Assembly (NCBI GenBank): GCA_018402765.1
Contig: JAGYIE010000005.1
Span: 17,082 to 81,081, forward strand
DNA: 64,000 nt
Direction of reading: 5' to 3'
Origin: Vicingaceae bacterium
Lineage (GTDB): Bacteria > Bacteroidota > Bacteroidia > Flavobacteriales_E > Vicingaceae
Shown: positions 1 through 64,000 of the stretch, in pieces
How the letters are laid out: every line of letters starts with the position of its first letter
Numbering within the stretch: the first letter of the stretch is position 1
The notes under the pieces: generated by a model
What the model saw: only the letters and a program-made list of their open reading frames with translations
Told to the model about the DNA's origin: nothing
Database searches by the model: none
Position numbers and translations under genes: made by a program

Positions 1-1309
1 TAAAATAGGTACTAGTATCCTTTTTATTAATAGAATATAGTTCTCTAATGTGTGCGAGCTGGCTTAAGTGGCTAGCCATTAATTGTTCGAAAAGTAACAG
101 ATAAGCTTTTAATTGTTTTGCTTGTGCAAATCTTTTCTTTGTGCTATTATTTGGTAATTCTTTATCTCTTAATCCATATACAGCAGGAAACTCTTTTTGT
201 ATTGAAAAATATTCCCTTACTTCATTAAGCGAAAATCTACCGTCAGGTATTGATTTTAGATATTTCCTATGGTCTTCATAAGATTTTCTATCATTAATTG
301 TAATAGAATCTAAAAGCTGGTGAAAGATATCTGTATCTATCTCATATTTCATGTTATTTCTATATACAGATAGCTGATAAGAAGACACATTATCTTTTGT
401 AATTAATTTTTCGAGTATCGGGTAAGTATCTTTTTCAAACGTTACTATAGAATCAAAGCACTTAATACCATTTTTGTAAACTACTAAATCTTCAATCGAG
501 ATAACCCCAGGAACACCTTCTATTATACTCTTAATTTCTGAAATGTAGATTTCATTCGTTTTATTTTTTAGACGAATACTTTTTAGTGAATAATTAGTTA
601 AAATTGGGCCCGTGTATAGCTCGGTAAAGGCTATCTTAGAATTATCAAATGCTGCTGTTTCGTTATTATCATTGCTCAAGTAATTTTCTGTTTGCTGATA
701 TATTTCTGCTAAAATATCTTCTCCTACTGCAAACGAATCAATAAACAGCTTACCTGAAAAACTAATTTCCGCCTTTTTAAGTAATGAAATTCTTTCTATA
801 TCGGTGCTAAGAAATCTATTTTCAATAAATAGATTTTTTGCATCAGCTAAGGTCTCTTTCTCCTGAAACTCCAATACATCTTCCCTTAGTTGTATCTGTA
901 ACTCGTATAGGCCGCTTATACCCATTGGATGATCATCGATCTGGTTTAACCAGATATTTTTTATCGTAGGAAGCGCATCTAAAAATAACTTTCTGTAATC
1001 CGCTCTATTTACAGCTGACGTTGGAAATATTTTATCAGGTCCTAGAAGTAAATTATTCTTAGCTAAATCGAATTTATCTTTGTTGGAAAGCAAAATATCT
1101 GCTATAGGAAAATGAGTGCGATAACCTAAATCCGTGATAGCATAACAGAGCTGCTCCATAATAGTAATTCCCGGGTCATGATAGTTATAATCAGTCCATT
1201 GATTACCTGAGTATTGCTCTATATATAAAATTGCTTTTTCTCTAAGCGCTTCGTAATTTAGGCTAACAGCTTCAGCTTCTTCTTCTTTTATATATTTTGG
1301 TTCAATCAT
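1..1309 (-). CDS. eCIS baseplate protein, Afp12-like (partial, runs off left edge; absent from ORF track)
   Basis: ATG at 1309 gives MIEPKYIKEE...NYEALREKA...GNQWTDYNYHDPGITIMEQLCYAITDLGYR, the typical eCIS baseplate N-terminal motif; frame open to base 1 (...ELYSINKKDTSTYF). Confidence 0.85.
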   Translation of the reverse strand, partial: MIEPKYIKEEEAEAVSLNYEALREKAILYIEQYSGNQWTDYNYHDPGITIMEQLCYAITDLGYRTHFPIADILLSNKDKFDLAKNNLLLGPDKIFPTSAVNRADYRKLFLDALPTIKNIWLNQIDDHPMGISGLYELQIQLREDVLEFQEKETLADAKNLFIENRFLSTDIERISLLKKAEISFSGKLFIDSFAVGEDILAEIYQQTENYLSNDNNETAAFDNSKIAFTELYTGPILTNYSLKSIRLKNKTNEIYISEIKSIIEGVPGVISIEDLVVYKNGIKCFDSIVTFEKDTYPILEKLITKDNVSSYQLSVYRNNMKYEIDTDIFHQLLDSITINDRKSYEDHRKYLKSIPDGRFSLNEVREYFSIQKEFPAVYGLRDKELPNNSTKKRFAQAKQLKAYLLLFEQLMASHLSQLAHIRELYSINKKDTSTYF

Positions 1310-1314
1310 CTTTA

Positions 1315-2052
1315 TTAATCAAAAGATAAATCAATTAGGTTAAACTTTATTAAGTAAGCTTCACCTGTTTGCTCATCTATTCCATAGTGGCGTCTGGTTC
1401 TTATTTGAAGCGTATAATTATGCATATCACCCACCCATCTTAGCTGAATTTTATTTCTAAAACTTTCGTAATGTGCTTCTGAAATTTTAATTTTATTTTT
1501 TGAAAGCTTACCCCCAAAGGTAGATAATACTATAGCATGACAAACTGAATAGTACCCTTGGCCTATTTTGCCTTCGGCTTTTGCATTTAATTCAAAACTG
1601 CTTATTCCATCCAAATTACTAACTACATCGTGCCAATTTCCATCAGCAAATGCAACGCTTTTTACAAATGTTCCTAATTGCTTTTTTATAGCAATTGTTC
1701 CATTGACATCTAATTCAACGCTTGGGTTTATCTTGTTAATTCCAATATGTCCATTTTTTGATAATGTTATAATCGAATCACTTTCTGCGGAAGAGATAGT
1801 GAGCTTATCAGAATTATTCTTGTTAATATCAATTTGATAGTCTGGACTCTGTTGATTACTTTTTTTAAAAAACGACAGTATTCTGCTGCGTTTATTAGTG
1901 GCAGATAATTTTAAACCATCCTGTTCATCTACATTTATTGCATCGTCTACTGCATTAATTGAAGAGTCGATTAAATCTTCGAAATGCTTCTCTGTAGCAA
2001 AGCCACCTTTCTTAAAATAGTTTTTTAATGTTTGTCTATTTATTAAAGCCAT
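1315..2052 (-). CDS. eCIS tail fibre/adhesin-like protein (Afp13-like position)
   Basis: N-terminal NRQTLKNYFKKG..TEKHFEDLIDS motif; one fibre-type repeat GHIGINKINPSVELDVNG; sits between baseplate genes. Confidence 0.7.
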   Translation of the reverse strand: MALINRQTLKNYFKKGGFATEKHFEDLIDSSINAVDDAINVDEQDGLKLSATNKRSRILSFFKKSNQQSPDYQIDINKNNSDKLTISSAESDSIITLSKNGHIGINKINPSVELDVNGTIAIKKQLGTFVKSVAFADGNWHDVVSNLDGISSFELNAKAEGKIGQGYYSVCHAIVLSTFGGKLSKNKIKISEAHYESFRNKIQLRWVGDMHNYTLQIRTRRHYGIDEQTGEAYLIKFNLIDLSFD

Positions 2053-2057
2053 AGTGT

Positions 2058-5000
2058 CTATATTTTTAAACGAAAAGAAATTGCCTCATTATCTTCTTCC
2101 TCTTCATGCTTAACTGTGCTTGTAGGGTCCTGATTTTTATTAATTAAAAATGTGGTGTTAATACCTAATTCTTTAAAGTCTATTGCCTCCGGCGACTGGA
2201 ACTCATTTGTGGTTGTTATCGTTATTTTATGATTACCCTTGGGAACAATTAGCGACCACGGGGACCCCGTTCTAATTAGTTCGTTTTCAAAATTATTTTT
2301 GGCTGAATCATACGCCTCGAGCAAACCATCTGCATTTTTCTTTAAATGAATAATAGATATACCTGTAATAAAGTTAATGTAAGGCCTGGTTTTTACAAAA
2401 TTGATAATATCTAGTAGTTTGATCTGTTCTCCTAATGTGTAAGGGACCTCAGTATTTCGCAACCAAGGACATAGAAAATTAAATACATCTAAACTTAGCT
2501 GCTCAATCCCATTTCCATTAGAGATATCCTTAAAAGATACACTACATTTTAGCCATAAATCCTCGAATGTAGGATTTATCACGGTTACTTTAGCAAATGG
2601 TGAAGCTACTTGTGCAATAAATCCCTCTATTTCTTCCATTTCAGCAGAACTCAATCTGATTTCATCGATATTCTGAAAAGCATCTATCTTTTTAATGCAT
2701 AGCAATTTAACTCCATCCTTCTTATTGTCTGATGAGAAACATTTTGTGTGTGATAGCCAAGGAAAATTAGCTAATACGTACTTTTCAAAATCCCACTTGG
2801 TAATTGGTCTATTTTTATGTCTAATTAATTCACTAACACGATTGTAGAAGTCTATTTTTGTTTCTTTGTTTCTTCCCGGTATTGTCTGCAGAGGTTGGTT
2901 GATTGAGGTTATTCCTTTTACACTTTCTAATAATCCTTGTACAGATTTTGGTGGGAGAATTGTTATTCTGTTTTGCGATAGTTTACTAATTATCTCTTTT
3001 GCAGAAATGGCATTTATCCGTACCGATTTAATTAAACTAAACTGGTCTGACTTATTTTTTGAGCATGCCTTAATAAAGTGCTTTTTTGAATTAAATAAGT
3101 AATGTGTATCTGTCGAATCTGCAGGTATACGAACTGAAAAAATACCTGTTCGCATTAAGTTCTGTGTCTGATCATACATTATATGCTCTGGACTTAATAG
3201 TTTCCAGCCTTCAGATGAATAGTAAAACCATTCTAATTTTCTGCTAAATTCATAATTGGTGCTCTCGCTTTTTATAATCTCAAAGAGTAGATTTATAGAT
3301 TTGTTTGGTTTACATCCGTCAAAACCGATAACTAATTCTCCTTCGTATTTAAGATTATAAACAATCCTATCGTCAGTTACTAGCCTATTTTTGAAAGTGT
3401 CTTCTACACCATAAGGTGATAATAAGTGAAATGAATTTCTTTCATTAAAGTTATTTCTGTTAAAGTCACGCTGATTGAATATAATAGAAGTTTCTGCTGT
3501 ATAGCCAAGCATTAGTTCATGAATTTCAGGGGCGTAAGGCTCGTTTGGTAATTCTATTTCTGTGGTATCTCCCTTTTTCGATTTCTTTAGTGCATTTTTA
3601 GTAATGGCATCTGAATATACTTTTTGATAATTGCCAAATCCGAATCCTGTCTTTGGGGCTACTAACTCTACTTTGAAGAAACCTGTTTCTAAATCATTCG
3701 AATAATTTGAAATATCATCGGCAGAGAGATCATAATTTGGCTTTATATTTAACTGATTCGTGTCTAGATTTTTAACTTCAAAACTCGAAGTCAGTTCACC
3801 TTTCTCATCTTCATTAAAGAGATTCAATTTAATCGATTCGGGTTGTGCGTCACGGTATTCAAAATCTGTTAAAGCACTAATTTTTAGTTGAAAACTTGAA
3901 TTCTTAATCTCTTGAGGGTAATTCTTGTAATAATCTGAGAAACTGTTTTCTTCAACCGGTAAGTTATCATATTCCCAGGCTATATTTAACGATGATATCT
4001 GCTTGTTAAACAATTCTTCGCTCCCTATAAGGCTATATGAGCCAACTTTTGGTGTAGGGCCAAATAATAGAAAGCTACTGTTAGGGTCAACTAAATCACC
4101 ATTAGTAAATACACGTAATCTTTTTAATCCGTTAACTTTTGTGTGAATATCTACCGCGTCTAGCTTCATTCCATTTAGGAATGAATAAGCGTTATAAAAA
4201 TTATGCTGGTTTATGGTAAACTTGAGTACCGGATATTCTGCATGAATTTCATTTCCATGTAGTTTTGGTTCTATAGCCGAAAAGGCTTCAAATTGTTTAT
4301 TTAACTCAAATTGAATCGATATTACACCGGTCGTCCAATCCAATGGAGATAAGACATCAAAATCCCGAATAGGAACCCAACCTGTTGCTCCAGAGTAGAC
4401 TAGCTCAAAGGCATTGGAAAATATTTCGGAAAAAATTATCTCTTCATCTTCTTCTCTTCGTTCTGAAATATCTATTATTAAATCTGTCAGATAGCTAATT
4501 GAGTTCGCTTCAAATTTTAGATCTAACTTTACTTTTCGGTTACTTATTCCCATTTGAAAAATAGGGGAAGAGATTATAAAACCAACATCTGCAGCTGACA
4601 TATTCATTTCTTGATTTGTTCTCAATTTTTGCTCCTCGCCTAAACTAGAAAACAGCAAGCTACTTTTGTTAAACTCGTCCACATCCGCAATAGAGGACGC
4701 ATGAGTTTTGGTATAAATTCCTGAAATAAGATTAAATCGTGAATTATATTCAAATGTCTTTGTTCTACTCAAAAAAGTAGTAGATAAATGACTTATTTTA
4801 GAATTATTAAGTCGGTTGTTTTCCGTGGTTTCAAAAAGAATATCACTCCCATCTTTGTATTGTCCTGCTTTGATTTTGGTTCCTTTAGATAAATTTAATT
4901 CATCAATTGATTTTGAAATCTCAACTGTAGAAAATAGCAAGCTTGGACTGACATCTAATGGTGATTGCTGCAATAAGTCGCGGTAAAATAAGTCTAAGTG

Positions 5001-5774
5001 TTTTTCTGATATTGCGTTAATGTCTAGTTGTAAATGCTTAAATAGTTTGATGAAGGTAAAGATTAGCCCTGTGTGAGCTTTGTGATTTTCATTATTTTCA
5101 AGTGATTCGTTAAATAAATTTGCTGAATTTTTGACTAATCCTGAAATGGCCTGATATGTTTTATTAAACAATAAAATCAACCGTTTCATTGCATAATTTA
5201 CTGTTCCTTTCTCAATTGTAGTGACTGTTTTTGTTTTTACCTTCATTTTCCAACTAGTGGATAAATCTCCCAGAATTTTATCTAAATCTGCACCTGTGTT
5301 CTTTTTTTGGTAAAAGGCTTCAAACTGTTCTCGTAGTTCTATTAAATATGAAGATGCAGTAGAGTTTATAAAATAGTCTAATTCATATTCTATTGGAGAG
5401 CTTTTTAAAGAAAGGTTATTTTTTCTTGATTTTTCGTACCAGTTATTTAATAAACTAAAGAGTTCGATTAATAAATCAAATAAATTACTGTAGGCTATCC
5501 ACTTATCTTTCGCCGATGTGGTTTGATCAAACTCTCTTATAATTGAGAGTCTCGTATTTCCAAATTTAATAATAGGGTATGAATGTATTTCAGCTAATAG
5601 AAAGGTGGGATCATATTGCAGTAATTCATTCCAGCTTTCGTCAATTTTATTCTCAGTATTAAAAAAATGCAGTTTTTTTGACAATTCTTTAATAAACAGA
5701 ACTAATTCAGCAGGAGATCTATCATCTATCTTTAGATTTCTAGGATCAATACGGTATGTGTGACTTTTTTTCAA
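2058..5774 (-). CDS. eCIS baseplate J-like protein (Afp11-like)
   Basis: 1238 aa; N-terminal IDDRSPAELVLF, C-terminal FYNRVSELIRHKNRPITKWDFEKYVLANFP baseplate-J region; follows gp25. Confidence 0.88.
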   Translation of the reverse strand: MKKSHTYRIDPRNLKIDDRSPAELVLFIKELSKKLHFFNTENKIDESWNELLQYDPTFLLAEIHSYPIIKFGNTRLSIIREFDQTTSAKDKWIAYSNLFDLLIELFSLLNNWYEKSRKNNLSLKSSPIEYELDYFINSTASSYLIELREQFEAFYQKKNTGADLDKILGDLSTSWKMKVKTKTVTTIEKGTVNYAMKRLILLFNKTYQAISGLVKNSANLFNESLENNENHKAHTGLIFTFIKLFKHLQLDINAISEKHLDLFYRDLLQQSPLDVSPSLLFSTVEISKSIDELNLSKGTKIKAGQYKDGSDILFETTENNRLNNSKISHLSTTFLSRTKTFEYNSRFNLISGIYTKTHASSIADVDEFNKSSLLFSSLGEEQKLRTNQEMNMSAADVGFIISSPIFQMGISNRKVKLDLKFEANSISYLTDLIIDISERREEDEEIIFSEIFSNAFELVYSGATGWVPIRDFDVLSPLDWTTGVISIQFELNKQFEAFSAIEPKLHGNEIHAEYPVLKFTINQHNFYNAYSFLNGMKLDAVDIHTKVNGLKRLRVFTNGDLVDPNSSFLLFGPTPKVGSYSLIGSEELFNKQISSLNIAWEYDNLPVEENSFSDYYKNYPQEIKNSSFQLKISALTDFEYRDAQPESIKLNLFNEDEKGELTSSFEVKNLDTNQLNIKPNYDLSADDISNYSNDLETGFFKVELVAPKTGFGFGNYQKVYSDAITKNALKKSKKGDTTEIELPNEPYAPEIHELMLGYTAETSIIFNQRDFNRNNFNERNSFHLLSPYGVEDTFKNRLVTDDRIVYNLKYEGELVIGFDGCKPNKSINLLFEIIKSESTNYEFSRKLEWFYYSSEGWKLLSPEHIMYDQTQNLMRTGIFSVRIPADSTDTHYLFNSKKHFIKACSKNKSDQFSLIKSVRINAISAKEIISKLSQNRITILPPKSVQGLLESVKGITSINQPLQTIPGRNKETKIDFYNRVSELIRHKNRPITKWDFEKYVLANFPWLSHTKCFSSDNKKDGVKLLCIKKIDAFQNIDEIRLSSAEMEEIEGFIAQVASPFAKVTVINPTFEDLWLKCSVSFKDISNGNGIEQLSLDVFNFLCPWLRNTEVPYTLGEQIKLLDIINFVKTRPYINFITGISIIHLKKNADGLLEAYDSAKNNFENELIRTGSPWSLIVPKGNHKITITTTNEFQSPEAIDFKELGINTTFLINKNQDPTSTVKHEEEEDNEAISFRLKI

Positions 5775-5776
5775 AT

Positions 5777-6187
5777 TTAACGTATTTCAGTTCCTTCGTT
5801 GATATAAAAAGGAAACACAATATTGTCCCTTACATTATTGGAGTGTATTTCATAATCAATATGCACACTAATCACACCATCAAGAATATTAGATTTAACT
5901 GTACTAACATCATGCACTATAATACGAGGCTCAAATGCTCGTAATCCTTGTTTTATTTCAAAAGAAAGCCTGCCAAGCAAACCATTATTGGTTTTATCAA
6001 ACTGATAATCATGAATGATACATCCAAAATCAGATCGCATGATACGCTCTCCTATATGCGTTTGGAAAAATAAGGATAAACTTTGTCTAATATCCTCATC
6101 TTTACTTACCATAATTATTTCTGCATTCTCTTTATCAAAGGTTGGAGGGAAGCCCCACCCTTTGCCTAAAAATGATTTTTCATCCAT
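5777..6187 (-). CDS. GPW/gp25 family baseplate wedge protein (Afp9-like)
   Basis: FLGKGWGFPPTF...GERIMRSDFGC...FEPRI...NIVFPFY. Confidence 0.93.
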   Translation of the reverse strand: MDEKSFLGKGWGFPPTFDKENAEIIMVSKDEDIRQSLSLFFQTHIGERIMRSDFGCIIHDYQFDKTNNGLLGRLSFEIKQGLRAFEPRIIVHDVSTVKSNILDGVISVHIDYEIHSNNVRDNIVFPFYINEGTEIR

Positions 6188-7999
6188 TTAGTTAATGTTT
6201 ACAGCCGATCCTTTTACGTTTACTTGTCCTGAAGCATTGATATCAACACCACTTCCACCTTTCGCTGATAACTTCGTTTTAGCTTCCATTGTTATGTTAT
6301 TTCCGCTTAGCTTTATACCATCACCACCGCTACCACTTGCAATTACTCCCTTATTCGCGGTCAAGTTTATGGCTCCACTCGCTGTAAGTGTTATATCTTT
6401 AGGACTAGTAATGGTGATTCCGTCTGCGGATGTTTTTATTTCATTCTCATTCTGATCAGTAATAGTTATACCTTCAGCAGATTCATCAATAACAATACTA
6501 TTGCTTTTAGGCGTGCTAATCGTTATTTTTTTATTTTCATCATCAAACTCTAAAGTTAGTTTACTTTTAGATATAAAGGCTTTGAAATTATTTTGATTAT
6601 CTACAGTTTTGTAGGGCTTATTGGTGGTAGTGTATAAACCTCCAATAACTACTGGTTGTCGTGGATCTTCTCCTATAAATGCAACAACTACTTGAGATTC
6701 TACTTCCGGTATAAAAAATGATCCTGCTTCTGATGAAGTGTAAAAGTGGGTTAGTCTTGCCCACATTCCTTCACCAGAGTTTTTTAGTGCAGGTATTAAT
6801 ACTTGAATTCTATTTTGATCTAATGGGTCAGCATCCACTTTTTTTACAGTACCGATGTATAATCCGGAAACTTTTTTAAAACCAGTATTAAAATCACTTA
6901 TTTTTTTATCAAAAAAGTTTTGGGAAACTCCAAACCCTATTTCAGTGGTGTAGTTACCACTTTCTATTTCATGAGTTAACTTGGTAATTAATACCAATCC
7001 ATCAAAGTTTTTACCAAATCCACTTAATTCGGCCACTGAGCCTAAATCTAGTGTATTAACGCCCTTAAACTTCGCTTTTCCAGTAATTCTATTCAGTCTA
7101 GAATATTGTAAAAATGCATTGGAAATTTCTTTTACTTCTGTTTGCTCTAGTACTTGTGGTAAATTAAATTCGATACCGTTAGCACTAGTAAGCGATGAAA
7201 TTTCAGAGGCCTTAAGCGTATCGTTCTCAGTTAAGCTGGGCTCTTCTGCTACGCTAGTAACGGTTTCATTTTTAAATATATCCCAAGAGTTAACCGTCAT
7301 GTCGGCTAATTGATTGGCGGCATTTATCTGGGCATCAAAACTAATGGTAGATTCCCCATTGGTGATGGTCACCAAGCTATCGTCAGTAACTGTTATTAAT
7401 TTTTTAGTGGTTAGTTTATTATCAGAGTTAAAAACCACTTGACTGTTCAGTTTTGTTCGCTCCAATATAAATTCCCAATCATTTATGTTGTATTTTGGTA
7501 AAAAAGGGTGAGTAGTATTCGTGTCTTCTATTTCTGTCGTTAGTCCGCTTACATTTTGAGTTAGTATGGTAAATAGGTCACTATCTAATTTATCTTCATA
7601 TACATCAGTAGTATAAGAATTAGTTAATTTAATTGCTTTGTCTACTGCTTCTATAATGAGTAAACTTTTCCACGGTTTAGTTACAAAACCTTCTTGGAGG
7701 CTGATGCGCAGCTTTTCTATAATACCTTTAAAAATTACTTTATTCTCCTGGCTATATCCTGCCTCGATTTCAATTTCGTTTCCGGGCTTAAAATCATCGT
7801 TTTCGCTTTCATCGAATGTATTTAAATATGGATCACCACCCGAAATAGAAAGCTGCGCTCTACTTATTTTATTCACTTCTTTTTCAACCTTTAGTTTTAT
7901 AACCATAAAAGAAGAGTTTATTTCATTTCCATTTACCGTTATAGTAAAAGAAAGTGGTTTAAATAAGGAGTCATCAGGTGAATTACCATTCTCAGCCAT
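6188..7999 (-). CDS. VgrG/gp27-gp5 type spike protein (Afp8-like)
   Basis: KEVNKISRAQL N-terminus; gp5 OB-fold WARLTHFY...GSFFIPEVESQVVVAFIGEDPRQPVVIGGLY; C-terminal beta-helix repeats. Confidence 0.92.
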   Translation of the reverse strand: MAENGNSPDDSLFKPLSFTITVNGNEINSSFMVIKLKVEKEVNKISRAQLSISGGDPYLNTFDESENDDFKPGNEIEIEAGYSQENKVIFKGIIEKLRISLQEGFVTKPWKSLLIIEAVDKAIKLTNSYTTDVYEDKLDSDLFTILTQNVSGLTTEIEDTNTTHPFLPKYNINDWEFILERTKLNSQVVFNSDNKLTTKKLITVTDDSLVTITNGESTISFDAQINAANQLADMTVNSWDIFKNETVTSVAEEPSLTENDTLKASEISSLTSANGIEFNLPQVLEQTEVKEISNAFLQYSRLNRITGKAKFKGVNTLDLGSVAELSGFGKNFDGLVLITKLTHEIESGNYTTEIGFGVSQNFFDKKISDFNTGFKKVSGLYIGTVKKVDADPLDQNRIQVLIPALKNSGEGMWARLTHFYTSSEAGSFFIPEVESQVVVAFIGEDPRQPVVIGGLYTTTNKPYKTVDNQNNFKAFISKSKLTLEFDDENKKITISTPKSNSIVIDESAEGITITDQNENEIKTSADGITITSPKDITLTASGAINLTANKGVIASGSGGDGIKLSGNNITMEAKTKLSAKGGSGVDINASGQVNVKGSAVNIN

Positions 8000-8694
8000 T
8001 AGTATTTCTTTTTAATTGGAGGGACTTCTAAACTGCTTCCTTTTTTTAATCGTCTGAAAGAACTTAGATTATTTACTTCAGCCAGTTTAAGATAGTATTT
8101 TTTGTTATGGTAATACTTTTCGCTAAGGCTAACTATAGAATCACCTTCTTTTACAATTGGCAATTTGGTTATATCAGGACTTTGAAAAAGTTTTTGTCCA
8201 TCAAATTCTAGTTCTACTACCGTAATAGAAACTTCTGCGCGTAGCGGAACTCCATCCGAATTAAAAAAAGTATAAGTGTAATTAAAGCCTTCCACACTCC
8301 CAAAAACATTAAGTGTCCCCATTCCCCAATTTATCATTACAAAAGGAGGTCTGTGAGTAGAATCTACGGGTATTACAGTTAATTTTTCTAGCTTGGAAAT
8401 AGAAGACGATACAGAACCCATATCAGCTGCAGATACACCATCTGGTTCAAATGGTATAGCACCTGTATTATCTATAGTAAATTTAAATTGAACCCTTCTT
8501 CTAACAAAGGTAATAGCTCTACTAGTAATGGATGAGCCTTCTGCATTTACCTCCTCTTCAGCTTCTTGCTCAGTTCTTCCTACTTCAAAAGAAATATCAG
8601 AAGGATTTAATTGCAAAGTGTAGCTACCCAACTCTCCCATTGATCCGCCGCTGTCTGATTCATATCCTGTAATTTCTAAGCTATTTATATTCAT
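7999..8694 (-). CDS. CIS tube-initiator/hub protein with C-terminal LysM-like domain (Afp7-like)
   Basis: LQLNPSDI; HRPPFVMINWG; FFNSDGVPLRAEV; C-terminal VKEGDSIVSLSEKYY...LAEVNNL. Confidence 0.88.
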   Translation of the reverse strand: MNINSLEITGYESDSGGSMGELGSYTLQLNPSDISFEVGRTEQEAEEEVNAEGSSITSRAITFVRRRVQFKFTIDNTGAIPFEPDGVSAADMGSVSSSISKLEKLTVIPVDSTHRPPFVMINWGMGTLNVFGSVEGFNYTYTFFNSDGVPLRAEVSITVVELEFDGQKLFQSPDITKLPIVKEGDSIVSLSEKYYHNKKYYLKLAEVNNLSSFRRLKKGSSLEVPPIKKKY

Positions 8695-8696
8695 AA

Positions 8697-8903
8697 TTAG
8701 TAGCTTAGTTTATCGTTTAATCTGGATAATACTTCGTTCACACATTCAGTAATAAGTGCTCTTTTTTCAGATTCACTTAAGCCTACTTTGGATTTATTTA
8801 CTTTGGAATTTGCTTCAATTAATTTAATAATATCTTCTTCACTTGCGCTACTATTACCATTTACTTTTCCTTTAATCACCAATTCTTTTATTACTACAGC
8901 CAT
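8697..8903 (-). CDS. DUF5908-like small eCIS protein (Afp6-like)
   Basis: MAVVIKELVIKGKV...LITECVNEVLSRL; size and position between tube 2 and LysM protein. Confidence 0.8.
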   Translation of the reverse strand: MAVVIKELVIKGKVNGNSSASEEDIIKLIEANSKVNKSKVGLSESEKRALITECVNEVLSRLNDKLSY

Positions 8904-8917
8904 AATCTAAAAGATGT

Positions 8918-9436
8918 CTAATTATTAAAATATTGATTAAAATGGGTGTAAGTAAGTTTCAAACGTTCCACTGCAATTTCAGACTTATCAGCATTAAATG
9001 CACCTATTTCTAATCCTTTTGGGTAGCAATTAAAAAACGACCAAGCCATTATTATTTGTTCTTGGTTATTTTCATTATTCTCCATTAAAAACACGTTTAC
9101 AGTTTTTAATGTTACTTGATAGCTAAATGAGTCGTTGGTTAATAAGTCATTAACCCATGTTGCCATGGGTGATTCTCTTTTTATTAACCCTCTAGAAAGC
9201 ACTAAGTCTGAATAGGTTGTAGTTCCTGGTAAGTGATATTGTCTGTTATTGCTGCCAGCATCTGTTATAGCGCTCGTATTTAGGTCTGCACTTATCCCTG
9301 AAATAGATTGGAAAAATGATTCATCAGGATCAAAGAAGATACTAGATAGTGGCCCATCTAAACCTACTAGTTGGTTAGTCGATGTTACCTTAAACTTAAA
9401 ACCCAATGCTGGGTAATCATTTTTATCGATATTCAT
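8918..9436 (-). CDS. Phage tail tube gp19-like protein 2 (Afp5-like)
   Basis: YPALGFKFKV...FQSISGIS...YSDLVLSRGL...AWSFFNCYPK...AVERLKLTY; ATG at 9436 preferred over track TTG at 9445. Confidence 0.9.
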   Translation of the reverse strand: MNIDKNDYPALGFKFKVTSTNQLVGLDGPLSSIFFDPDESFFQSISGISADLNTSAITDAGSNNRQYHLPGTTTYSDLVLSRGLIKRESPMATWVNDLLTNDSFSYQVTLKTVNVFLMENNENNQEQIIMAWSFFNCYPKGLEIGAFNADKSEIAVERLKLTYTHFNQYFNN

Positions 9437-9489
9437 AGATAGCAATAATTTTCAACTACTATAGAAGTGTTGAGAATAATAGTAGTAGT

Positions 9490-9539
9490 AAAAAAACAAT
9501 TATCCACTGTATCATTGTAAATGCTACAGCGAATAATTG
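9490..9539 (-). terminator. Intrinsic terminator after the major tube gene
   Basis: mRNA CAAUUAUUCGCUGUAgCAUU-uac-AAUGaUACAGUGGAUAAUUG-UUUUUUU: 19 bp (2 G.U, 1 mismatch), triloop, U7 tail. Confidence 0.75.
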
Positions 9540-9560
9540 CTATCTTAATGAGTGTTTAAT

Positions 9561-10031
9561 TTATGCTACTTCTGAGGTCATTCCTTCATGAGCTAGGACC
9601 ATTGTTTCGATTCCTGCTTCTGATGATTGAGAATTCATATCAGTTGGTGTAACTTTTTGTGGAAAAGCATTTGTTAGGGTCCACGTCATTCTTGGAGTAG
9701 CTGTTTCGTCTAATAAACGAATAACTACTGTCAAACGCTCATAAGTGTTTAATGAAATTTTTGAAATCCAATCAAAGAATTGGTTATCATCAGCAAATAC
9801 CCCTTTTTTAAGAGTTACATCCCCGTATTTCATTAATCCGGGCATCTTAATGGGTGTATGATTAGGACTATTTCCGTGTCTGTATTCGATTACTTCAGTT
9901 TCTACATCTAATCCACTAACTTCCTGAAAAGGTAAGTCTGTAAAATCGCCAATATCTACTGAAAAATAAAACTTTGGTAAAGGCCAAAACTGATCTTGTT
10001 CTGCACCTGTTCCTGCTGTTGGTAATGCCAT
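9561..10031 (-). CDS. Major tail tube protein, gp19 family (Afp1-like)
   Basis: WPLPKFYFSV...FQEVSGLDVETEVIEYRHG...KMPGLMKYGDVTLKKG. Confidence 0.95.
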   Translation of the reverse strand: MALPTAGTGAEQDQFWPLPKFYFSVDIGDFTDLPFQEVSGLDVETEVIEYRHGNSPNHTPIKMPGLMKYGDVTLKKGVFADDNQFFDWISKISLNTYERLTVVIRLLDETATPRMTWTLTNAFPQKVTPTDMNSQSSEAGIETMVLAHEGMTSEVA

Positions 10032-10065
10032 TTTTATCTAGTTTTTTTGATTTATATAGGAGAAG

Positions 10066-11568
10066 TTATGATTTTTGTTGCTGTTGTTCAAACGTAATTA
10101 CGATGAATTCAGCAGGTCTTGTAATCGCTACTTTAACTGTCATTTTTAAAACGCCATCTAATATATCGTTTGCTGTCATAGTAGAACCAAGTCCAATTTG
10201 AATTTCATAAGCATCATCAGGAGAGTTTCCTGCTAATAAACCTGATTGCCATTGGTTACTTAAGAAATTAGCCACTGTAGCTCTTAGTGTGGACCAAGTA
10301 GTAGAGTTATTAGGAGCAAAAACAAATGCCTCTGCAGCAAATTTGATACTTTGCTCAAGGAATGTCATTGTTCTTCTTACGCTAATGTATCGATAATCTT
10401 GAGAATTTCCGTCTAGTGTTCTTGCACCCCATACCAAAACTCCTTTACCTGCGAAGCCTCTAATAGCATTAATTGCTTTACCATTTAATGGTAAGTTAAG
10501 TTCCTCTTGGTTGTCGTTATTGATATCTACTGAAGGCGATACAACTGCTCCTAAGCTGATGTTAGCCGGAGATTTCGCTACACTTACAGAGTTGTCGCAC
10601 ATGGTATAGGCACCTGCCAATGCAGCACTCGGAGGCATTAAATTAATCATGCTCCCCATATCCTCTATAATTGCATTTATCGCAGGGCTCACTACCTTAA
10701 GAGTAGATTGAAGAGATTTAATTGCATCTGCATCAGTTATGTCTGCTATCTTGGCAATTTCTTTTTTAATTCCTTCAGCTCTTGCTTCAGTAATTACACC
10801 ATTAGCCAGGTTCTTGTCTACTTCTGTATTTAAAACCTCAATCAATACCTCTTTATTATCGATTCGTGTAAAATCTAAATCAGCAGATTTTACAATGTTA
10901 GTCTGTATGTATGGGTAATAAGCAGCTCCCCACATTAGAAAGTTAGAACCTACGCCTTCTCTAAATTTATCAACGATATCATCTTCATCAAAGGTACGCT
11001 CTTTATCACCATCATAAACATCTAGTATAGCAAAACGATTCTTCATTTTATAACCACAATGACTTAACATTTGTGCCTGAACAGCGAAGCAATCGTCAGC
11101 TGAAAGTAAAACTGCATCAGGAACTACCAAAAGCGTAGGCTCTAGTGATTTCTCTAAGGCTGCTATACCACCATTGTTTTTACTGGTTAATTGATCCCCA
11201 TTAATTTCCTCTCCGTATAAGCCTACAGAAACGATATAGCAATCGGCTCCACCATTTGCGTAAAATAAACGAATCGAATTAAAGAGCATGTATCTGCTAG
11301 CATCCAAGAAACTCAGTTGAAATCCTTGAGCACTTGCTTCGTTTGCTTCGATAATAAATTTTGTATCCGGGGCACCACCGAATAATTCTACAAATTGACC
11401 AAAGGAAGTAACTTTTGTAGGTTTGTTGATTAATGATTTTGACCCTCTCGCAGCTTTGGCCGTATAACCTACAAATGCAGGCAAGGCTGTTTGCACGGGT
11501 ACCACTGTTGAACCGAAGGAACTTTTTTCTTCGATATACACACCGGGAGTCGCTAATGAAGTAGACAT
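10066..11568 (-). CDS. Contractile tail sheath protein (Afp2/3/4-like)
   Basis: TPGVYIEE...TALPAFVGYT; VWGARTLDGNSQDYRYISVRRT; RPAEFIVITF. Confidence 0.96.
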   Translation of the reverse strand: MSTSLATPGVYIEEKSSFGSTVVPVQTALPAFVGYTAKAARGSKSLINKPTKVTSFGQFVELFGGAPDTKFIIEANEASAQGFQLSFLDASRYMLFNSIRLFYANGGADCYIVSVGLYGEEINGDQLTSKNNGGIAALEKSLEPTLLVVPDAVLLSADDCFAVQAQMLSHCGYKMKNRFAILDVYDGDKERTFDEDDIVDKFREGVGSNFLMWGAAYYPYIQTNIVKSADLDFTRIDNKEVLIEVLNTEVDKNLANGVITEARAEGIKKEIAKIADITDADAIKSLQSTLKVVSPAINAIIEDMGSMINLMPPSAALAGAYTMCDNSVSVAKSPANISLGAVVSPSVDINNDNQEELNLPLNGKAINAIRGFAGKGVLVWGARTLDGNSQDYRYISVRRTMTFLEQSIKFAAEAFVFAPNNSTTWSTLRATVANFLSNQWQSGLLAGNSPDDAYEIQIGLGSTMTANDILDGVLKMTVKVAITRPAEFIVITFEQQQQKS

Positions 11569-11710
11569 ATGATTAAAATTAGTAATTTACTTAAAAAAGA
11601 TTGACTAAGCCAAATTAAGGAATAATGATCTTTATTACCTATTTTTTTTATTAACAACTGATTGATTAATTGTTAATTAAAAAGTTTATTTTGTATTTTG
11701 TACTTGATTT

Positions 11711-12544
11711 TTAAATATTTATATAAATATCCGTTATGAATGTATCGTGAATATTGCTGAAACTTAAATTATTAATTGATGGCTGAGGAATATATTTTTT
11801 ATAATTATGAAAGGTTTGATCTTTCTTTTTTAGGTAGTATTTGAAGTCTTGCTGTTCTTTTACCATTATTGTGTTGGGTGAAATAGCAGCATAGACGTTT
11901 TTACCATTTGACAATATCCTTTTTTGAAAAGAAACCTCTATCGCCTTTTTCCCTTCTTCTTCTATTACGTAATCAGCGATTTCTTTTTCGTCTTGAATAT
12001 TGGTAAGATTATAACGAACTATTGATTGCCTTGCTTTGAACCTAATGGAATAGTTTACGGATTCCTTGAGCCTTTTGTCAATTAACTCTCCAAAAAACTC
12101 GTTATTCTTGTTTAGGTTCAATGTTATCTTGCCTATTATACCTTTCCCAAAATACGCATCTGTTTCACAATCTTTATCGGTATAATCTTTAGAGTGAAGA
12201 TTGGTGTTTGAAAAATCGTTTGTAAATAACAATCTTTTATCTGTACTGTAAGTTATATCTGTGTAATTTAAGAAATAGATATCGTCTACAAATAGGTAGA
12301 AATCTAGCTGCACTTCATTGTTAAAGCTAGCACTATTACAGCGCTCTATATTGTCACCTAATAAAACAATACCTGCAGGAATAGCTTTAATTTTTAGTTG
12401 ATAATCTTTTAGTAGTTCCGCAGTTTCCATTGATGGTATTATTCGTATTTTTTCTATAATCCCACTTGTGAAGTAATTGTGATATACAGTAACGGATATT
12501 AACTGGCGGTGATTACTACTATATTTAAAACTATTTTGAAGCAT
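11711..12544 (-). CDS. Hypothetical eCIS-associated protein next to the cap gene (possible cap adaptor)
   Basis: 277 aa; LISVTVYHNYF start; between DUF4255 and sheath; function inferred from position only. Confidence 0.6.
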   Translation of the reverse strand: MLQNSFKYSSNHRQLISVTVYHNYFTSGIIEKIRIIPSMETAELLKDYQLKIKAIPAGIVLLGDNIERCNSASFNNEVQLDFYLFVDDIYFLNYTDITYSTDKRLLFTNDFSNTNLHSKDYTDKDCETDAYFGKGIIGKITLNLNKNNEFFGELIDKRLKESVNYSIRFKARQSIVRYNLTNIQDEKEIADYVIEEEGKKAIEVSFQKRILSNGKNVYAAISPNTIMVKEQQDFKYYLKKKDQTFHNYKKYIPQPSINNLSFSNIHDTFITDIYINI

Positions 12545-12555
12545 AATTTTATCTA

Positions 12556-13092
12556 TTAACCTATTACCAATGCTATATCTTCACTAAAGGTAGTCGAATT
12601 GAAATAAATTTGTTTGAATTTATAAGCTACTGAAGGTATATAGTTTGCTCCAATATTCCCCCATAGTTTACTAATTTCTTCAATAGAAATATTTAACATT
12701 TCTGCATTTATCTTATTCACTCCTGAAGGCATGCCTGGTGTATTTGAACTCGTAAATGTATTGTTCGCCTGAAAAAATTCGATTACAATAGAGATGTATT
12801 TCAATGCCTCTAAATAATTGAAGTTTGGGAAATGGGCGGAAAACATTAAGTGCAGGTTTACTTTAACTGTTGGGTTTAATCCTGCATTCGCATTAAAATT
12901 TGCATTCTTTGAAACCTTTTCTTCTTCAATGTTTAATAAGAATATTGTAATTTTGTTTTCAATTTCTTGATTTAAATTACCTTTTAAATCTACTAAGCTG
13001 CTAACAATTACTGCATCTTCATTTAGTGAAAGCTTGTTTTTTATGTGCTCGTTTAGTTTATTACCGATTGATGTAATTACGTTATGAATCAT
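12556..13092 (-). CDS. DUF4255 cap/tail-terminator protein (Afp16/Pvc16-like)
   Basis: VIVSSLVD...ITIFLLNIEEE...LHLMFSAHF...YLEALKYIS.VIEFFQ...ISKLWGNIGANYIPSVAYK. Confidence 0.88.
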   Translation of the reverse strand: MIHNVITSIGNKLNEHIKNKLSLNEDAVIVSSLVDLKGNLNQEIENKITIFLLNIEEEKVSKNANFNANAGLNPTVKVNLHLMFSAHFPNFNYLEALKYISIVIEFFQANNTFTSSNTPGMPSGVNKINAEMLNISIEEISKLWGNIGANYIPSVAYKFKQIYFNSTTFSEDIALVIG

Positions 13093-13103
13093 TGGTGATT
13101 ATT

Positions 13104-13337
13104 TTAATTCATTAATTTGAATATGCCTTTCACTATTATTCTTACTATGTAAATAGATATAAGTGAAATTAACCAACTTATAGTATAAAGTTGAATTGTT
13201 AATATTTTTTCTATTTCATTCGGCCGGTTAGTCGCAGATGTTAAGTTAATCATCCATAAAACCACGAATGCAATAACTAATGAAAGTAGAACACTAATTA
13301 CAAACCAAAAAAGCTCTCTGATAATTATCTTTTTCAT
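13104..13337 (-). CDS. Small two-TM membrane protein
   Basis: 77 aa with two hydrophobic stretches; 10-11 nt gaps to neighbours in the same operon. Confidence 0.7.
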   Translation of the reverse strand: MKKIIIRELFWFVISVLLSLVIAFVVLWMINLTSATNRPNEIEKILTIQLYTISWLISLISIYIVRIIVKGIFKLMN

Positions 13338-13347
13338 AAGTAGTTTT

Positions 13348-15120
13348 TCAAGGTCTATCGATTGATTTTAATTTTATTTTTTGGATCAAAAATAGAACGA
13401 GCATTCCAATTGTAAATGCGATATAAATTTGCCACTCTGGTTTTATAAATAGGTGTATATATGGCAATATATTATTAAGCCCAATATATGCAAATCCTGT
13501 TAGTGGTAGAATAAAAATAATAGATACTAATAAAAAGATCCATTGATAAAGTTGTTTTTTTAGTATTGAATCTCTAATTTTCCAGTCAGTTAGTAAGTAT
13601 GTAAATCCAATGACTACAGCAATTAAAAAACATACGGTAGCTGCCATAAATAGGTTTAAATATTTGAGTAAAAATTTGCTCCATTGTAAAGGATATCCTT
13701 CAGCTTCTGCAAGAGGGTTTTTATAGATTTTAATATTGGTGGAGAACTTATTTTCGATCACATCCCATAAGTCAGTAGAGCCATTATCATAACCCAAGGC
13801 CCATATTCCAATTCCTTTTAGCTTGTTACTTATAGCATAATCATACTTTTTGTCTAAAGTGTATGCATCGTCAAACCATATTTCTTTGGTAGAGTTATCG
13901 GTGTAGGTTAGGTTATAGTAGTTAGTCATGCTATATTCATCTAAAATCGGCACGGTATTATATTCTTTGTTATCAAGTAGTAATTTTTTTACTTCGCTGT
14001 AGGTAATTCTGCGTTCTAGCTTTGACGCATTGTAGGCAGACATTCCATCTTCAGTTAATTCTCCATCCCACATAGAGCCATAGTAGGGCAGAGCTAATAC
14101 TGTTTTGTCTAGATTAATTCCTCTATCTATATAAAAGTTTAGCGTGGTTGATAGGCTAATATCTGATTCTTTAGATCGTAATGGAGCTACAGGGCCCTGT
14201 ACTTGATTTCCAGTATTGTAATCGTATCCCATTATAACCAATAAGTCGGCAGATTTTTCAAGTTCATTGATGTCAAAAATATCTCTGCTATTTACAGCCG
14301 GTAGTGTAAGTGACAAAAAGAATGACTTACCTTCTTTTTCATAAACAGCGGACAGCTGTTGATTGATGAAAGCTACAAATTGATTAAACTTTTCTCTTTT
14401 AAAATAGGAGATTGATTCAAAGTTAAGATCTATACCGTTCGCCTCTCTATTGATCAATAACGGAGTAAGTATTTCTGCTAGGGTGCTCCATCTCTCTGGG
14501 TTATCTAAAAAAATAGAGGTATTTTCTGAACCATGACAAGCTACAGTTAGCAATACTTTAGTATTGTGTGCTTTAGCTGAGTCTATCATTTCAGTGGTCT
14601 TCCATTCTTCTATCTGTTTTGGGTTTGTAAATGAGCCAGTTTTTGGGTCTATTTTATAAGAAAAGTAGGCAACTGTTGTTAATAAATTAAAAGGATACTT
14701 CCTCCATGAATCGCCCATCCAATAGGGGTGCCATCCAAACACTTCGGTTCCTTTTTGTATTGCTTTATAGGTTTTATCCTGCACTCGGTAAGCTGATTCA
14801 CTAGAGTCAAAGCTGAAATTTGTGCTTGAAATTGGTGCATCTCCTGTATTTAATGCATCATAAATATATCCGTATTTGTTTAACATACTTTTTTGAGATC
14901 TTGGAGCATATATAGAGGAGTCTACATTTGCTGTATCTTTAAGTGTGTTAAGTTTATCCAACCCAAATCCTTTCTCAATTTTACTTATAGTACTTTTAAA
15001 TAGTCTGGTTTCCGTCTCTGTTTTTCTGATACTACTTTTAAGTTTTACTGCCTCCCTGCACGATATAAGCAGCAATACAATAGATAGCATGAAAATTAGA
15101 AAGTGAACTTTTTTACTCAT
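13348..15120 (-). CDS. GH18 family glycoside hydrolase with lipoprotein-like N-terminus and C-terminal TM helices
   Basis: VFGWHPYW; ANGIDLNFE; VIMGYDY; VLALPYYG; KYDYA.SNKLKGIGIWALGYD; lipobox LLISC; about three hydrophobic helices at the C-terminus. Confidence 0.88.
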   Translation of the reverse strand: MSKKVHFLIFMLSIVLLLISCREAVKLKSSIRKTETETRLFKSTISKIEKGFGLDKLNTLKDTANVDSSIYAPRSQKSMLNKYGYIYDALNTGDAPISSTNFSFDSSESAYRVQDKTYKAIQKGTEVFGWHPYWMGDSWRKYPFNLLTTVAYFSYKIDPKTGSFTNPKQIEEWKTTEMIDSAKAHNTKVLLTVACHGSENTSIFLDNPERWSTLAEILTPLLINREANGIDLNFESISYFKREKFNQFVAFINQQLSAVYEKEGKSFFLSLTLPAVNSRDIFDINELEKSADLLVIMGYDYNTGNQVQGPVAPLRSKESDISLSTTLNFYIDRGINLDKTVLALPYYGSMWDGELTEDGMSAYNASKLERRITYSEVKKLLLDNKEYNTVPILDEYSMTNYYNLTYTDNSTKEIWFDDAYTLDKKYDYAISNKLKGIGIWALGYDNGSTDLWDVIENKFSTNIKIYKNPLAEAEGYPLQWSKFLLKYLNLFMAATVCFLIAVVIGFTYLLTDWKIRDSILKKQLYQWIFLLVSIIFILPLTGFAYIGLNNILPYIHLFIKPEWQIYIAFTIGMLVLFLIQKIKLKSIDRP

Positions 15121-16402
15121 TTTTTTTTAATTGAATTTTTATCGACTTATTGATAATTGGCACTAATTTTTCCACCATTTTATTTGTTTCAACAGTGCTA
15201 ACTGTTACTAGTCTATAGTGAATGGGAAAATCATAAATGGTCGATTTATTTATCAGCCTTACTTCCGCTTTTTTACTCGGTCTTGCTATTAATTCGTCCG
15301 ATTTGTAAAAAGCAAAGTTTCTATTGAAATGCGCCGTTCTAGCATCTAAACTTTGGTTAAGAATGGAAATGGATAAATCATTACCAATATAGGTTGGCAG
15401 AGTGAAGCTTGGTTTAGTTTCAAAGAGCTCTTCTTTGGCATACGTAATTAACGCTTCTCCATCATCATTTGCATAGCTATCATACATTTCTTTTTCGGTA
15501 CTAGAAGTTCCAAACCAGTATCCCCAACCTAATAAACGATCTGTAGATGAGATAACTATTGGAAAAGTGAACGAACTATTTTGTGTAATATTTAGAATAG
15601 GTTCTAGTCTAAAAGCTTTAGTGTCTTCTATTTTGTAAATGGTATCCGTTATTACTTCATTCACCATTTTTTTTACAAAAGTGGTGTCATTTATAAATTC
15701 AGTAGATGTTCCTTTATGGGTTATAGGTTTTTTAATAATTAGTGTAAAATTAGAAGCAAAAACACCTTTGTTTCTTAACAATCCTGAATTAGAAATATTC
15801 AAGATTAGCTTATTGTCAGTCATTACCCTAAAAGCGCCATCTACTTTCTTCTTGCGTTTAATCTTCATTAGGCGTATTCTTACGGTTTCTCCCTCAATAA
15901 ATTCAATTGTTTTGATCTTATGCTTACCATTTTGCATATTAAAAATAATTTCATCACCTGCTATTACGTCATATGTAAAAGTGGTAACACTGCCATCAGT
16001 TGGTGTCTTTATATTTAAGTAAGAAATGACTACCGTATCAATTGTTTTATTTTGCACTAAATAATCAAGTAGAAAAGTTTCGGATTCATCTATTTTAACT
16101 TCTTTTTCTGTTTTTAAAATATTCCTGAGGCTATCTATGTAAGTTACCGAGTAAAGAGTCTCAATACTTGATTCATTATTAAGGGATTTCTTTTTTACTA
16201 AAAGTTGTTTAGTCTCTTTGTTTAGGTTATTTATGGAGTTTGATACATCTTTTGCGACCAGTTCTTTGTTTAGATTATTAATAGTTGTTTTATTAGAATT
16301 TACCAGCTTTGTAAGATCTGTTACTACTTTAGATGATTTACAACCAAATAGAAATATCAAAAGGAACAAAAATACAGTACTATTTACTTTTTTGGTTATC
16401 AT
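15113..16402 (-). CDS. Hypothetical lipoprotein
   Basis: 429 aa; lipobox FIFLFGC; N-terminal coiled-coil-like stretch; no family recognised. Confidence 0.7.
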   Translation of the reverse strand: MITKKVNSTVFLFLLIFLFGCKSSKVVTDLTKLVNSNKTTINNLNKELVAKDVSNSINNLNKETKQLLVKKKSLNNESSIETLYSVTYIDSLRNILKTEKEVKIDESETFLLDYLVQNKTIDTVVISYLNIKTPTDGSVTTFTYDVIAGDEIIFNMQNGKHKIKTIEFIEGETVRIRLMKIKRKKKVDGAFRVMTDNKLILNISNSGLLRNKGVFASNFTLIIKKPITHKGTSTEFINDTTFVKKMVNEVITDTIYKIEDTKAFRLEPILNITQNSSFTFPIVISSTDRLLGWGYWFGTSSTEKEMYDSYANDDGEALITYAKEELFETKPSFTLPTYIGNDLSISILNQSLDARTAHFNRNFAFYKSDELIARPSKKAEVRLINKSTIYDFPIHYRLVTVSTVETNKMVEKLVPIINKSIKIQLKKNE

Positions 16403-17512
16403 TTAATGTGTTGATTTAGCGTTTACTTCCTTTTGCATTCTTTCATATCTGGCATAAGCTTCTTTTTTAAGTGTCTGTTTGATTTCTGAAGTTTTACTTT
16501 CTAGTTCCATTTCCAAAGAAGCTTCTTTTAGCTTACTATTTTTGATTCGTTCATAATCGAAGTTATCTTTTGCTTTTTGCAAATTCATTTCATAAATTAA
16601 TTCGCTTTCTTCCAGTAGGCTTTCATAGGGACCTTTTGAAGAAAGTAATTTGGTAAGAATAGGAGCTATTTCAATCATTATAAAAATAGAAAGAATAAGT
16701 AAAGAGGCTAGTTTATCAATTTGATTAAGTGCTTTAATTCGATCAAAAAAACCTGACTTAAATTCTTGTGACATCGTTAGTAATTCGGCGTTCATAAGCG
16801 CCTCAGTATTAATTTGCTCATTGCTTAGTGCGTTAAGTAAGGAGTCTGTTTGCACTTTTTGTGTTTGAACCTCTGCTGCATACGTCTCGTATTTCTCTTG
16901 CCTGCTCTCACATTCCGACCCTCTGCCTTTCCTTCCTGTTCCGCAAGTTCCATCACATTCACACTTGAAGTCACTGTAATACGCATCTCGAATAACTATT
17001 TTATCTTCTAACTTTTTTATTAATAAATCTTTACGATTTGTTAGGTCATCAATTTTATAGGAGTATTTTATTTTTACATCGTCTACTAATGTTATTCGTT
17101 CCTTTTCTAAGTATGTATTAATTTCATTTTTGAATAGTTTTATTTCTATTGGTTTAGAAATTACTAATGCAATTAATACTGCAATTATCAATCGAGGAAT
17201 CGCCTTTAAAAATTCTCCCTTTTTACTATTGACTGACCGCAGAGTAGAAACAATATAACGATCTAAGTTAAAAATCATACCGGCCCAAATTAATGATGCT
17301 CCTATTACGATAATTAATGAATCAAATATTAGTGAAAAGGCGAAAAATGCTGATAGAGAGGATAATAGTGTAGTGAAAACGATGGTAAGACCGATACTAC
17401 TATATTTATTAAGCTCGTATTGCGGACATTTAAGAATCATTTTGACACTTACGCCCGAGCAGAATAATAAAAATCGAGTAATTTTAGATAAATTATTTAC
17501 TTCTTCAATCAT
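16403..17512 (-). CDS. DUF4407 family membrane protein
   Basis: FLLFCSG...KCPQYELNKYSSIG.TIVFT; LDRYIVS; PRLIIAVLIALVISKPIEIKLF; Cys cluster CECDGTCGTGRKG.GSEC. Confidence 0.8.
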   Translation of the reverse strand: MIEEVNNLSKITRFLLFCSGVSVKMILKCPQYELNKYSSIGLTIVFTTLLSSLSAFFAFSLIFDSLIIVIGASLIWAGMIFNLDRYIVSTLRSVNSKKGEFLKAIPRLIIAVLIALVISKPIEIKLFKNEINTYLEKERITLVDDVKIKYSYKIDDLTNRKDLLIKKLEDKIVIRDAYYSDFKCECDGTCGTGRKGRGSECESRQEKYETYAAEVQTQKVQTDSLLNALSNEQINTEALMNAELLTMSQEFKSGFFDRIKALNQIDKLASLLILSIFIMIEIAPILTKLLSSKGPYESLLEESELIYEMNLQKAKDNFDYERIKNSKLKEASLEMELESKTSEIKQTLKKEAYARYERMQKEVNAKSTH

Positions 17513-18569
17513 TCTTATAAATTGTATTGGTTACACTTCTATAAAAATTTTTAAAAAGAGTACGCACATTGTTAGCCCTTTCTGAAGCAGATTTTAGTTC
17601 TTCTTTTTTTCTAATTTCCGCTATGTTTTCGAAAGTGAAAAGAGTTATTGCATGAGCAGTTTTTGCAACTAGTGTAGTAAATTCAAAGGAAAATTCAGTG
17701 TCTTCGGTAGCTATAAAATCGTGCTTACCCCTCGATGGGAGTGTGCCTAATGTCTGTTCGACTAACTTTCCTGCAGATTCAGACTCCCATTTGATACGCA
17801 CTTGTTGGTTTAAGTAAACTCCAAATTTCAGGTTTTGCTCATTTACAGACGATAGCTCAATATAATCTTCTAAAATTGGATCATAAACTTCTACTAAAAA
17901 GAGAATGGTGTTTTCAGAAAATACTTTTATAAATAATGAGCGTCTGACCTCTGCGTTGCTGTTTTTAGCTATTATTAGATAATGCTGGCTTTTGTTAAGC
18001 GCAACAATTTTGCTGCCTGAAATATCCACTTCGCCTAACTCAGGAGAAATACTCACTGAATGGGCATTGGCAGCTTTCCAATTAATTTTCACTTTTTCGC
18101 CTCTGTTTATAAATGGTTTATCAACAGTGAAATCAAGATTTATTTCGCCTGAGAAGAGACTTATCTTTTCAGATTTCTTTAAAAGTCGATTAAACAAATC
18201 AACTTTAGAGCGTATTCGTGTCTCTTTTGATTCCGCCTTATTTTCTGTTTCAGCGCTAATTAAATATCCATTGTCTAGTACACAAAATGATTGCTCGACT
18301 TCATTATTGTTAGACTGATTGAGCCAATAAATAACCACACCACTATCAATTAATCGTTTGATAAGATTTGCTATTTTTATTGATTTTTTATCTGAATTTG
18401 AGCATATTATAATTTCTATTTGACAGTCTTTATTGGCTAGAGCTAACAATTTTGTCGCCAAAAAAAGCAAGTCGGTTTCTTCTGTACAAAGCTTTAAGGA
18501 ATATGCTACACGTCCTATTTCTTTCTCTATTTCGGTTGCTATATGTTGTGTATAATAGGTTCTTAACAT
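17505..18569 (-). CDS. Degenerate PLD-like domain plus two Ig-like repeats
   Basis: N-terminus resembles PLDc_2 with VEQSFCVLD where MHNKFCVID is expected; repeats GEKVKINWKAANAHSVSISPELGEVDISGS and NQQVRIKWESESAGKLVEQTLGTLPSRGK. Confidence 0.55.
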   Translation of the reverse strand: MLRTYYTQHIATEIEKEIGRVAYSLKLCTEETDLLFLATKLLALANKDCQIEIIICSNSDKKSIKIANLIKRLIDSGVVIYWLNQSNNNEVEQSFCVLDNGYLISAETENKAESKETRIRSKVDLFNRLLKKSEKISLFSGEINLDFTVDKPFINRGEKVKINWKAANAHSVSISPELGEVDISGSKIVALNKSQHYLIIAKNSNAEVRRSLFIKVFSENTILFLVEVYDPILEDYIELSSVNEQNLKFGVYLNQQVRIKWESESAGKLVEQTLGTLPSRGKHDFIATEDTEFSFEFTTLVAKTAHAITLFTFENIAEIRKKEELKSASERANNVRTLFKNFYRSVTNTIYKND

Positions 18570-18593
18570 AAAGGTTTTGAATAGTAGTTGTTT

Positions 18594-18749
18594 ATGTTAC
18601 TAAAATAGTATGAATTCAGCCTCAAGCCTACAGGACTTTCAAAATGTTATAAACATCAATTGTTTATAAAGCTGTTTCGCTTTATTTACAAAATAGTTCA
18701 ATTTTAGTTATTCCATTTTAAATACGCCTCTAGTAATGTTGAAAACATC
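18594..18749. promoter_or_regulatory. Three copies of a palindromic ATGTT-N3-AACAT motif in the divergent intergenic region
   Basis: 18594 ATGTTactAAAAT, 18644 ATGTTataAACAT, 18736 ATGTTgaaAACAT. Confidence 0.45.
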
Positions 18750-18785
18750 TTGTAACCACATATAAAATTGCACACTATAATTTTA

Positions 18786-18793
18786 TAAATTTG
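18786..18793 (+). promoter_or_regulatory. Bacteroidota -7 promoter element for the nSTAND-PAAR unit
   Basis: TAAATTTG matches TAnnTTTG, 37 nt before the TTG start; no clear -33. Confidence 0.5.
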
Positions 18794-18830
18794 AGGATTA
18801 ACATCCTGTGCTTTTAAAGCTGTCATTAAT

Positions 18831-21695
18831 TTGTATAAATTGAGTAATAACCATAAATCAAATATTCCTTTTGTTGGGCTTCAGCCTTTTAGTTTAGAAG
18901 ACCATCAGTATTTTTATGGGCGAGAGAGAGAAGTAGAATCGATACTCTCTATTCTACAATCCAATAAATTTGTATGCATAACAGGTCCTGAGGGCTCAGG
19001 TAAAAGTTCATTAATTAATGCTGGTTTATTGCACCGTTTGCAAACAGGCTTTAATGGTATAGAAGGCAATAAGTGGTCCGTTTGTAAATTTAGACCTAGT
19101 ATTTCTCCACTTGAAAATTTTACACAGGCACTAACATTTGATGGGGTATTATCAGTTGAAAATAAGCCTAATACCACAGATTACTTAACCTATTTTGAAA
19201 TTATAAAAGAGGTCGGTGCTGATGCTTTGATGACGATATATAATGATTCCGAAATAGTTAAGAAGCACAATTTATTGGTAGTTATTGATCAGATAGAAGA
19301 TATTTTTTACATGAATGATTACTTTAGTTCTTTTAGTTCTAAAGATGATGATATTCTATTTGATATCGTAAACAAAACTGCTCGGATAAAGAACATCCCC
19401 ATTTACTTCATACTATCTATTCGCACTAACTATTTAAGTAGTCTTTCTCAGTACAATGGATTACAGGAACTTATAAGCAGGTCGCAATACGCTATTCAAA
19501 ACATAAGTTTAGTAAGTGTCAACCAAATGATTGTTGAGGGTTTTAATTCAGTGAATGTCCAGTTTAGTAATTTGTTAGTAGAATCTCTTTATGAAGAGCT
19601 TCTAGAAGATACCTCTCTATTGTCAAACCTTCAGTTTCTTTTGTATTCTTTGTATATGCATCACTTAGCCTTAAAAAGCAGTCAGCAGGTTATAATCCAT
19701 GATTTTGATAATTATACATCCTTAAAAGAGGTGGTGAGTTTTTCATTTTTTGATTTCTTTGAATCTTTAGAAGATTCCGAGAAAGAGAAGTTAGAGTTGC
19801 TAATTCGAGCATTTTTCAACTCTAAAAATCAATTAAATACCAATTATAGAATATCGATTAATGATTTAGTAAAAATATCTGGTTTAGATATTATTTACAT
19901 AAAACAAATTTATTCTACTTTACGATTAGATTTTCAATCATTATTTAATGCTATCCCTGCTATTTCTACTCAGATTGATACTAATGGTAATGATTTTAAA
20001 TGGAAAGGTTCAGATTTGTTACAAATTAGCTATGTTTCTTATTTTTCTCACCCAACCTTTCAAAATTGGGTGCGGAATGAAGCTACTTACTATTGGCGTT
20101 TTAAGGAATATGCCAATTCGTTAAAAAAATATAAAAATGGAGAAATTGGTTTACTCACTTCGCCTCAGTTAGATATTGCAGTAGAGTGGAAGAACAACAA
20201 GTATATTTCTTCTGGTTGGTCTTCGAAATATAATTTACCCTTTTCTGATGTGGTTGACTTTATACTTGAAAGTAAGGCTAAACAGGAGAAAGACGCAGCT
20301 CATGCAGCTGCAAGGCAAGCAAGAGAGCGCATCAAAGAAAAAATTCAACGGCGACTTTATATTAGCTTTACCATTATAGCTTTCTCTCTAATGCTTTTTG
20401 CTGGCTATAAATGGATCGATGCCGACAGATCTAAAGAAGAGGCCAATATGGATAAATTAATTGCACAAGATCTCATGAGAGAGAATCAGATTATTAGTCA
20501 ATTAATAAAGATTAAAGCACAAGCTCCTTCTATGTTAGTGCAATTAAAAAATACTGGCAACGATACAAGTCAATTAAAAATCAATAGGCAAATACAAGAA
20601 GTAGTTAGAACGGAGTTATTGTTTGATAGTCTAAATTCTGTTTATAAAACTTCTTATGTTACAGATGATTGGATGCACGACTTGAATCAAACTGCACTGT
20701 CTCTTCTAGAAGGCAAAAAAGATTACACAGAAACGTCTATGCTTATAGGTGATCTAAAAACGTATCCTATTTTGGATTTTAGTTTATTTAATAATCAGCT
20801 AATCGCATTTATTGGAGAAGATAATAAATTGTTTATAAAAGATTTAAAAAGGAATAAACAAGCACAACTAATTAATCACTCTACTTTATTTAAAGGCCAA
20901 ATAAAACGATTAATTTTTATGGATATAGAGCATGTTTTAATCCTAACAGATCGTCATGAACTATTGATTTTATCGCTTATCACGCAGAATATACAAAGTG
21001 TTTATACCACTACGAAGGCTTCTCCTATAATTGATCTTATATACAATAAAGTAGAAGATGTTATTGTTATTGTAGAAGAAGATAAAATTAAGCTTTATGA
21101 TAGTTACAGTAATCTGCAAGTTATTGATGAATTAGGAGAACATTATACCGCTAGTTATCTTAATCAAAAATTATATGTTGCTACTAATAAGGGAATTTTC
21201 CAAGTAAATACTCAAGAAGGCATTAAGAAGGTGAATTTTGAAAAAGAGAAAAATTACAATTTTGATGGATTAACTAAACTACACTTAAAAGGAGATTATG
21301 CTTTTATTGGGTTTGATAACGGACGAGTAGAAATGTATAAGTTTAACCACGAGCAACTGGTATTAAAACATATATTCTTTTTTAATGAGCACTTTGACGC
21401 TATTACGAGTATATATTATGACGAAGTAAAAGAAGTGATGTATTCTTCAGGGATCGATAATAAAATTTTTAGATATGATTTAAGGATTAATGATGAAGAC
21501 GTAGATGAGAATTTTTCAGAGCTTAAGGGCCATAAAGGTACCGTTTGGAAAATTGATGGTTTTCAAAATACCAGAGGTCAACGAATTTTGGTTACTGCAG
21601 ATCAAACAGGCCACTTATTAACATGGTATATTGACGACATAGATATGGTAAAAGATCTTAAGGAATTAGTAGATAAACAACTTGAAAATAAATAG
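18831..21695 (+). CDS. nSTAND1-type NTPase + TM helix + WD40-like beta-propeller (Hat/HatR-like architecture)
   Basis: PFVGLQPF, FYGRERE, Walker A GPEGSGKSS, Walker B LLVVIDQIEDIF, LLTSPQLDIAVEW; TM LYISFTIIAFSLMLFAGY; WD-like EHFDAITSIYY and KGHKGTVWKID. Confidence 0.85.
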   Translation: MYKLSNNHKSNIPFVGLQPFSLEDHQYFYGREREVESILSILQSNKFVCITGPEGSGKSSLINAGLLHRLQTGFNGIEGNKWSVCKFRPSISPLENFTQALTFDGVLSVENKPNTTDYLTYFEIIKEVGADALMTIYNDSEIVKKHNLLVVIDQIEDIFYMNDYFSSFSSKDDDILFDIVNKTARIKNIPIYFILSIRTNYLSSLSQYNGLQELISRSQYAIQNISLVSVNQMIVEGFNSVNVQFSNLLVESLYEELLEDTSLLSNLQFLLYSLYMHHLALKSSQQVIIHDFDNYTSLKEVVSFSFFDFFESLEDSEKEKLELLIRAFFNSKNQLNTNYRISINDLVKISGLDIIYIKQIYSTLRLDFQSLFNAIPAISTQIDTNGNDFKWKGSDLLQISYVSYFSHPTFQNWVRNEATYYWRFKEYANSLKKYKNGEIGLLTSPQLDIAVEWKNNKYISSGWSSKYNLPFSDVVDFILESKAKQEKDAAHAAARQARERIKEKIQRRLYISFTIIAFSLMLFAGYKWIDADRSKEEANMDKLIAQDLMRENQIISQLIKIKAQAPSMLVQLKNTGNDTSQLKINRQIQEVVRTELLFDSLNSVYKTSYVTDDWMHDLNQTALSLLEGKKDYTETSMLIGDLKTYPILDFSLFNNQLIAFIGEDNKLFIKDLKRNKQAQLINHSTLFKGQIKRLIFMDIEHVLILTDRHELLILSLITQNIQSVYTTTKASPIIDLIYNKVEDVIVIVEEDKIKLYDSYSNLQVIDELGEHYTASYLNQKLYVATNKGIFQVNTQEGIKKVNFEKEKNYNFDGLTKLHLKGDYAFIGFDNGRVEMYKFNHEQLVLKHIFFFNEHFDAITSIYYDEVKEVMYSSGIDNKIFRYDLRINDEDVDENFSELKGHKGTVWKIDGFQNTRGQRILVTADQTGHLLTWYIDDIDMVKDLKELVDKQLENK

Positions 21696-21700
21696 CAGTT

Positions 21701-22093
21701 ATGGCAAATTGTGTTTGTAATGGAGCAAAGATATCCTGCAACTTTGGAGATGGTCCTCAAAGTATGGTGGTGCTTCCACTTGGGATGACGACTACTGCTA
21801 ATATAAAGGCATTAGCTGTTAATACAGATATTATCCCCTTTTTAAATATACCTAGTTTTGGTCAATGTAAATCACTAGCTAATCCAATGGTAGCATCTGC
21901 TACCGCCGCTGCACTAGGAGCGCTTACTCCTCAACCTTGTATTCCAGTTGTGATAGCTCCATGGAATCCTGCTGCACAAAAATTAAAAATTGGAAAAATA
22001 CCTGCAATTTTAGACAACAGCCAAACAATGTGTGCTTGGGCAGGTCAGATAAAGATAGATGATCCCGGACAATCTTCTATCACTGCAGTTTAA
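21701..22093 (+). CDS. DUF4280 PAAR-like spike-tip protein
   Basis: VCNGAKISCNFG...NIPSFGQCKSLANP.VASATAAALG.LTPQPCIP...CAWAGQIKI.DPGQ. Confidence 0.92.
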   Translation: MANCVCNGAKISCNFGDGPQSMVVLPLGMTTTANIKALAVNTDIIPFLNIPSFGQCKSLANPMVASATAAALGALTPQPCIPVVIAPWNPAAQKLKIGKIPAILDNSQTMCAWAGQIKIDDPGQSSITAV

Positions 22094-22095
22094 TT

Positions 22096-23232
22096 CTAAA
22101 TAGTTCTCCACCATTCGCTATCACTTACTTTTAGATGTTCTAACCAAATGGATTCTCCAATTTTAGGAACAATAACGTGAAGATTTAATTTCTTTGAGGT
22201 GGCTAAAACTCGATTTACAGGATCAGTCCAATCGTGCAATGCTAAACTAAAAGCTCCCCAATGAATCGGCATCATTTTTTTCGCCTTTACGTCTAATCCT
22301 GCTTGAGCAGTTTCTTCAGGCATCATATGTATTTGTGCCCATTTTTCATTGTATTGCCCACATTCCATCATCGCAAAATCAAACGGACCATACTTTTCAC
22401 CAATACGTTTAAAATGGTCTCCGTATCCGCTATCTCCACTAAAGTATAAGGTATCTTCTTGACCAATAATAACCCAACTTCCCCACAACGTAGAATTTTT
22501 GTTGGTAACCCCTCTGCCCGAAAAATGACGGCTTGGAGTGAAAGCCAAATGTATTTTGCCCATTTTAGTATCTTCCCACCAATTCATTTCATGAATTAGC
22601 TCAGGTGCCACTCCCCATGCTTCAAAATGGGCGCCAACACCAAGAGGAACATAATATGCCTTTGTCTTCGATTTCAATTTTTCTATGGATCCATAATCTA
22701 AGTGATCATAATGATCATGAGAAATGATAATAGCATCAATAACGGGTAATTTTTCAATTTCTATTGGTAATTCTTTGGAATATCGCTTACCACCAAGCAT
22801 TGGATGAGGCGCTGGAACATTGCCCAACATCGGGTCGAGTAAAATATTTTTTCCTTCTAATTGAAGAAAGAATGCGGAGTGTCCAAACCAAATTAGTCGC
22901 GTTTTAGAGCTATTTTCAATTACTTGTAAAGAATCAATTTTAATGAGTGGAAGCTCTTTGGTTGGTCGTCCATTTGGATTACCTTTGATAAAATCAATCA
23001 TTGTTCCAACCATTGATTTGAAATCCATATCCATAGTTGTTTCAACTAAATTCTCAAATTTTCTATCCTTCGGATTGAAGTTTTGCTCCTTTGCATATTC
23101 ATCGATCTTTTCTTGTGAAGGAGAACCACCAAATTCTTTGCTAAAATTAACGAAGATAACCCCCAATGTGAGCAGCACGAGCATTAAAAGACCTATCGCT
23201 ATTCCCACGAGTTTAAACGTTTTTTTTATCAT
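22096..23232 (-). CDS. MBL-fold metallo-hydrolase (RomA/NAPE-PLD-like)
   Basis: WFGHS; ISHDHYDHLD; TPSRHFSGRG; YFSGDSGY; PIHWG. Confidence 0.92.
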   Translation of the reverse strand: MIKKTFKLVGIAIGLLMLVLLTLGVIFVNFSKEFGGSPSQEKIDEYAKEQNFNPKDRKFENLVETTMDMDFKSMVGTMIDFIKGNPNGRPTKELPLIKIDSLQVIENSSKTRLIWFGHSAFFLQLEGKNILLDPMLGNVPAPHPMLGGKRYSKELPIEIEKLPVIDAIIISHDHYDHLDYGSIEKLKSKTKAYYVPLGVGAHFEAWGVAPELIHEMNWWEDTKMGKIHLAFTPSRHFSGRGVTNKNSTLWGSWVIIGQEDTLYFSGDSGYGDHFKRIGEKYGPFDFAMMECGQYNEKWAQIHMMPEETAQAGLDVKAKKMMPIHWGAFSLALHDWTDPVNRVLATSKKLNLHVIVPKIGESIWLEHLKVSDSEWWRTI

Positions 23233-23264
23233 TTATTCTACTAAAAGAAACTAACAAGATTAAA

Positions 23265-24083
23265 TTATTTTACTTGACTCATTATTATTTTATCAAAAAG
23301 TCGATCGCCCAAGTAAGTTCTCAACCAAATCATTGGTTTTGCCATTTTTCCTGCTACATATCTAGTTTTCGGTTTTGACATTGCTATTGCTTTACTAATT
23401 ACATTGGCTATAACTAACGGCTCCGAACCACCTCCTTTTTTATAAGACGCTTGGCTAGCTTTTGCCATAGCGCCAGCAATCTTAGCATATGGTCCATTAC
23501 CTGATCTCTTAACCATTGGACGTATCATTACATCACCAAATTCAGTGGTTATTATTCCAGGTTCAATTAACACCACGTCTATATTAAATTCGTTCAATTC
23601 AATTCTCAGGCAGTCACTCCAGCCTTCAAGTGCATGTTTAGTAGCGTGATACCATGCGCCAAGAGGCGTATACATTTTGCCACCCATAGAGGAGATGTTA
23701 ATTATTTTACCACTTTTTTGCTTTCTCATTTGTGGCAAAACCAATTGTGTTAGTCTACCTAGTCCAAATATATTGACTTCAAATTGTCTGCGCGCATCTT
23801 CAATTGTAGTTTCTTCTACAGATCCATAAATTGCATATCCGGCATTGTTGATTAATACATCTATTTTTCCTTCTTTTTCGATTACATGATTTACCAAATG
23901 CCGAATGTCTTCATCTTTAGTAATATCTAACTGAATTGGATGGCCTCCTAATACCTTTAGATCATCCATTAAGTTTACTCTTCTTGCAGCTGTATAAACT
24001 GAATGTCCTTCTTTTATTAATTTCTCGGCGGTAACTTTTCCTATGCCCGACGATGCACCTGTAATGATGATTACTTTTTTCAT
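23265..24083 (-). CDS. SDR family oxidoreductase
   Basis: TGASSGIG; NNAG; YHATK; ATG at 24083 preferred over track start 24113. Confidence 0.93.
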   Translation of the reverse strand: MKKVIIITGASSGIGKVTAEKLIKEGHSVYTAARRVNLMDDLKVLGGHPIQLDITKDEDIRHLVNHVIEKEGKIDVLINNAGYAIYGSVEETTIEDARRQFEVNIFGLGRLTQLVLPQMRKQKSGKIINISSMGGKMYTPLGAWYHATKHALEGWSDCLRIELNEFNIDVVLIEPGIITTEFGDVMIRPMVKRSGNGPYAKIAGAMAKASQASYKKGGGSEPLVIANVISKAIAMSKPKTRYVAGKMAKPMIWLRTYLGDRLFDKIIMSQVK

Positions 24084-24127
24084 GATTTGGTTTTCTAGCA
24101 AAGATGATGACATTAAGCGTATAAATA

Positions 24128-24147
24128 CTTGACTAAAAATGTCAAAT
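24128..24147. promoter_or_regulatory. Candidate AraC box upstream of the SDR gene
   Basis: CTTGACTAAAAATGTCAAAT (TTGAC-N7-GTCAA); 17/20 identical to 25031-25050. Confidence 0.55.
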
Positions 24148-24164
24148 GTACTTGTTTATTTAGT

Positions 24165-24998
24165 TCAACTAACTTGCTTAAAAAAGTCTGAAGGAGTTTG
24201 CTTAAATTGTTGCTTAAAAGAGCGAGAAAAATGGGCTAAATCTTCAAACCCTGATGCTTGATAAACCTCAGAAGGGCGCATGTTTTTGGTCACCATAAGC
24301 GCCTTAGCATGAGATAATCGTTTCTTTTTAATCCACTTATGTGGTGTTTCGTTAAAAATGGTTCTAAAGTCTCTATTGAATGTAGATAAACTTCTTCCAG
24401 AGCTTTTTGCTAAATCTTCTAAGGGTATGTTGTATAGAAAATTATGATTCATGAGTTTTTCCATGTCTGCCCTTTCAGTCAATGAATATTCTTTGAAAGC
24501 ACCTGCTATAGAAATATCAGCTGAAATTAATGCATGTAGCGCTTCTAATGTTTTAAGTTCTACAAGGTGAGGGTCTAAATCTTCGCCATGGTCTACATAG
24601 GAAATAATGGAATCCATTAGTATTTCTAAGTTTTTTGTAGTTGGAATAGCAATAAAACGGCTGTTGACAGCTGCAATTTCTTTAGAAAATTCGATTTGGG
24701 GAAAAGCTTTTCGAATAAATTCATTTGTTAGGGCAAAGGCATATGTTTTTGCATAACCTTCTTGTTCGCTCCATGTTTTAAATAGACTAGCATCTGTAAA
24801 TTTTCGAATTACAGCGAAAGAGTTTTTAGGAATGGTAAACAGTTCTTGATCGATAGTTGCATTTATTTGACCTACTTGTGTGTAAAATAATACAGAATGA
24901 GGATAGTACATCTCCTTCATCTCCTTCGAAGAGGTTTCGCAGGAGGCAGCTATTTGTACTTCTCCACACTGAATAAACTTAACAGTATGTTGTTCCAT
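24165..24998 (-). CDS. AraC family transcriptional regulator
   Basis: C-terminal LEDLAKSSGRSLSTFNRDF...GFEDLAHFSRSFKQQF double HTH. Confidence 0.95.
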   Translation of the reverse strand: MEQHTVKFIQCGEVQIAASCETSSKEMKEMYYPHSVLFYTQVGQINATIDQELFTIPKNSFAVIRKFTDASLFKTWSEQEGYAKTYAFALTNEFIRKAFPQIEFSKEIAAVNSRFIAIPTTKNLEILMDSIISYVDHGEDLDPHLVELKTLEALHALISADISIAGAFKEYSLTERADMEKLMNHNFLYNIPLEDLAKSSGRSLSTFNRDFRTIFNETPHKWIKKKRLSHAKALMVTKNMRPSEVYQASGFEDLAHFSRSFKQQFKQTPSDFFKQVS

Positions 24999-25030
24999 TC
25001 CACAAAAGTAGTCCTAAAAGGTTAGCTAAA

Positions 25031-25050
25031 CTTGCCTGAAAATGTCATAT
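25031..25050. promoter_or_regulatory. Candidate AraC box upstream of araC
   Basis: CTTGCCTGAAAATGTCATAT; 20 nt upstream of a minus-strand -7 element (TACTTTTG, 25010-25003). Confidence 0.5.
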
Positions 25051-25844
25051 TATTTTTTTACTGCCTTTATCGAATACACTATGGGTACTTTATTTCCCCA
25101 ATGCTTAATTTGAAATTTTCCAGGTTCGAATTCAACTGTATGTGAAAAACAATTATAGGGTGTGTAATCAAATTCGTGTAATGATTTTATCGTTAATCCT
25201 TCATTAATTAAACTATTTACAACTTCTCCTAATCCATGGTTCCACGAAATATAGTCTTGTTCTAATTCAGCTTCAGGATTGGTGTAAGTTCCCTCTTCTG
25301 TTTCTTTAATAGGCACATCATTAAAATAGCGGTAGTGAATTTTACTAAAATCATTGTCATACATCCATACCACAGGATGAAATTCGGCAATTATAAACAC
25401 TCCTTTTGGTTTTAGATACTTCGCGACTAATCCCGCCCATTTATTAATATCGGGTAACCACCCAATCGTACCGTAACTAGTGAAAACAGTATCAAAAGCT
25501 TCATTCAGATGGTTAGGAAGATCATAAATGTCACAGCAGATAAATGTTACATCTGTTTTGGTTTGCTCATTTAGTTTTTTGCCATAGTCTATAGCTGCAT
25601 CAGAAAGATCGACAGCGGTAACTTTAGCTCCTAATCGAGCCAGAGAAATTGAATCTTGTCCAAAATGACATTGTAAGTGTAAAACCTTTTTACCTGAAAT
25701 ATCACCTAGTAGGTCTAATTCTATTGAGTTTAAAGAATTATTCCCTTTTAAAAAGCCAGGTACATCATAAAATTCAGACTCTATATGTACGGCAGTTCTT
25801 TTATTCCATGATGCCTTATTGATTTCAATATAATTTGCAGCCAT
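25050..25844 (-). CDS. Class I SAM-dependent methyltransferase
   Basis: KKVLHLQCHFGQDS; VDLS; FDTVFTSYG. Confidence 0.92.
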   Translation of the reverse strand: MAANYIEINKASWNKRTAVHIESEFYDVPGFLKGNNSLNSIELDLLGDISGKKVLHLQCHFGQDSISLARLGAKVTAVDLSDAAIDYGKKLNEQTKTDVTFICCDIYDLPNHLNEAFDTVFTSYGTIGWLPDINKWAGLVAKYLKPKGVFIIAEFHPVVWMYDNDFSKIHYRYFNDVPIKETEEGTYTNPEAELEQDYISWNHGLGEVVNSLINEGLTIKSLHEFDYTPYNCFSHTVEFEPGKFQIKHWGNKVPIVYSIKAVKK

Positions 25845-25959
25845 AATCTAATTGATTGTTCAAACAAATCTATACTTTTTCTTTTTTTCAGTTCAATTTC
25901 AATGATTACTAAGTAGTTTGATTACAATTTAAAGGTTATTTAATCTTTATATTCCAATG

Positions 25960-25988
25960 GTTGCATGCGCAACTAATTATTACTTTTG
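25960..25988 (+). promoter_or_regulatory. Candidate MarR operator and -7 promoter element
   Basis: GTTGC-ATGC-GCAAC palindrome at 25960-25973; TACTTTTG at 25981-25988, 4 nt before the GTG start. Confidence 0.6.
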
Positions 25989-25992
25989 ACTT

Positions 25993-26460
25993 GTGGAAAA
26001 ATTGCCTTCATTCATTGGAAACCTAATCATTCCTTCTATCGGAAAAACAACAAAATTTACCAATGGCATGTTGTTACATGCGTTGAATGAGGCAAAAATT
26101 TCACTAACTAAAGAACAATTTATTGTCTTGTGTCATATAGAACAGGAGGCTAAGCCACAAACTTCTTTGGTTATGATTACTGAAAGAAATAAAGGGTCAT
26201 TAACTAGATTATTACAAACTCTAGAAAGAAAAAAGTATGTAATCAAAAAAAACTGTGAGGATGACAATAGAGTTAACTATATAGAAATTACCCCTGCAGG
26301 CAGAAAGGTATTGGAGAAAACAAAACCAATTTTCAAAGAAGTATTTGAAAATGCACAAAGGAATATTAGCGAAAATGAACTAGCCATAGCGATGCGCGTT
26401 TTAGAGCAAATTCGTTTAAATGTTATTGAATTTAACGAGAAATACGAAATCAACTTGTAA
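25993..26460 (+). CDS. MarR family transcriptional regulator
   Basis: LTKEQFIVL...KGSLTRLLQTLERKKYV...DDNRVNYIEITPAG. Confidence 0.92.
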   Translation: MEKLPSFIGNLIIPSIGKTTKFTNGMLLHALNEAKISLTKEQFIVLCHIEQEAKPQTSLVMITERNKGSLTRLLQTLERKKYVIKKNCEDDNRVNYIEITPAGRKVLEKTKPIFKEVFENAQRNISENELAIAMRVLEQIRLNVIEFNEKYEINL

Positions 26461-27582
26461 ATGAAAAAAAGACAATTAGTCATAATCGGTTCGTCGATAT
26501 TGATAGTAGTTATTGGGAAATTGGGAATGAATTTGCTGGCTCAGCCTGCAGAGAAAAAGCCTAGAAGTAAAGTTGCTAACGTAGCAACTGTTTTTACGGA
26601 AACTGTAAAGAATGATTCGGTTTCGATATATGTAACTTCTACAGGAGTATTAGAGGCAATGAAGCGACTAGAACTGTATAGTGAAGTCCAAGGAGTAATG
26701 GAGACTGATAACGGCCGGTTTAAAGCAGGTAACGCTTTCAAAAAAGGAGAATTGCTTATTGGTATTCGTTCAAACGATCAGATGGCTCAACTTTATGCCC
26801 AACGAAGTATTTTTGAAAGTACCATTACGAGTATAATGCCTGATTTGAAAGCTGATTTTTCAGTTCACTTTCAACAATGGGATACCTATTTAAAGGGCTT
26901 GTCTAATCAAAAACCTATTGCAGAGCTTCCTGTGGTAACTGACGAAAAGTTAAAATCTTTTTTGGTTGGGAGAGGAATATACAGTAGCTTCCATTCGCTC
27001 AAAAACTTAGAAATTGTAAATGGGAAATATTATATAACTGCTCCTTATGATGGTGTTCTTACCGAAACAAATGTTAATCCTGGCACTGTTATAAGACCGG
27101 GCCAATCTCTAGGAGTATTTATTCAGCCATTTGAATATGAACTGGAAACATCAACCGATGCCCATACTGCTGAACGGTTGTCTTTAGGTCAAAGAGTAGA
27201 GCTAAGTATGGATGGATTAGCCGATAAAAAATGGATAGGGTCTATAAACCGAATCGTAAAGGCGATCGATCAAAATAGTCAAATGAATACTTTTTTCGTA
27301 AAAGTAGAAGGGAAAGACCTAAAAGAAGGAATGTTCTTACAAGCAAAAGTTAGAGCAAAAGAGATTCCAAATTCATTTCAACTATCACGTTCAGCTTTAG
27401 TGAATCAGGATAAAGTGTATGTGGTAACAGATAGTACCCTCAAATTGAAGGAAATTAACAACTTGTTTTATGATCAAGATAATGTAATTATATCTGGATT
27501 AAAAGATGGAGAAGAAGTTTTAACAAAAGTACCTCCTGCAGCATTTGAAGGAATGAAAGTATCGGTTTATCAAGAGAAATAA
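26461..27582 (+). CDS. RND efflux periplasmic adaptor (MFP)
   Basis: ITAPYDGV...VNPGTVIRPGQSLG; SGLKDGEEV; between MarR and AcrB-like genes. Confidence 0.9.
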   Translation: MKKRQLVIIGSSILIVVIGKLGMNLLAQPAEKKPRSKVANVATVFTETVKNDSVSIYVTSTGVLEAMKRLELYSEVQGVMETDNGRFKAGNAFKKGELLIGIRSNDQMAQLYAQRSIFESTITSIMPDLKADFSVHFQQWDTYLKGLSNQKPIAELPVVTDEKLKSFLVGRGIYSSFHSLKNLEIVNGKYYITAPYDGVLTETNVNPGTVIRPGQSLGVFIQPFEYELETSTDAHTAERLSLGQRVELSMDGLADKKWIGSINRIVKAIDQNSQMNTFFVKVEGKDLKEGMFLQAKVRAKEIPNSFQLSRSALVNQDKVYVVTDSTLKLKEINNLFYDQDNVIISGLKDGEEVLTKVPPAAFEGMKVSVYQEK

Positions 27583-27585
27583 GAC

Positions 27586-30500
27586 ATGCGAAAATTAATT
27601 ACTCATTTTATCAAATATCCTGTAGCAGGTAATATTATCATTTTAGCCTTTGCAATTTTGGGTTATATGGGAATGAAAAGCATGAAGTCAAGCTTTTTCC
27701 CATTGCAAGATGCTAAATTGATAAATATTTCTGTAGTATATCCTGGGGCTTCACCACAAGAAATTGAGGAAGGTGTTGTTTTGAAAATTGAAAATAACCT
27801 AAGAGGATTACTCGGAATAGATCGCTTTACGTCATCATCATCTGAAAATGCAGGATCCATTATTGTGGAGGCTGAAAAAGGCTACGATATAGATGTCCTT
27901 TTGGCTGATGTAAAAAATGCTGTAGATAAAGTGCCTTCCTTTCCTGCGGAGATGGAACCACCTGTGGTAGCTAAACAAGAGACACTTAGTAAAGCGATAA
28001 CAATGGTAATCACAGGAAACTCCATTGATTTACTAACGTTAAAAACGATGGCTCGACAAGTAGAGTCAGAATTAAGAGCGATAGATGGGATTTCTCAAGT
28101 AGAAATTAGTGGATTCCCTGATGAAGAAATCGTAATTGCTATTGATGAAACAATACTTCGCCAATACAATTTAACTTTTCAAGAAGTATCTCAAGCTGTT
28201 GCACAGACCAATTTGTTAATTACGGGAGGCTCAGTTAAAACAAAAGAAGAAGAGTACCTCATTCGTTTAAGAAATAGAGCTTATTATGCTAAGGAATTAG
28301 AAAACATTGTCATAAAAGCCTTTCCAAATGGTTCACAAATAAAATTAACAGACGTAGCAAAAGTATCCGATACCTGGTCAGAAACGCCGAATAGATCTTA
28401 TTTTAATGGAAATCCTTCCATAACAATTGATGTAAGCACTACAAATACGGAAGATTTTATAGATGCAGCGAATAAAACATTGGTTTATGTAGAAGCGTTT
28501 AATGAGCGAAATCAAAATGCGAGTATTGAGGTTACCAGTAACCGAACAATTACCGTAATTCAACGAACTGAATTGCTAGTTACCAATGGAATACAGGGAG
28601 TAATATTAGTATTATTTTTTCTTTCCTTATTTCTTCGCCCTAGATTGGCTGCTTGGGTGGCATTTGGATTACCGATTTCTTTCTTAGGAATGTTCATGGT
28701 TGTTAATTATCTGGATGTAACAATCAACGTTCTTTCGCTATTCGGTATGATCATCGTTATCGGAATTTTGGTGGATGATGGAATTGTTATCGCCGAAAAC
28801 ATATATCAGCATTTTGAAAAAGGAAAAACACGGATACAAGCTGCTATCGATGGCACATTGGAAGTTGTTCCAGCAATTACCTCTGCTATCCTAACAACCA
28901 TGATTGCTTTCAGTACTTTCTTTTATTTAGATGGTCGTATTGGAGAGTTTTTCATGGAGGTGACCATAGTAGTATTGTTAACCTTGGGTTTTTCTCTGCT
29001 CGAAGCATTTATAATTTTGCCTGCGCATATAGCACACTCGAAAGTATTGACGGTTAGTCAGAAAACATATCGATTTAATGTTTGGGGCGATAAAATGATG
29101 GCGTTTATGCGCGATAAAATTTATACCCCTCTATTACTTTGGTCATTAAAATATAAACCTATCGCATTTTCTATTTTAGTTGCATTACTTATGATAACTA
29201 TAGGAGCGATGAAGGGTGGAGTGATAAAAGGAACTTTTTTCCCAGCGATAGCGAGTGATCAGGTGACGGTAAATCTAACAATGCCACAAGGAGTAAACCC
29301 CGCAGAAACTGACTCGCTAATTTCAATTGTAGAAGCCGCCGTTTGGGAAGTAAACAAGGAGCTTTCTGAAAAGCAGGGTGACGGAAAGCAAGTAGTGGAG
29401 AATGTAATTAAAAAGTTAGGACCTGGGACAGCCTCTGCATCACTTACTTTAAACTTATTGCCTGGCGAGTTTAGAAAAGTTGCATCTACGGATGCTGCAG
29501 GAGCAATCTTTGAAAAAGTAGGGAGCTTTCCATCTGCCGAAAGTTTAGTGATTGATGGTGGGTCAAATTTTGGCGGTAAGCCTGTGTCTGTATCTTTACT
29601 AGGATACAATATTGAAGAGTTAAAGGCTGCAAAAGTGGAATTAAAACAGCGTTTAAATGAAAATCCGCTACTGAGAGATATTTTAGATAATGATCCGCAA
29701 GGAATCAAGGAGATATCGCTAGAAATGAAAGATGTTGGTTATAGCCTTGGAATGACATTGAATAGCCTCATGGCTCAGGTTAGAAGTGGATTTAATGGAT
29801 TGCAAGTACAACGATTTCAGCGTGGAGAAGATGAGGTGATTGTATGGGTACGGTATGATATTGAAGGCAGATCCTCTATTCAAGACTTAGAAGAGATGAG
29901 AATAGTTACCCCTCAAGGTAACCGAGTTCCATTAAAGGAATTGGCCAACTACACCATTGAAAGAGGAGAAATTTCAATTAATCACTTGGACGGAAAACGA
30001 GAAATTAAAGTAGAGGCTGATTTAAAAAATCCAAAAGAAAGTGCTGCAGCGATAGTTGAACAGATTAGAACAGAGATTATGCCTGAGCTAATTAATAAGT
30101 ATCCAAGTATTTCTGCTTTGTATGAGGGCCAAAATCGAGAGGCAGGAAAAGTTCAAGGGTCCGCAATGAATATTTTTCCAATTATTCTCTTGCTGATTTA
30201 TATTGTTATTGCTTTCACTTTCCGCTCTTATAGTCAACCCCTTTTGCTATTGATTATGATTCCTTTTGCCTTCATTGGCGTGGGTTGGGGGCATTATATT
30301 CATGATTTTCCGGTAAATATTTTATCATTATTGGGGATAATAGCTTTGATTGGTATAGTCGTTAATGATGGACTAGTGTTTATCGCTAAGTTTAATGGTT
30401 TTCTCAAAGAAGGTTTGAACTATGATGAGGCATTAATTGCTGCCGGAACTTCACGCTTTAGAGCAATATTCTTGACCTCTATTACAACTATTGCAGGATT

Positions 30501-30744
30501 ATCACCATTAATTTTTGAAACGAGTCGGCAAGCTCAATTTTTAATTCCGATGGCCATATCCATAGCTTACGGAATAGCTATAGCAACAGTTTTAACCCTT
30601 GTTATGCTCCCCATGCTATTGTCTTTAAGCAATGGAGCTAAAGTATATCTTCTATGGCTGTGGGAAGGAGAGAAGCCTGAAAAAGAGTCTGTAGAGCGCG
30701 CAATAAAAGAAATAGAATCTCAAAGCGAAGCAAATGAATTATAA
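27586..30744 (+). CDS. RND efflux permease (AcrB/AcrD/AcrF family)
   Basis: 1052 aa; GILVDDGIVIAENIY; GIVVNDGLV; RFRAIFLTSITT. Confidence 0.95.
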   Translation: MRKLITHFIKYPVAGNIIILAFAILGYMGMKSMKSSFFPLQDAKLINISVVYPGASPQEIEEGVVLKIENNLRGLLGIDRFTSSSSENAGSIIVEAEKGYDIDVLLADVKNAVDKVPSFPAEMEPPVVAKQETLSKAITMVITGNSIDLLTLKTMARQVESELRAIDGISQVEISGFPDEEIVIAIDETILRQYNLTFQEVSQAVAQTNLLITGGSVKTKEEEYLIRLRNRAYYAKELENIVIKAFPNGSQIKLTDVAKVSDTWSETPNRSYFNGNPSITIDVSTTNTEDFIDAANKTLVYVEAFNERNQNASIEVTSNRTITVIQRTELLVTNGIQGVILVLFFLSLFLRPRLAAWVAFGLPISFLGMFMVVNYLDVTINVLSLFGMIIVIGILVDDGIVIAENIYQHFEKGKTRIQAAIDGTLEVVPAITSAILTTMIAFSTFFYLDGRIGEFFMEVTIVVLLTLGFSLLEAFIILPAHIAHSKVLTVSQKTYRFNVWGDKMMAFMRDKIYTPLLLWSLKYKPIAFSILVALLMITIGAMKGGVIKGTFFPAIASDQVTVNLTMPQGVNPAETDSLISIVEAAVWEVNKELSEKQGDGKQVVENVIKKLGPGTASASLTLNLLPGEFRKVASTDAAGAIFEKVGSFPSAESLVIDGGSNFGGKPVSVSLLGYNIEELKAAKVELKQRLNENPLLRDILDNDPQGIKEISLEMKDVGYSLGMTLNSLMAQVRSGFNGLQVQRFQRGEDEVIVWVRYDIEGRSSIQDLEEMRIVTPQGNRVPLKELANYTIERGEISINHLDGKREIKVEADLKNPKESAAAIVEQIRTEIMPELINKYPSISALYEGQNREAGKVQGSAMNIFPIILLLIYIVIAFTFRSYSQPLLLLIMIPFAFIGVGWGHYIHDFPVNILSLLGIIALIGIVVNDGLVFIAKFNGFLKEGLNYDEALIAAGTSRFRAIFLTSITTIAGLSPLIFETSRQAQFLIPMAISIAYGIAIATVLTLVMLPMLLSLSNGAKVYLLWLWEGEKPEKESVERAIKEIESQSEANEL

Positions 30745-32035
30745 GATTACAATAGCTATTTTATTCATTTTATTAGGAATGAATACTGGGGCGCAAAGCG
30801 TATTAAGTTTTGAAAAAGCATTAGAATTAACATTGGCAAATAATTATGCTATTTCAATGGCGAAAGTAAATCAAGAGATAGCGGTCAACAATGCAAGTAA
30901 AGCAAACAATGACTTTTTACCTACAGTTTCTGCTTCAGGGGCATATAATTGGACTTACTTTGATGGGGAAAACAGGCTTATAACTGAAACTCGACAATTT
31001 GATGCCAACAATTCGTATAACTACAACGCGACAGCTAGCGTTAGTTATACATTATTTAATGGTTTTAGTAGAAGGTATACATATTTGCAAAATCAAGAAA
31101 CAGCTATTTTATCGCAGTTACAACTGCAATTAGTTGTTCAGAACACAGTAGTAGAATTAGCCACTATATTTCATGAAGTTGCTCGTTTAGAAGAGAATAT
31201 TGATTTTTTAACTACATCAGTAACCATTTCAAAAGATCGATTAGATCGAGCCGAGTATCAATATGAATATGGCCAAGCCAAAAAACTGGATGTGTTAAAT
31301 GCTAAAGTAGACCTAAATACTGATAGTATTAACTTAATTAATGGATTGCTGCAATTCGAGAATGCTAAAAGAGACCTTAATTTTATTATGGGTCAGGATG
31401 TTACCGCAGACATACGTGTTGATAATGCAATTTCAATTCGAAATGATCTGACTCGCAATGAAGTAGTGTTATCTGCCGAAAGTCAGAACCTTGAATTGAG
31501 AATAAATTCAAATAACTTAAAGATTAATCAATATGCAATTGTAGCCTCAAAATCAATATGGATGCCAAGTGTAAATGCAAATGCCGGCTATCAATATAGA
31601 GGAACAGATGACCCAAATGGGGCATTTTTGATTGGTTCTAACAATTATGGTCCTCAAGCGGGCGTCTCTCTAAACTGGTCTTTATTCAATGGATCAAATC
31701 AAACCCAAATTAAGAATGCAAAACTCAATTTAATTAACCAGCAAATTGAAAAGAAATCGTTGACTCAGCAAATTAAGTCTTTAGCATTGAACAGTTTTAC
31801 TACGTATAAAAATCAATTGTACATATTGAATTCTCAAGCTGATAATGTCGCAACTGCTAAGGATAACTTCAATAGAAGTAAAGACGCGTTTGCTCTTGGC
31901 CTCATCAATTCTATTGAGTTTAGACAAGCACAGTTGAATTTGTTAAATGCCGAACAGGCTTTAAGCAGTGCGAAGTATGATGCTAAAAATGCAGAGTTTC
32001 AAGTTTTGGCTGTTATGGGAAAATTAGTAGAGTAG
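30734..32035 (+). CDS. TolC family outer membrane channel
   Basis: signal peptide; LSFEKALELTLANN; FLPTVS; operon position. Confidence 0.92.
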   Translation: MNYKITIAILFILLGMNTGAQSVLSFEKALELTLANNYAISMAKVNQEIAVNNASKANNDFLPTVSASGAYNWTYFDGENRLITETRQFDANNSYNYNATASVSYTLFNGFSRRYTYLQNQETAILSQLQLQLVVQNTVVELATIFHEVARLEENIDFLTTSVTISKDRLDRAEYQYEYGQAKKLDVLNAKVDLNTDSINLINGLLQFENAKRDLNFIMGQDVTADIRVDNAISIRNDLTRNEVVLSAESQNLELRINSNNLKINQYAIVASKSIWMPSVNANAGYQYRGTDDPNGAFLIGSNNYGPQAGVSLNWSLFNGSNQTQIKNAKLNLINQQIEKKSLTQQIKSLALNSFTTYKNQLYILNSQADNVATAKDNFNRSKDAFALGLINSIEFRQAQLNLLNAEQALSSAKYDAKNAEFQVLAVMGKLVE

Positions 32036-32412
32036 GGTTAAAAAGCAATTAGCAGAAGAGTTTTCACAGCCTTGAAATTTTAGTTCATTTCGGACCCTGC
32101 CCGTCCCCGTTCAAAAGGAGTGAAGCCAAAAGAATATATTGAAAAAAATCATTTTTGTAATAATTGATTGTTATTTTATTTTCTGTTGATAATTAGGTAG
32201 TTAAAAGAATAAATCTACCTGAGGCAAGTAGGTGTCTTCATTTTGTTTCCTTTGTCTCTCCCTATTTAAAATTCTGTAAAACAAAAGAATAGATTGCACA
32301 ATATCTTTTGGATAGAACTATATGCTATTTAATATATTGTTATGAATAAGGTTATGTCTTCGGCAATATAAAAAGCAGGAATTCCTTACCTTCGAGCTTC
32401 AAATTTCACTTT

Positions 32413-34839
32413 ATGAAAACAATACAATTTCTTTTTACTTTACTTTTATTTTGTTTATTTTCTATATCCTCTCCTGCTCAGAAAAGAAAGAGGAAGGATA
32501 AAGAGAAGATTGAGAAAGTTGCTCCTGCTAGTAAAACTGATATAAGTAAGTATGCTGAGGTCATTACCAAAAAAGCACAAAGTGATAGTGGCCTTTTTGT
32601 AGTTCATCAAATAGATGAAAACTATTATTTTGAAATTCCTTTTAGCTTACTAGAGCGCGACTTATTGTTGGTTTCAAGGATTGCAAAAATACCTGCAGAT
32701 CTTGGAGGTGGCTATTTAAACGCTGGCTCCAAAACGAATGAACAAGTAATCAGATGGTCTAAGGTTAATAATTCCATTCATCTAAAATCGGTTTCTTTTA
32801 ATAGTGTTGCCGATAAGGAATTGCCCATCTTTCAGTCTGTTTCTGATAATAACCATTCACCTGTTTTAGCAGCTTTTAAAATACTTACTTTCAATGCAGA
32901 TTCTACGGCTGCTGTAATTAAAGTAAATGATCTATTTCTTACCGATATCAATGCCCTGAGCGGACTTTCTCCCTCCATGCGGAAACAGTATCAGGTTAAA
33001 AGTTTAGATGCTTCTAGAAGTTTTATTAATCAAATCAAGAGTTTTCCTGAAAATATAGAAGTACGGCATGACATGACGTATTCTGCAGCTCAGCCTCCAT
33101 CTGACTTTCGGAGTGGCACCATTTCTATGCAAATGAGCCAATCGATGTATTTATTGCCTGAAATTCCAATGCAGCCACGCTTGTATGATAAAAGAGTAGG
33201 GTGGTTTACCATCAGTCAAATAGATTATGGCTCAGAGGCATTAAAAGCAGACCAGAAAACGTACATCAGAAGATGGCGACTAGAACCTAAAGATAAAGAG
33301 GCATACGAAAGAGGAGAACTAGTAGAACCTATTAAACCTATTGTTTACTATTTAGATCCTGCAACCCCTGACCGATGGCGTCCTTATTTTCGCCAAGGTA
33401 TAGAAGATTGGCAAGTAGCCTTTGAGGCAGCAGGTTTTAAAAACGCTATCATCGCAAAAGATGCACCTACCACAGAAGAAGATCCTGATTGGAGTCCAGA
33501 AGATGCTAGATATTCTACAGTAAGATACGTGGCGACTACTACAAGAAACGCTATGGGACCAAGCGTAAGCGACCCTCGTTCTGGAGAAATAATAGAAAGT
33601 GATATTGTTTGGTATCACAATCATTTGAGGTCATATAGGAACCGATATTTATTAGAAACTGGTGCAGCTAATGAGCCTGCAAGAACGCTAAATACCGCTG
33701 AAGAGGAAATTGGAGAAATGATGCGAATGGTGATTTCTCATGAAATTGGTCACGCATTAGGATTACCACACAATATGAAAGCCAGTTATGCTTATCCTAC
33801 AGACTCATTACGGTCACCAAGCTTTACTAAAAAGTGGGGATTGGCCTCTACTTTAATGGATTACACGCGATATAACTATGTAGCTCAGCCTGGTGATGGC
33901 GATGTAAGATGGGTAAGAATGTTAGGGCCATACGATAGTTATGCCATTAATTGGGGCTACCGATTTATTCAAGCAGCGACTTCAGCAGAGGAAGAAAAGC
34001 CAACCTTAAATCAGTGGATACTAGAAAAGGCCGGAGATCCTGTGTATTTATTTGGAGGATATAATAATTTTGATCCAAGTTCTCAGACAGAGTCAGTAGG
34101 TGACGACCCCGTAAAAGCAAGTACTTATGGATTAAGTAACTTAAAAATAGTTGCGAAGAATTTAAATAAGTGGACAGCTACACCAAATGAAGGCTATGAA
34201 GATTTGGAAGAATTGTACGGAGAGTTAATTGGTGTTTGGTCGAGGTATGTAGGTCATGTGGTTACTGTAATTGGTGGAGTGTACGAAGAGTTTCTAACGA
34301 CTAATCAAAATGGCCAAGTATATACTCACCTAGAAAAAAAGCAGCAAAAAGAAGCCATGAACTTTTTAATCGATCATGTATTTGTATCATCTGAATGGCT
34401 GACACCAAAAGATATTGTTCAAAATATTGGTCCATCTGGGAGTTTTGAAAAGTTACAGAACATGCAAAAAAGACAGCTGAAAAAGTTGCTGAATGCAGAC
34501 CGAATGTTTCGAATGATTGAAAACGAAGAGCTCAATGGATCAAATGCATATGAACTGTCCGAAATGTTTGCTGATTTAAGAAAAGGACTTTGGTCTGAGT
34601 TGCCTATTTTGAAAAAGATAGATGCAAACCGAAGAAGTATTCAGCGAAGTGAGGTGTTGATTTTAGGAGAGTTAGTAGATGAAAAATCCGGTACCGATGT
34701 GCAAGCGATAGCTCGAGCAGAATTGATGAAAATTCAAGCATTAGCAAAAAGCAAAGCAAACAGCTATTCGGACGGATTAGAGCGCTATCATTTGCAGGAT
34801 ATCGTAGCTTTGGTAGATGAGCTATTGGATTTGAAGTAG
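32413..34839 (+). CDS. Zinc-dependent metalloprotease (DUF5117/DUF5118/EcxA-type)
   Basis: signal peptide; HEIGHALGLPHN zinc motif; IKPIVYYLDPATP; DPRSGEIIESD. Confidence 0.9.
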   Translation: MKTIQFLFTLLLFCLFSISSPAQKRKRKDKEKIEKVAPASKTDISKYAEVITKKAQSDSGLFVVHQIDENYYFEIPFSLLERDLLLVSRIAKIPADLGGGYLNAGSKTNEQVIRWSKVNNSIHLKSVSFNSVADKELPIFQSVSDNNHSPVLAAFKILTFNADSTAAVIKVNDLFLTDINALSGLSPSMRKQYQVKSLDASRSFINQIKSFPENIEVRHDMTYSAAQPPSDFRSGTISMQMSQSMYLLPEIPMQPRLYDKRVGWFTISQIDYGSEALKADQKTYIRRWRLEPKDKEAYERGELVEPIKPIVYYLDPATPDRWRPYFRQGIEDWQVAFEAAGFKNAIIAKDAPTTEEDPDWSPEDARYSTVRYVATTTRNAMGPSVSDPRSGEIIESDIVWYHNHLRSYRNRYLLETGAANEPARTLNTAEEEIGEMMRMVISHEIGHALGLPHNMKASYAYPTDSLRSPSFTKKWGLASTLMDYTRYNYVAQPGDGDVRWVRMLGPYDSYAINWGYRFIQAATSAEEEKPTLNQWILEKAGDPVYLFGGYNNFDPSSQTESVGDDPVKASTYGLSNLKIVAKNLNKWTATPNEGYEDLEELYGELIGVWSRYVGHVVTVIGGVYEEFLTTNQNGQVYTHLEKKQQKEAMNFLIDHVFVSSEWLTPKDIVQNIGPSGSFEKLQNMQKRQLKKLLNADRMFRMIENEELNGSNAYELSEMFADLRKGLWSELPILKKIDANRRSIQRSEVLILGELVDEKSGTDVQAIARAELMKIQALAKSKANSYSDGLERYHLQDIVALVDELLDLK

Positions 34840-34968
34840 GTAATCCACATCGCACCACACAGTAAACTTTAACAACCAACTAGCAATTCATATACAAAAC
34901 TAATACAATACATCAATCTTTTAGTTGAATAAGTAATCGGTGATACAGAATAAACGCAGTACTTTCAC

Positions 34969-34976
34969 TAACTTTG
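34969..34976 (+). promoter_or_regulatory. -7 promoter element of ssrA
   Basis: TAACTTTG 11 nt before the mature tmRNA 5' end. Confidence 0.65.
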
Positions 34977-34987
34977 TCTATGCTTTT

Positions 34988-35382
34988 GGGGCCGACCGGT
35001 TTCGACAGCGAGAAGGATTTATAGGTAAGCATGTCGAGCTTTGAGTTTTTGGCTCGTTAAAACTAATGCTAAACTTTCGCTAAACGGCGAGAACAACTAC
35101 GCGCTTGCGGCTTAATACTCGATAGAGATTAATCCTAATTCTGCAACTAGGTTGTAGAACAAGCTAAGCCTCCAGAGATTTTGCTCGGTAATCTTTGGAA
35201 TAGGCTTATCAGACTATTGAGCTAGCGGACTAAGCGCTTCGATTGGTTTGCGAAACTAAAGAAGATAAGGTTTGAAGAGGTCGTTTTTAGCCATTTCACT
35301 CCCGACAATTAAGTAAAGACTACACATGTAGAAAGCTTATCGGTTCCTCGTTTGGACGAGGGTTCGACTCCCTCCGGCTCCA
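34988..35382 (+). ncRNA. ssrA: tmRNA, tag peptide (A)GENNYALAA at 35086-35115
   Basis: 5' GGGGCCGACCGGTTTCGACAG; 3' T-arm GAGGGTTCGACTCCCTCCGGCTCCA; tag ORF ggc gag aac aac tac gcg ctt gcg gct taa. Confidence 0.97.
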
Positions 35383-35394
35383 CAAAACAGTTTT

Positions 35395-35428
35395 AAGCCT
35401 TAGCGAAATTCGCTAGGGCTTTTTTTTT
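35395..35428 (+). terminator. ssrA intrinsic terminator
   Basis: AAGCCTTAGCGAA-A-TTCGCTAGGGCTT followed by a T run. Confidence 0.85.
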
Positions 35429-35572
35429 GGAGAAATTTTAATATATTTATCTTATAACTAGCTATTAATCAAAATTAAATAACGATTCCATCGCTACTCA
35501 GCCTAACTTTCTTGCTTTTTTCTTTTTCAGCAACCAATTCTTCATCTTTACTGGTTAAGCCTAATCGCTTTT

Positions 35573-35761
35573 TTACTTCAAATAAAGTAATCCAACCATA
35601 TATTTTAAAGATTTATCAGTATCTATAGCGCGTATAGGGGTTGTGCTAACTTTGCTCAGTACTGCTTTAATTTCAGTACTGTCTGATAACTGAGTTGTTT
35701 TTTGAGCTTTTGTGGTAAAGCTAAGGCCTATAAATAGTATAAAAAATATATAACGTATCAT
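35573..35761 (-). pseudogene. Short signal-peptide-bearing ORF, probable gene remnant
   Basis: MIRYIFFILFIGLSFTTKAQ looks like a Bacteroidota Sec signal, but only about 43 residues follow; track ORF starts at 35905. Confidence 0.35.
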
Positions 35762-35845
35762 CAATTCGGAAAAGCTGGTTATCTTGTTTAGGATAATGCA
35801 AAGTATTAAAATCTTGGAAAAGACAGCTACAAAAACAAAGGAAAA

Positions 35846-36082
35846 ATGAAAAACTGTTATTTTGAACTTAATGAGGAACATATATATTGCCCAAAATGTA
35901 GTCAAAAGGTTGCTTTGTCATATAAACTGCGAGAGCTTTTCTCTCATTTTTTAAACGACTATTTTACATTCGACTCTAAAATTGGTCGAAGTATAATGCC
36001 ATTACTAACAAAACCGGGTTACTTAACTGAACAATTTTTAGCAGGCAGACGGGAAAAGTATATACAGCCTTTAAGGCTCTAA
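35846..36082 (+). pseudogene. Truncated DUF3667-family gene
   Basis: YCPKCSQK...FLNDYFTFDSKIGRSIMPLLTKPGYLTEQFLAGRREKYIQPLRL then stop; the usual downstream TM part is missing. Confidence 0.65.
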
Positions 36083-36352
36083 ATAATTAGGTTAAAAGAT
36101 ATATAAACGAGATAACTAGCAAATAGCTATTCAATACATAGTAACCTATTTACGTAAAAGTTAAGCTTAATACTTCGTATAATATTCCTATAAAAAATTA
36201 GGCACTTCATTTTCATTCCACTATTATTAAAGATAATTGGAAAATGACTTTTTTAAAAGTTGGGATATTGGGCATTCTTTACTCATTACTTTTAATCTGT
36301 TCTACATTTATATTGTTCGCCTTGAGCATAAATGATTAAATTCGTAAACTAA

Positions 36353-37567
36353 ATGAAAAGCATGAAAATAGGTATTATCAGAGAAGGTAAAACTCCTCCT
36401 GACAAAAGAGTTCCGTTTACGCCTGAACAGTGTAAGCTCATAAAAGTGAGGTATCCACAATTGGATTTAGTTGTTCAAGAGAGTCCAAATAGGGCCTTTA
36501 AAGATCAGCAATATAGAGATGCAGGAATAAAAGTCGTTGCTGATATTTCAGATGCAGATGTTATTTTCGGAGTAAAAGAGGTGCCTATTCACATGCTTCA
36601 CCCTGATAAAACACATTTTTTCTTTTCTCATACCATCAAGGAGCAGCCGTACAATAGAGATTTACTGCTTGCCATGATGGATAGAAATATCAAAATGGTA
36701 GATTACGAATGCTTAACGAATAAGAAAGGAAAGCGTTTAGTAGGTTTCGGCAGATACGCAGGAATTGTAGGAACCTATAATGGTTTATTAGCTTATGGAA
36801 AAACAACTAAACGTTTTAATCTGAAGCCGGCCCACTTATGTGAGGATAGAGTTGAAATGGAAAGTGAGCTAAGCAACATTACATTACCTTCAAATTTTAA
36901 AATTGTTATTACGGGGACTGGAAGAGTAGGTAAGGGCGCCTTAGAGGTAATTGATAAATTAAACATTAAGGAAGTAGCTGTTTCAGACTTTTTAAATATC
37001 GAATATACAGAGCCTGTTTACACTGTTTTAGGTGTAAAGCATTACAATAAACGATTAGATGGATTGGAATTCAAAACAAGTGAGTTTTATGAATCTCCAG
37101 AACTTTTTGAAAGCAATTTTTATCGCTTTGCCCAAGTGGCCGATCTGTATATTCCTTGCCATTATTGGGATTCAGAAGCTCCATTTATCATCACAAAGGA
37201 GGATATGAAAAAGCCCGACTTTAAAATTAGAACAATTGCAGATATTAGTTGCGATATTGACGGACCTATAGCTTCAACTGTGCGTCCTTCAACAATTGCT
37301 GATCCGATCTATTACGTGAATAGATTAACAGGTGAAGAAACTACTGAACTAAAAGCAGACACAATTACCGTAATGGCTGTAGACAATCTACCATGCGAAT
37401 TACCAAAAGATGCCTCAGAAGATTTTGGAGAAGAGCTAATCAATAATATTTTACCCAATTTACTTGGAACAGATAATGATCGAATTATTTATAGAGCAAC
37501 AATTACAGAGCGAGGTGAGCTAAACAGTGAGTATGATTATTTAAAAGGTTATGCTGAAGGAAATTAA
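36353..37567 (+). CDS. AlaDh/PNT-fold NAD(P) oxidoreductase, saccharopine dehydrogenase/LKR-like
   Basis: IGIIREGKTPPDKRVPFTP; GVKEVP; FFFSHTIKEQPYN; ADISCDIDGPI; VMAVDNLPCELP. Confidence 0.82.
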   Translation: MKSMKIGIIREGKTPPDKRVPFTPEQCKLIKVRYPQLDLVVQESPNRAFKDQQYRDAGIKVVADISDADVIFGVKEVPIHMLHPDKTHFFFSHTIKEQPYNRDLLLAMMDRNIKMVDYECLTNKKGKRLVGFGRYAGIVGTYNGLLAYGKTTKRFNLKPAHLCEDRVEMESELSNITLPSNFKIVITGTGRVGKGALEVIDKLNIKEVAVSDFLNIEYTEPVYTVLGVKHYNKRLDGLEFKTSEFYESPELFESNFYRFAQVADLYIPCHYWDSEAPFIITKEDMKKPDFKIRTIADISCDIDGPIASTVRPSTIADPIYYVNRLTGEETTELKADTITVMAVDNLPCELPKDASEDFGEELINNILPNLLGTDNDRIIYRATITERGELNSEYDYLKGYAEGN

Positions 37568-37609
37568 TCAAAGCGTACACTTGATATAATAACGATATGA
37601 TTGTAAACT

Positions 37610-37644
37610 AAAAACGCCCCGAACAAATTTGTTTGGGGCGTTTT
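37610..37644 (+). terminator. Intrinsic terminator, potentially bidirectional
   Basis: AAAACGCCCCGAACAAATTTGTTTGGGGCGTTTT. Confidence 0.8.
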
Positions 37645-37954
37645 GATTTTGTATTATTTTACACTACTGTCCGATAAAAAATAAAAGTATATCGAATTAA
37701 AATAAATATTTAGAACATATCTAATTTTAAATCAATTCATTATTCATTAAAAATGAAGAATCTATTTAATAAACATTAGATTGGGGCTTTAATGTGGCTT
37801 TTCTTTCTTTTTAAGGTCACATTGAACTAACCTTTCCGGTTTCTCTAAAGATTCATTTTATTTTCCAAAAACAAATATTCAAGGGACATTATTAAAATTA
37901 GCACTTGTTTTCAATTCGAAATTTTAATCGGACAACAATGATTATTTTATCTAT

Positions 37955-38611
37955 TTAGAATTTTAAGTCTTTCAATCCTTTAATAGTTTTCTCAGGATTA
38001 TCAGAACCAAAAACATAACTGCCTGCTACTAAAACATCAGCACCACATTCTACTAATTTTGCAGCATTTTGATTACTTACGCCACCATCAATTTCTATGA
38101 GGGCTGAGCTATTCTTTTTGGTGATCAAGGCTTTTAAAGCTTTTACTTTATCGTAGGTGTTTTCTATAAATGATTGGCCTCCAAATCCAGGATTCACTGA
38201 CATTAGGCACACTAAATCAATATCTTGAATAATATCTTCTAATAAATGAATAGGGGTGTGAGGGTTTAAAGCTACACCCGCTTTCATTCCTTCAGCTTTG
38301 ATTGCTTGTATGGTTCTATGCAAGTGTGTACAGGCCTCATAGTGTACGGTTAATATATCTGCTCCTGCTGATTTAAAATCTTTAATGTATTTGTCTGGTT
38401 CTACAATCATCAAATGAACATCAAATGTCTTTTTAGCGTGCTTTTTGATTGCGCTAATTATAGGTAAGCCAAATGAAATGTTCGGTACAAATACACCATC
38501 CATTACGTCAATATGATAGTAATCCGCTTGACTATTGTTAATCAATTCACATGCGGGTAGAAGGTTGGCAAAATCTGCTGATAATATAGATGGAGCAATT
38601 AAGTGAGTCAT
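37955..38611 (-). CDS. rpe: Ribulose-phosphate 3-epimerase
   Basis: IAPSILSADF; HIDVMDGVFVPN; MSVNPGFGGQ; IEIDGG; ATG at 38611 follows a -7 element TACCTTTG (38630-38623). Confidence 0.96.
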   Translation of the reverse strand: MTHLIAPSILSADFANLLPACELINNSQADYYHIDVMDGVFVPNISFGLPIISAIKKHAKKTFDVHLMIVEPDKYIKDFKSAGADILTVHYEACTHLHRTIQAIKAEGMKAGVALNPHTPIHLLEDIIQDIDLVCLMSVNPGFGGQSFIENTYDKVKALKALITKKNSSALIEIDGGVSNQNAAKLVECGADVLVAGSYVFGSDNPEKTIKGLKDLKF

Positions 38612-38688
38612 AGTTTTTTTTGCAAAGGTACTATTACAAAAAGAAAAATCCCTTTTCAAGATAGATTTGAGAAGGGATTAATGATAAT

Positions 38689-39555
38689 TTATCCTAAGTA
38701 TACTTTTAGGTTCTTACATCGTGTATTTAGACGGAGCCGTCGAATTGCCTTTTCTTTTATTTGCCTAACTCGTTCGCGTGTTAATTCAAAATGATCTCCT
38801 ATTTCCTCTAATGATAGCGGATTATTACCTGCCAATCCAAAGTAGAGTCGGATGACATCTGCTTCTCGTGAAGTAAGCGTTGTTAAGGTTCTTTCTATCT
38901 CATTTTTTAATGATTCTCTTATAAGAATATCATCAGGACCCGGAGTAGTTTCATTGATCATTAGGTCACACATGCTGCTGCTATCGTCATCTGTTGATAT
39001 TGGGGCATCTATACTAATATGCCTGCCAGAGTGTCTAAAGTTTTCATGAACATCGTTGGTTGTTAAGTCCAATACATCTGCGATCTCATCATGTGAAGGC
39101 TCTCGTTCAAACTTTTGCTCTAATTCTGAAAAAGCTCGCTTTATTTTATTGATTGATCCAATTTTATTGAGTGGTAATCTAACTATTCTTGCTTGTTCTG
39201 CTAAGGCTTGTAATATAGATTGACGAATCCACCATACGGCATAGGATATAAATTTAAAACCTCTAGTTTCGTCAAAACGCTGTGCCGCTTTTATTAACCC
39301 AAGGTTTCCTTCATTAATTAAATCGGGTAAACTCAAACCTTGATTTTGGTATTGCTTAGAAACTGATACTACAAATCTTAAGTTTGCTTTGGTAAGTTTT
39401 TCTAATGCTAAACTATCACCTTGTTTGATTTTTCTTGCTAGTTCAACCTCTTCTTCTGCAGTAATTAGTTCTACTCTGCCTATCTCCTGTAAATACTTGT
39501 CAAGAGAAACCGTTTCTCTATTGGTGACCTTTTTAGTTATTTTTAATTGCCTCAT
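38689..39555 (-). CDS. rpoD: RNA polymerase sigma70, RpoD/SigA family (Bacteroidota short form)
   Basis: MRQLKIT; LDKYLQEIG; [20 protein letters not shown]; [13 protein letters not shown]. Confidence 0.9.
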
Positions 39556-39707
39556 GAAAGAAGTTAATTTTTAGTTAGTACTAATCGGTCTCGAAAACTA
39601 AATCCCATAAATTTAACGAAAATTAACGCTCAAAAATCATGCGTACGTATTTATTGCAAAAATAGTTTGGTATTGAATAAATATTTTGATTAGCTATTAG
39701 TTAGCAC

Positions 39708-39745
39708 AAAAAAAAAGGCTAACCATTGGTCAGCCTCTTTTTTTT
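39708..39745 (-). terminator. pnp terminator (A/T runs on both sides)
   Basis: A9-GGCTAACC-ATT-GGTCAGCCT-C-T8. Confidence 0.8.
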
Positions 39746-39759
39746 CTATAAAAATTGAA

Positions 39760-41904
39760 TTAACTTTTTGCATCTTCTTTTTCAGGTTTTGGCAAAAGTG
39801 CTTTTCTCGAAAGTTTCAATTTTTTGGTTTTAGGATCAATTGCGATTAATTTCACCTCGATAATTTGACCTTCTTTAAGTTCATCTTCTACTTTTTCTAC
39901 TTTTTTGTGAGCGATCTCAGAGATATGCAGTAAACCATCTTGTCCAGGTATTACCTCTACAAAAGCACCAAAAGCTACGATAGATTTTACTTTTCCTTTA
40001 TAAACTTCGCCTATTTCAGGAACAGCTGTAATTGCTTTAATTCTAGCTAAAGCATCTTGAGCGCCGCCTCCATCTGTAGAAACGATATCGATAACTCCCT
40101 TTCCATCAATTTCTTCTAGCACAATAGTAGTGCCTGTTTCTTCCTGAATTGACTGAATAATTTTTCCACCTGGTCCAATTACTGCTCCTATCATTTCTTT
40201 AGGGATTGTAATTTGAATAATACGTGGAGCATTTGCTTTATAGTCTTCTCGAGGAGCAGATAATGTCTTCATCATTTCTCCCAAGATGTGCATGCGGCCT
40301 TCTTTTGCTTGATTTAATGCTTGCTCTAAAATTTCATAAGACAACCCTTCAACTTTAATATCCATCTGACATGCAGTAATACCGTCTTTCGTTCCGGTTA
40401 CTTTAAAGTCCATGTCTCCTAGATGATCTTCGTCACCTAATATATCAGAAAGCACTGCAAATTTGCCATCTTTACCGCTAATTAAACCCATAGCAATACC
40501 ACTTACTGGCTTTTTAATTTTTACACCCGCATCCATTAATGCTAATGTTCCTGCACATACAGTCGCCATTGATGATGATCCATTCGACTCTAAAATGTCA
40601 GAAACCACACGAATAGTATAAGGATTTTCATTCCCTGTTGGAATCATTGGTTTCAAAGCTCTTAAAGCAAGGTTACCATGTCCAATTTCTCTTCTACCTG
40701 GTCCTCTGTTTGGACGAGATTCCCCAGTTGAGAATGAAGGGAAGTTATAATGTAAAATGAATTTATCTGAACCTTCAAAAAGTGCAGCATCTATTCGTTG
40801 CTCATCTAATTTAGTTCCTAGTGTAACTGATGTTAGTGATTGTGTTTCTCCTCTTGTAAATACTGCCGAACCATGAGAACCAGGCAAATAACTTACTTCC
40901 GACCAAATCGGACGAATTTCAGTGGTCTTACGACCATCTAAACGTATCTTCTCATTCAGTATAGCATCTCTAACCGCTTCCTTTTCTACATCATGAAAAT
41001 ATTTCCCAATTAAGAATTTATTTTCAGCAACAGTTTCTTCATCTAAAGTCGCAACAAAGTTTTCTTTTACTTCGCTGAATAAACGCGCTCTTTCATGCTT
41101 GTCTGCTAAACCTTGCTTAGCGATATTATAGCAGGGTTGGTAGCAAGCTGCTTCCATTTGCTTTAATAAGTCTTCGTTACTTTTTTCGTGACTGTATTCA
41201 CGTTTAATTTTTGCTTTTTCAACTTGTGCAGCAAGTGCATTAATGCCTGCTAGTTGAATTTTAATGGTGTCATGTGCAATTTTAATCGCTTCTAGCATTT
41301 CTGCTTCTGAAACCTCTAACATTTCTCCTTCTACCATTACAACGCTATCTTGCGTTGCTGCAACCATGATATCTATATCTGCGGTTTTAATTTGATCAAA
41401 AGTTGGATTAATTACCCAAGCACCTTCGATTCTTGCTACTCTAACTTCTGAAATAGGTCCATTAAATGGAACATCAGATACTGCTAAAGCTGCTGATGCG
41501 GCTAAACAAGCTAGTGCATCTGGAGTTGTATTTTGTCCTGCAGAAATCAAAGAGATTTGCACCTGCGTATCTGCGTGGTAATCACTTGGAAATAGTGGAC
41601 GCAGTGCTCGGTCTACTAATCTACAAACTAATATTTCATAATCTGATGGTCTTGACTCTCGCTTTAAAAATCCCCCAGGAAATTTTCCTGCTGCAGAGAA
41701 TTTTTCTCTATAATCAACCATTAATGGCATAAAGTCGACATCCTCACCTGCAGTTTTTGCAGATACTACTGTTGCCAATAGCATTGTGTCACCTTGTTTT
41801 ACTACTACCGAACCATCGGCTTGTTTGGCTAATTTGCCAGTTTCGATTGAAATGGTCGTTCCATTTCCTAAATCGATTATTTGTTCAATTCCTAATTTTG
41901 ACAT
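39760..41904 (-). CDS. pnp: Polyribonucleotide nucleotidyltransferase
   Basis: [12 protein letters not shown]; RREIGHG; [11 protein letters not shown]; KH and S1 domains. Confidence 0.98.
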
Positions 41905-41936
41905 ACTTATTGTTTTCTTTTTGTCAGTTGATAAAT

Positions 41937-41968
41937 AAAAAAGGGGAACATGTGTTTAACAGTCCCCC
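41937..41968 (-). terminator. Terminator between rpsO and pnp
   Basis: mRNA GGGGGACUGUUAAACACAUGUUCCCC-UUUUUU. Confidence 0.65.
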
Positions 41969-42013
41969 CAAATAGAATCTTATAGAATATATGTTAAAGA
42001 TTTTGTCAAGAAA

Positions 42014-42283
42014 TTACTTTCTAATTCCTAAATCTTTAATTAACTCTCTGTATTTGTTAATGTCTTTGTTCTTTAAGTAATCCAAAAGATTTCTTCTTTT
42101 ACCTACTAGTCTTACCAATGACCGCTCAGTGTTAAAGTCTTTATGATTTCTTTTTAAGTGCTCAGTAAGGTGACTAATGCGGTGAGTAAAAAGTGCTATT
42201 TGACCTTCAGTTGAACCTGTGTTGGTTTTGTTCTCTCCGTATTTTTCGAAAAATCCTTCTTTAATTTCTGTGGTAAGATACAT
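42014..42283 (-). CDS. rpsO: 30S ribosomal protein S15
   Basis: TGSTEGQIALFTHRISHLTEHLK...LVGKRRNLLDYL; -7 element TACATTTG at 42325-42318. Confidence 0.98.
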   Translation of the reverse strand: MYLTTEIKEGFFEKYGENKTNTGSTEGQIALFTHRISHLTEHLKRNHKDFNTERSLVRLVGKRRNLLDYLKNKDINKYRELIKDLGIRK

Positions 42284-42356
42284 ATCTAATCTTTTATTCT
42301 TGTAAATTTTAAGGGTGCAAATGTAATAAAATTATTTAATAAATTGCTTTTTTAGC

Positions 42357-43202
42357 TTAATTTTTAAATAAATTCAATACTTGATTTAATTTTGATTTTA
42401 ACTGTTTTCTATTAACTATAAAGTCAAGAAAGCCATGCTCTAGCAGGAATTCAGATGTTTGAAAATCTTTAGGCAAATCTTTACCTATCGTTTCTTTTAC
42501 AACTCTAGGGCCTGCAAATCCAATTAGCGCTCCAGGCTCTGCTATATTTATATCACCAAGCATAGCAAATGAAGCGGTAATTCCGCCTGTTGTAGGATCT
42601 GTTAATAAAGAAATATAAGGAATACCTGCTTTAGAAAGCTGTGAAAGCTTAGCCGATGTTTTCGCCATTTGCATTAGAGAAAAGGCCGCTTCCATCATTC
42701 TTGCTCCACCTGATTTTGAAATCATCAAGAATGGAATTTTATGCTCTAGTGAGTAATCTATTGCTCTTGCAATTTTTTCACCAACTACAGAGCCCATAGA
42801 ACCACCAATGAAAGCAAAATCCATTGCTGCTACTACCAATTGATTTTCATCTACTAGACCTACGGCAGTTCTTACGGCGTCTTTTAGTTTGGTTTTCTTT
42901 TGCGTCGCTTTAAGTCGATCAGTATATTTTTTTGTATCTATAAATTTTAATGGATCTCCTGACGTCATATCAGGATTTAATTCCAAATACTGACCCTCAT
43001 TAAATAGAATCTGAAAATACTCCTCTGAGCTTGCCCTTTCATGATACCCACATTCCTCGCAAACCTTTTGATTTTCTAGATGGTCGTTGTTGGGTACCAC
43101 GTGTTTACATTTTGGACAGCTATACCACAATCCTTCAGGTAATTCCTTTTTCTCCCTAGTAGGAGTAAGGATCCCTTCTTTTATTCTTTTGAACCAACTC
43201 AT
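42357..43202 (-). CDS. accD: Acetyl-CoA carboxylase carboxyltransferase beta subunit
   Basis: C4 zinc finger CPKC...CEEC; [11 protein letters not shown]; SGGARMME; ATG (MSWFKR) at 43202. Confidence 0.97.
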
Positions 43203-43225
43203 TTGCTCTTCTGCCTCCAAATTTT

Positions 43226-44284
43226 TTAGCTTATGGTAATATCATTAGATAAGTAAACATCTTGAATGGTATTCAATAATTGAATTCCTTCATTTATTGG
43301 TTTTTGGAATGCTTTTCTTCCTGAAATCAAACCGTGTCCACCTGCTCTTTTATTAATTACAGCTGTTGTTACAGCATCTGATAAATCTGAAGCTCCTGCA
43401 GATGCTCCTCCTGAATTGATAAGTCCATTTCTTCCCATGTAACAGTTTGCTACTTGGTATCGGCATAAATCAATTGGATGATCTGTAGTCAAATCAGAAT
43501 ATACTTTTTTATGTGTCTTGCCAAAGTTAATTACATTATAACCACCATTGTTAGTTGGTAATTTTTGCTTTATAATATCTGCTTGTATAGTTACACCAAG
43601 ATGATTTGCTTGCGCAGTAATGTCTGTAGCTGAATGGAAATCTACTCCATCTTTTTTAAAGCCAGGATTTCTTAGGTAGCACCACAATATAGTAGCCATA
43701 CCTAACTCATGGGCTCTTTCGAATGCTTGCGAAATCTCAACAATTTGACGATTACTGTCGTCAGAACCAAAATAAATTGTTGCTCCTACCGCTGTTGCTC
43801 CTAGATTCCATGCCTCATCAACAGATCCAAATGATATTTGAGAATAACTTTCTGGGTAACTTAAAAATTCATTATGATTTAACTTAACTATAAATGGAAT
43901 TTTGTGAGCATACTTTCTAGAACACGCAGCTAAAACGCCAAATGTAGAAGCTACTCCATTACATCCTCCTTCTATGGCTAATTTAACGATGTTTTCAGGA
44001 TCAAAGAAAATTGGATTCGGAGCAAATGATGCCCCTGCTGAATGCTCAATGCCTTGGTCAACAGGTAGGATGCTTACATATCCTGTATTGGCTAATCTTC
44101 CATGTCCATAAATTGCTTGTAAACTTCTTAAGACCTGTGGGTTTCTATTTGTATCCTTAAAAGAACGATCAATGAAATCTGCACCTGGAAGGTGAAGTAA
44201 ATCTTTGCTTATGGTCTTGCATTCATGGTTTAAAAGATGATCGGCATCTTTTCCTAGTAAGTCTACAATATTGCTATAGGACAT
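43226..44284 (-). CDS. fbaB: Class I fructose-bisphosphate aldolase (DhnA-type)
   Basis: [16 protein letters not shown]; ADIIKQKLP; [10 protein letters not shown]; ATG at 44284 downstream of a -7 element (44327-44320). Confidence 0.95.
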
Positions 44285-44392
44285 CTGGTTTTCTTTAAAG
44301 ATTGTTTTATACTGGAGCACAAAACTAATAAAATTATAAAAGATGCAACTTTTGTTCGTTGCTTAAATTGATTGAATTATTAACCAAGCGTT

Positions 44393-45412
44393 CTATTGCA
44401 TTTGAGGTAGTGCAATTTTTAAAAGCTCCAAGGTATTCTCTGGTAAATTTAAATGGGTGACAAATCTTATTTTAGATTGTCCCATTTTTACTGCTCTTAT
44501 ACCTAAGACGTTCAACTTATTTAGCAACTCTTCTGTTTGATAACTTTTTGAATGTTCAAAGATTATAATATTGGTTTCAATTTTACTTACTTTTTCTACA
44601 AAAGTCTGATCGTTTAATAGTTTACCTATTTTTTGCGCTAATAGATGATCTTCTTTTAATCTGGTTACATTATTTTGTAATGCGTATAACCCTGCTGCTG
44701 CTATATACCCTGTTTGTCGCATCCCACCACCTAAAATTTTTCTAATTCTTCGGGCTTTCTTAATAAAATCAGCGTTGCCAAGTAATAAGGACCCTATAGG
44801 AGCACCAAGCCCTTTTGACAAACAAATTGAAATAGAATCGAAACAATTACCATAGTCAATCTCACGCTCCTCTGTCTCAATGAGTGCATTGAACAACCTT
44901 GCACCATCCAAATGCAGTGGAATATTATGTTGATTACAAACAGCTTTAATCTTCTTTATTTCTGTAAAATCATAAAATACACCGCCTCCTTTATTTACTG
45001 TATTTTCTAAACTTACTAACTGAGTCGGAGGAGCATGTACATCATCAGGATTGATGTTTTGGAGTACCTGATCTGCCGTTATTTTTCCACTAATTCCCTC
45101 GATTAATCGAGTGGATAATCCTGAATTAAAGCCTATGCCACCACCCTCATAATGATATATGTGGGATAAATCTCCGCATATAACTTCTCCTGGGCTTTGG
45201 GTATGCACCTTTATTGCAATCTGATTGGTCATGGTACCTGAGGGACAAAAAAGGGCTGCTTCCATGCCAAATAATGATGCTGCATATTTTTCTAATTCAA
45301 TTGTAGTAGGATCATCACCTAAAACATCATCTCCAATTTTAGCGGACATCATTACTTTCAACATTTTTTTAGTCGGTTGTGTGACAGTGTCGCTGCGAAA
45401 ATCAATTATCAT
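44393..45412 (-). CDS. ltaE: Low-specificity L-threonine aldolase
   Basis: DFRSDTVTQPT; PSGTMTNQIA; HLDGARLFNA; CLSKGLGAP. Confidence 0.94.
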   Translation of the reverse strand: MIIDFRSDTVTQPTKKMLKVMMSAKIGDDVLGDDPTTIELEKYAASLFGMEAALFCPSGTMTNQIAIKVHTQSPGEVICGDLSHIYHYEGGGIGFNSGLSTRLIEGISGKITADQVLQNINPDDVHAPPTQLVSLENTVNKGGGVFYDFTEIKKIKAVCNQHNIPLHLDGARLFNALIETEEREIDYGNCFDSISICLSKGLGAPIGSLLLGNADFIKKARRIRKILGGGMRQTGYIAAAGLYALQNNVTRLKEDHLLAQKIGKLLNDQTFVEKVSKIETNIIIFEHSKSYQTEELLNKLNVLGIRAVKMGQSKIRFVTHLNLPENTLELLKIALPQMQ

Positions 45413-45450
45413 ATATTTGCTTTATATTTTATCAGCCAATTTACTAAGCT

Positions 45451-46161
45451 ATGCGCTTCATCACTTTAATTACATTTATTTTTTTTTCAACTTTATTGAT
45501 GTCGCAAGAAGAAAAAGTGGATGAATACAATAGAAATTTAGACGATTTAACTATACCAAAACGGGGTCCAAATAAATCTAAATATACGCATGCTTTTTTA
45601 GCCTATGGGTTTTTGGTAGGCCCATCAGAAGGAGATAGTTCATCTATAAAATATGGCAATTCTTCTACGTTTAGCGTAGGTTTTAGAAATAAGTATAGAC
45701 TAACTAAATTTTATGAGGTAGGATTTGATTTCTCTTACTTAAGAACACGATTTCTCCCTATTCAAGATTCTGCTAAAAATGTTCCTAATAGAGCGCTACA
45801 CGATAAAGAAATGATTGCTACAAACGCTCTAGAATTATTTGTGTTTAATCGGTTTAAGTTTAAAAATAAAGAGCATTCTGCAGGAATATTCTTAGACCTA
45901 GGCGCATATGGAAATTGGAACTATCGAACTGTACATTATACCAAAAATGAACGTGGGATTTCAGGAGCCAAAGAGCGAGTGATTAAAAATTACAATCTAG
46001 ACTATTTGAATAACTATGCCTATGGAGTGGCAGCAAGAATGGGGTTTAACCGTTTTGCATTAGATATACGATACAAATTGTCGAACGTATTCTCCACTAA
46101 TTCTAAGTATGGAGAGTTTCCAAACCTTTCCATAGGTTTGCAGTTGGGACTGCATCAATAA
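45451..46161 (+). CDS. Outer-membrane beta-barrel (porin-like) protein
   Basis: signal peptide; alternating beta-strand pattern; C-terminal LSIGLQLGLH. Confidence 0.65.
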   Translation: MRFITLITFIFFSTLLMSQEEKVDEYNRNLDDLTIPKRGPNKSKYTHAFLAYGFLVGPSEGDSSSIKYGNSSTFSVGFRNKYRLTKFYEVGFDFSYLRTRFLPIQDSAKNVPNRALHDKEMIATNALELFVFNRFKFKNKEHSAGIFLDLGAYGNWNYRTVHYTKNERGISGAKERVIKNYNLDYLNNYAYGVAARMGFNRFALDIRYKLSNVFSTNSKYGEFPNLSIGLQLGLHQ

Positions 46162-46163
46162 CT

Positions 46164-46469
46164 TTATAACCCCATTCCCGGTAAAAATCCTTTGGCAGCT
46201 CCTGCCATTTCGGCATTGGCTACATTTTCTGCCTTTTCAAGTGCTTTATTTAGCGCAATCATCACTAAATCTTCTATCTGTTCTTTATCTCTTTCATTCA
46301 TTAACTCTTCGCTGATGGAAATAGAGGTTACTTTTTTATTCGCGGTTATGATTACTCTCACCTTCCCATTTTCGGCTTCACCATCTACGCTTATTGTATC
46401 TAACCTTTTTTTAATTTCTTCTGTTTGTTGCTTCATTTCTTGCAACTTACTCATCATGTCTCCAAACAT
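46164..46469 (-). CDS. ybaB: YbaB/EbfC nucleoid-associated protein
   Basis: GEAENGKVRV...IEDLVMIALNKALEKA. Confidence 0.9.
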   Translation of the reverse strand: MFGDMMSKLQEMKQQTEEIKKRLDTISVDGEAENGKVRVIITANKKVTSISISEELMNERDKEQIEDLVMIALNKALEKAENVANAEMAGAAKGFLPGMGL

Positions 46470-46472
46470 AGC

Positions 46473-46652
46473 TTAATCGTTTTTTTCAAAGTTTTTACGT
46501 ATAAAATAAGTAGCAAGTAGCCAAATTACAAACGCGCCTAATGCGATGTATTTTGTTAGAGGACTTTCGTCTCCGAAAACAAAAAAACTAACTCCTATAA
46601 TTCCAAATAGAATAATGGCTACTATGCCTTTAACTTGGTCTTTTCTATACAT
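46473..46652 (-). CDS. 59-aa two-TM membrane protein (below ORF-track cutoff)
   Basis: MYRKDQVKGIVAIILFGIIGVSFFVFGDESPLTKYIALGAFVIWLLATYFIRKNFEKND; stop 3 nt before ybaB; -7 element TAAATTTG (46665-46658) 5 nt before the ATG. Confidence 0.7.
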   Translation of the reverse strand: MYRKDQVKGIVAIILFGIIGVSFFVFGDESPLTKYIALGAFVIWLLATYFIRKNFEKND

Positions 46653-46728
46653 GATTGCAAATTTAGTAAACTAAGACTGGATTAAAGCCTGCTCATTTTA
46701 ATTACTTTTGGTTAACAAAAATAGAAAT

Positions 46729-47925
46729 ATGAATATTATCCTCTTTGATGATCACTATAGGGTTGAATTACTTCCTTTTACATTCACTAGAACTGCTGCA
46801 CAGCTAAGAATAGGCATCGATACTATAGAGGAGAAATGGGGCCGATTATTAACAAATGAAATCGAAACGGGAGAGTCTGAGATTTCTTACTTGACAGAAG
46901 ATTTTCTTTCTAGTAAATATGGAGTTTGTTACAGTAGCCAAAATGTTTACATCAATGCGCGGGTAGTTCCCACTCATCAACTTTTAGAGGTAATTCGTGA
47001 ATTACAAGAAAAAGAGGTATTGTTTACAAACGATGAAATTATTGCGTTTAAGTCATCAGAAGAATTATCTTATATAGAACTTCAAAAACTTGAAGGTACC
47101 AAGTTACTTGACTTCGAGCTTATGTTAATTCGGCATTGGAGTGACTTATTTTTGAATAATGGGGCTGTATTAATGTCAGATTTTGATCAGATTACCGATG
47201 GAAGAAAATCCCATTTGTTAGATTCAACGAACACTGTTTTAGGCGACATAAATCAAATTTTTATTGAAGAAGGAGTTGAAATAGAAGCGACAATTTTAAA
47301 TACTAGAAAGGGGCCAATTTACATTGGATCCAATGCTCAAGTTATGGAAGGATCAATTATTAGAGGTCCGTTTGCTATGGGAGAATTTTCGGTAGTAAAA
47401 TGTGGAAGTAAAATATATGGACCTACTACCCTTGGGCCATATTGTAAAGTAGGGGGAGAAATTAATAATTCCATTATAATGGGATACTCGAATAAGGGTC
47501 ATGAAGGATTTCTAGGTAACTCAATAATAGGAGAGTGGTGTAATCTAGGCGCGGACACCAACAATTCAAATTTGAAGAATAATTACTCATCCGTTAGCTG
47601 CTACAATTATACTTCAGAAAAATTAGAAGATACAGGATTGCAATTTTGTGGTTTAGCGATGGGCGATCATTCTAAAAGTGGCATTAATACAATGTTTAAT
47701 ACAGGAACAGTGGTTGGAGTATGTGCAAATGTTTTTGGGGGAGGATTTCCATTAAAGCACATACCTAGTTTTAGTTGGGGAGGAAGTGAAGGTATTGAGA
47801 AGTTTAGATTAGAAAAGGCCTTTGAAGTTGCTCAGCGGATGATGGAGAGAAGGTCTATTGAACTTTCTAAAGATGAAAAGGAAATTTTAAAATTCATTTT
47901 TGAAAACACTACAATTAACCAATAG
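46729..47925 (+). CDS. GlmU-like sugar nucleotidyltransferase / hexapeptide protein
   Basis: LLPFTFTRTAAQLRIGI; NKGHEGFLGNSIIGEWCNLGADTNNSNLKNNY; -7 element TACTTTTG at 46703-46710. Confidence 0.88.
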   Translation: MNIILFDDHYRVELLPFTFTRTAAQLRIGIDTIEEKWGRLLTNEIETGESEISYLTEDFLSSKYGVCYSSQNVYINARVVPTHQLLEVIRELQEKEVLFTNDEIIAFKSSEELSYIELQKLEGTKLLDFELMLIRHWSDLFLNNGAVLMSDFDQITDGRKSHLLDSTNTVLGDINQIFIEEGVEIEATILNTRKGPIYIGSNAQVMEGSIIRGPFAMGEFSVVKCGSKIYGPTTLGPYCKVGGEINNSIIMGYSNKGHEGFLGNSIIGEWCNLGADTNNSNLKNNYSSVSCYNYTSEKLEDTGLQFCGLAMGDHSKSGINTMFNTGTVVGVCANVFGGGFPLKHIPSFSWGGSEGIEKFRLEKAFEVAQRMMERRSIELSKDEKEILKFIFENTTINQ

Positions 47926-48044
47926 TTGCCAAATTTTCCGATTCTAAAAGTTGGCATAACCCTTGGATTGCTTAAAAAGAAGATTAGAATAGGGCAGAAA
48001 TATCAATTGGACTGCCATTATGACTATAAAGATAAAGGATATAC

Positions 48045-50489
48045 ATGAAAAAGAGCTTTAATTTCGATCACTTAAATTTTTCAGAAGTGGTAGATGAAGA
48101 AACAGAATTTATACCATTGATGACTACGGAAGATGAGGAGAATATGAACTCCGAAGAGATTCCTGAAACGTTATCAATTTTACCACTTAAAAATACCGTA
48201 TTATTCCCGGGTGTTGTAATTCCAATTACTGTGGGACGCGATAAATCAATTAAATTAATTCAAGATGCTAACAAAGGTGATAAAACCATCGGTGTAGTGG
48301 CACAACTGGATGATAAAATTGAAGACCCTACCATTGATGAAATGAATAAAGTGGGTACAATTGCAAGAATTCTGAAAATGTTTAGAATGCCTGATGGAAA
48401 TACTACGGTAATCATCCAAGGAAAAAAAAGGTTTGAGTTAATAGAATTTACAGAAACAGAACCGTATCATAAAGCCTCTATTAAGGCTTATGAAGTGGGG
48501 GATGTTCCATCAGATGACGCCTTTTCTGCATTGATAGAATCTCTTAAGGATATGTCTTTACGGATTATTGAAAATTCGCCTAATTTGCCATCAGAGGCTT
48601 CGTTTGCCATTAAGAATATTGATAGTAATTCATTTCTAATCAATTTTATTGCTTCTAATATGAATGCTACTGTAGAACAAAAGCAGAAAATATTAATGGA
48701 GCAAGATATCAAGGAGAGAGCTTTAATGTTATTGACCCATCTATCGAAAGATTTACAGCTGCTAGAGCTAAAGAATGATATTCAGAGTAAAGTTAAAACG
48801 GATATTGACAAGCAACAAAAAGAGTATTTCTTGCATCAGCAAATGAAAATGATTCAAGAGGAGTTGGGCGGAAATCCTCAAGAACAGGAAGTTGAAGAAT
48901 ACAAGAAAAAGGCATTAAAAAAGAAGTGGCCTAAATCAGTAAAAGAACGATTTGATAAAGAGTTAGGGAAGTTGCAACGAATGAATTCAGCTTCTGCTGA
49001 ATACTCCGTTCAAGTTAACTATGTAGAAACGTTAATTGACTTACCTTGGAATGAGTACACTAAAGATAAATTTGATCTTAAGAAAGCTCAAAAAGTATTG
49101 GATCGTGATCATTTTGGATTGAAAGAGGTTAAAAAACGAATAATTGAACATTTAGCAGTTTTAAAGCTAAAAGGAGATATGAAATCTCCAATTTTGTGTT
49201 TATATGGACCTCCAGGCGTCGGTAAAACATCTTTAGGGAAATCAATTGCGGAAGCATTAGGTCGTAAGTATGTTCGGATGTCATTAGGTGGCTTAAGAGA
49301 TGAAGCCGAGTTGAGAGGGCACCGTAAAACATATATAGGAGCGATGCCTGGCAGAATATTACAAAGCCTAAAAAAGACGAAAACGTCTAACCCGGTGTTT
49401 GTGCTCGACGAAATAGATAAGCTGGGCTCAGATCATCATGGAGATCCATCATCAGCAATGCTTGAAGTATTAGACCCTGAGCAAAATGGAACATTTTACG
49501 ACAACTTTGTTGAAATGGATTATGATCTTTCAAAGATTTTATTCATCGCTACCGCAAATAATTTGAGTTCTATACAGCCAGCTTTGCGCGATAGGATGGA
49601 AATTATTGAGATCAATGGTTATACAGTAGAAGAAAAGATAGAAATTGCTAAAAAACATCTTTTGCCTAGCCTAATCGAGTCGCACGGAATTAAGAAAAGT
49701 GATATCACTGTTTCTAAAGAAGTGATAGAAAAAGTTTGTGAAGAGTATACAAGAGAATCTGGTGTTCGTGGGTTAGAGAAGAAATTAGCAAGCATAGTGC
49801 GATATGTTGCAAAATCTATTGCTTTAGAAGAGGAATATAATTCAGCTATATCGGTTGATGATTTACAGCAAATTTTAGGACCTGGACACTCTAAGGATAA
49901 GTACCAAGGAAATGATGTGGCAGGAGTAGTTACAGGCCTAGCCTGGACATCTGTCGGTGGAGATATTTTATTTATAGAAACAAGCTTAAGTAAAGGAAAA
50001 GGAAAATTTACCTTAACTGGTAACCTTGGTAATGTGATGAAGGAATCTGCAACTTTGGCTTTAGAGTATTTAAAAGCTCATGCAGACTCCCTGAACTTAA
50101 CCACGGAAGTTTTTGACAATTGGAATGTGCATATTCATGTCCCTGAGGGAGCAACTCCTAAGGACGGTCCTTCTGCAGGTATAGCAATGCTAACAGCCTT
50201 AGCATCTGCATTTACCCAACGTAAAGTGAAACGTAATTTAGCAATGACAGGAGAGATAACGTTAAGGGGTCGCGTTTTACCTGTTGGTGGAATTAAAGAA
50301 AAAATATTAGCTGCAAAACGTGCTGATATTAAAGAGATTATTCTTTCAGCTGATAATGAAAAGGACATTAAAGAGATTGATGCTTCTTACTTAAAAGGCT
50401 TAAAATTTCATTACGTAACAGAGATGATCGACGTTATTGACTTAGCATTGCTAAAAACCAAGGTTGATAACCCAATTACGATAAGTTAA
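48045..50489 (+). CDS. lon: ATP-dependent protease La
   Basis: GPPGVGKTS; DEIDK; PKDGPSAG; LPVGGIKEK. Confidence 0.98.
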
Positions 50490-50504
50490 AATTGAAGTAA
50501 ACAC

Positions 50505-50545
50505 AAAAAAAGCCTCATTCTTATTTTAAGAATGAGGCTTTTTTT
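50505..50545. terminator. Bidirectional intrinsic terminator
   Basis: A7-GCCTCATTCTT-ATTTT-AAGAATGAGGC-T7 between convergent genes. Confidence 0.9.
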
Positions 50546-50558
50546 ATATTTCAAAGTA

Positions 50559-51053
50559 TTACTTTTTTGTAAAAGTAATATCAGTTTTAACAGTTAAATT
50601 AGTTGTGCTATCTAATTCAGAAGCGGTTAGCTTTAGCTGAGTGCCTGTATTGGATAAGATAGTAAATGTTTCTCCATCTCCACCACCATCATCAATCGTA
50701 AGCGTTTTGTTTCCTGAACTTAATTCTCTTAATTCATAATTAAAGCTTTCTCTTTGTGGATCTGTTGGGTCACATTTAGTTGCTCCTTCATCATAATACC
50801 CACTATTGTCATTTCTGAAATGTATAAGATCATCTTTATCACATTCATCAAAATCTGCAAAAGTATAAAAAGGTATTCCGCCAATTGATACAGTAAATTC
50901 GGTTATCCCGAAATCTTTATCTACTAGTTTTTGCTTTTCAGTTTGGGTTGGGGCTGTTACAGTGTCATCATCATCATCTTTGTCACATGAAGATAAAAGA
51001 CTCACAGATAAAATTGCTGCAAGTATAGCAGACTTAAATGCTATTTTTTTCAT
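50559..51053 (-). CDS. Lipocalin-like lipoprotein
   Basis: MKKIAFK...LLSSC-DKDDDDD; ECDKDDLIHF; DEGATKCDPTDPQ; ATG at 51053 removes the overlap with kdsC. Confidence 0.78.
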   Translation of the reverse strand: MKKIAFKSAILAAILSVSLLSSCDKDDDDDTVTAPTQTEKQKLVDKDFGITEFTVSIGGIPFYTFADFDECDKDDLIHFRNDNSGYYDEGATKCDPTDPQRESFNYELRELSSGNKTLTIDDGGGDGETFTILSNTGTQLKLTASELDSTTNLTVKTDITFTKK

Positions 51054-51096
51054 TTTTTTAAGATTAATTTTTCCAAATATATATAATAAATTCTTT

Positions 51097-51654
51097 CTAC
51101 CAACCAAATTGATGTCCAATTCCTTTAGCAGTTTCTGCATCAAATTGATTTGCATCAAACCATTTTCCTTGAATCTTCATCGTCTGCTCTAATATATCTC
51201 GAATACATCCCTTACCTCCTTTTTTAGGAGATACATAATGAGAGATGCTTTTTATTTCTTCAGCAGCATCAGAAGGGCTACATGCTAAACCAACAGCCTT
51301 CATTACTTCATAATCAGGAATATCATCTCCAACATACAAAATATTTTCTGGAGATAAATTACTTTTTTCAATACACTTATTGAAGACAGCCATCTTGTCT
51401 TTACACGCTAAATTTACGTGCTCTATACCCAAGCCATTCAAACGATTTCTTACTGATTCTGATGTGCCGCCTGATATTATTTCAATATGATAGCCAAGTT
51501 TAACAGCTAACTGCAGGGCATAACCATCTTTAATATTAAATTGCCTTACTTGCTCACCATCAGGTAACACAAGTACAGTTCCATCCGTAAGCACTCCATC
51601 TACATCTAAGATGAACGTATTGATCTTTTTTAATGCTGCTTTAAAGTTGGTCAT
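51097..51654 (-). CDS. kdsC: KDO 8-phosphate phosphatase (HAD IIIA)
   Basis: LDVDGVLTDG; FNIKDGYA; YVGDDIPD; KGGKGCIRD. Confidence 0.9.
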   Translation of the reverse strand: MTNFKAALKKINTFILDVDGVLTDGTVLVLPDGEQVRQFNIKDGYALQLAVKLGYHIEIISGGTSESVRNRLNGLGIEHVNLACKDKMAVFNKCIEKSNLSPENILYVGDDIPDYEVMKAVGLACSPSDAAEEIKSISHYVSPKKGGKGCIRDILEQTMKIQGKWFDANQFDAETAKGIGHQFGW

Positions 51655-51655
51655 A

Positions 51656-52450
51656 CTATTTTCTGCTTTTTGTAAGACTTTCACTTAGTAGTGCGTACAC
51701 TTGCCGGAAATCTTTGTGGTCTTTTAGAAAATCAATATGATTGCTAATTATTTTTTGATCATTTCTAACAGCAGGTCCTGTCTGCGACTCAAATGGGGTA
51801 GAGCCTTCTAACTTTTCTACAGTTCGCTTGATTAAAGGCTTTATTAGTTCAAATGAAATATTTTCTTTTTCTAGGATCTGATGTGCTATGTGAAACATAT
51901 AATTGCTAAAATTATTTGCAAACACAGCTGCTACATGAAGCGATTTTCTTTTTTCCGAATCTAATAAAAAAACCTTTTTTGAAATGCTACTCGCTATTTC
52001 TAAAAGTTCATTTTCTACTTTTTTATTAGGTGCTTCTACACTAATTGGAATAGGCAAAAGGCTTTCTACATCGTGTTTAGAGAAAGTTTGCAATGGATAG
52101 AAAATTCCATATTGCTTGTATTTATTTTCTTCAAATACGCTTAGAGATGTTGTTCCTGAAGTGTGAACAATCAGTTTATCCTTAATTTTTAAATTACTTA
52201 AGATTTCTCCAATACTATCATCATGAACTGCTACAACAATTAAGTCAGTTTTATTATTCAAGTCTGATAATCTTGTTGTGAAATCACAATTCATCGTATG
52301 ACCAAGAATCATAGCATTTTGATGACTTCTACTGAATACTTGGTGTATTATGTGACCTTTAGCTTTTAACGCAGCTCCTAAATTTGTAGCCACATTACCT
52401 GCACCTATTAAGGTTATTCGCTTCTTTTTTACTGATGTTGCTTTAGTCAT
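51656..52450 (-). CDS. Rossmann-like + DUF2520 domain protein
   Basis: IGAGNVAT; VHTSG; FYPLQTFSK; LHVAAVFANNF; QTGPAVRND. Confidence 0.9.
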   Translation of the reverse strand: MTKATSVKKKRITLIGAGNVATNLGAALKAKGHIIHQVFSRSHQNAMILGHTMNCDFTTRLSDLNNKTDLIVVAVHDDSIGEILSNLKIKDKLIVHTSGTTSLSVFEENKYKQYGIFYPLQTFSKHDVESLLPIPISVEAPNKKVENELLEIASSISKKVFLLDSEKRKSLHVAAVFANNFSNYMFHIAHQILEKENISFELIKPLIKRTVEKLEGSTPFESQTGPAVRNDQKIISNHIDFLKDHKDFRQVYALLSESLTKSRK

Positions 52451-52456
52451 CTTTAA

Positions 52457-54880
52457 TTATGAGGTTAATTTAGGAAATCGAATTCGATTTATTACTGCAA
52501 TTATACTTCCTAATGTCATGATGATACAACCAATCCAAAGAATATTGATGTATGGAAATACAATTGCCTGCATGATAATAAAGTCAGAGGCATTTGAGGA
52601 TTTTTCTTGTTTTAAAATAGTAAATTCTCCTAGTTCAGGGTTAATTTTTTTAAAATTAAACTTTAATCCAAGTTCTTCAACTTCATCTGAAATACTAAAA
52701 AGTCTATTTTGTCTTATGACTAAGATAGGTGAGGCTTCGTATACTCTTCCTTTTACGTTCATCGCTTCTAGTTTTAATCCAACTGCAATATCATCAGGCT
52801 GCAGATTGTTGCCTTCTAAGTCGATGTCTTTTATTACTTCTCTAACTATGATAATGCTATTGGTTGCAAAAAGCGTATCTCCAATTTTCACTAAGTTGGT
52901 ATCTGCTTCTTCATAAGCCTCTGGGTCATCTAAAGCCGGATCGTCTAAATCGGCATAGGTAACATGTGTAAATATATCTTTGTTCCAAAAGTGCTCCGTT
53001 GCTGGTTCAGGCACATTGCCCATTTGCTCGTTCAGCTGCACAAATGGACGAAGTTGGAATTGTCGCTCATATTTTCCATTATCATCTATTTGAAAATAGT
53101 TGACTTTATAGTAAATGTTTTGCCCTTCTTTTTCTCTTCCTTCATAGCTGATAAAGTAATTTCCCATAAGAACTGTATCGCCCTTGATAAGCATTATGTT
53201 CTCTTTATTTGCGTTCTCGTTTTCATTCATCTTTATTTCGATTCCTGAATTATTACGAGAAATAATTTCTTTGTTTCCTGCAGAAATTAATGCACCTATT
53301 AATAAAAGTCCAAACCCAATGTGTGCTATAGCTGCCCCAGATTTTTTTATACTTCCTTTAAGAATTCTTAGCCAATAGTCTGCATTTGCAACTACTGCAT
53401 AGGTAGCAGCAAACATTAATAGACCATGATAGTAATGCTGGAATTTAAGACCTGTTGCTACTAATATCGTAATCACAAGTGATAGAATTGCTGATACAGC
53501 AGTATCTTTAAAAAATTTCTTAGAGTCTGTTTTCTTATACTTTAGATAATGTCCAATACCAATAAAAATAGCGACCAATGTTGCTAACGGTAATTGCCAC
53601 GAATTGTAATGCTCATTTGCATTAGTTGGTGGTGCCATTTCAGTTCCAAAAATTGCATTTATTACAGGAATACTTGTAGAAAAAGTAATTTGAAAACAAG
53701 AAATAAGTAAGACCAACGATCCTAAAAACATCCAAAACTCTCTTGACCATAATTCTTCCTCTTTTTGTTGTTTGGGCAATTCTTTGAATCGAATCAAGAG
53801 TAATGCAAGTGAACCTGCAACTAGTAACAGTAAGATAAAAATTAATTGACCCGGCAAACCATCAGCAAAAGAGTGAACGGATGTTTCTCCAAGTATTCCG
53901 CTTTTAGTTAAGTAAGAAGAATACATGATCAATAGGAATGACAAAATAGAGAATAAATATACGCTAAACAAAGAGTTAGCTTTAACCTTATTGATTAGCA
54001 TCAGGTGACCTGCTCCAACTAAGATTAACCATGGAACCAAGGAAGAGTTTTCTACAGGATCCCAAGCCCAAAAGCCTCCAAAGCTTAGTGCTTCATAGGC
54101 CCAAGCTCCTCCCATAAGTACTCCTAATCCAAGAATAGCAATTCCAAAGAAAGTCCAAGGTAATGCAGGCTTTAACCAAGATGTATAGTCTTTTGTGTAA
54201 AGGCTTGTTAATGCAAACGTGAATGGAATTAATGTCAAAGCAAAACCAAGGAACAATATTGGCGGATGTATGGTCATCCAATAGTTTTGTAGCAATGGAT
54301 TTAATCCCGTCCCTTCTACAAAATTTAGATATTCAGGGTTTTGTACAAAAGGTAAGTTAAGCATATCTGGATGCTCCCTTAAAAGTGTAAATGGGTTGCT
54401 ACCAATTTGTATATCAAAAACATAAACGCCTAAAAGCATACTTCCTAAAAGTAATTGTACGAGCGACAATATCGACATTGTCCCTGCTTCCCACTTTTTA
54501 GCAGTATTTAATAGAATCATTCCTAGTATGGCGTGCCATAGAGACCAAAGTATAAAACTCCCTTCTTGACCTTCCCAGAAGCAGGAAAATACATAGCGCA
54601 TCGCTAAATCTGTAGAAGAGTGTCTCCATACATAATAATATTCAAAATGGTGATTGAAAAGCAAATAGAACAGTACACTAACGATACCTAGGATACTTAT
54701 GAAGTGAACATAAAAGAAAGTTCTTGCCATCTTTTTCCAAGATGCAGCTTCTATTGCTGTAGAATTAATTGCTTTGAAATAACTAAATGCAGCTAAACCT
54801 GAACAAACAAATGAAAGGATGATGAATAAATTACCTAATTGACCCGATACGAGGTTTTCCCCAATATAGTTTATCTCCAT
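52457..54880 (-). CDS. ccmF: Cytochrome c heme lyase CcmF
   Basis: WEGQEGSF; LNPLLQNYWMTIHPP; WWD-like GGFWAWDPVENSSLVPWL; SVHSF. Confidence 0.92.
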   Translation of the reverse strand: MEINYIGENLVSGQLGNLFIILSFVCSGLAAFSYFKAINSTAIEAASWKKMARTFFYVHFISILGIVSVLFYLLFNHHFEYYYVWRHSSTDLAMRYVFSCFWEGQEGSFILWSLWHAILGMILLNTAKKWEAGTMSILSLVQLLLGSMLLGVYVFDIQIGSNPFTLLREHPDMLNLPFVQNPEYLNFVEGTGLNPLLQNYWMTIHPPILFLGFALTLIPFTFALTSLYTKDYTSWLKPALPWTFFGIAILGLGVLMGGAWAYEALSFGGFWAWDPVENSSLVPWLILVGAGHLMLINKVKANSLFSVYLFSILSFLLIMYSSYLTKSGILGETSVHSFADGLPGQLIFILLLLVAGSLALLLIRFKELPKQQKEEELWSREFWMFLGSLVLLISCFQITFSTSIPVINAIFGTEMAPPTNANEHYNSWQLPLATLVAIFIGIGHYLKYKKTDSKKFFKDTAVSAILSLVITILVATGLKFQHYYHGLLMFAATYAVVANADYWLRILKGSIKKSGAAIAHIGFGLLLIGALISAGNKEIISRNNSGIEIKMNENENANKENIMLIKGDTVLMGNYFISYEGREKEGQNIYYKVNYFQIDDNGKYERQFQLRPFVQLNEQMGNVPEPATEHFWNKDIFTHVTYADLDDPALDDPEAYEEADTNLVKIGDTLFATNSIIIVREVIKDIDLEGNNLQPDDIAVGLKLEAMNVKGRVYEASPILVIRQNRLFSISDEVEELGLKFNFKKINPELGEFTILKQEKSSNASDFIIMQAIVFPYINILWIGCIIMTLGSIIAVINRIRFPKLTS

Positions 54881-54889
54881 TTTTTGTCC

Positions 54890-55297
54890 TTAAGAGTTTG
54901 CTTCTATTTCTGTAAATCCTTCTGTATTTCCATTATTGTATTTTGATGGACATTTCATCAAAATTTTATCTGCATGAAATTCACCTTCTTCCATTTTGCC
55001 TGTAACTACTACCTGCTCAGATCTCTCAAAATCTTGAGGTTTTGCTCCATGAAAATATACTTTCTTTTCAACTCCATTATTATCGACCATGTTGAAGGTA
55101 AACATGTCAACATTTACTTTTGGGTTATAGATAATATCGCTATTCTCTGCAAGCTTACCAACCACTTGAAATTCTTTACCTGGATTGCTTTCTACTACAG
55201 AGAATTGAGCATAGGTAGCGGCATCGGCCAACGTACTCATTATTACGCCAATTGAAACAGCAACAATAATAATCCCAATGATATGTATCTTTTTCAT
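54890..55297 (-). CDS. ccmE: Cytochrome c maturation protein CcmE (CxxxY type)
   Basis: KPQDFERSEQVVVTG...ADKILMKCPSKY. Confidence 0.93.
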   Translation of the reverse strand: MKKIHIIGIIIVAVSIGVIMSTLADAATYAQFSVVESNPGKEFQVVGKLAENSDIIYNPKVNVDMFTFNMVDNNGVEKKVYFHGAKPQDFERSEQVVVTGKMEEGEFHADKILMKCPSKYNNGNTEGFTEIEANS

Positions 55298-55299
55298 AA

Positions 55300-55500
55300 T
55301 CAGTTGTTTTTTTCTAGTTTACTTACCTTTCTATCAATAGTAAATAGGTACACGAAAAGACCTGTTAAAATGATAGAAATTACAGCCACCACCACATAAA
55401 TCTTTCCATCAGCTCTCATTGCATCTGCCATTTCTACAGTTTCTTGAGCAATGGATAATTGATTTATACCTAATAAGAATAGTACTAATAAATATTTCAT
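55300..55500 (-). CDS. ccmD: CcmD family protein
   Basis: MRADGKIYVVVAVISIILTGLFVYLFTIDRKVSKLEK; position in the operon. Confidence 0.8.
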   Translation of the reverse strand: MKYLLVLFLLGINQLSIAQETVEMADAMRADGKIYVVVAVISIILTGLFVYLFTIDRKVSKLEKNN

Positions 55501-56150
55501 TCTTCTTTTTCTTTCAATTTGTTAATCCGGATATTCAAATTCGCAATCCAAATAGATAATAAAATCCATCCAATTACAGCAGGATAAAACACTATGCGCA
55601 TATTGCTATCTAAATCATAGGAATTAAATGCTGGATTTCCACCATTTCCTGGATGCAATGAATCATACATTCGTGGAAGAACTCCTATAAATACAATTAA
55701 CATCACAAACGCAAAAATGTTATAGACAGCCGCAATTCGTCCTTTTTTTTGTTCTTCATCCATTGAACTTCTCAAAATCAAATAAGCAAAATAAACCAAC
55801 ATAGTTATTGCTGATCCATTTAGTTTTATATCATTTGTCCAATAGGTTCCCCATGTATACTTTGCCCAAATACTGCCGGTAATTAAACCTAGAATACCAA
55901 AAACTACTCCTGTGTTAACCATTTGTTTAGCAATTAGATCATGATTCATGTTGGACGATGATAAATGCTTTATACTGTAAATTACAGAAAGTAAAAACAA
56001 GAAAATCATTGTAAACCACATAGGGACATGGAAATACAAATTTCGAATTGTTTCGTAAAGGATAACTTGTCGAGGAACTTCAATTAATAAACCGCCAATC
56101 ACGGTAAAGAGAAGGAGAAGGAATGCGAGTATTTTCCACCAATTTTTCAT
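55497..56150 (-). CDS. ccmC: Heme exporter protein CcmC
   Basis: RNLYFHVPMW; TGSIWAKYTWGTYW..DIKL; LHPG; ATG at 56150. Confidence 0.92.
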   Translation of the reverse strand: MKNWWKILAFLLLLFTVIGGLLIEVPRQVILYETIRNLYFHVPMWFTMIFLFLLSVIYSIKHLSSSNMNHDLIAKQMVNTGVVFGILGLITGSIWAKYTWGTYWTNDIKLNGSAITMLVYFAYLILRSSMDEEQKKGRIAAVYNIFAFVMLIVFIGVLPRMYDSLHPGNGGNPAFNSYDLDSNMRIVFYPAVIGWILLSIWIANLNIRINKLKEKEE

Positions 56151-56190
56151 AGCTAATATTGGCTTTTTGAGCACTGAAATACGGCTAATT

Positions 56191-56844
56191 TTAAGCTCTC
56201 CAAAGGTACGGAAATAATATATATGCTAATGTGAAAATTACGACATTAATCAACCCCAAAACGAGTAAATAAATTCCACCTTCCTCAAAACCAAACCCTA
56301 CACCTGCTAAGGTGGAAACCTTAATAACTGTTAATAGTAAAGGCAGCATGATAGGAAAACTAAGTACTGCCATTAGGGTGGTATTGTTATTTGTCTTTGC
56401 AGCAATTGCAGCAACAAAAGTTAAAACTGAAGCAATACCCATACTTCCCAAAACGAGTCCTGAAATAAATAGTGCAATATCTTCAATTGGGTTACCAATT
56501 AATAAGCTAAAGAAAGTAAGATGGACAAGTCCAACGAATACAATTAATAACATATTATATAGTGTCTTTGAAATAATTAAAGACTGCGGAGAAGCTAGCA
56601 TATAAATATAAAGGAAACGGCTATTTGATTCGTGTTGAAAGCTTTTTGAAGTTGCATTGGTGGCTGAAAATAAAAGAATAATCCAAAAAAGGGCATTCCA
56701 AGTTTTGGTATCGTCCAATACATTAAAAATGAGGTAGGCCACAAATATACTAGAAACTACATAAAGAAGAATGCCATTGATCGCATATCGTTGACGATAT
56801 TCCATCAAAAAATCTTTTTGAATTAGGGATAGTATATGTTTCAA
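56191..56844 (-). CDS. ccmB: Heme exporter protein CcmB
   Basis: KDFLMEYRQRY; WNALFWIILLF; LMAVLSFPIMLPLL; TTG start; -7 element TAAATTTG at 56874-56867. Confidence 0.9.
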   Translation of the reverse strand: MKHILSLIQKDFLMEYRQRYAINGILLYVVSSIFVAYLIFNVLDDTKTWNALFWIILLFSATNATSKSFQHESNSRFLYIYMLASPQSLIISKTLYNMLLIVFVGLVHLTFFSLLIGNPIEDIALFISGLVLGSMGIASVLTFVAAIAAKTNNNTTLMAVLSFPIMLPLLLTVIKVSTLAGVGFGFEEGGIYLLVLGLINVVIFTLAYILFPYLWRA

Positions 56845-56885
56845 TTTCTTCTTATTGTCTGAGCTGCAAATTTATTCAATTGCTT

Positions 56886-56910
56886 TATCTTTGCCTAAAC
56901 CTTTTAGGCA
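56886..56910 (+). promoter_or_regulatory. gpx -7 element with an overlapping 8-bp inverted repeat
   Basis: TATCTTTG at 56886-56893; TGCCTAAA-CCT-TTTAGGCA at 56892-56910. Confidence 0.55.
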
Positions 56911-56941
56911 TATTTGTGTTCGTTTTAAAACAAATATATTG

Positions 56942-57490
56942 ATGAAAAAAATATCACTAATTATACTGCTGCTATTTGCATCAGTTCATTTTATTAAAGC
57001 TCAAAAGATGAATTTTTATGATTTTAAAGTGAATGATATCAGTGAACAACCGTTTGATTTATCTTCTTTAAAAGGGAAGAAACTAATCGTTGTAAATACT
57101 GCCTCAAAATGTGGTTTGACACCGCAATATGAAATATTAGAGGAACTCTATCAAAGATTCGGAGGGGATAATTTTGCCATTATTGGTTTTCCTGCTAACA
57201 ATTTTGGAGCTCAAGAGCCTGGTTCAAATAAAGAAATTAGCGCTTTCTGTACAAAAAATTATGGAGTTTCCTTTCAGATGATGTCTAAAATCTCAGTCAA
57301 AGGTGATGATATTCATCCATTGTATAAGTGGTTAACAACTAAGTCAGAGAATGGAGTAGAAGATGCTCCTGTAACATGGAATTTCCAGAAATTTATGATT
57401 GATGAGAATGGAAACTACGCGGGGATGGTAAGTCCTCAAGAAAGTCCAGCTTCAGAAACAATTATTAAATGGATAGAGGAGTCTAAATAG
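56942..57490 (+). CDS. Cys-type glutathione peroxidase family protein with signal peptide
   Basis: VNTASKCGLTPQY; GFPANNFGAQEPG; WNFQKF; ATG MKKISL at 56942. Confidence 0.93.
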   Translation: MKKISLIILLLFASVHFIKAQKMNFYDFKVNDISEQPFDLSSLKGKKLIVVNTASKCGLTPQYEILEELYQRFGGDNFAIIGFPANNFGAQEPGSNKEISAFCTKNYGVSFQMMSKISVKGDDIHPLYKWLTTKSENGVEDAPVTWNFQKFMIDENGNYAGMVSPQESPASETIIKWIEESK

Positions 57491-58207
57491 ATGAAATTAG
57501 ATATTCTAGCAATTGGAGTGCATCCCGATGATGTGGAATTAAGTGCAACAGGAACACTTATCAAAGCAATTCAACAAGGTAAAAAAGTTGGAATTTTAGA
57601 TTTAACAAAAGGAGAGCTTGGTACGAGGGGAAGCGCGGAATTAAGACTTATTGAAGCTCAAAAATCTGCAAAAATTCAAGGTGTTCACGTTCGTGAAAAT
57701 TTAGGAATGGCTGACGGTTTCTTCTTAAATGATGAAGCGCATCAGCGAAAGATTATAGAGGTTATTAGAAAATATCAACCAGAAATAGTGTTATCTAATG
57801 CTCCTTCAGATCGTCATCCTGATCATGGTAGAGCGTCCAAACTTATTTCTGATGCTTGCTTTTATTCCGGTTTAAGAAAAGTGGAAACCACTTTTGATGG
57901 TTTACCTCAAATTGCTTGGAGGCCAAAGTCGATTTACAATTATATTCAAGATAGATACATAGACCCTGATTTTGTTGTTGATATTACTCCATTTGTTGAG
58001 CAGAAGTTGGAAGCTATTATGGCTTTTTCTTCACAGTTCTACGATCCGAATTCTAAAGAACCGGAGTCTCCAATTTCTTCTCAAAATTTTATTCATCACA
58101 TAAAAGGCAGATGGTCTAATTTTGGTCGATTAATTAACGTTGATTATGCAGAAGGGTTTTTAGCAGAAAGACCTTTCGGAGTTGAAGATATTACACAACT
58201 TAGATAG
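57491..58207 (+). CDS. bshB1: Bacillithiol biosynthesis deacetylase
   Basis: DILAIGVHPDDVEL; DLTKGELGTRGS; DRHPDHGRAS; YAEGF. Confidence 0.92.
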   Translation: MKLDILAIGVHPDDVELSATGTLIKAIQQGKKVGILDLTKGELGTRGSAELRLIEAQKSAKIQGVHVRENLGMADGFFLNDEAHQRKIIEVIRKYQPEIVLSNAPSDRHPDHGRASKLISDACFYSGLRKVETTFDGLPQIAWRPKSIYNYIQDRYIDPDFVVDITPFVEQKLEAIMAFSSQFYDPNSKEPESPISSQNFIHHIKGRWSNFGRLINVDYAEGFLAERPFGVEDITQLR

Positions 58208-58311
58208 ATTTAAATTCTGAACACTTTTTTAAATTGAAAGGCCGTTAATTTCAAAGTTGAAACTAGGGCTCTTTATTAATTGGTTTTAAAAGAAAAAGAA
58301 GGGAGGAGTAG

Positions 58312-58887
58312 CTATACGCCTAATATTTTTGCATTGACATTAAAAACAGATCTCACATCTAACTTTAACGGGAATAAGGTAGCCCTATTGGTTCCGTATT
58401 GAAGACTTAATTTTATTTCATCTTGAAAAATGAATTGTTTATAATCGCCCGGAATTGGATCTAATTTTAGGAATGTTCCAATGTTTGTAGGAATTGTCAT
58501 CTTATTAGCGACTTCGATACGCTCTGTTTCATCATCAAAAATTCCATCACCATTTAAGTCAGCCATAATAAAAACTCTGATGTAATTCATAAAATCAAAG
58601 CTGCCAGAATCCGGAGCTATTATTGTTAAATCTAACTGCTTTACTTGAACATCTTGAACAAGCTCTTTTTCAGTGTTGTTTGTTTTAAAAGTTGTATCTG
58701 AGTTTGTGGATACAGGAGGTCCATCAAAACGAATAGAATCTGCAAATAAAGGTGCAGGAGGGTAAGTGAAATCTTCCGTAAATTCTAGTTCAAATTGGGT
58801 TAGTTTATCTAATTCATCTACTATATCTTCACAAGAATAAAATACTATGGAACTAAGAATTACTGCTAATGTGATTATTTTTTTCAT
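58312..58887 (-). CDS. Hypothetical lipoprotein
   Basis: MKKIITLAVILSSIVFYSC-EDIVDELD. Confidence 0.75.
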   Translation of the reverse strand: MKKIITLAVILSSIVFYSCEDIVDELDKLTQFELEFTEDFTYPPAPLFADSIRFDGPPVSTNSDTTFKTNNTEKELVQDVQVKQLDLTIIAPDSGSFDFMNYIRVFIMADLNGDGIFDDETERIEVANKMTIPTNIGTFLKLDPIPGDYKQFIFQDEIKLSLQYGTNRATLFPLKLDVRSVFNVNAKILGV

Positions 58888-58940
58888 ATCAATAATTTTA
58901 TAAAGGACGTTTTTAAACTCAATTGGTTGTCTGTTTTACT

Positions 58941-59870
58941 TTAAATTTTACCTAAAAATGGCTTTAGGAGTTTGTTACTTATTTTTTTTACTTCGAAAAA
59001 TGGAGTAGGATTGGCTCCAAAATTTGCAAAATATCGCTCGATAGATTTAATCATGCTTCCTTCAAAATTCATCGTCAATTTAAGTTCTTTCGCTTTCAAT
59101 ATAGCCTCCCACAATAACCAACTTAATGCTCCAGATGTTCGATATTTAGGGTGTAATGCACCACAGGTGTAATACAACTGGCTTTTATCCCAACAGGTTA
59201 ATAGTGATGCAACAATAACTCCGTCTAATTCGACTTCTTGTATTTGTGCATTTCCGATTTTTGTTAGTTCGGCAATTCTTTCTAAATATTCTTTTGAATA
59301 GCTTAATGGTTCTTTAAAGATTTTGCCATTTTGAATTTTTAGGTCATATAGTTTGGTGACATCCGTTGCAAATTGAATATTACCCCTAGTCCGAATTTTA
59401 TTAATTTCTTTTCTAAGGGTATCTTTTAAGTTTGAAAATAACTCATCTTCATTCTTAGTTGTATCTAGTAAGTAGGTGTATCGAACTCGCAGATCAAAGT
59501 TATCCCAACAGAATGGCAAAAGGTAACTTTCAGTATAGTCAAACTGTCTTAAAAAAAGACTGTTAACTGGTAGTTGATTTAGTAACTCTTCCTGAGATTT
59601 TCTGATAAAAGAAATTTGTTTGTCTAACTTTCCTTCATTTGATTGGCTATAAGATATGCTTTGGTAGGGTGTAAGCATTGGAGGAATAATTACTTTTATA
59701 CCTGCTTTTGTTTTGTAATGATAGGGCATACAAGCTAGTATTTGATCACCTTTTTTATGTAATAAAACCTCCCAGTCTTCTTTGACGACATTTTCCCACC
59801 ACCAATAAGAACCAAATAGGGTTATTTCATTGCGTTCACAAAAGCTTTTAAATTCGTCTTTGGCAGTCAT
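58941..59870 (-). CDS. GNAT/FemAB-like acyltransferase
   Basis: LFGSYWW; PPMLTPYQ; RYTYLLD; MNFEGSMIKSIERYFANFGA; -7 element TAGATTTG at 59906-59899. Confidence 0.8.
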   Translation of the reverse strand: MTAKDEFKSFCERNEITLFGSYWWWENVVKEDWEVLLHKKGDQILACMPYHYKTKAGIKVIIPPMLTPYQSISYSQSNEGKLDKQISFIRKSQEELLNQLPVNSLFLRQFDYTESYLLPFCWDNFDLRVRYTYLLDTTKNEDELFSNLKDTLRKEINKIRTRGNIQFATDVTKLYDLKIQNGKIFKEPLSYSKEYLERIAELTKIGNAQIQEVELDGVIVASLLTCWDKSQLYYTCGALHPKYRTSGALSWLLWEAILKAKELKLTMNFEGSMIKSIERYFANFGANPTPFFEVKKISNKLLKPFLGKI

Positions 59871-60006
59871 TGCTTTGCAGATTTCTCAGCGTTTACCGCA
59901 AATCTACTTTTTTATCTCATTTTAATTTGTCTGACCAGCAGTTAATAACTAAATATATTTTTATTCAATATTTCTTGGAGCAAACAAAATCGGTTATTTT
60001 TGTTAA

Positions 60007-60489
60007 ATGATACAACGAATACAAACACTGTTTTTATTGATTTCTATAGCCACCAATGCTGCTATATTTAGTTTTTCTTTGGCAACAATTAACTATAATG
60101 GTCTGTCGAATGACTTTACCATAATGGGTTTAATTGATCGAGGTACAGAAGAGTATATCTATTCAAATTGGTTAATACCGGGCCTAGCAATTTCTGTTAT
60201 TTTGGTTAGTCTGCTAGCTATCTTTTTGTATAAAAAGCGATCACTTCAAATTAAAACAGCACAATTGGCTTTATTTTTTCAAACGGCTTTTGTGGTAGTT
60301 ATATTCTATTTTGTAGATCAAGTTGGGCAGCAATTATCAGTCTCTGAGGCCTTAGGATTAGACGCTATAGAAATTACCTATTCATCAGGGAGCTGGCTAG
60401 CTTTGTTCCCTTTTATATTTCTATTCTTGGCGATTAGAAATATTCAAAAAGATGAAAAGTTAATCAAGGCTGCTGATCGTTTACGCTAA
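60007..60489 (+). CDS. DUF4293 family membrane protein
   Basis: MIQRIQTLFL...IFLYKKRSLQ...AIRNIQKDEKLIKAADRLR. Confidence 0.9.
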   Translation: MIQRIQTLFLLISIATNAAIFSFSLATINYNGLSNDFTIMGLIDRGTEEYIYSNWLIPGLAISVILVSLLAIFLYKKRSLQIKTAQLALFFQTAFVVVIFYFVDQVGQQLSVSEALGLDAIEITYSSGSWLALFPFIFLFLAIRNIQKDEKLIKAADRLR

Positions 60490-61118
60490 ACAAGTAGGTT
60501 CATTTGTTTTAGGTGACCTATACTTTCAGGTCCTAAATTGAAAATTACATCTAGTATACTCAGATTAGGAGTGTATGGAAATTTATCAACAAATACTTGA
60601 AGATAAGAATTTTCAGTGATTAATTTTGGTAACTCCCTGTTTTTTGGAGTTATTAATCTCAACTCTTTATAGTTTGGATTATTTTCTTCTATAAAGTCTT
60701 TAGTGTATTCTTTTACGAAGGAAACCTTTAAAATGCCTTCAACTATAGTTTCTGCTTCATAATTAAAATCAATTAAATAGGAGTGATTACAAGAGGTGTA
60801 TAGCTTACTTATTTTATTTTCGTAGTACTCAAAGAAAGGTGAGCGTTTATAGGCGTTTTCTATTGTTTTCCAGTGAAGTGTTTTCCAATCCTCAGCTTTT
60901 GAAAGCTTTATATCTTTCGTTAACGAATGATTTTTCCTGCCTGCGAGGGGTATAGATAACGCAAAGGGTCCGTTTGCAGTCATTATATTTGTTCTATTCC
61001 TATAGGTCTGTTTCGGAAAATGCTCATGAATTTCAATGGCAATCTTATCTGCTTTCAAATATTCACTATACTGAATAGCAGGAGCAAAGTAAGCGGTAGC
61101 AAATAAACTTTTGATCAT
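60486..61118 (-). CDS. WbqC family protein
   Basis: EHFPKQTYRNRTNI; HWKTIENAYKRSPFFEYY; NLSILDVIFNLGP. Confidence 0.9.
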   Translation of the reverse strand: MIKSLFATAYFAPAIQYSEYLKADKIAIEIHEHFPKQTYRNRTNIMTANGPFALSIPLAGRKNHSLTKDIKLSKAEDWKTLHWKTIENAYKRSPFFEYYENKISKLYTSCNHSYLIDFNYEAETIVEGILKVSFVKEYTKDFIEENNPNYKELRLITPKNRELPKLITENSYLQVFVDKFPYTPNLSILDVIFNLGPESIGHLKQMNLLV

Positions 61119-61495
61119 TACAGAACGGCTATTGCAGAAATTTCAACATTTACTTTTTTCGGAAGACATGAAACTTCGACAGTTTCTCTTGCAGGAAAAT
61201 TTTCTGTAAAATAATTCGCATACACTTCATTGATCGCATCGAAGTTATTCATATCAGAAACAAAGATGCTACATTTTACAATATTTGAATAATCGGCACC
61301 TACTTCATTTAGGATAGCACCTAAATTATCCATCACTTTTTTGGTTTCTGTTTTTATGTCGCTCATCTCTAACTCACCTGTGTTAGCATCTAGTGCGATT
61401 TGCCCTGAAACATATAACGTATTTTCTACTAAAATTGCTTGGTTATATGGTCCTATAGGTGCAGGTGCGTTTGCCGAATTGATAATTCTTTTCAT
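61118..61495 (-). CDS. RidA/YjgF family enamine deaminase
   Basis: APAPIGPYNQA; YVSGQI; PARETVEVSCLPK.VNVEIS. Confidence 0.93.
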   Translation of the reverse strand: MKRIINSANAPAPIGPYNQAILVENTLYVSGQIALDANTGELEMSDIKTETKKVMDNLGAILNEVGADYSNIVKCSIFVSDMNNFDAINEVYANYFTENFPARETVEVSCLPKKVNVEISAIAVL

Positions 61496-61497
61496 GT

Positions 61498-64000
61498 TTA
61501 GTTTATTAAGTCGTAATAGTTTCTTCTTCTATTTAATTTTAGGTCTTGTAGCACAGATGCTTTTACGTTTATGGTTACATTATAACTTTTTTGGAATCCT
61601 AAAGGGATCCAGTTAAAGCTTAATTCCCAACAATGTAAGTCTCTGTAAATATTTACATTGGTATAAGTAATGTCCTTTCGTTCAAAATCATACCCTGAGT
61701 TGAAGTCTACTTTCCATTTATCCGTCAGCTTTAATTCTCCATTGAAGTTTAATGTTTGGGTAATCGTCTCTTCTAATAAAGGCTTACTGTAATTTATTAC
61801 ATAAGATACTCCAAAAGCCCAGGGCACATTAAAGTCAATATATTGATCAAGATTTCTATTGATATGGTCTAAATCGTCTTCTGATACTTTATCACTTTTC
61901 TTCTTCTTTGATTTGTCTCCTCCCCTAAATTGCATTTGAAAAGCCACGTTTCCATTGGTAAATCTGGTCAACTTGCCATTCTTGTCTAAATTTAGTTTGT
62001 TAATCCTTGTTTTTGTCTCTTTATCTAAAGCATATGGATCGAATGTTCCTGAAAAAGTAACGTTTAAAAAGTCATTAATTCGAGTTCTTCCATTTAATCG
62101 TATTGCATCCCACTTTAAGGAGTCTCGTTCAAAATCAATTCCTGTATTAAGTCCAAAATTGTCTAAAAGAGTTACCTTTTTTACAGCCATTCCTGTATCA
62201 CTTTTTGCAAGGACTTTCATTTCAACAATATTTAGTAAGTTGAAATTTAGTCTATTACTTCTATTTGTGTTAGGTCTGCCAAATATACCTGATTCATAAA
62301 TAGAATACTCTACTTCTTTTCCTGAGGTGTCTGTATATGACCTTAAACCATCTCTTACTTCAGGTGTAAAACTGTAGGACACTTGAGGCGTCATTACATG
62401 TCGAATAGCTTTAACTTTTCCTTTTTTAAATTGTGCTAAACCGTAGATTTTGGTTCCCAAGTTAGCAGAGAATTGGATGTTTCTAGAACTACTAAATCCT
62501 TGATTTGTATCAGTATCTAGCGATTGAATTAAATTTCCGTTTTCATCAGTAACCCCATTAGAGGTATTAAATTCTTTATTAATTGTTTTGAAGTACCAAA
62601 ATTCGTTGTAATTAAGCGTAGGTTGTAGCGTAAAATATTTACCAATTTTTGCAGATGTACTGATTGGAATACCATGCTTTACACCATTCCTCATTTCATT
62701 TGAAATAATATTATCCAGCTGATTAATTGAAATATTTGAATCGGCAACATTTAATGTGTTTCTAAAGTTACCTGAATAGGATAGTCCTATATTGCGTCCA
62801 ACATTATTTTTGGTACTATTCCCTTTAAATGGAAATATACGCGACATGTTAACGCCTACATTTGGAGCGGAAACAGAAACCTGTCGTGTCTGCGTGTTTT
62901 GGCTATGACTAGCTCCCACATTCATAGAGAACGGTGAGTTTGGAAACAATTTACTGTAGGTGATAGAAGATTGAAAATTGTTTGATAGATAATTATTTGG
63001 AGCACTATTCAGGTTGTTGGTAAAGTTGGTACTTGTGCCTGCCTGAACACTTGCTGAAAAATTACTATACGGTCTTGCTTTTGGATCTTGGGTGTGTCTC
63101 CAATTTACCCAAAACTCATTACTTTCAGTAAAAGTTGGGAATTCTCGATAACCATCTTTAATTGAAGAATAGGATAAGGACAAGTTACCAGAATGCGAGT
63201 ATCTTTTTCTATAACTTGATTCTATTCTACCTGAATAACTCCCTTTTGAGTAAATGTCCCCCGTTATTTTCAAATCTGCTCTTTCTCCAATAGAAAAGTA
63301 GTAACCCCCATCTTTTAGGAAGAATCCTAGACGCGGAGAATCTCCATAAGCTGGTATCAATATACCCGAAGATCTACCTTTTTTATTTGGAAACAGTCCA
63401 AATGGTAATCCTAGCGGTGTAGGAACTCCACCAACCTTCAGAATTGTAGGACCCGTAACAATCTTGTTATTTGGAATTACCTTTAATTTTGAAGTGGCAA
63501 GAGAATAGTGCGGTTCACCTAAATTACACGTGGTATAATATCCATCTTTTATATACAGCACATCGGTAGCTGTTTTTTTTACTTTATCTCCTTTAACGTA
63601 ACCTTCTCCTTCTTGAGTAGTTACTTCAGAAATAGTGCCTTTCTTTGTTTTGAAATTATAGGTCATTTCTGATGCACTGTAGGAAGAACCATTTTCGGTA
63701 AACTCGGGTGTTCCGGCAGGATTTCCCAATGAATCTTTTCCGCCTTTCGCAAAAACTAAATCTTTATTCAAGTCTACAATTATGGTATCTGCCGTTAAAC
63801 TAATTACGCCATAATAAACCTCTGCTGACCCAAAAAGATAGATTTTTTGAGTTAACAAATCCACTCGCATAGAATCTTTTGCCTTGTATTGAGTTTTGGT
63901 CTCGACAGCATCTTTCGAAATTGTGGTATCAATTTTGACCACCTCAGTCGAGTCTTTTGAAGGAAAGTCAGTAAATAGAGCGGTACTAGCAAATAAACCA
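61498..64000 (-). CDS. Putative LPS-assembly protein, LptD-like (5' end outside the window)
   Basis: frame stays open from 63942 to the window end; OstA-like N-terminal part, YTTC, C-terminal RDLHCWELSFNWIP barrel end. Confidence 0.85.
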   Translation of the reverse strand, partial: GLFASTALFTDFPSKDSTEVVKIDTTISKDAVETKTQYKAKDSMRVDLLTQKIYLFGSAEVYYGVISLTADTIIVDLNKDLVFAKGGKDSLGNPAGTPEFTENGSSYSASEMTYNFKTKKGTISEVTTQEGEGYVKGDKVKKTATDVLYIKDGYYTTCNLGEPHYSLATSKLKVIPNNKIVTGPTILKVGGVPTPLGLPFGLFPNKKGRSSGILIPAYGDSPRLGFFLKDGGYYFSIGERADLKITGDIYSKGSYSGRIESSYRKRYSHSGNLSLSYSSIKDGYREFPTFTESNEFWVNWRHTQDPKARPYSNFSASVQAGTSTNFTNNLNSAPNNYLSNNFQSSITYSKLFPNSPFSMNVGASHSQNTQTRQVSVSAPNVGVNMSRIFPFKGNSTKNNVGRNIGLSYSGNFRNTLNVADSNISINQLDNIISNEMRNGVKHGIPISTSAKIGKYFTLQPTLNYNEFWYFKTINKEFNTSNGVTDENGNLIQSLDTDTNQGFSSSRNIQFSANLGTKIYGLAQFKKGKVKAIRHVMTPQVSYSFTPEVRDGLRSYTDTSGKEVEYSIYESGIFGRPNTNRSNRLNFNLLNIVEMKVLAKSDTGMAVKKVTLLDNFGLNTGIDFERDSLKWDAIRLNGRTRINDFLNVTFSGTFDPYALDKETKTRINKLNLDKNGKLTRFTNGNVAFQMQFRGGDKSKKKKSDKVSEDDLDHINRNLDQYIDFNVPWAFGVSYVINYSKPLLEETITQTLNFNGELKLTDKWKVDFNSGYDFERKDITYTNVNIYRDLHCWELSFNWIPLGFQKSYNVTINVKASVLQDLKLNRRRNYYDLIN

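What the first reader, a model, noticed from the sequence alone, without database searches (positions are those of the whole stretch)
1..22093. Intact-looking Afp/PVC-type eCIS extended by an envelope module and a STAND sensor
Seen: cap, sheath, two tubes, DUF5908, LysM hub, VgrG, gp25, two baseplate genes and a fibre are all open and tightly spaced, with no capsid, terminase, integrase or Tss membrane genes. Established: this gene set defines eCIS (Afp, PVC, MAC, AlgoCIS). Inference: the flanking 13104-22093 genes belong to the same system, because one set runs into the cap genes without a break and the other carries the spike tip. Together they suggest a sensor-gated, possibly envelope-tethered injection machine.
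Basis: partly seen in the sequence, partly recalled or inferred. Interest (0 to 1): 0.85.

Follow-up and report, generated by a model that had tools for sequence, protein, structure and literature searches.

The report
Envelope-linked injection system with STAND sensor
A marine flavobacterium carries a complete phage-tail-like injection machine of the membrane-associated (SalCIS / type VI subtype iv) kind. Five cell-envelope genes and a membrane-spanning STAND "sensor" gene travel with it across many Bacteroidota, which gives testable candidates for how such machines are anchored and controlled.

Summary
Window 1-22093 encodes cap, cap adaptor, sheath, tube, tube initiators, DUF5908 plug, VgrG, gp25, Cis11 and Cis12. 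The ORF cut by the window start is Cis12, not a fibre. The operon continues about 9.6 kb to the left and ends with a tape measure and an AAA ATPase.

It is a clade Ib system, not an Afp/PVC-type one. The closest solved sheath is Salmonella SalCIS.

The five upstream genes keep the same order and strand in front of the cap gene across several Bacteroidota lineages. Aureispira and Saprospira, which have cell-anchored T6SSiv machines, keep part of the set. The Algoriphagus loci sampled lack it; the characterised Algoriphagus machine is released. Of 76 informative metagenome loci encoding an nSTAND relative, 74 lie next to CIS genes.

The GH18 protein has the published SalCis20 architecture (April 2026), so envelope association is already a published idea. 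DUF4407, the exported jelly-roll protein, the PLD/Ig protein, the two-TM protein and the STAND-TM-WD40 protein were not mentioned in the CIS papers I searched and read.

DUF4280 is the only PAAR-like gene in the genome, and this clade has lost the canonical PAAR.

Gating and anchoring remain inferences. I rate it a new variant of a known kind, interest about 0.6.

The parts
2..1309 (-). Cis12 (gp6/gp7-like baseplate wedge). These are the N-terminal 436 aa of a 909-aa protein whose 3' part lies left of the window.
   Evidence: PDB sequence search: Alg12 7aeb_A E 5e-60, tCIS All3315 1e-58, SalCis12 1e-36.
1315..2052 (-). Conserved 245-aa ORF between Cis11 and Cis12. It may be a baseplate accessory, short fibre or adaptor; it is unassigned.
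   Evidence: Homologues (26-60% identity) sit at the same position in most related loci. No Pfam, NCBIfam or PDB match; only weak PHROG hits of unknown function.
2058..5774 (-). Cis11 (gp6/baseplate-J-like, 1238 aa, long form as in the cage-forming clade Ib proteins).
   Evidence: PDB: SalCIS 9rce_A E 9e-78, Alg11 7aeb_G 1e-62, tCIS All3317 1e-52, Pvc11 and Afp11 weaker.
5777..6187 (-). Cis9, gp25-like sheath initiator.
   Evidence: PF04965 E 5e-20.
6188..7999 (-). Cis8, VgrG-like spike. It is the only VgrG in the genome.
   Evidence: PF04717 E 5e-19; single tblastn hit in G000.
7999..8694 (-). Cis7, tube-initiator hub with a LysM domain.
   Evidence: PF19266 CIS_tube E 7e-23 plus LysM.
8697..8903 (-). 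Cis6, DUF5908 (assigned as the plug by its position in the Cis/Alg numbering; equivalence to Alg6 not checked by sequence).
   Evidence: PF19265 E 4e-10. The plug role of Alg6 is from PMC8894135.
8918..9445 (-). Cis5, second tube-fold protein (tube initiator).
   Evidence: PF06841 E 7e-25.
9561..10031 (-). Cis1, inner tube.
   Evidence: PF06841 E 2e-43; 98% identical to the Psychroflexus salis copy.
10066..11568 (-). Cis2, the single sheath protein.
   Evidence: PF17482 and PF04984. Thousands of homologues; the 120 best listed are 71-94% identical, and those with source names are marine Flavobacteriaceae. Best PDB hit is the SalCIS sheath 9r9h, E 1e-141.
11711..12544 (-). Cis16b, cap adaptor.
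   Evidence: PDB: SalCis16b 9r9n_C E 2e-4. Position after Cis16a is conserved in nearly all sampled loci with enough upstream sequence.
12556..13092 (-). Cis16a, cap.
   Evidence: PF14065 Pvc16_N E 1e-27.
13104..13337 (-). 77-aa protein with two hydrophobic segments ('TM77'), always directly upstream of the cap gene.
   Evidence: Hydropathy. Present in 40 of 62 species-level loci with at least 4 kb upstream.
13348..15120 (-). Cis20-like envelope hydrolase. It has an N-terminal signal/lipobox, a periplasmic GH18 domain of the spore-cortex-lytic (YdhD/YaaH/SleL) type, and three C-terminal TM helices. The catalytic Glu is E235, in the motif NGIDLNFE.
   Evidence: PF00704 E 2e-30. Profile against the PDB: YdhD 5e-43, YaaH 5e-31, SleL 1e-26. 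TM segments at 488-579. 2-5 C-terminal TMs in 86 of 86 orthologues. The D-G-x-[DE]-x-N-F-E motif is conserved. The architecture equals SalCis20 (PMC13266070).
15113..16402 (-). Exported 429-aa protein. It is a lipoprotein here (LFGC lipobox). It has a helical N-terminal region followed by two jelly-roll beta-sandwich domains.
   Evidence: Hydropathy and lipobox. AF2 model pLDDT 85. Foldseek gave only low-TM jelly-roll matches. Orthologues occur in Aureispira and Saprospira loci.
16403..17512 (-). DUF4407 inner-membrane protein. It has four to five hydrophobic segments flanking a long helical region with an invariant CEC-x-G-x-C...C motif.
   Evidence: PF14362 E 4e-64; alignment A5; hydropathy.
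17505..18569 (-). First gene of the operon.
   Evidence: Weak PF13091 hit. AF2 pLDDT 85. Ig-tandem Foldseek matches. No TM segment or signal peptide.
18570..18830 (.). 261-bp divergent intergenic region between the operon and the nSTAND gene (presumed control region).
   Evidence: ORF coordinates. The divergent arrangement is conserved in 45 metagenome loci.
18831..21695 (+). nSTAND1 NTPase, one TM helix (511-529), coiled coil and WD40-like propeller. Predicted topology is N-in, C-out.
   Evidence: PF20703 E 2e-43 plus weak WD40/beta-propeller family hits (all below Pfam's curated cut-offs). Alignment A2. A single TM in 66 of 67 orthologues; net charge +4.9 before and +0.5 after the TM.
21701..22093 (+). 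DUF4280 PAAR-like protein, 5 nt after the nSTAND stop. It is the candidate spike tip.
   Evidence: PF14107 E 4e-29. It is the only PAAR-like gene in G000. Orthologues of 93% and 70% identity have the same arrangement.

Best explanation
This is a complete contractile injection system of clade Ib, the group that holds AlgoCIS, MAC, T6SSiv and SalCIS, in a Psychroflexus-like marine flavobacterium. I think it most likely works as a cell-envelope-associated machine, like SalCIS or T6SS subtype iv, and not as a freely released Afp/PVC-type particle.

Shown: one roughly 28-kb operon of 19 genes starts with five envelope genes and continues, without a break, into the particle genes.
- The envelope genes are a cytoplasmic PLD/Ig protein, a polytopic DUF4407 membrane protein, an exported jelly-roll lipoprotein, a Cis20-like GH18 hydrolase with three TM helices, and a two-TM mini-protein.
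- The particle genes are Cis16a/b, 2, 1, 5, 6, 7, 8, 9, 11, a 245-aa ORF, 12, 14 and 15.
- This co-linearity is conserved in several Bacteroidota lineages.

Inferred: the GH18 protein opens or binds peptidoglycan. Together with the two-TM protein, DUF4407 and the exported protein it forms the inner-membrane, periplasm and outer-membrane contact for the baseplate.

Shown: a divergent gene encodes a STAND NTPase with a cytoplasmic NTPase module, one TM helix and a periplasmic coiled coil plus WD40 propeller. Relatives of this gene are almost exclusively CIS-linked.

Inferred: the STAND protein senses an envelope or periplasmic cue and, by NTP-dependent oligomerisation at the membrane, licenses assembly or firing.

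Inferred: DUF4280, translated just after it, supplies the spike tip that this clade no longer encodes between vgrG and gp25. The convergent 1850-aa protein, with an acidic, Ser/Thr-rich, low-complexity N-terminus that I take to be disordered, is the best cargo candidate.
For: Core parts:
- Pfam and PDB matches identify every structural part.
- The best solved sheath is SalCIS (E 1e-141), ahead of AlgoCIS (1e-98) and Afp/PVC.

Envelope module:
- Same order and strand in front of the cap in all nine Flavobacteriaceae genome loci, in L018/L020, MED-G17, Fulvivirga, and Flammeovirgaceae/Cyclobacteriaceae.
- Counts in species-level loci: TM77 40/62, GH18 38/62, exported protein 24/54, DUF4407 18/54, PLD-like 18/54.
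- On the sheath tree the module maps to one large clade.
- Aureispira and Saprospira keep the exported protein, two GH18 copies and TM77. Their T6SSiv is IM-anchored and has a trans-envelope complex whose components are not named in the 2024 preprint.
- The Algoriphagus and Spirosoma loci lack all five genes. The AlgoCIS of A. machipongonensis was characterised as extracellular (PMC8894135).
- Topology is conserved: GH18 has C-terminal TMs in 86/86 orthologues.
- The GH18 profile is closest to the PG-lytic YdhD/YaaH/SleL group, as reported for SalCis20, which is membrane-embedded and proposed to remodel the wall and anchor the machine.
- Other envelope genes join distant loci: a LysM protein in Aureispira and an OMP beta-barrel after nSTAND in L054.

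STAND:
- 45 + 29 of 76 informative metagenome loci are CIS-adjacent, in two different configurations.
- 23 of 25 nSTAND clusters (60% identity) are CIS-linked.
- A single TM is present in 66/67 orthologues, with positive-inside charge.
- No PADLOC defence family matches beyond two marginal P-loop hits for nSTAND.

DUF4280:
- The genome has one VgrG, one DUF4280 and no PAAR.
- Canonical PAAR is present in most related loci with enough downstream sequence but absent in this clade.
- The nSTAND-DUF4280 adjacency recurs at 93%, 70% and 49-58% identity.

Cargo candidate:
- The only homologue of the 1850-aa protein lies at the same position against the ATPase gene.
Against:
- Direct sequence homology to SalCis20 could not be shown, because SalCis20 was not retrievable from the PDB copy.
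- No Cis13-type anchor was identified. The cluster proteins scanned gave no DUF4157 hit and the 1850-aa ORF has no HExxH motif, so no SalCgo2-like effector was found.
- A small two-TM protein, a muralytic enzyme, a membrane coiled-coil protein and a lipoprotein also resemble a holin, endolysin and spanin release cassette.
- The usual about-300-aa partner of nSTAND (49 of 56 loci) is absent from this genome. The sensor may therefore be incomplete here.
- In some relatives an HTH_17 gene follows that partner, which hints at transcriptional control and not firing control.
- DUF4280 is absent from many config-A loci that also lack PAAR.
- DUF4407 family members occur without CIS genes elsewhere.
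- AF2 and Foldseek gave no specific functional match for the exported protein or the PLD/Ig protein.
Confidence: 0.55

Rival explanations
1. Released eCIS with its own lysis and release cassette. TM77 would act as a holin and the GH18 protein as a membrane-tethered endolysin. DUF4407 (inner membrane plus coiled coil) and the lipoprotein would act like a spanin pair. Particles would assemble in the cytoplasm and be freed by programmed lysis, as in tailocins.
For: - The parts match by size and topology: a 77-aa two-TM protein, a PG-hydrolase-type GH18 with its catalytic Glu conserved, a coiled-coil membrane protein and a lipoprotein.
- eCIS and tailocins are generally released by lysis (general knowledge).
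- An earlier first-reader note records a DUF4407-like gene next to a holin-family gene in another genome (unchecked).
Against: - The distribution runs the wrong way. The cell-anchored Aureispira/Saprospira T6SSiv keeps the exported protein, GH18 x2 and TM77. The Algoriphagus loci sampled lack all five genes, and AlgoCIS is released.
- SalCis20, which has the same architecture, was found membrane-embedded as a dimer, and no release of SalCIS was detected.
- The genes are the first in the structural operon, so they would be made together with the particle.
- The 'spanin-like' lipoprotein is 429 aa with two jelly-roll domains, and outside the Flavobacteriaceae it has an ordinary signal peptide instead of a lipobox.
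Confidence: 0.2
2. The STAND protein controls transcription, not firing. On sensing a periplasmic cue, it and its roughly 300-aa partner (plus an HTH_17 protein in some genomes) would switch on the divergent CIS operon. DUF4280 would simply be co-regulated.
For: - The gene pair is divergent and shares a 261-bp intergenic region.
- HTH_17 genes follow the partner gene in several loci.
- Classical bacterial STAND proteins such as MalT and AfsR are transcription activators (general knowledge).
Against: - The window's nSTAND has no DNA-binding domain. The genome has no homologue of the HTH_17 protein or of the partner.
- In 29 loci the nSTAND pair sits antisense inside the operon, between the two tube genes, and not at its promoter.
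- The NTPase module is membrane-tethered.
Confidence: 0.25
3. An intracellular death or abortive-infection device, like the Streptomyces cytoplasmic CIS. The NLR-like STAND would detect stress or phage and trigger the CIS to fire into the producer's own envelope.
For: - STAND/NLR proteins commonly trigger cell death (general knowledge).
- The Streptomyces CIS needs a membrane protein (CisA) to fire and mediates cell death (PMC12237407, title and abstract).
- nSTAND evolves fast: about 30-44% identity to P. salis, against 87% for the sheath.
Against: - The nearest functionally tested relative, Aureispira, kills prey cells by contact.
- The sensor domain faces the periplasm, not the cytoplasm where phage components appear.
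- No defence-system profile matches apart from two marginal P-loop hits.
- The Streptomyces sheath is a much weaker match than the clade Ib sheaths.
Confidence: 0.08
4. The accessory genes are chance neighbours of an ordinary CIS and have no shared function with it.
For: - The GH18, DUF4407, WD40-STAND and DUF4280 families all have members outside CIS loci.
Against: - Gene order is collinear and conserved down to about 51% sheath identity.
- Start and stop codons overlap or abut in the window.
- 74 of 76 informative nSTAND loci are CIS-adjacent, in two independent arrangements.
Confidence: 0.02

Closest known systems
SalCIS of Salmonella enterica subsp. salamae (PMC13266070, Nat Commun 2026; PDB 9r9h, 9r9n, 9rce)
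   Same: - It has the closest solved sheath (E 1e-141), Cis11 (9e-78) and Cis16b.
- It shares the split cap, the long Cis11, the tape measure and the AAA ATPase.
- It has an operon-encoded membrane protein with a signal sequence, a SleL-like periplasmic hydrolase domain and three C-terminal TM helices (SalCis20). The authors propose that this protein remodels peptidoglycan and anchors the machine.
   Different: - In SalCIS the hydrolase gene lies at the end of the structural operon; here it is immediately upstream of the cap.
- The SalCIS paper's main text has no match for 'lipoprotein' or for Cis17-19, and the sections read name no DUF4407, PLD/Ig, two-TM or STAND gene.
- SalCIS has an in-operon PAAR-like Cis10, a Cis13 adaptor and HEXXH effectors. 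None of these was found here.
- Direct sequence comparison with SalCis20 could not be made.
T6SS subtype iv of Aureispira sp. CCB-QB1 (ixotrophy; bioRxiv 10.1101/2024.01.29.577165) and Saprospira 'rhapidosomes'
   Same: - Same large sheath clade, at 52-56% identity.
- Loci from the same genera keep the exported-protein homologue, GH18-TM proteins (two copies) and the two-TM protein directly upstream of cap, cap adaptor and sheath.
- The machine is IM-anchored, with a six-fold trans-envelope complex spanning inner and outer membranes.
   Different: - No DUF4407, PLD/Ig or nSTAND homologue lies within 10 kb upstream of the sheath gene. A LysM protein sits there instead.
- Canonical PAAR is present.
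- The machine has extracellular antennae.
- The preprint does not assign genes to the trans-envelope complex, so equivalence of the parts is an inference.
AlgoCIS of Algoriphagus machipongonensis (PMC8894135; PDB 7aeb)
   Same: - Clade Ib.
- It has the Cis16A/16B split cap, a Cis6 plug, Cis11 with a spike cage, Cis12 and the same gene order. The window's Cis11 and Cis12 match Alg11 and Alg12 at E 1e-62 and 5e-60.
   Different: - AlgoCIS is an extracellular particle with Alg19 fibres, DUF4157 cargo and an in-operon PAAR-like Alg10.
- The Algoriphagus loci sampled have none of the five envelope genes and no nSTAND.
- Its sheath is 692 aa with an extra domain.
   Same: They share the core parts list: sheath, tube, VgrG, gp25, gp6-like baseplate, tape measure, AAA ATPase and a Pvc16_N cap domain.
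   Different: - One sheath gene here, against Afp2/3/4.
- The cap is split in two.
- No Afp13-type fibre.
- No PAAR in the operon.
- Cis11 is twice as long.
- Matches to the Afp and Pvc proteins are far weaker.
Threonine-phosphorylation (TagQRST-PpkA) sensing pathway of the Pseudomonas aeruginosa H1-T6SS (from general knowledge, not tested)
   Same: The concept is the same: envelope-located sensors encoded with the machine convert a periplasmic or membrane perturbation into assembly or firing of a contractile weapon.
   Different: The proteins are unrelated. Here there is a single STAND NTPase with a TM helix and a WD40 propeller, and no kinase, phosphatase or FHA module.

Membership tests
Contractile injection system, eCIS/T6SSiv superfamily, clade Ib | Phage-type sheath, tube, gp27/gp5-like spike, gp25, and gp6- and gp6/7-like wedge proteins. 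| tested here: met
   Pfam hits. PDB hits for Cis11 and Cis12.
Contractile injection system, eCIS/T6SSiv superfamily, clade Ib | CIS tape measure and Afp15-type AAA ATPase in the same operon. | tested here: met
   PF19268 E 8e-75 and PF00004 E 4e-25, just left of the window on the same strand.
Contractile injection system, eCIS/T6SSiv superfamily, clade Ib | Split cap (Cis16a plus cap adaptor Cis16b), DUF5908 (Cis6 slot) and a long Cis11. | tested here: met
   Pvc16_N protein of 178 aa followed by a 277-aa protein that matches SalCis16b. DUF5908. Cis11 is 1238 aa and aligns over about 960 residues to Alg11. The cage itself was not modelled.
Contractile injection system, eCIS/T6SSiv superfamily, clade Ib | The sheath groups with clade Ib members. 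| tested here: met
   Best PDB hits are SalCIS, then AlgoCIS, then tCIS, ahead of PVC and Afp. The tree groups it with loci from Algoriphagus, Aureispira and Saprospira.
SalCIS-like membrane-associated CIS subtype (PMC13266070) | Cis20: signal sequence, periplasmic SleL-like hydrolase and three C-terminal TM helices. | tested here: inconclusive
   Architecture and hydrolase subfamily match. Direct homology to SalCis20 could not be shown, because its sequence was not retrieved.
SalCIS-like membrane-associated CIS subtype (PMC13266070) | Cis13 trimeric adaptor or fibre-like protein. | not tested
   No Cis13 sequence was available. The 245-aa ORF at 1315-2052 is the only candidate, and it has no profile match.
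SalCIS-like membrane-associated CIS subtype (PMC13266070) | SalCgo2-type HEXXH/DUF4157 effector in the cluster. | tested here: not met
   No DUF4157 hit among the cluster proteins scanned. No HExxH motif in the 1850-aa ORF. The rest of the genome was not scanned with that profile.
SalCIS-like membrane-associated CIS subtype (PMC13266070) | Particles associated with the inner membrane and not released. | not testable with these tools
   Needs cryo-ET and secretion assays.
Afp/PVC-type eCIS (clade Ia) | Several sheath paralogues, a single fused Afp16 cap, an Afp13 fibre and an in-operon PAAR (Afp10). | tested here: not met
   One sheath gene, a split cap, no fibre profile hit, and no PAAR between vgrG and gp25.
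Canonical T6SS (subtypes i-iii) | TssB/C sheath, TssJLM or equivalent membrane complex, and ClpV. | tested here: not met
   The sheath is the phage/eCIS type. No Tss family was hit in any cluster protein.
STAND NTPase, nSTAND1 (PF20703) | P-loop NTPase module scoring above the family's gathering cut-off. | tested here: met
   149.9 bits against a cut-off of 27.1. Walker A (GxxGxGK[ST]) and Walker B-like (hhhhDQxED) motifs are conserved in alignment A2.
STAND NTPase, nSTAND1 (PF20703) | C-terminal repeat sensor domain. | tested here: met
   WD40/beta-propeller hits at 780-948, all below Pfam's curated cut-offs. Unusually, a TM helix and a coiled coil separate this domain from the NTPase.
STAND NTPase, nSTAND1 (PF20703) | Fused or adjacent effector domain. 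| tested here: not met
   The protein starts at the NTPase. The usual neighbour, a roughly 300-aa protein with no known family, is absent here.
PAAR-like spike tip (DUF4280, PF14107) | Profile match, and pairing with a VgrG. | tested here: inconclusive
   The profile match is met: 101.8 bits against a cut-off of 26.3. It is the only PAAR-like gene and there is only one VgrG in the genome. Physical pairing was not testable.
Phage or tailocin lysis cassette (holin, endolysin, spanins) | Small holin, muralytic enzyme, and an i-spanin/o-spanin pair acting in release. | tested here: inconclusive
   The topologies are compatible. No holin, endolysin or spanin profile hit was found. The phyletic pattern argues against a release role.

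The most novel reading that the evidence does not exclude
Two readings together.

1. The STAND-TM-WD40 protein is a periplasm-facing, NLR-like receptor. It detects prey contact or envelope attack and, by oligomerising at the inner membrane, directly nucleates or triggers a contractile injection machine. This would be, to my knowledge, the first STAND-gated contractile weapon.

2. The exported jelly-roll protein, the Cis20-like GH18 protein, the two-TM protein and, where present, DUF4407 are the still-unidentified components of the trans-envelope complex of T6SS subtype iv. They would be shared between abundant marine Flavobacteriaceae and the ixotrophic predators Aureispira and Saprospira.
Probability: 0.25. 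Interest if true: 0.85.

Novelty: new variant of a known kind. Interest (0 to 1): 0.6.

Why it matters
Clade Ib injection systems are common in Bacteroidota. This sheath type has thousands of relatives; the 120 best listed are 71-94% identical, and those that carry names are marine Flavobacteriaceae such as Polaribacter and Psychroflexus. These bacteria matter for carbon turnover during algal blooms.

Two questions are open in the field:
- What anchors T6SSiv/SalCIS-type machines to the envelope? The Aureispira preprint (2024) names no genes for its trans-envelope complex, and SalCIS anchoring is marked unresolved.
- What tells such machines when to assemble or fire?

The conserved five-gene module gives a short list of concrete candidates for the first question. 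The CIS-restricted STAND-TM-WD40 family, with its roughly 300-aa partner, gives one for the second. All can be tested by deletion and tomography in cultured strains.

If the STAND link is functional, it would connect NLR-type sensing with a contractile nanomachine. It could also offer a handle for controlling engineered injection systems.

Tried and rejected
Searches that gave nothing useful:
- NCBIfam returned nothing for eight unassigned proteins.
- PHROGs gave only weak hits of unknown function.
- PADLOC gave no defence family for nSTAND, PLD/Ig, DUF4407, the exported protein, DUF4280, the 300-aa partner or the 1850-aa ORF, apart from two marginal P-loop hits for nSTAND.
- Foldseek on good AF2 models gave only generic folds: jelly-roll for the exported protein and Ig tandems for the PLD/Ig protein.
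- PDB profile searches for the 300-aa partner and the 1850-aa ORF found nothing.
- Three attempts to reach SalCis20 by sequence failed: single sequence, full profile, and a profile of the TM region alone.
- The sigma-70 promoter scan is uninformative for Bacteroidota, with fewer hits than in shuffles.

Ideas rejected:
- The MBL-fold gene at 22096-23232 is not part of the system. It has no homologue in any related locus.
- The ORF cut by the window start is not a fibre. It is Cis12.
- A prophage origin is unlikely. No head, terminase or integrase family was hit in the cluster, and housekeeping genes flank it.
- DUF4407 is not CIS-specific as a family. Relatives of 27-31% identity lie in other contexts. 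Earlier first-reader notes report the same.

Literature: full-text searches found no paper linking DUF4407 or STAND NTPases with CIS.

- The genome search.
- The fetch from genomes, for a second region.
- The look-up of sequencing runs.

Because of this there was no whole-genome relatives survey, no extension of loci beyond 10-kb flanks, and no expression data.

Full report
**Where the window lies.** The window is C12:17082-81081 of a 3.1-Mb, 16-contig, 35% G+C assembly. The closest named relative by sheath is Psychroflexus salis, at 87% identity. Thousands of sheath homologues come from marine metagenomes and Flavobacteriaceae MAGs; the 120 best listed are 71-94% identical.

**Observation.** Reading the minus strand from 18569 downwards, the genes are:
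- a PLD-like protein (354 aa);
- DUF4407 (369 aa);
- an unassigned 429-aa protein;
- GH18 (590 aa);
- a 77-aa membrane protein;
- the Pvc16_N cap (178 aa);
- a 277-aa protein;
- the sheath (500 aa);
- tube (156 aa) and a second tube-fold protein (175 aa);
- DUF5908 (68 aa);
- CIS_tube+LysM (231 aa);
- VgrG (603 aa) and gp25 (136 aa);
- a 1238-aa protein and a 245-aa protein;
- an ORF cut by the window start.

Sequence searches against solved structures assign the 277-aa protein to the cap adaptor Cis16b. They assign the 1238-aa protein to Cis11. The truncated ORF, once completed from the contig to 909 aa, is Cis12. It is therefore not a fibre. No fibre was confirmed; the 245-aa ORF is conserved at its position but matches no family.

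The operon continues left of the window with a 2279-aa CIS tape measure and a 448-aa AAA ATPase. That makes 19 same-strand genes over about 28 kb, with gaps from an 8-nt overlap to 142 nt. The scan found no terminator-like site between the first gene and the sheath. A convergent 1850-aa ORF overlaps the ATPase stop by 4 nt. On the plus strand, nSTAND1-WD40 (954 aa) is followed 5 nt later by DUF4280. Beyond 22093 the genes are unrelated housekeeping.

**What kind of CIS it is.** The best solved sheath is that of SalCIS from Salmonella enterica subsp. salamae (E 1e-141). AlgoCIS (1e-98) and the cyanobacterial tCIS follow, and PVC and Afp are far behind. The single sheath gene, the split cap, the DUF5908 gene in the Cis6 (plug) slot and the long Cis11 all fit clade Ib as described for AlgoCIS and SalCIS. 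The label 'Afp/PVC-type' is therefore inexact. 'Extracellular' cannot be inferred from the gene set, because T6SSiv, tCIS and SalCIS share it.

**Do the upstream genes belong? Forward test.** A scan of one genome per species with a sheath alignment returned 80 loci with 10-kb flanks. I compared them by tblastn and then by iterated profiles.
- The order PLD-like, DUF4407, 429-aa protein, GH18, 77-aa protein, cap, cap adaptor, sheath is kept on one strand in all nine Flavobacteriaceae loci.
- The same order is kept in a Saprospiraceae-labelled lineage (L018/L020) and in Fulvivirga and the Flammeovirgaceae/Cyclobacteriaceae/Marinoscillum group. MED-G17 (L024/25) and Parachryseolinea keep it without the 429-aa protein.
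- Aureispira and Saprospira keep the 429-aa homologue, two GH18 copies and the small membrane protein.
- Bacteroidales, Reichenbachiella and some Cytophagaceae keep GH18 alone.
- Some Chitinophagales keep only the small membrane protein.
- The Algoriphagus/Spirosoma and Chitinophaga groups have none. The Chitinophaga minus-strand GH18 hits lack the catalytic Glu and are not orthologues.

Counts among loci with enough upstream sequence:

| Gene | Present / informative loci |
|---|---|
| 77-aa protein | 40/62 |
| GH18 | 38/62 |
| 429-aa protein | 24/54 |
| DUF4407 | 18/54 |
| PLD-like | 18/54 |
| all five | 15/54 |

On a sheath tree the module maps to one large clade, with patchy loss (FastTree, so deep branches are indicative only).

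**Reverse test for the STAND gene.** A metagenome scan with an alignment of eight nSTAND orthologues returned 80 loci. Of these, 45 have the window's arrangement, divergent from the PLD-like gene. Another 29 have the nSTAND gene inserted antisense between the two tube genes of the CIS operon, an arrangement first seen in L008/L009. Four are too short to judge. Only the two most distant loci (23% identity) have no CIS gene within 10 kb. Clustered at 60% identity, 23 of 25 nSTAND lineages are CIS-linked. More distant nSTAND relatives also sit upstream of the cap in Reichenbachiella, a Bacteroidales MAG and two other MAGs. Linkage in two independent configurations is hard to explain without shared function. 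No PADLOC defence profile matches beyond two marginal P-loop hits for nSTAND.

**Anatomy of the accessory proteins.** Hydropathy analysis gives the following.
- The PLD-like protein has no signal or TM segment.
- DUF4407 has four to five hydrophobic segments around a long helical region. That region carries an invariant Cys-rich motif.
- The 429-aa protein has a lipobox here and an ordinary signal peptide in Aureispira, Saprospira and Cytophagales, so it is exported everywhere.
- GH18 has an N-terminal signal/lipobox and, in 86 of 86 orthologues, 2-5 (mostly 3) C-terminal TM helices.
- The 77-aa protein has two to three hydrophobic segments.
- nSTAND has one TM helix in 66 of 67 full-length orthologues. 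Net charge is +4.9 before it and +0.5 after it. This predicts a cytoplasmic NTPase and a periplasmic coiled coil plus propeller.

AF2 models (pLDDT 85) show a helical N-terminal region plus two jelly-roll sandwiches for the exported protein. For the first gene they show a PLD-like alpha/beta domain, two Ig domains and a terminal helix. Foldseek gave only generic matches.

The GH18 subfamily keeps the catalytic Glu in the motif D-G-[IV]-[DE]-[IL]-N-F-E, with Asn in place of the usual Asp. Its profile is closest to the spore-cortex peptidoglycan hydrolases YdhD, YaaH and SleL.

**Comparison with the literature.**
- The SalCIS paper (April 2026) describes SalCis20. It has a Sec signal, a periplasmic SleL-like hydrolase domain and three C-terminal TM helices, and it forms a membrane-embedded dimer. 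The authors propose that it remodels the wall and, with Cis13, tethers the baseplate to the inner membrane. [quoted passage not shown]
- The window's GH18 protein has exactly this architecture and sits in the nearest CIS clade. I treat it as Cis20-like. I could not retrieve the SalCis20 sequence to prove homology.
- The Aureispira study shows an IM-anchored T6SSiv that kills prey by contact. It has a six-fold trans-envelope complex with inner-membrane, periplasmic and outer-membrane parts, but does not assign genes to it.
- Loci from the same genera share the exported protein, GH18 x2 and the two-TM protein with the window. The Algoriphagus loci sampled share none, and AlgoCIS is the released form. 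This pattern is the main reason I prefer an anchoring or trans-envelope role over a lysis or release role.
- Full-text searches found no paper linking DUF4407 or STAND NTPases with CIS. The main text of the SalCIS paper had no match for 'lipoprotein' or for Cis17-19; I did not search it for STAND.

**The spike tip.** A canonical PAAR gene (PF05488) lies between vgrG and gp25 in most related loci with enough downstream sequence. It is missing in the window and its Flavobacteriaceae sister loci (L002-L007, L022), where vgrG abuts gp25. The genome holds one VgrG, one DUF4280 and no PAAR. DUF4280 orthologues of 93% and 70% identity sit directly after nSTAND beside the same module. Copies of 49-58% identity sit one gene further on in 13 metagenome loci, often followed by about-710-aa and about-244-aa genes. 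A 65% orthologue lies 5 kb from an nSTAND1-WD40 gene with no CIS gene within 10 kb. So DUF4280 is plausibly the tip, and it is linked to nSTAND. However, only 15 of 56 nSTAND loci carry it, and some PAAR-less loci show no tip gene nearby.

**What is atypical here.** In 49 of 56 loci, nSTAND is followed by a gene of about 300 aa with no known family. This gene is absent from the window and from the whole assembly. In some loci an HTH_17 gene follows that partner, which keeps a transcriptional role open. nSTAND evolves fast: against P. salis it is 44% identical in the NTPase part and 30% in the propeller, while the sheath is 87% identical.

**Cargo.** The 1850-aa ORF has an acidic, Ser/Thr-rich, low-complexity first 100 residues, which I take to be disordered (no predictor was run), and no family or PDB match. 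Its single homologue (68% identity) lies in the same convergent position against the ATPase gene of a close relative. I regard it as the best cargo candidate, by position and by its N-terminus only.

**Verdict.** The inference that the flanking genes belong to the system is well supported. The mechanistic reading, envelope-tethered and sensor-controlled, is plausible and partly anticipated by the 2026 SalCIS work, but it is untested. The conserved extended envelope module and the CIS-restricted transmembrane STAND family appear to be new, judged by the library searches above.

No complete-genome survey or expression check could therefore be made.

Noticed in passing
L008:12056-16239, L009:8256-12446 and 29 metagenome loci (e.g. 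L120, L124, L129): In another Flavobacteriaceae lineage (Ca. Arcticimaribacter and relatives) the nSTAND gene and its roughly 300-aa partner are inserted antisense between the two tube genes, inside the CIS operon.
   Followed up: partly
L088:13137-14030, L115:13088-14062 and 47 further loci; absent from the window and G000: A gene of about 300 aa with no Pfam, PADLOC or PDB match follows nSTAND in 49 of 56 loci. This genome lacks it altogether, so the local sensor module may be reduced.
   Followed up: partly
L115:14077-14403, L105:4866-5186: In some loci an HTH_17 (excisionase/MerR-like) gene of about 108 aa follows the nSTAND partner. This suggests a transcriptional output in those genomes.
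   Followed up: no
L088:14033-17511 (and L092, L103, L108, L113, L137, L156): DUF4280 is often followed by a protein of about 710 aa with no family, then a 244-aa protein with an AAR2_1st-like domain. This may be a tip-linked effector with an adaptor or immunity protein. The window has neither.
   Followed up: no
L173:10456-11850: In the closest relative (DUF4280 93% identical) an IS66-family transposase lies directly after DUF4280, where the window has an MBL-fold gene. This border of the locus looks like a rearrangement point.
   Followed up: no
C12:1907-7459 (left of the window; L001:1907-7459): A convergent 1850-aa ORF overlaps the ATPase stop by 4 nt. Its N-terminus is acidic, Ser/Thr-rich and low-complexity. 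Only one homologue (68% identity) exists among 5.8 billion proteins, and it lies at the same position.
   Followed up: partly
L028:3266-7421, L044:3354-7463 and other Aureispira/Saprospira loci: The GH18-TM gene is duplicated in tandem in the ixotrophic Saprospiraceae. One copy has the motif DGIDINFE and the other DGIEINFE. In Aureispira (L028) a LysM protein lies just upstream of the exported-protein gene; the Saprospira upstream ORF was not scanned.
   Followed up: partly
L054:4682-5758: In one Bacteroidetes MAG the nSTAND gene is followed by an outer-membrane beta-barrel protein (PF13568), just upstream of GH18, cap and sheath.
   Followed up: no
L010, L015 (Algoriphagus and Spirosoma MAGs): In this subclade the cap and cap-adaptor genes have moved from upstream of the sheath to downstream of the tube gene. 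None of the envelope genes is present.
   Followed up: no
L053 (Luminiphilus), L072 (Limnohabitans): Contigs binned to Proteobacteria carry Bacteroidota-type CIS genes with 47-54% sheath identity. Mis-binning seems the likeliest cause; horizontal transfer is the alternative.
   Followed up: no
window 1315-2052: The N-terminus of the 245-aa ORF (…LKNYFKKGGFATEKHFEDLIDS…) resembles, from memory only, the conserved N-terminal attachment motif of many phage tail-fibre proteins.
   Followed up: no
PMC13266070, section on SalCis20: The paper calls SleL an N-acetylmuramoyl-L-alanine amidase. The matching fold here is GH18, a glycosidase family, and to my knowledge SleL is an N-acetylglucosaminidase. 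The expected activity of Cis20-like proteins is therefore glycan-strand cleavage.
   Followed up: no

Follow-up and report, generated by a model that had tools for sequence, protein, structure and literature searches.

Pfam matches place a contractile-injection-system (CIS) operon of the AlgoCIS/PVC/Afp type on the minus strand of the window, the whole 64-kb stretch of Vicingaceae DNA that was analysed, where it extends from about 2 kb to 13 kb. All genes and RNA features described below lie on this strand, and positions are those of the window. In the direction of transcription, a Pvc16-N cap gene (12556-13092) and a gene for a 277-aa protein (11711-12544) precede an Alg2-like sheath gene of 500 aa (10066-11568; Pfam Phage_sheath_1C and Phage_sheath_1), which we propose as the first gene of a candidate high-output sheath-tube unit. 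Two genes of the tube fold come next, followed by genes for a DUF5908 plug (8697-8903), a CIS_tube + LysM protein (7999-8694), a VgrG-like spike (6188-7999) and a gp25 protein (5777-6187).

The first of the two tube genes (tube 1; 9561-10031) encodes the major inner-tube protein, which is Alg1/Pvc1/Afp1-like, has 156 aa and matches Pfam Phage_T4_gp19 with E = 1.7e-43. Its best PDB matches are 9r9h_B, the AlgoCIS chain 7adz_1a, Anabaena All3324, Pvc1 and Afp1. The second (tube 2; 8918-9436) encodes a 172-aa, Alg5/Pvc5/All3323-like tube initiator with a match to the same Pfam family (E = 6.9e-25), and its best PDB matches are single-layer tube-initiator chains, namely All3323 (7b5h_AM), 9rce_I, 7aeb_Y and Pvc5. 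A preliminary description, made from the DNA letters, had called the pair the major tube gene and a second tube gene, and both identities are borne out by these Pfam and PDB matches. It had also taken as its premise that sheath and major tube are needed in far higher copy. This is sound: in AlgoCIS, the tube consists of 22 Alg1 hexamer layers as against one Alg5 layer, and the tube-initiator complex is formed by Alg5 and Alg7 (PMC8894135).

A spacer of 124 nt separates the tube-1 stop codon (TAA, 9563-9561) from the tube-2 start codon (ATG, 9436-9434). The ATG at 9436 is conserved among orthologs, and a TTG at 9445 is not. Within this spacer, 20 nt past the tube-1 stop, lies a terminator-type hairpin (9497-9540) with a loop of 3-5 nt. 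Its 19 pairs run from C9539-G9497 to U9520-A9516, include three G.U pairs and are interrupted by one G.A mismatch (9524/9512). A U7 tract (9490-9496) adjoins its 3' side directly after G9497. The hairpin is on the coding strand, and the other strand carries no T-tract beside it. Its folding energy is -20.8 kcal/mol alone and -24.7 kcal/mol with short flanks (z = -8.4 against dinucleotide shuffles). Both the 19-bp hairpin with its U7 tail and a small extra hairpin between it and the tube-2 start (9452-9473; UCAAC...GUUGA) had been recognised in the preliminary description, and both are present.

Hairpins of -15 kcal/mol or lower followed by a T-tract occur at five sites in the window (both strands, 128 kb scanned), and the one at 9540-9490 is the only one within the CIS operon. 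Its stem is unusually long and A/U-rich and contains the three G.U pairs, whereas the other strong terminators of the window are short and G+C-rich, a difference that counts against reading it as a terminator.

We scanned one genome per species for relatives of tube 1 and recovered 80 loci (numbered with the prefix L where single loci are named). Where tube-1 identity is at least 71%, the spacer between tube 1 and tube 2 is usually about 70-230 nt long (range 16-228 nt), and loci with long spacers span Bacteroidota families including Flavobacteriaceae, Cyclobacteriaceae, Saprospiraceae and Chitinophagaceae. Nearly all of the long spacers open with a strong hairpin and a T-tract behind it. A junction was scored as carrying the device if a single hairpin of -10 kcal/mol or lower, followed by a T-rich tail, lay no more than 120 nt past the tube-1 stop. 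Such a hairpin and T-tract were found at the tube1-tube2 junction in 58 of 64 related Bacteroidota loci (about 90%; tube-1 identity at least 71%), and in 12 of 301 same-strand control windows (4%) from the same loci. Among the loci that carry it are three from Algoriphagus MAGs (L036, L049 and L051).

The six misses are L021, L024, L031, L037, L042 and L070. By eye, L021, L024 and L042 have a terminator-like hairpin that lies beyond 120 nt or apart from its T-tract, and the hairpin of L031 falls marginally under the cut-off (-8.4). No convincing hairpin with a T-tract was seen in L037, with its 16-nt spacer, or in L070, whose sequence contains N's. Clustered by sequence at 70% identity, the junction hairpins form 29 groups. 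Structure and position are thus maintained while the sequence turns over, and this is the main comparative argument for a function. The conservation of position, at 58 of 64 loci against 4% of control windows, supports the putative terminator after tube 1 that the preliminary description had suggested. The hairpin device is not universal in CIS, because the tube genes nearly abut in more distant loci: of the 14 loci with a tube-1 identity of 63% or lower in which a tube-2 start was called, 12 have only 2-6 nt between the two genes. The exceptions are L099, with a 1-nt overlap, and L091, with a 197-nt spacer.

Several features of the spacer are those expected of an intrinsic terminator: a stable stem-loop, a U-tract directly 3' of it, a location after a stop codon, and a position that is kept in relatives. 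We consider it quite probable that the hairpin and U7 tract act as a Rho-independent terminator, one that would also cap the 3' end of the upstream message and split the operon into two tiers. The first tier would be an abundant message for sheath and major tube that ends at the hairpin. The second would consist of a minority of read-through transcripts carrying the tube initiator, the plug, the LysM tube protein, the spike and the baseplate genes. Together, the two tiers could yield an excess of about 20:1 of sheath and tube subunits over the single-layer parts. This reading fits the need for some 22 tube layers for each initiator layer (PMC8894135). We infer from the sequence that RNA polymerase stops at the U-tract, and we likewise infer both the dependence of the downstream genes on read-through and the size of the effect.

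To look for an internal promoter, we scanned for TAnnTTTG, the -7 motif of Bacteroidota, which follows the terminator in 1 of 40 related spacers, as compared to 1.2 expected. Upstream of sheath genes, too, the motif was barely enriched (10 of 61 cases against 6.1 expected), which indicates that the scan has low power, and re-initiation after the terminator may still take place. In the window's own spacer, a scan with this same low-power motif found no copy.

The closest comparison comes from homologous spacers, which we sought by a search with the tube-2 protein, by contig look-ups and by a metagenome scan. Only two haplotypes were recovered. One comprises the window and L104, whose spacer differs solely in having T6 for T7. 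The other comprises L100, L105 and L106, which are identical to one another and whose tube 2 is 86-87% identical to that of the window. Their spacer is 74% identical to the window's (26% diverged), compared to 84% across the whole locus. Despite this divergence, all 17 compared stem pairs of the hairpin are kept, with two compensatory double changes (U.G to A-U and A-U to G-C). One further pair has changed on one side only (U-A to U.G), and the G.A mismatch has become a U-A pair. L101 and L103, which are next in relatedness, carry unrelated terminators in spacers of 250-415 nt. The stretch of the small hairpin is the best-conserved part of the spacer between the two haplotypes, at 82% identity, and at its position the L100 type has a better hairpin, CUUCA-AUUG-UGAAG, flanked by CAAC and GUUG.

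While the hairpin is kept in L100, L105 and L106, the U-tract is degraded to TCTCTTAT (also given as UCUCUUAU). Judging from these substitutions, selection in the L100 haplotype evidently acted on the hairpin, and this is the main reservation about reading the structure purely as a terminator. Because this haplotype keeps the hairpin and loses the U-tract, the conserved function could be the hairpin itself, in 3' protection or processing, and not termination. The structure might then be mainly a protective or processing element, either of the type responsible for differential decay in malEFG or as an RNase III site in a long, nearly continuous duplex. A full-length RNA would be cleaved, and the hairpin would shield the sheath-tube part from 3' exonucleases while the downstream part decays. 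The compensatory changes in the L100 type speak for such a role, as does a stem that exceeds what a terminator needs (about 29 stacked pairs in the window if the outer helix described below is counted, and 23 in L100). The hairpin is also, as a protective element should be, a stable intergenic structure 3' of the gene for the more abundant product. There are precedents in malE-malF and many E. coli operons (PMC5927463), and the hairpin after hcp3 stabilises the hcp3 mRNA (PMC13141884). We nevertheless give a mainly protective or processing role only a minor chance. A T-tract accompanies the hairpin in the 58 loci counted above, and a pure stabiliser would need none. Stems in the clade are mostly 10-15 bp long, too short for RNase III. 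In addition, this explanation overlaps with the preferred one, as a terminator hairpin protects the 3' end too.

A second alternative would assign the hairpin to translation. It could be an insulator, or 'ribosome termination structure', that prevents ribosomes leaving tube 1 from re-initiating on tube 2, with no major effect on transcription. Stable structures are common immediately downstream of stop codons, where they adjust re-initiation (PMC7518266), and the hairpin here begins 20 nt past the tube-1 stop. However, the 124-nt spacer already exceeds the distance of coupled re-initiation, and the T-tract is conserved in the clade. The spacerless sister clade, with its tube genes 2-6 nt apart, likewise points to two distinct designs rather than an adjustment of coupling. 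An insulator that works without termination therefore appears very improbable, and termination at the U-tract remains our preferred reading.

The preliminary description had gone further and proposed control of stoichiometry at two levels, with most transcripts stopping after tube 1 and read-through transcripts refolding to hide the next start site. The sequence basis for the second level is real. As had been described, 13 of the 14 positions of the segment AGAUAGCAAUUAUU (9545-9532) are complementary to 9450-9437, the stretch adjoining the tube-2 AUG, and nowhere else in the 64 kb of the window does this 14-mer (AGATAGCAATTATT) have a match with at most two mismatches. The duplex between flank and start has an energy of -13.4 kcal/mol, compared to -4.5 +/- 2.0 kcal/mol for shuffled flanks (p ~0.003, for a pair chosen post hoc). 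For this one sequence the complementarity exceeds chance, though the choice of the pair was post hoc.

The two pairings had been held to be unable to coexist, and here folding gave a different picture. RNAfold of 9565-9420 predicts a nested structure of -34.4 kcal/mol (z = -5.4), in which UCAU and AGAUAGCA pair with UGCUAUCU and AUGA and so cover the start codon. The 5' strand of this outer, long-range helix (9537-9551) consists of UCAU, a 2-nt bulge and AGAUAGCAA. Its 3' strand (9433-9445) consists of UUGCUAUCU followed by AUGA and includes the tube-2 start codon. In both the minimum free energy (MFE) structure and the pair probabilities (0.6-0.94), positions 9551-9548 pair with 9433-9436 and 9545-9538 with 9437-9444. 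The outer helix stacks on a hairpin that lacks only its 2-4 basal pairs. MFE and ensemble thus nest both helices, which overlap only at the base of the hairpin. The remaining pairs of the preliminary description, 9532-9536 with 9446-9450, have a probability of at most 0.18 in the ensemble.

We assessed start-site accessibility as the ensemble energy needed to unpair positions -15 to +6 when each start is folded with its surroundings from -130 to +40. For tube 2 this energy is 5.0 kcal/mol, close to the median of 4.9 kcal/mol for 51 ATG-started ORFs of at least 120 aa in the window. It is mid-range for the operon, where costs extend from 2.4 kcal/mol for the sheath gene (the lowest) through 3.5 for tube 1 up to 8.1. 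The cost is modest because breaking the outer helix lets the base of the hairpin re-form and local stems form. In the L100 haplotype, 5 of 12 pairs of the long-range helix are lost and none is compensated (two haplotypes compared). There, the AGAUAAC box instead finds a local partner, GUUAUCU, at the hairpin's 3' foot and thereby extends that stem to 23 pairs, and the tube-2 start is free in the predicted fold and opens at 3.0 kcal/mol. Covariation in orthologous spacers, which the preliminary description had named as a check, is hence seen in the compensatory changes of the hairpin and not in the long-range helix. In 40 related loci, the duplex between flank and start was no better than in shuffled or cross-locus pairs. 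Besides the window, p fell below 0.05 only in L021 (p = 0.003) and L072 (p = 0.04).

Across 37 non-independent loci, tube-2 starts were more structured than tube-1 starts, with a median opening cost of 5.0 as compared to 3.5 kcal/mol (Wilcoxon p = 5e-6). This trend is weak, and the long-range helix is not involved in it.

These observations bear on the idea that read-through RNA pairs the 9545-9537 box, together with CAU at 9550-9548, with 9445-9433 and hides the tube-2 start, possibly as a toggle for a protein or an RNA. To our knowledge, Bacteroidota make no strong use of Shine-Dalgarno sequences, so structure at the start site should matter. The complementarity is real, the predicted pairing probability of the AUG is about 0.9, and tube-2 starts are somewhat more structured than tube-1 starts. 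In the EHEC T6SS, the intergenic region h3R likewise causes the gene that follows the tube gene to be translated less (PMC13141884). Yet RNA polymerase reaches the 3' strand of the helix only about 90 nt past the terminator, too late for that strand to influence the decision to terminate. Because the two helices coexist, the accessibility of the start is ordinary, the nearest ortholog breaks the helix and there is no wider enrichment among the 40 loci, the switch is unsupported. We regard such masking of the start as unlikely, and a start-site switch here is probably not functional. Of the proposed two-level control, the terminator level stands as a reading of the sequence and its relatives, and the level of start sequestration does not. 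The suggested trigger by a protein or an RNA falls with it, given that the helices coexist and the long-range pairs are lost in the L100 type. Most likely, the complementarity of the box before the hairpin to the tube-2 start is a lineage feature with little or no regulatory weight.

The two haplotypes could also be viewed as alternative states of one element. The AGAUA(G/A)C box 5' of the hairpin pairs perfectly with GCUAUCU before the tube-2 AUG in the window, and with GUUAUCU at the 3' base of the hairpin in L100. It might accordingly be a movable pairing partner through which termination is traded against translational masking, possibly toggled by a factor. If this were true and both states were selected, the Alg5-type protein would be limited in two modes. 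We consider such a trade decidedly unlikely. The GUUAUCU partner in L100 occupies the place where the U-tract would be.

Other identities for the spacer were considered and rejected. A dispersed repeat of the REP or MITE kind, with 14-bp terminal inverted repeats, does not apply, as the element is single-copy in the genome and in the window; beyond the locus, its own genome holds only chance matches of 14-27 nt to the spacer. A recombination breakpoint at the tube-1 stop was suggested by P. salis, in which the tube-1 protein is 99% identical, tube 2 only 58%, and the spacer unrelated. It was rejected because at the DNA level the entire locus shows an identity of about 71%, and the contrast between the two proteins arises because tube 1 is under very strong constraint at the protein level. 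Among known RNA families, Rfam returned only a spurious match to mir-586, which reflects the hairpin shape and scores 24 bits where 89 are required.

Setting subunit ratios by an operon-internal terminator or protective hairpin is classical. What is new here is that, from the comparison of loci, the hairpin device is conserved in position across a whole lineage, one clade of Bacteroidota CIS. If the preferred reading of a terminator that divides the operon is true, this lineage of AlgoCIS relatives sets its ratio of about 20:1 between sheath or tube and baseplate largely at the RNA level. For the engineering of protein-delivery particles, shifting or removing the spacer should then alter yield and the control of particle length. 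The comparison also supplies a simple rule for annotation, by which the major tube gene can be told from its tube-initiator paralog, and it offers about 29 natural, sequence-independent versions of the terminator for comparison. It opens no new class of regulation, and the idea of a start-site switch is left unsupported.

Among known systems, AlgoCIS of Algoriphagus machipongonensis, an extracellular CIS of subtype Ib, provides the corresponding list of parts (PMC8894135). The matching parts are the Alg16A cap, the cap adaptor, the Alg2 sheath, the Alg1 tube, Alg5, the Alg6 plug, the Alg7 LysM tube protein, the Alg8 spike and Alg9 gp25. The consulted passages of its structural paper mention neither transcription units nor an alg1-alg5 terminator (PMC8894135). 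Riboswitch and attenuator leaders offer a looser likeness: a segment, 9537-9539 here and 9532-9539 in the preliminary description, fits two helices, one of which covers a start codon. Unlike in attenuator leaders, the competing 3' strand comes only after the terminator and thus cannot be an antiterminator. Unlike in two-state leaders, the helices coexist, the long-range helix shows no covariation, and there is no conserved core resembling a ligand-binding site.

The malE-malF intergenic hairpin and papBA are closer precedents. There, subunit ratios are set through an internal terminator or protective hairpin, an arrangement that is widespread in E. coli, and operons with differential decay have been described by Dar and Sorek in 2018 (PMC5927463). 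As in these cases, a stable intergenic stem-loop follows the gene for the product made in excess, and control of the ratio would lie in the mRNA of a single operon. Those cases were mapped experimentally, whereas the tube-gene hairpin is known from sequence and comparison. A further difference is that in the CIS clade a U-tract stands beside the hairpin in about 90% of the loci, which favours termination over pure control by decay.

The nearest parallel in a contractile machine is the hcp3-vgrG3 intergenic region h3R of the EHEC T6SS, for which a 2026 study reports that the tube gene is followed immediately by a hairpin terminator, which stabilises hcp3 mRNA, and that the region represses vgrG3 (PMC13141884). 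Here, too, a hairpin sits right after the tube gene of a contractile machine and the next gene is a low-copy one. The systems differ in that one is a Bacteroidota CIS and the other an Enterobacteria T6SS, and the sequences are unrelated. The next gene is that of a second tube-fold protein of Alg5 type in the former and of VgrG in the latter. In addition, h3R is reported to have its own promoter, making hcp3 and vgrG3 separate operons (PMC13141884). By analogy, the tube-gene hairpin would extend the h3R type of device to a different CIS class and a different phylum.

In a metagenomic contig (L104) near-identical to this contractile injection system (CIS) locus, the terminator tail is T6, as compared to T7 in the window (9490–9496, minus strand), and the tube-2 gene is broken into two ORFs; these features may reflect either homopolymer or assembly error or genuine length variation. 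The next-closest relatives, L101 (2750–3000) and L103 (2585–3000), whose tube 2 is ~65% identical, have far longer spacers (250 and 415 nt, respectively) and have in common a terminator that differs from that of the window (AAAGCCATTAAA...TTTAATGGCTTT followed by a T-run).

The tube-1 proteins of the window (9561–10031, minus strand) and of Psychroflexus salis (L020, 3001–3468) are 99% identical, while DNA identity of the two loci is only ~71%. For tube 2 the identity falls to 58%, and the two spacers are unrelated. Tube-1 identity is 71–90% in Saprospiraceae, Chitinophagaceae and Cyclobacteriaceae. Across Bacteroidota, the major tube protein is under exceptionally strong constraint at the protein level.

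The terminator scan also recovered two perfect G+C-rich palindromes between A-runs and T-runs elsewhere in the window (37613–37642 and 50507–50543), each scoring as a bidirectional terminator at -21 kcal/mol on both strands. These palindromes display the canonical terminator look of the source genome, with which the long, A/U-rich stem of the tube spacer (9497–9540, minus strand) contrasts.

Predicted costs of making the start region (-15 to +6) single-stranded were lowest in the operon for the sheath (start at 11568; 2.4 kcal/mol) and tube 1 (start at 10031; 3.5 kcal/mol), and highest for the 277-aa gene (8.1 kcal/mol) and the LysM-tube gene (7.7 kcal/mol). Given this ordering, the modeled energies suggest that tuning at the translation level parallels copy number. 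Upstream of the sheath gene lies a 142-nt intergenic region (11569–11710), in which an A-run comes after the inverted repeat TTAACAATTAATCAATCAGTTGTTAA. The exact TAnnTTTG motif is absent from these 142 nt, and the region is possibly a separate promoter or operator of the sheath-tube unit.

In several related loci (L044, L046 and L047, past ~3471 or 2669, and also L081), the gene behind the terminator duplicates the major tube gene, beginning MAAPTAGSGGEQDQ..., and is not of the Alg5 (tube-initiator) type. The Alg5-type match in L044 lies ~2.7 kb further downstream, and so does that of L049, for which the stretch covered was too short to show the duplicate. A different arrangement was found in the sister-clade CIS loci (L084–L099; tube-1 identity ≤63%), where a tube-2 start was called in 14 loci and 12 of these have the tube genes set 2–6 nt apart, with neither spacer nor terminator. 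The same protein pair therefore has two distinct operon designs.

What the first reader, a model, noticed from the sequence alone, without database searches (positions are those of the whole stretch)
13104..18569. Five-gene envelope module co-transcribed with the CIS cap: candidate anchoring or release apparatus
Seen: the PLD-Ig, DUF4407, lipoprotein, GH18 and 2-TM genes overlap or abut (8-nt overlap, 0 gap, 8-nt overlap, 10 nt, 11 nt) and lead straight into DUF4255. Four of the five have TM helices or lipoboxes. Neither lipoprotein has the acidic post-Cys stretch seen in the lipoproteins at 51053 (C-DKDDDDD) and 58887 (C-EDIVDE), which in Bacteroidota is linked to surface export, so they probably stay periplasmic. 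No canonical holin-endolysin pair is visible. Inference: an inner-membrane/periplasmic complex that remodels the wall and tethers or exports the CIS, unlike TssJLM or the Bacteroidota TssNOPR complexes.
Basis: partly seen in the sequence, partly recalled or inferred. Interest (0 to 1): 0.85.

Follow-up and report, generated by a model that had tools for sequence, protein, structure and literature searches.

The report
Envelope module of membrane-docked injection system
Five tightly packed membrane and cell-wall genes always travel with one lineage of phage-tail-like "nano-syringes" in marine Bacteroidota; one of them matches in architecture a Salmonella membrane protein described in 2025-26, while the other four are undescribed candidate partners for docking the syringe to the cell envelope.

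Summary
Five minus-strand genes (17505-18569, 16403-17512, 15113-16402, 13348-15120, 13104-13337) abut exactly as described and run into the cap gene. Four of the five carry TM helices or lipoboxes.

The module is a dedicated accessory of this contractile injection system (CIS). All 31 related loci with enough flank carry it next to CIS core genes. In four loci it lies beside the tape-measure and ATPase genes, and in two of those it lies between them and the cap.

The GH18 protein has the architecture of SalCis20 (Ejaz et al., Nat Commun 2026), which was proposed to tether the Salmonella CIS to the inner membrane. The window's sheath and Cis11 are closest to the SalCIS proteins.

"Remodels the wall" is weakened. 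The catalytic motif reads D-x-N-x-E in every Flavobacteriaceae-type ortholog, and three lineages have lost the Glu. The domain more likely binds glycan than cuts it.

The DUF4407 protein, the Ig-domain cytoplasmic protein, the beta-sandwich lipoprotein and the 77-aa hairpin are unreported as CIS parts. DUF4407 paralogs elsewhere are not CIS-linked.

My best reading is an inner-membrane/periplasmic docking or trans-envelope complex (about 0.55). Rivals are a firing sensor and a lysis cassette. Co-transcription could not be tested.

The parts
17505..18569 (-). g1: 354-aa cytoplasmic protein. N-terminal alpha/beta domain (degenerate PLD-like, no HKD), two tandem Ig-like domains and a long C-terminal helix. 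Overlaps g2 by 8 nt.
   Evidence: No TM or signal peptide. AF2 model pLDDT 77. Foldseek top hits are tandem Ig domains, E 1e-6. PLDc_2 E 4.4e-4, below cut-off, in 2 of 17 orthologs. Adjacent to g2 in all CIS-linked loci. Fast-evolving: only W164, G185 and W261 are invariant.
16403..17512 (-). g2: 369-aa DUF4407 inner-membrane protein with four TM segments. A ~144-aa loop between TM3 and TM4 (predicted periplasmic) carries the motif C-x-C-x3-C-x10-C, with all four Cys kept in all 18 CIS-linked orthologs. An 82-aa charged C-terminal tail is predicted cytoplasmic.
   Evidence: PF14362 E 3.6e-64. TM segments and K/R loop counts fit an N-in topology. Cys motif conserved in all 18 CIS-linked orthologs. 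No PDB relative by sequence. The CIS-linked sequences separate cleanly from the single non-CIS paralog clade, support 100/99.
15113..16402 (-). g3: 429-aa lipoprotein (Cys21 invariant, no acidic post-Cys stretch). A helical N-terminal linker is followed by two beta-sandwich domains. It is the fastest-evolving member of the module.
   Evidence: No Pfam, NCBIfam, PADLOC or PHROG hit. Only 9 homologous clusters by word search. A family HMM also finds the slot protein in L009-L013, L016 and L017. AF2 pLDDT 78. Foldseek gives only generic two-beta-sandwich matches at TM 0.15.
13348..15120 (-). g4: 590-aa protein with the SalCis20 architecture. Lipobox signal (LISC), conserved N-terminal region, periplasmic GH18-like domain with the motif NGIDLNFE (Asp to Asn two residues before the Glu), and three C-terminal TM helices.
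   Evidence: PF00704 E 2.2e-30. Nearest solved relatives by single-sequence search are 4wiw and YdhD, with SleL/YaaH further down. In the profile search a chitinase (5gzu) ranks first, then YdhD, 4wiw and YaaH. D231, N233 and E235 are invariant in 6 orthologs. Motif survey. Architecture matches the published SalCis20/SalCis19.
13104..13337 (-). g5: 77-aa two-TM hairpin, predicted N-in/C-in, with conserved RELFWF...EK..T.QLY...IYI.R. Follows g4 by 10 nt and precedes the cap gene by 11 nt.
   Evidence: TM prediction. Present and conserved in every CIS-linked locus, even where gene callers missed it. No family hit, and no holin PHROG.
12556..13092 (-). Cap protein Cis16a (Pvc16_N/DUF4255).
   Evidence: PF14065 E 1.2e-27.
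11711..12544 (-). Probable cap adaptor (Cis16b-like).
   Evidence: Only PDB hit is SalCis16b, 9r9n_C, E 2.4e-4. Always follows the cap gene.
5777..11568 (-). CIS core: sheath 10066-11568, tube 9561-10031, tube 8918-9445, CIS_tube 7999-8694, VgrG-like spike 6188-7999, gp25 5777-6187.
   Evidence: Pfam. Sheath best PDB hit is SalCis2, 9r9h, E 1e-141, ahead of AlgoCIS Alg2 at 1e-98.
2058..5774 (-). Cis11 baseplate/cage protein (1238 aa).
   Evidence: Best PDB hit is SalCis11, 9rce_A, E 9e-78, ahead of Alg11 at 1e-62.
18831..21695 (+). Divergently transcribed nSTAND1 NTPase with one TM segment (~511-530) and a WD40 propeller. It is a conserved neighbour of the module.
   Evidence: PF20703 E 2e-43. 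TM segment. Detected within the fetched flank of most module-bearing loci, at varying positions.
21701..22093 (+). DUF4280 (PAAR-like) gene, 5 nt after the nSTAND gene.
   Evidence: PF14107 E 4e-29. Present in L001 and L004-L008; replaced by another gene in L009 and L010.

Best explanation
The five genes encode the envelope module of a SalCIS-like (clade Ib, T6SSiv-like) contractile injection system.

Shown:
- They form a conserved block with the cap genes, inside or at the edge of CIS clusters.
- g2, g4 and g5 are predicted inner-membrane proteins with large periplasmic parts (g2 and g4) or none (g5).
- g3 is an exported lipoprotein and g1 is cytoplasmic.

Inferred mechanism:
- g4 (SalCis20-type: signal/lipobox, GH18-like periplasmic domain, three TM helices) and the g5 hairpin form an inner-membrane platform. 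Its GH18-like cleft grips peptidoglycan glycan strands and does not cut them efficiently.
- g2 (DUF4407) adds a roughly 9-nm periplasmic helical hairpin tipped by a four-Cys knot.
- The g3 lipoprotein extends the assembly toward the outer membrane.
- The cytoplasmic tails of g2 and g4, together with the Ig-domain protein g1, couple the platform to the particle. By analogy with the SalCis13/SalCis11 model this would be at the baseplate.
- The result is a very long sheath-tube docked at a prepared envelope site, firing outward instead of being released by lysis.
- The neighbouring nSTAND1-TM-WD40 protein may gate assembly or firing.
For: 1. Linkage from the module side. All 10 distinct metagenome contexts of g3/g2 homologs (DUF4407 identity 41-88%) have the order nSTAND / g1-g2-g3-g4-g5-cap-adaptor-sheath.... 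So do 8 genome loci with enough flank, from Flavobacteriaceae, Chitinophagales, Algoriphagus, Marivirga, Lewinella and Salibacteraceae, plus L091 and L092.

2. Embedding. In L013 and L017 the module directly follows CIS_TMP and an AAA ATPase. In L018 and L091 it lies between those genes and the cap.

3. Linkage from the CIS side. 14 of 16 metagenome loci with sheath identity of 62% or more and at least 7.4 kb of upstream sequence carry g1-g5. More distant CIS carry partial versions or none.

4. Operon-like spacing from g1 to the cap adaptor in nearly all loci, and no minus-strand terminator-like site.

5. g2, g4 and g5 diverge at rates like VgrG, tube and cap proteins.

6. Topology follows the positive-inside rule.

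7. Published precedent. SalCis20 (PDB 9R9A) has the same architecture. SalCIS lies at the inner membrane in tomograms, and neither secretion nor particle release was detected. The window's sheath and Cis11 are closest to the SalCIS proteins.

8. Catalytic degeneration. The motif is D-x-N-x-E here and Glu is lost in L013, L016 and L017. Only 56 of 109 membrane-anchored relatives keep D-x-E, against 33 of 38 TM-less relatives, Fisher p = 9e-5.

9. Tape measures next to the module are 2051 to more than 3050 aa, which implies very long tubes as in SalCIS (600-700 nm).

10. An imaged but molecularly unassigned OM/periplasm/IM trans-envelope complex exists in the Aureispira T6SSiv. The module occurs in the same class, in Lewinella (L019).
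Against: - There are no expression, localisation or interaction data for any of the five proteins.
- Direct homology of g4 to SalCis20 could not be shown. 9R9A was not among the 30 single-sequence hits, the 60 listed of 126 profile hits, or the hits to the TM block alone. The link rests on shared architecture and CIS lineage.
- As published, SalCIS has none of g1, g2, g3 or g5, so these are not required for the SalCis20 function in Salmonella.
- The SalCIS anchoring model is itself a hypothesis, and orientation was unresolved in the tomograms.
- The module is tightly coupled to the cap genes, not to baseplate genes.
- Module composition varies. There are GH18-3TM-only, g5-only and duplicated GH18 versions, so the five need not form one complex.
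- An Asp-to-Asn GH18 may keep low activity.
- The tape measure of the window's own cluster was not seen.
Confidence: 0.55

Rival explanations
1. Envelope sensor or firing trigger. The module, together with the nSTAND1-TM-WD40 protein, senses envelope contact or damage and signals to the cytoplasmic CIS to assemble or fire. This would be functionally analogous to TagQRST-PpkA of the Pseudomonas H1-T6SS. It is not mutually exclusive with docking.
For: - The non-CIS DUF4407 paralogs sit directly after BlaI-type repressor and BlaR1-like M56 sensor genes in 33-38 loci, a cell-wall-stress signalling context.
- A STAND NTPase with a periplasmic propeller accompanies the module in most module-bearing loci.
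- The GH18-like domain looks like a binder, not an enzyme.
- The Aureispira authors propose signal transduction through the trans-envelope complex.
Against: - No kinase, phosphatase or other known signalling domain is present in g1-g5.
- nSTAND position and orientation vary between loci.
- The BlaR1 link concerns a different DUF4407 clade.
- There are no functional data.
Confidence: 0.2
2. Release (lysis) cassette of an extracellular CIS. g5 acts as a class-II-like holin, g4 as a membrane-tethered glycosidase, and g2 and g3 as spanin-like inner- and outer-membrane partners that free particles from the producer cell.
For: - eCIS are thought to leave by lysis.
- g5 has holin-like size and topology.
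- g4's nearest solved relatives include the peptidoglycan-active GH18 enzymes YdhD and SleL/YaaH.
- An inner-membrane coiled-coil protein next to a lipoprotein superficially recalls i- and o-spanins.
- The g4 GH18 domain hits a phage minor tail protein PHROG at E 5e-9.
Against: - No holin, endolysin or spanin family hit in Pfam, NCBIfam or PHROGs.
- The catalytic Asp is replaced in the window and all Flavobacteriaceae-type orthologs, and the Glu is lost outright in three lineages that otherwise keep the protein highly conserved, E 1e-127 to 1e-133.
- g3 (429 aa) and g2 (4 TM) do not have spanin architecture.
- No particle release was detected for the SalCis20-bearing SalCIS.
- The module accompanies very long tape measures, whereas the short, released AlgoCIS has 23 sheath layers and its published 18-gene cluster names no such genes.
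Confidence: 0.15
3. An unrelated envelope operon that merely neighbours the CIS.
For: DUF4407 and GH18 families are both common outside CIS loci.
Against: - The CIS-linked DUF4407 sequences are phylogenetically separate from the non-CIS clade.
- The module is syntenic with CIS genes across at least four Bacteroidota orders, and in L018 and L091 it is flanked by core CIS genes on both sides.
- In the 66 non-CIS DUF4407 loci examined, no module or core CIS gene was found. The one stray match was a u245 hit in L064.
Confidence: 0.03

Closest known systems
SalCis20 (SalCis19 in the preprint) of the Salmonella enterica subsp. salamae CIS, PDB 9R9A (Ejaz et al., bioRxiv 10.1101/2025.06.01.657177; Nat Commun 2026, PMC13266070)
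   Same: - N-terminal export signal, a periplasmic GH18 domain related to SleL/YdhD, and three C-terminal TM helices.
- Encoded inside a clade Ib CIS cluster.
- The window's sheath, Cis11 and cap adaptor have their best solved matches in SalCIS.
- The authors note homologues in other clade Ib clusters.
   Different: - g4 is shorter: 590 aa, against a periplasmic domain spanning residues 44-775 in SalCis20.
- g4 has an invariant lipobox Cys and the motif D-x-N-x-E.
- g4 lies next to the cap genes and is accompanied by four further conserved genes (g1, g2, g3, g5) that are absent from the 18-gene SalCIS operon as published.
- Direct sequence similarity to 9R9A could not be demonstrated here.
Trans-envelope complex of the Aureispira T6SSiv (Lien et al., bioRxiv 10.1101/2024.01.29.577165)
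   Same: - A TssJLM-independent, C6-symmetric complex with OM-associated, periplasmic and IM-associated parts, attached to a clade Ib CIS.
- The module offers an OM lipoprotein, periplasmic domains and IM proteins.
- The module occurs in the same class, in Lewinella (L019).
   Different: The protein identity of the Aureispira complex is not given in that paper. Presence of this module in Aureispira was not tested here, so no structural correspondence is shown.
CisA of Streptomyces coelicolor (bioRxiv 10.1101/2024.06.25.600559)
   Same: An accessory membrane protein required for the function and firing of a CIS that is not a canonical T6SS. This rests on that paper's title and abstract.
   Different: Gram-positive host, a single protein, and no homology to any of the five genes.
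Sporulation GH18 enzymes YdhD (3cz8), SleL (4s3j) and YaaH (4s3k)
   Same: Among the closest solved sequence relatives of the g4 GH18 domain. 4wiw and YdhD rank first in the single-sequence search. A chitinase (5gzu) ranks first in the profile search.
   Different: These are soluble proteins with LysM or other domains, and YdhD shows I-D-F-E where g4 has L-N-F-E (alignment). g4 replaces that Asp and adds three TM helices.
T6SS membrane complexes TssJLM (T6SSi) and TssNOPQR (Bacteroidales T6SSiii)
   Same: The same proposed job: fixing a contractile machine to the envelope.
   Different: No family hit to any Tss membrane component, and different proteins and architecture.

Membership tests
SalCis20 family (CIS-associated membrane GH18-like protein) | N-terminal export signal followed by a large periplasmic domain | tested here: met
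   Hydrophobic N-terminus with lipobox LISC. S20 and C21 are invariant in 6 orthologs.
SalCis20 family (CIS-associated membrane GH18-like protein) | Periplasmic domain with a SleL-like GH18 fold | tested here: met
   PF00704 E 2.2e-30. PDB relatives include 4wiw, YdhD, SleL and YaaH.
SalCis20 family (CIS-associated membrane GH18-like protein) | Three C-terminal transmembrane helices | tested here: met
   Segments at 488-508, 527-547 and 563-582, with loop charges that fit an in/out/in arrangement. Conserved in orthologs.
SalCis20 family (CIS-associated membrane GH18-like protein) | Encoded in a clade Ib, SalCIS-like CIS cluster | tested here: met
   Sheath best hit SalCis2, E 1e-141. Cis11 best hit SalCis11, E 9e-78. 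Adaptor hits SalCis16b.
SalCis20 family (CIS-associated membrane GH18-like protein) | Direct sequence or structural similarity to PDB 9R9A | tested here: inconclusive
   9R9A was not among the 30 single-sequence hits, the 60 listed of 126 profile hits, or the hits to the TM block alone.
Catalytically competent GH18 glycosidase | D-x-x-D-x-D-x-E motif with the Asp two residues before the catalytic Glu | tested here: not met
   The motif reads N-G-I-D-L-N-F-E and N233 is invariant in 6 orthologs. Glu is lost in L013, L016 and L017. Only 56 of 109 membrane-anchored relatives keep D-x-E.
DUF4407 (PF14362) | Full-length match above Pfam's gathering score | tested here: met
   217 bits against a 31.3-bit cut-off, profile positions 4-296 of 297.
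Phospholipase D / Nuc superfamily (g1) | PLDc domain above threshold with an H-x-K-x4-D motif | tested here: not met
   20.5 bits against a 27-bit cut-off. Only 2 of 17 orthologs match. The motif position reads EQSFCVLD, and only the Asp is conserved among the close orthologs.
Phage-type lysis cassette (holin, endolysin, spanins) | Match to a holin, endolysin or spanin family, and spanin architecture (type II inner-membrane protein plus small outer-membrane lipoprotein) | tested here: not met
   No such hit in Pfam, NCBIfam or PHROGs. g2 has 4 TM segments and g3 is 429 aa.
T6SS membrane complex (TssJ/L/M or TssN/O/P/Q/R) | Homology to any Tss membrane-complex component | tested here: not met
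   No Pfam or NCBIfam hit for g1-g5 to these families.
Anti-phage defence system | Match to a PADLOC model | tested here: not met
   Only a weak PtuB hit for g1, E 1.4e-3. Nothing for g2-g5.

The most novel reading that the evidence does not exclude
The module (DUF4407 stalk protein, SalCis20-type pseudo-glycosidase, 2-TM hairpin, beta-sandwich lipoprotein and Ig-domain cytoplasmic adaptor, possibly gated by the nSTAND1-TM-WD40 protein) is the parts list of the TssJLM-independent trans-envelope complex seen by cryo-ET on T6SSiv-type machines. On this reading DUF4407 is a general periplasm-spanning envelope module that was recruited from a BlaR1-controlled cell-wall-stress context.
Probability: 0.3. 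Interest if true: 0.8.

Novelty: new variant of a known kind. Interest (0 to 1): 0.6.

Why it matters
How non-canonical contractile injection systems (clade Ib, T6SSiv-like) attach to and fire through a Gram-negative envelope is an open question. A trans-envelope complex has been imaged in Aureispira without a parts list, and the only assigned protein is SalCis20 in Salmonella.

This locus and its roughly 30 relatives show that in marine and freshwater Bacteroidota the SalCis20-type protein belongs to a larger conserved gene set. That set has a clear predicted inside/periplasm/outer-membrane division of labour.

This gives named candidates for deletion, pull-down and tomography, and cultivable carriers exist (Marivirga aurantiaca, Psychroflexus salis, Neolewinella lacunae). 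It gives DUF4407 its first functional context. It also suggests that the 'hydrolase' of this family is often a glycan-binding pseudo-enzyme, which bears on the published wall-remodelling model.

Tried and rejected
- A single-protein genome scan with g3 found nothing. An alignment-based scan was needed.
- NCBIfam, PADLOC and PHROGs gave no informative hits for g1, g2, g3 or g5.
- No paper holding 'DUF4407' deals with its function.
- Foldseek of the g3 model gave only generic double-beta-sandwich matches at TM about 0.15, so no functional lead.
- The sigma-70 scan found fewer sites than shuffles, and the Bacteroidota TAnnTTTG motif occurred at chance frequency, so no promoter could be assigned.
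- 9R9A was not among the hits listed in sequence searches of the PDB copy.
- Supplements of the SalCIS and ixotrophy papers that list gene content are not held.
- Look-ups of the window's own Cis11 and the 245-aa gene, meant to walk beyond the window edge, failed. The tape measure and ATPase of this very cluster were therefore not seen.
- No named Aureispira or Saprospira protein appeared among Lewinella-type DUF4407 homologs.
There was therefore no whole-genome census and no RNA evidence for co-transcription.
- Rejected: a defence-system reading (no PADLOC support, constant CIS synteny) and a chance-neighbour reading (synteny across orders).

Full report
**Observation.** The ORF list shows five co-directional minus-strand genes.
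- g1: 17505-18569, 354 aa.
- g2: 16403-17512, 369 aa.
- g3: 15113-16402, 429 aa.
- g4: 13348-15120, 590 aa.
- g5: 13104-13337, 77 aa.

Their junctions are -8, 0, -8, +10 and +11 nt, the last leading into the Pvc16_N (formerly DUF4255) cap gene at 12556-13092. After the cap gene come a 277-aa gene, sheath, two tube genes, CIS_tube, a VgrG-like spike, gp25 and a 1238-aa Cis11.

Pfam gives DUF4407 (E 3.6e-64) for g2 and GH18 (E 2.2e-30) for g4. It gives a sub-threshold PLDc_2 hit for g1 and nothing for g3 and g5.

My hydropathy and lipobox script finds four TM segments in g2, a lipoprotein signal in g3 (LFGC) and in g4 (LISC), three C-terminal TM segments in g4, two in g5 and none in g1.

**The module is conserved with the CIS.** g3 has only nine homologous clusters. 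Every context I fetched has the same layout, including the divergent nSTAND1-WD40 gene. The 77-aa gene is present even where gene callers skipped it.

DUF4407 homologs at 41-61% identity, including the protein found in Psychroflexus salis and one on Tara Oceans contigs, again sit in the same block.

A genome-wide pattern scan with a DUF4407 alignment returned 80 loci, and these split cleanly.
- L011-L013 and L016-L021 carry g1 and g2. All but L019 also have g4 and g5 immediately downstream, and L019 has them nearby on the opposite strand. L014 carries g1 and g2 on a truncated contig. These loci come from Flavobacteriaceae MAGs, Chitinophagales, Algoriphagus sp., Marivirga aurantiaca, Lewinella and Salibacteraceae.
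- All of these with enough flank also carry CIS genes.
- The 66 lower-scoring loci that I examined carry no module gene and no core CIS gene. The one stray match was a u245 hit in L064.

In L013 and L017 the module directly follows a 2051-2084-aa CIS tape-measure protein and an AAA ATPase. In L018 and L091 it lies between those genes and the cap, so it can be embedded within the cluster.

A maximum-likelihood tree puts all non-CIS DUF4407 in one clade (support 100/99), apart from the CIS-linked sequences.

From the CIS side, I scanned metagenomes with a sheath profile.
- 14 of 16 loci with sheath identity of 62% or more and enough upstream DNA carry g1-g5.
- At 54-56% identity there are variants: two GH18-3TM paralogs plus g5, or g1, g2, g4 and g5.
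- At 50% or less there is only a GH18-3TM gene (L131, L133, L172) or nothing (ten loci).

Intergenic spacing from g1 through the cap adaptor is typically -23 to +63 nt, with a consistently larger gap before the sheath gene. There is no minus-strand terminator-like site in the window's block. g2, g4 and g5 diverge about as fast as VgrG, tube and cap proteins, while g1 and g3 are faster.

**What the proteins are.**

*g4.* Its nearest solved relatives by single-sequence search are 4wiw and YdhD, with SleL/YaaH further down. A profile search puts a chitinase (5gzu) first, then YdhD, 4wiw and YaaH.

The literature search that started from the window sheath's best PDB hit (9r9h, E 1e-141) led to Ejaz et al.. 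SalCis19/SalCis20 of the Salmonella enterica subsp. salamae CIS is an integral membrane homodimer with a Sec signal, a SleL-like periplasmic domain and three TM helices. It was proposed to remodel peptidoglycan and, through SalCis13, to hold the baseplate at the inner membrane. The authors note homologues in other clade Ib clusters.

g4 has the same architecture. The window's Cis11 and cap adaptor also match SalCIS best. I could not show direct similarity to 9R9A.

The catalytic motif matters. Canonical GH18 enzymes have D-x-x-D-x-D-x-E, and g4 has N-G-I-D-L-N-F-E with N233 invariant in six orthologs. All 11 Flavobacteriaceae-type orthologs and three of the more distant ones have Asn at that position, and L013, L016 and L017 have lost the Glu (to R, Q and I) while otherwise remaining highly similar.

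A full HMMER search found 1358 representatives at E of 1e-30 or better. Among the best 150:
- 109 have the C-terminal TM block. Of these, 56 keep D-x-E, 40 have N-x-E, and 11 lack the Glu.
- 38 are TM-less relatives, and 33 of them keep D-x-E.
- Fisher's exact test gives p = 9e-5.

From established GH18 enzymology, the Asp next to the Glu positions the substrate's acetamido group, and its Asn mutants lose most activity. I therefore infer a glycan-binding or at best weakly active domain.

*g2.* Loop charges fit an N-in topology. A 144-aa TM3-TM4 loop lies outside and an 82-aa charged tail lies inside. The loop carries C-x-C-x3-C-x10-C, with all four Cys kept in all 18 CIS-linked orthologs. That it forms a helical hairpin of about 9 nm is my inference from its sequence character. 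It was not modelled.

*g1.* The AF2 model (pLDDT 77) has an alpha/beta domain, two Ig-like domains confirmed by Foldseek, and a long terminal helix. The PLD label is weak.

*g3.* The model (pLDDT 78) shows a helical linker and two beta-sandwich domains without a specific match. A family HMM recovers the slot protein in more distant loci, and most slot proteins have signal peptides or lipoboxes.

*g5.* It is a conserved N-in/C-in hairpin.

No holin, endolysin, spanin, Tss membrane-complex or defence family matches any of the five.

**Mechanism.** The shown facts are the CIS-dedicated synteny, the predicted compartment of each protein, the degenerate catalytic site, and the closeness to SalCIS. 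From these I infer an envelope docking or trans-envelope module.
- g4 and g5 form the inner-membrane core and grip peptidoglycan.
- g2 adds a periplasmic stalk.
- g3 reaches from the outer membrane.
- g1, with the cytoplasmic tails, links to the particle.

Very long tape measures beside the module (2051 to more than 3050 aa) fit cell-anchored machines such as SalCIS (600-700 nm). They do not fit short released particles such as AlgoCIS, which has 23 sheath layers and is never membrane-attached.

The Aureispira T6SSiv has an imaged OM/periplasm/IM complex with no proteins assigned. The module is an obvious candidate, but I could not test its presence in Aureispira.

*Rivals.*
- A sensor or trigger role. 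This is suggested by the constant nSTAND1-TM-WD40 neighbour and by the BlaI/BlaR1 context of non-CIS DUF4407 paralogs.
- A lysis or release cassette. This is disfavoured by the catalytic degeneration, the non-spanin architectures, and the lack of detected release in SalCIS.

**Comparison and novelty.** The GH18-3TM component and the idea of inner-membrane association are published (2025-26). The four partner genes, their conserved order with the cap genes, the first functional context for DUF4407, and the quantified loss of catalytic residues in the membrane-anchored family were not found in the papers I searched and read.

Earlier AI notes of this scan reached the same SalCis20 reading for other genomes. 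I found the paper independently, and I treat those notes as agreement, not as evidence.

**Limits.** There is therefore no whole-genome census, no view of this cluster's own tape measure, and no RNA evidence for co-transcription.

Noticed in passing
L022-L090 (e.g. L051:4929-6893, L047:5751-6116): The non-CIS DUF4407 paralogs of Flavobacteriaceae sit directly downstream of a BlaI-type repressor (Penicillinase_R) and a BlaR1-like M56 membrane sensor, in 33-38 of 66 loci. This suggests a cell-wall-stress regulon for this uncharacterised family.
   Followed up: partly
window 18831-21695 (+) and 21701-22093 (+): An nSTAND1 NTPase with one TM segment and a C-terminal WD40 propeller was detected within the fetched flank of most module-bearing loci, at varying position and orientation. 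The DUF4280 (PAAR-like) gene that follows it here is replaced by an unrelated 314-327-aa gene in L009 and L010.
   Followed up: partly
L017:1197-7451, L018:856-7299, L013:1410-7565, L091:1-7489: Tape-measure proteins next to the module are exceptionally long (2051, 2084, 2147 and more than 3050 aa), which implies tubes of several hundred nanometres.
   Followed up: partly
L118:4314-7570: One related CIS locus has two tandem GH18-3TM paralogs followed by the 2-TM gene and the cap gene, with no DUF4407. L114 and L117 lack g1-g4 (L117 keeps a g5-like gene). The components are therefore evolutionarily separable.
   Followed up: partly
L013:12371-14089, L016:2739-4460, L017:12327-14060: In these three lineages the GH18 catalytic Glu is replaced by Arg, Gln or Ile, while the rest of the protein stays highly conserved (E 1e-127 to 1e-133 to the window protein).
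   Followed up: yes
window 11569-11710: A 142-nt AT-rich gap separates the cap-adaptor gene from the sheath gene. A larger gap at this position (50-690 nt) recurs in almost all related loci and may hold an internal promoter or processing site for the highly expressed sheath and tube genes.
   Followed up: no
L046 and L081: Two Flavobacteriaceae-type DUF4407 loci are labelled Parvularcula sp. and Alteromonas sp. MAGs. This is probably mis-binned contigs, not horizontal transfer.
   Followed up: no
L092:4907-8551 and L019:11687-14764: Large eCIS_core (DUF4157) effector-type proteins lie immediately beside the module in two relatives.
   Followed up: no
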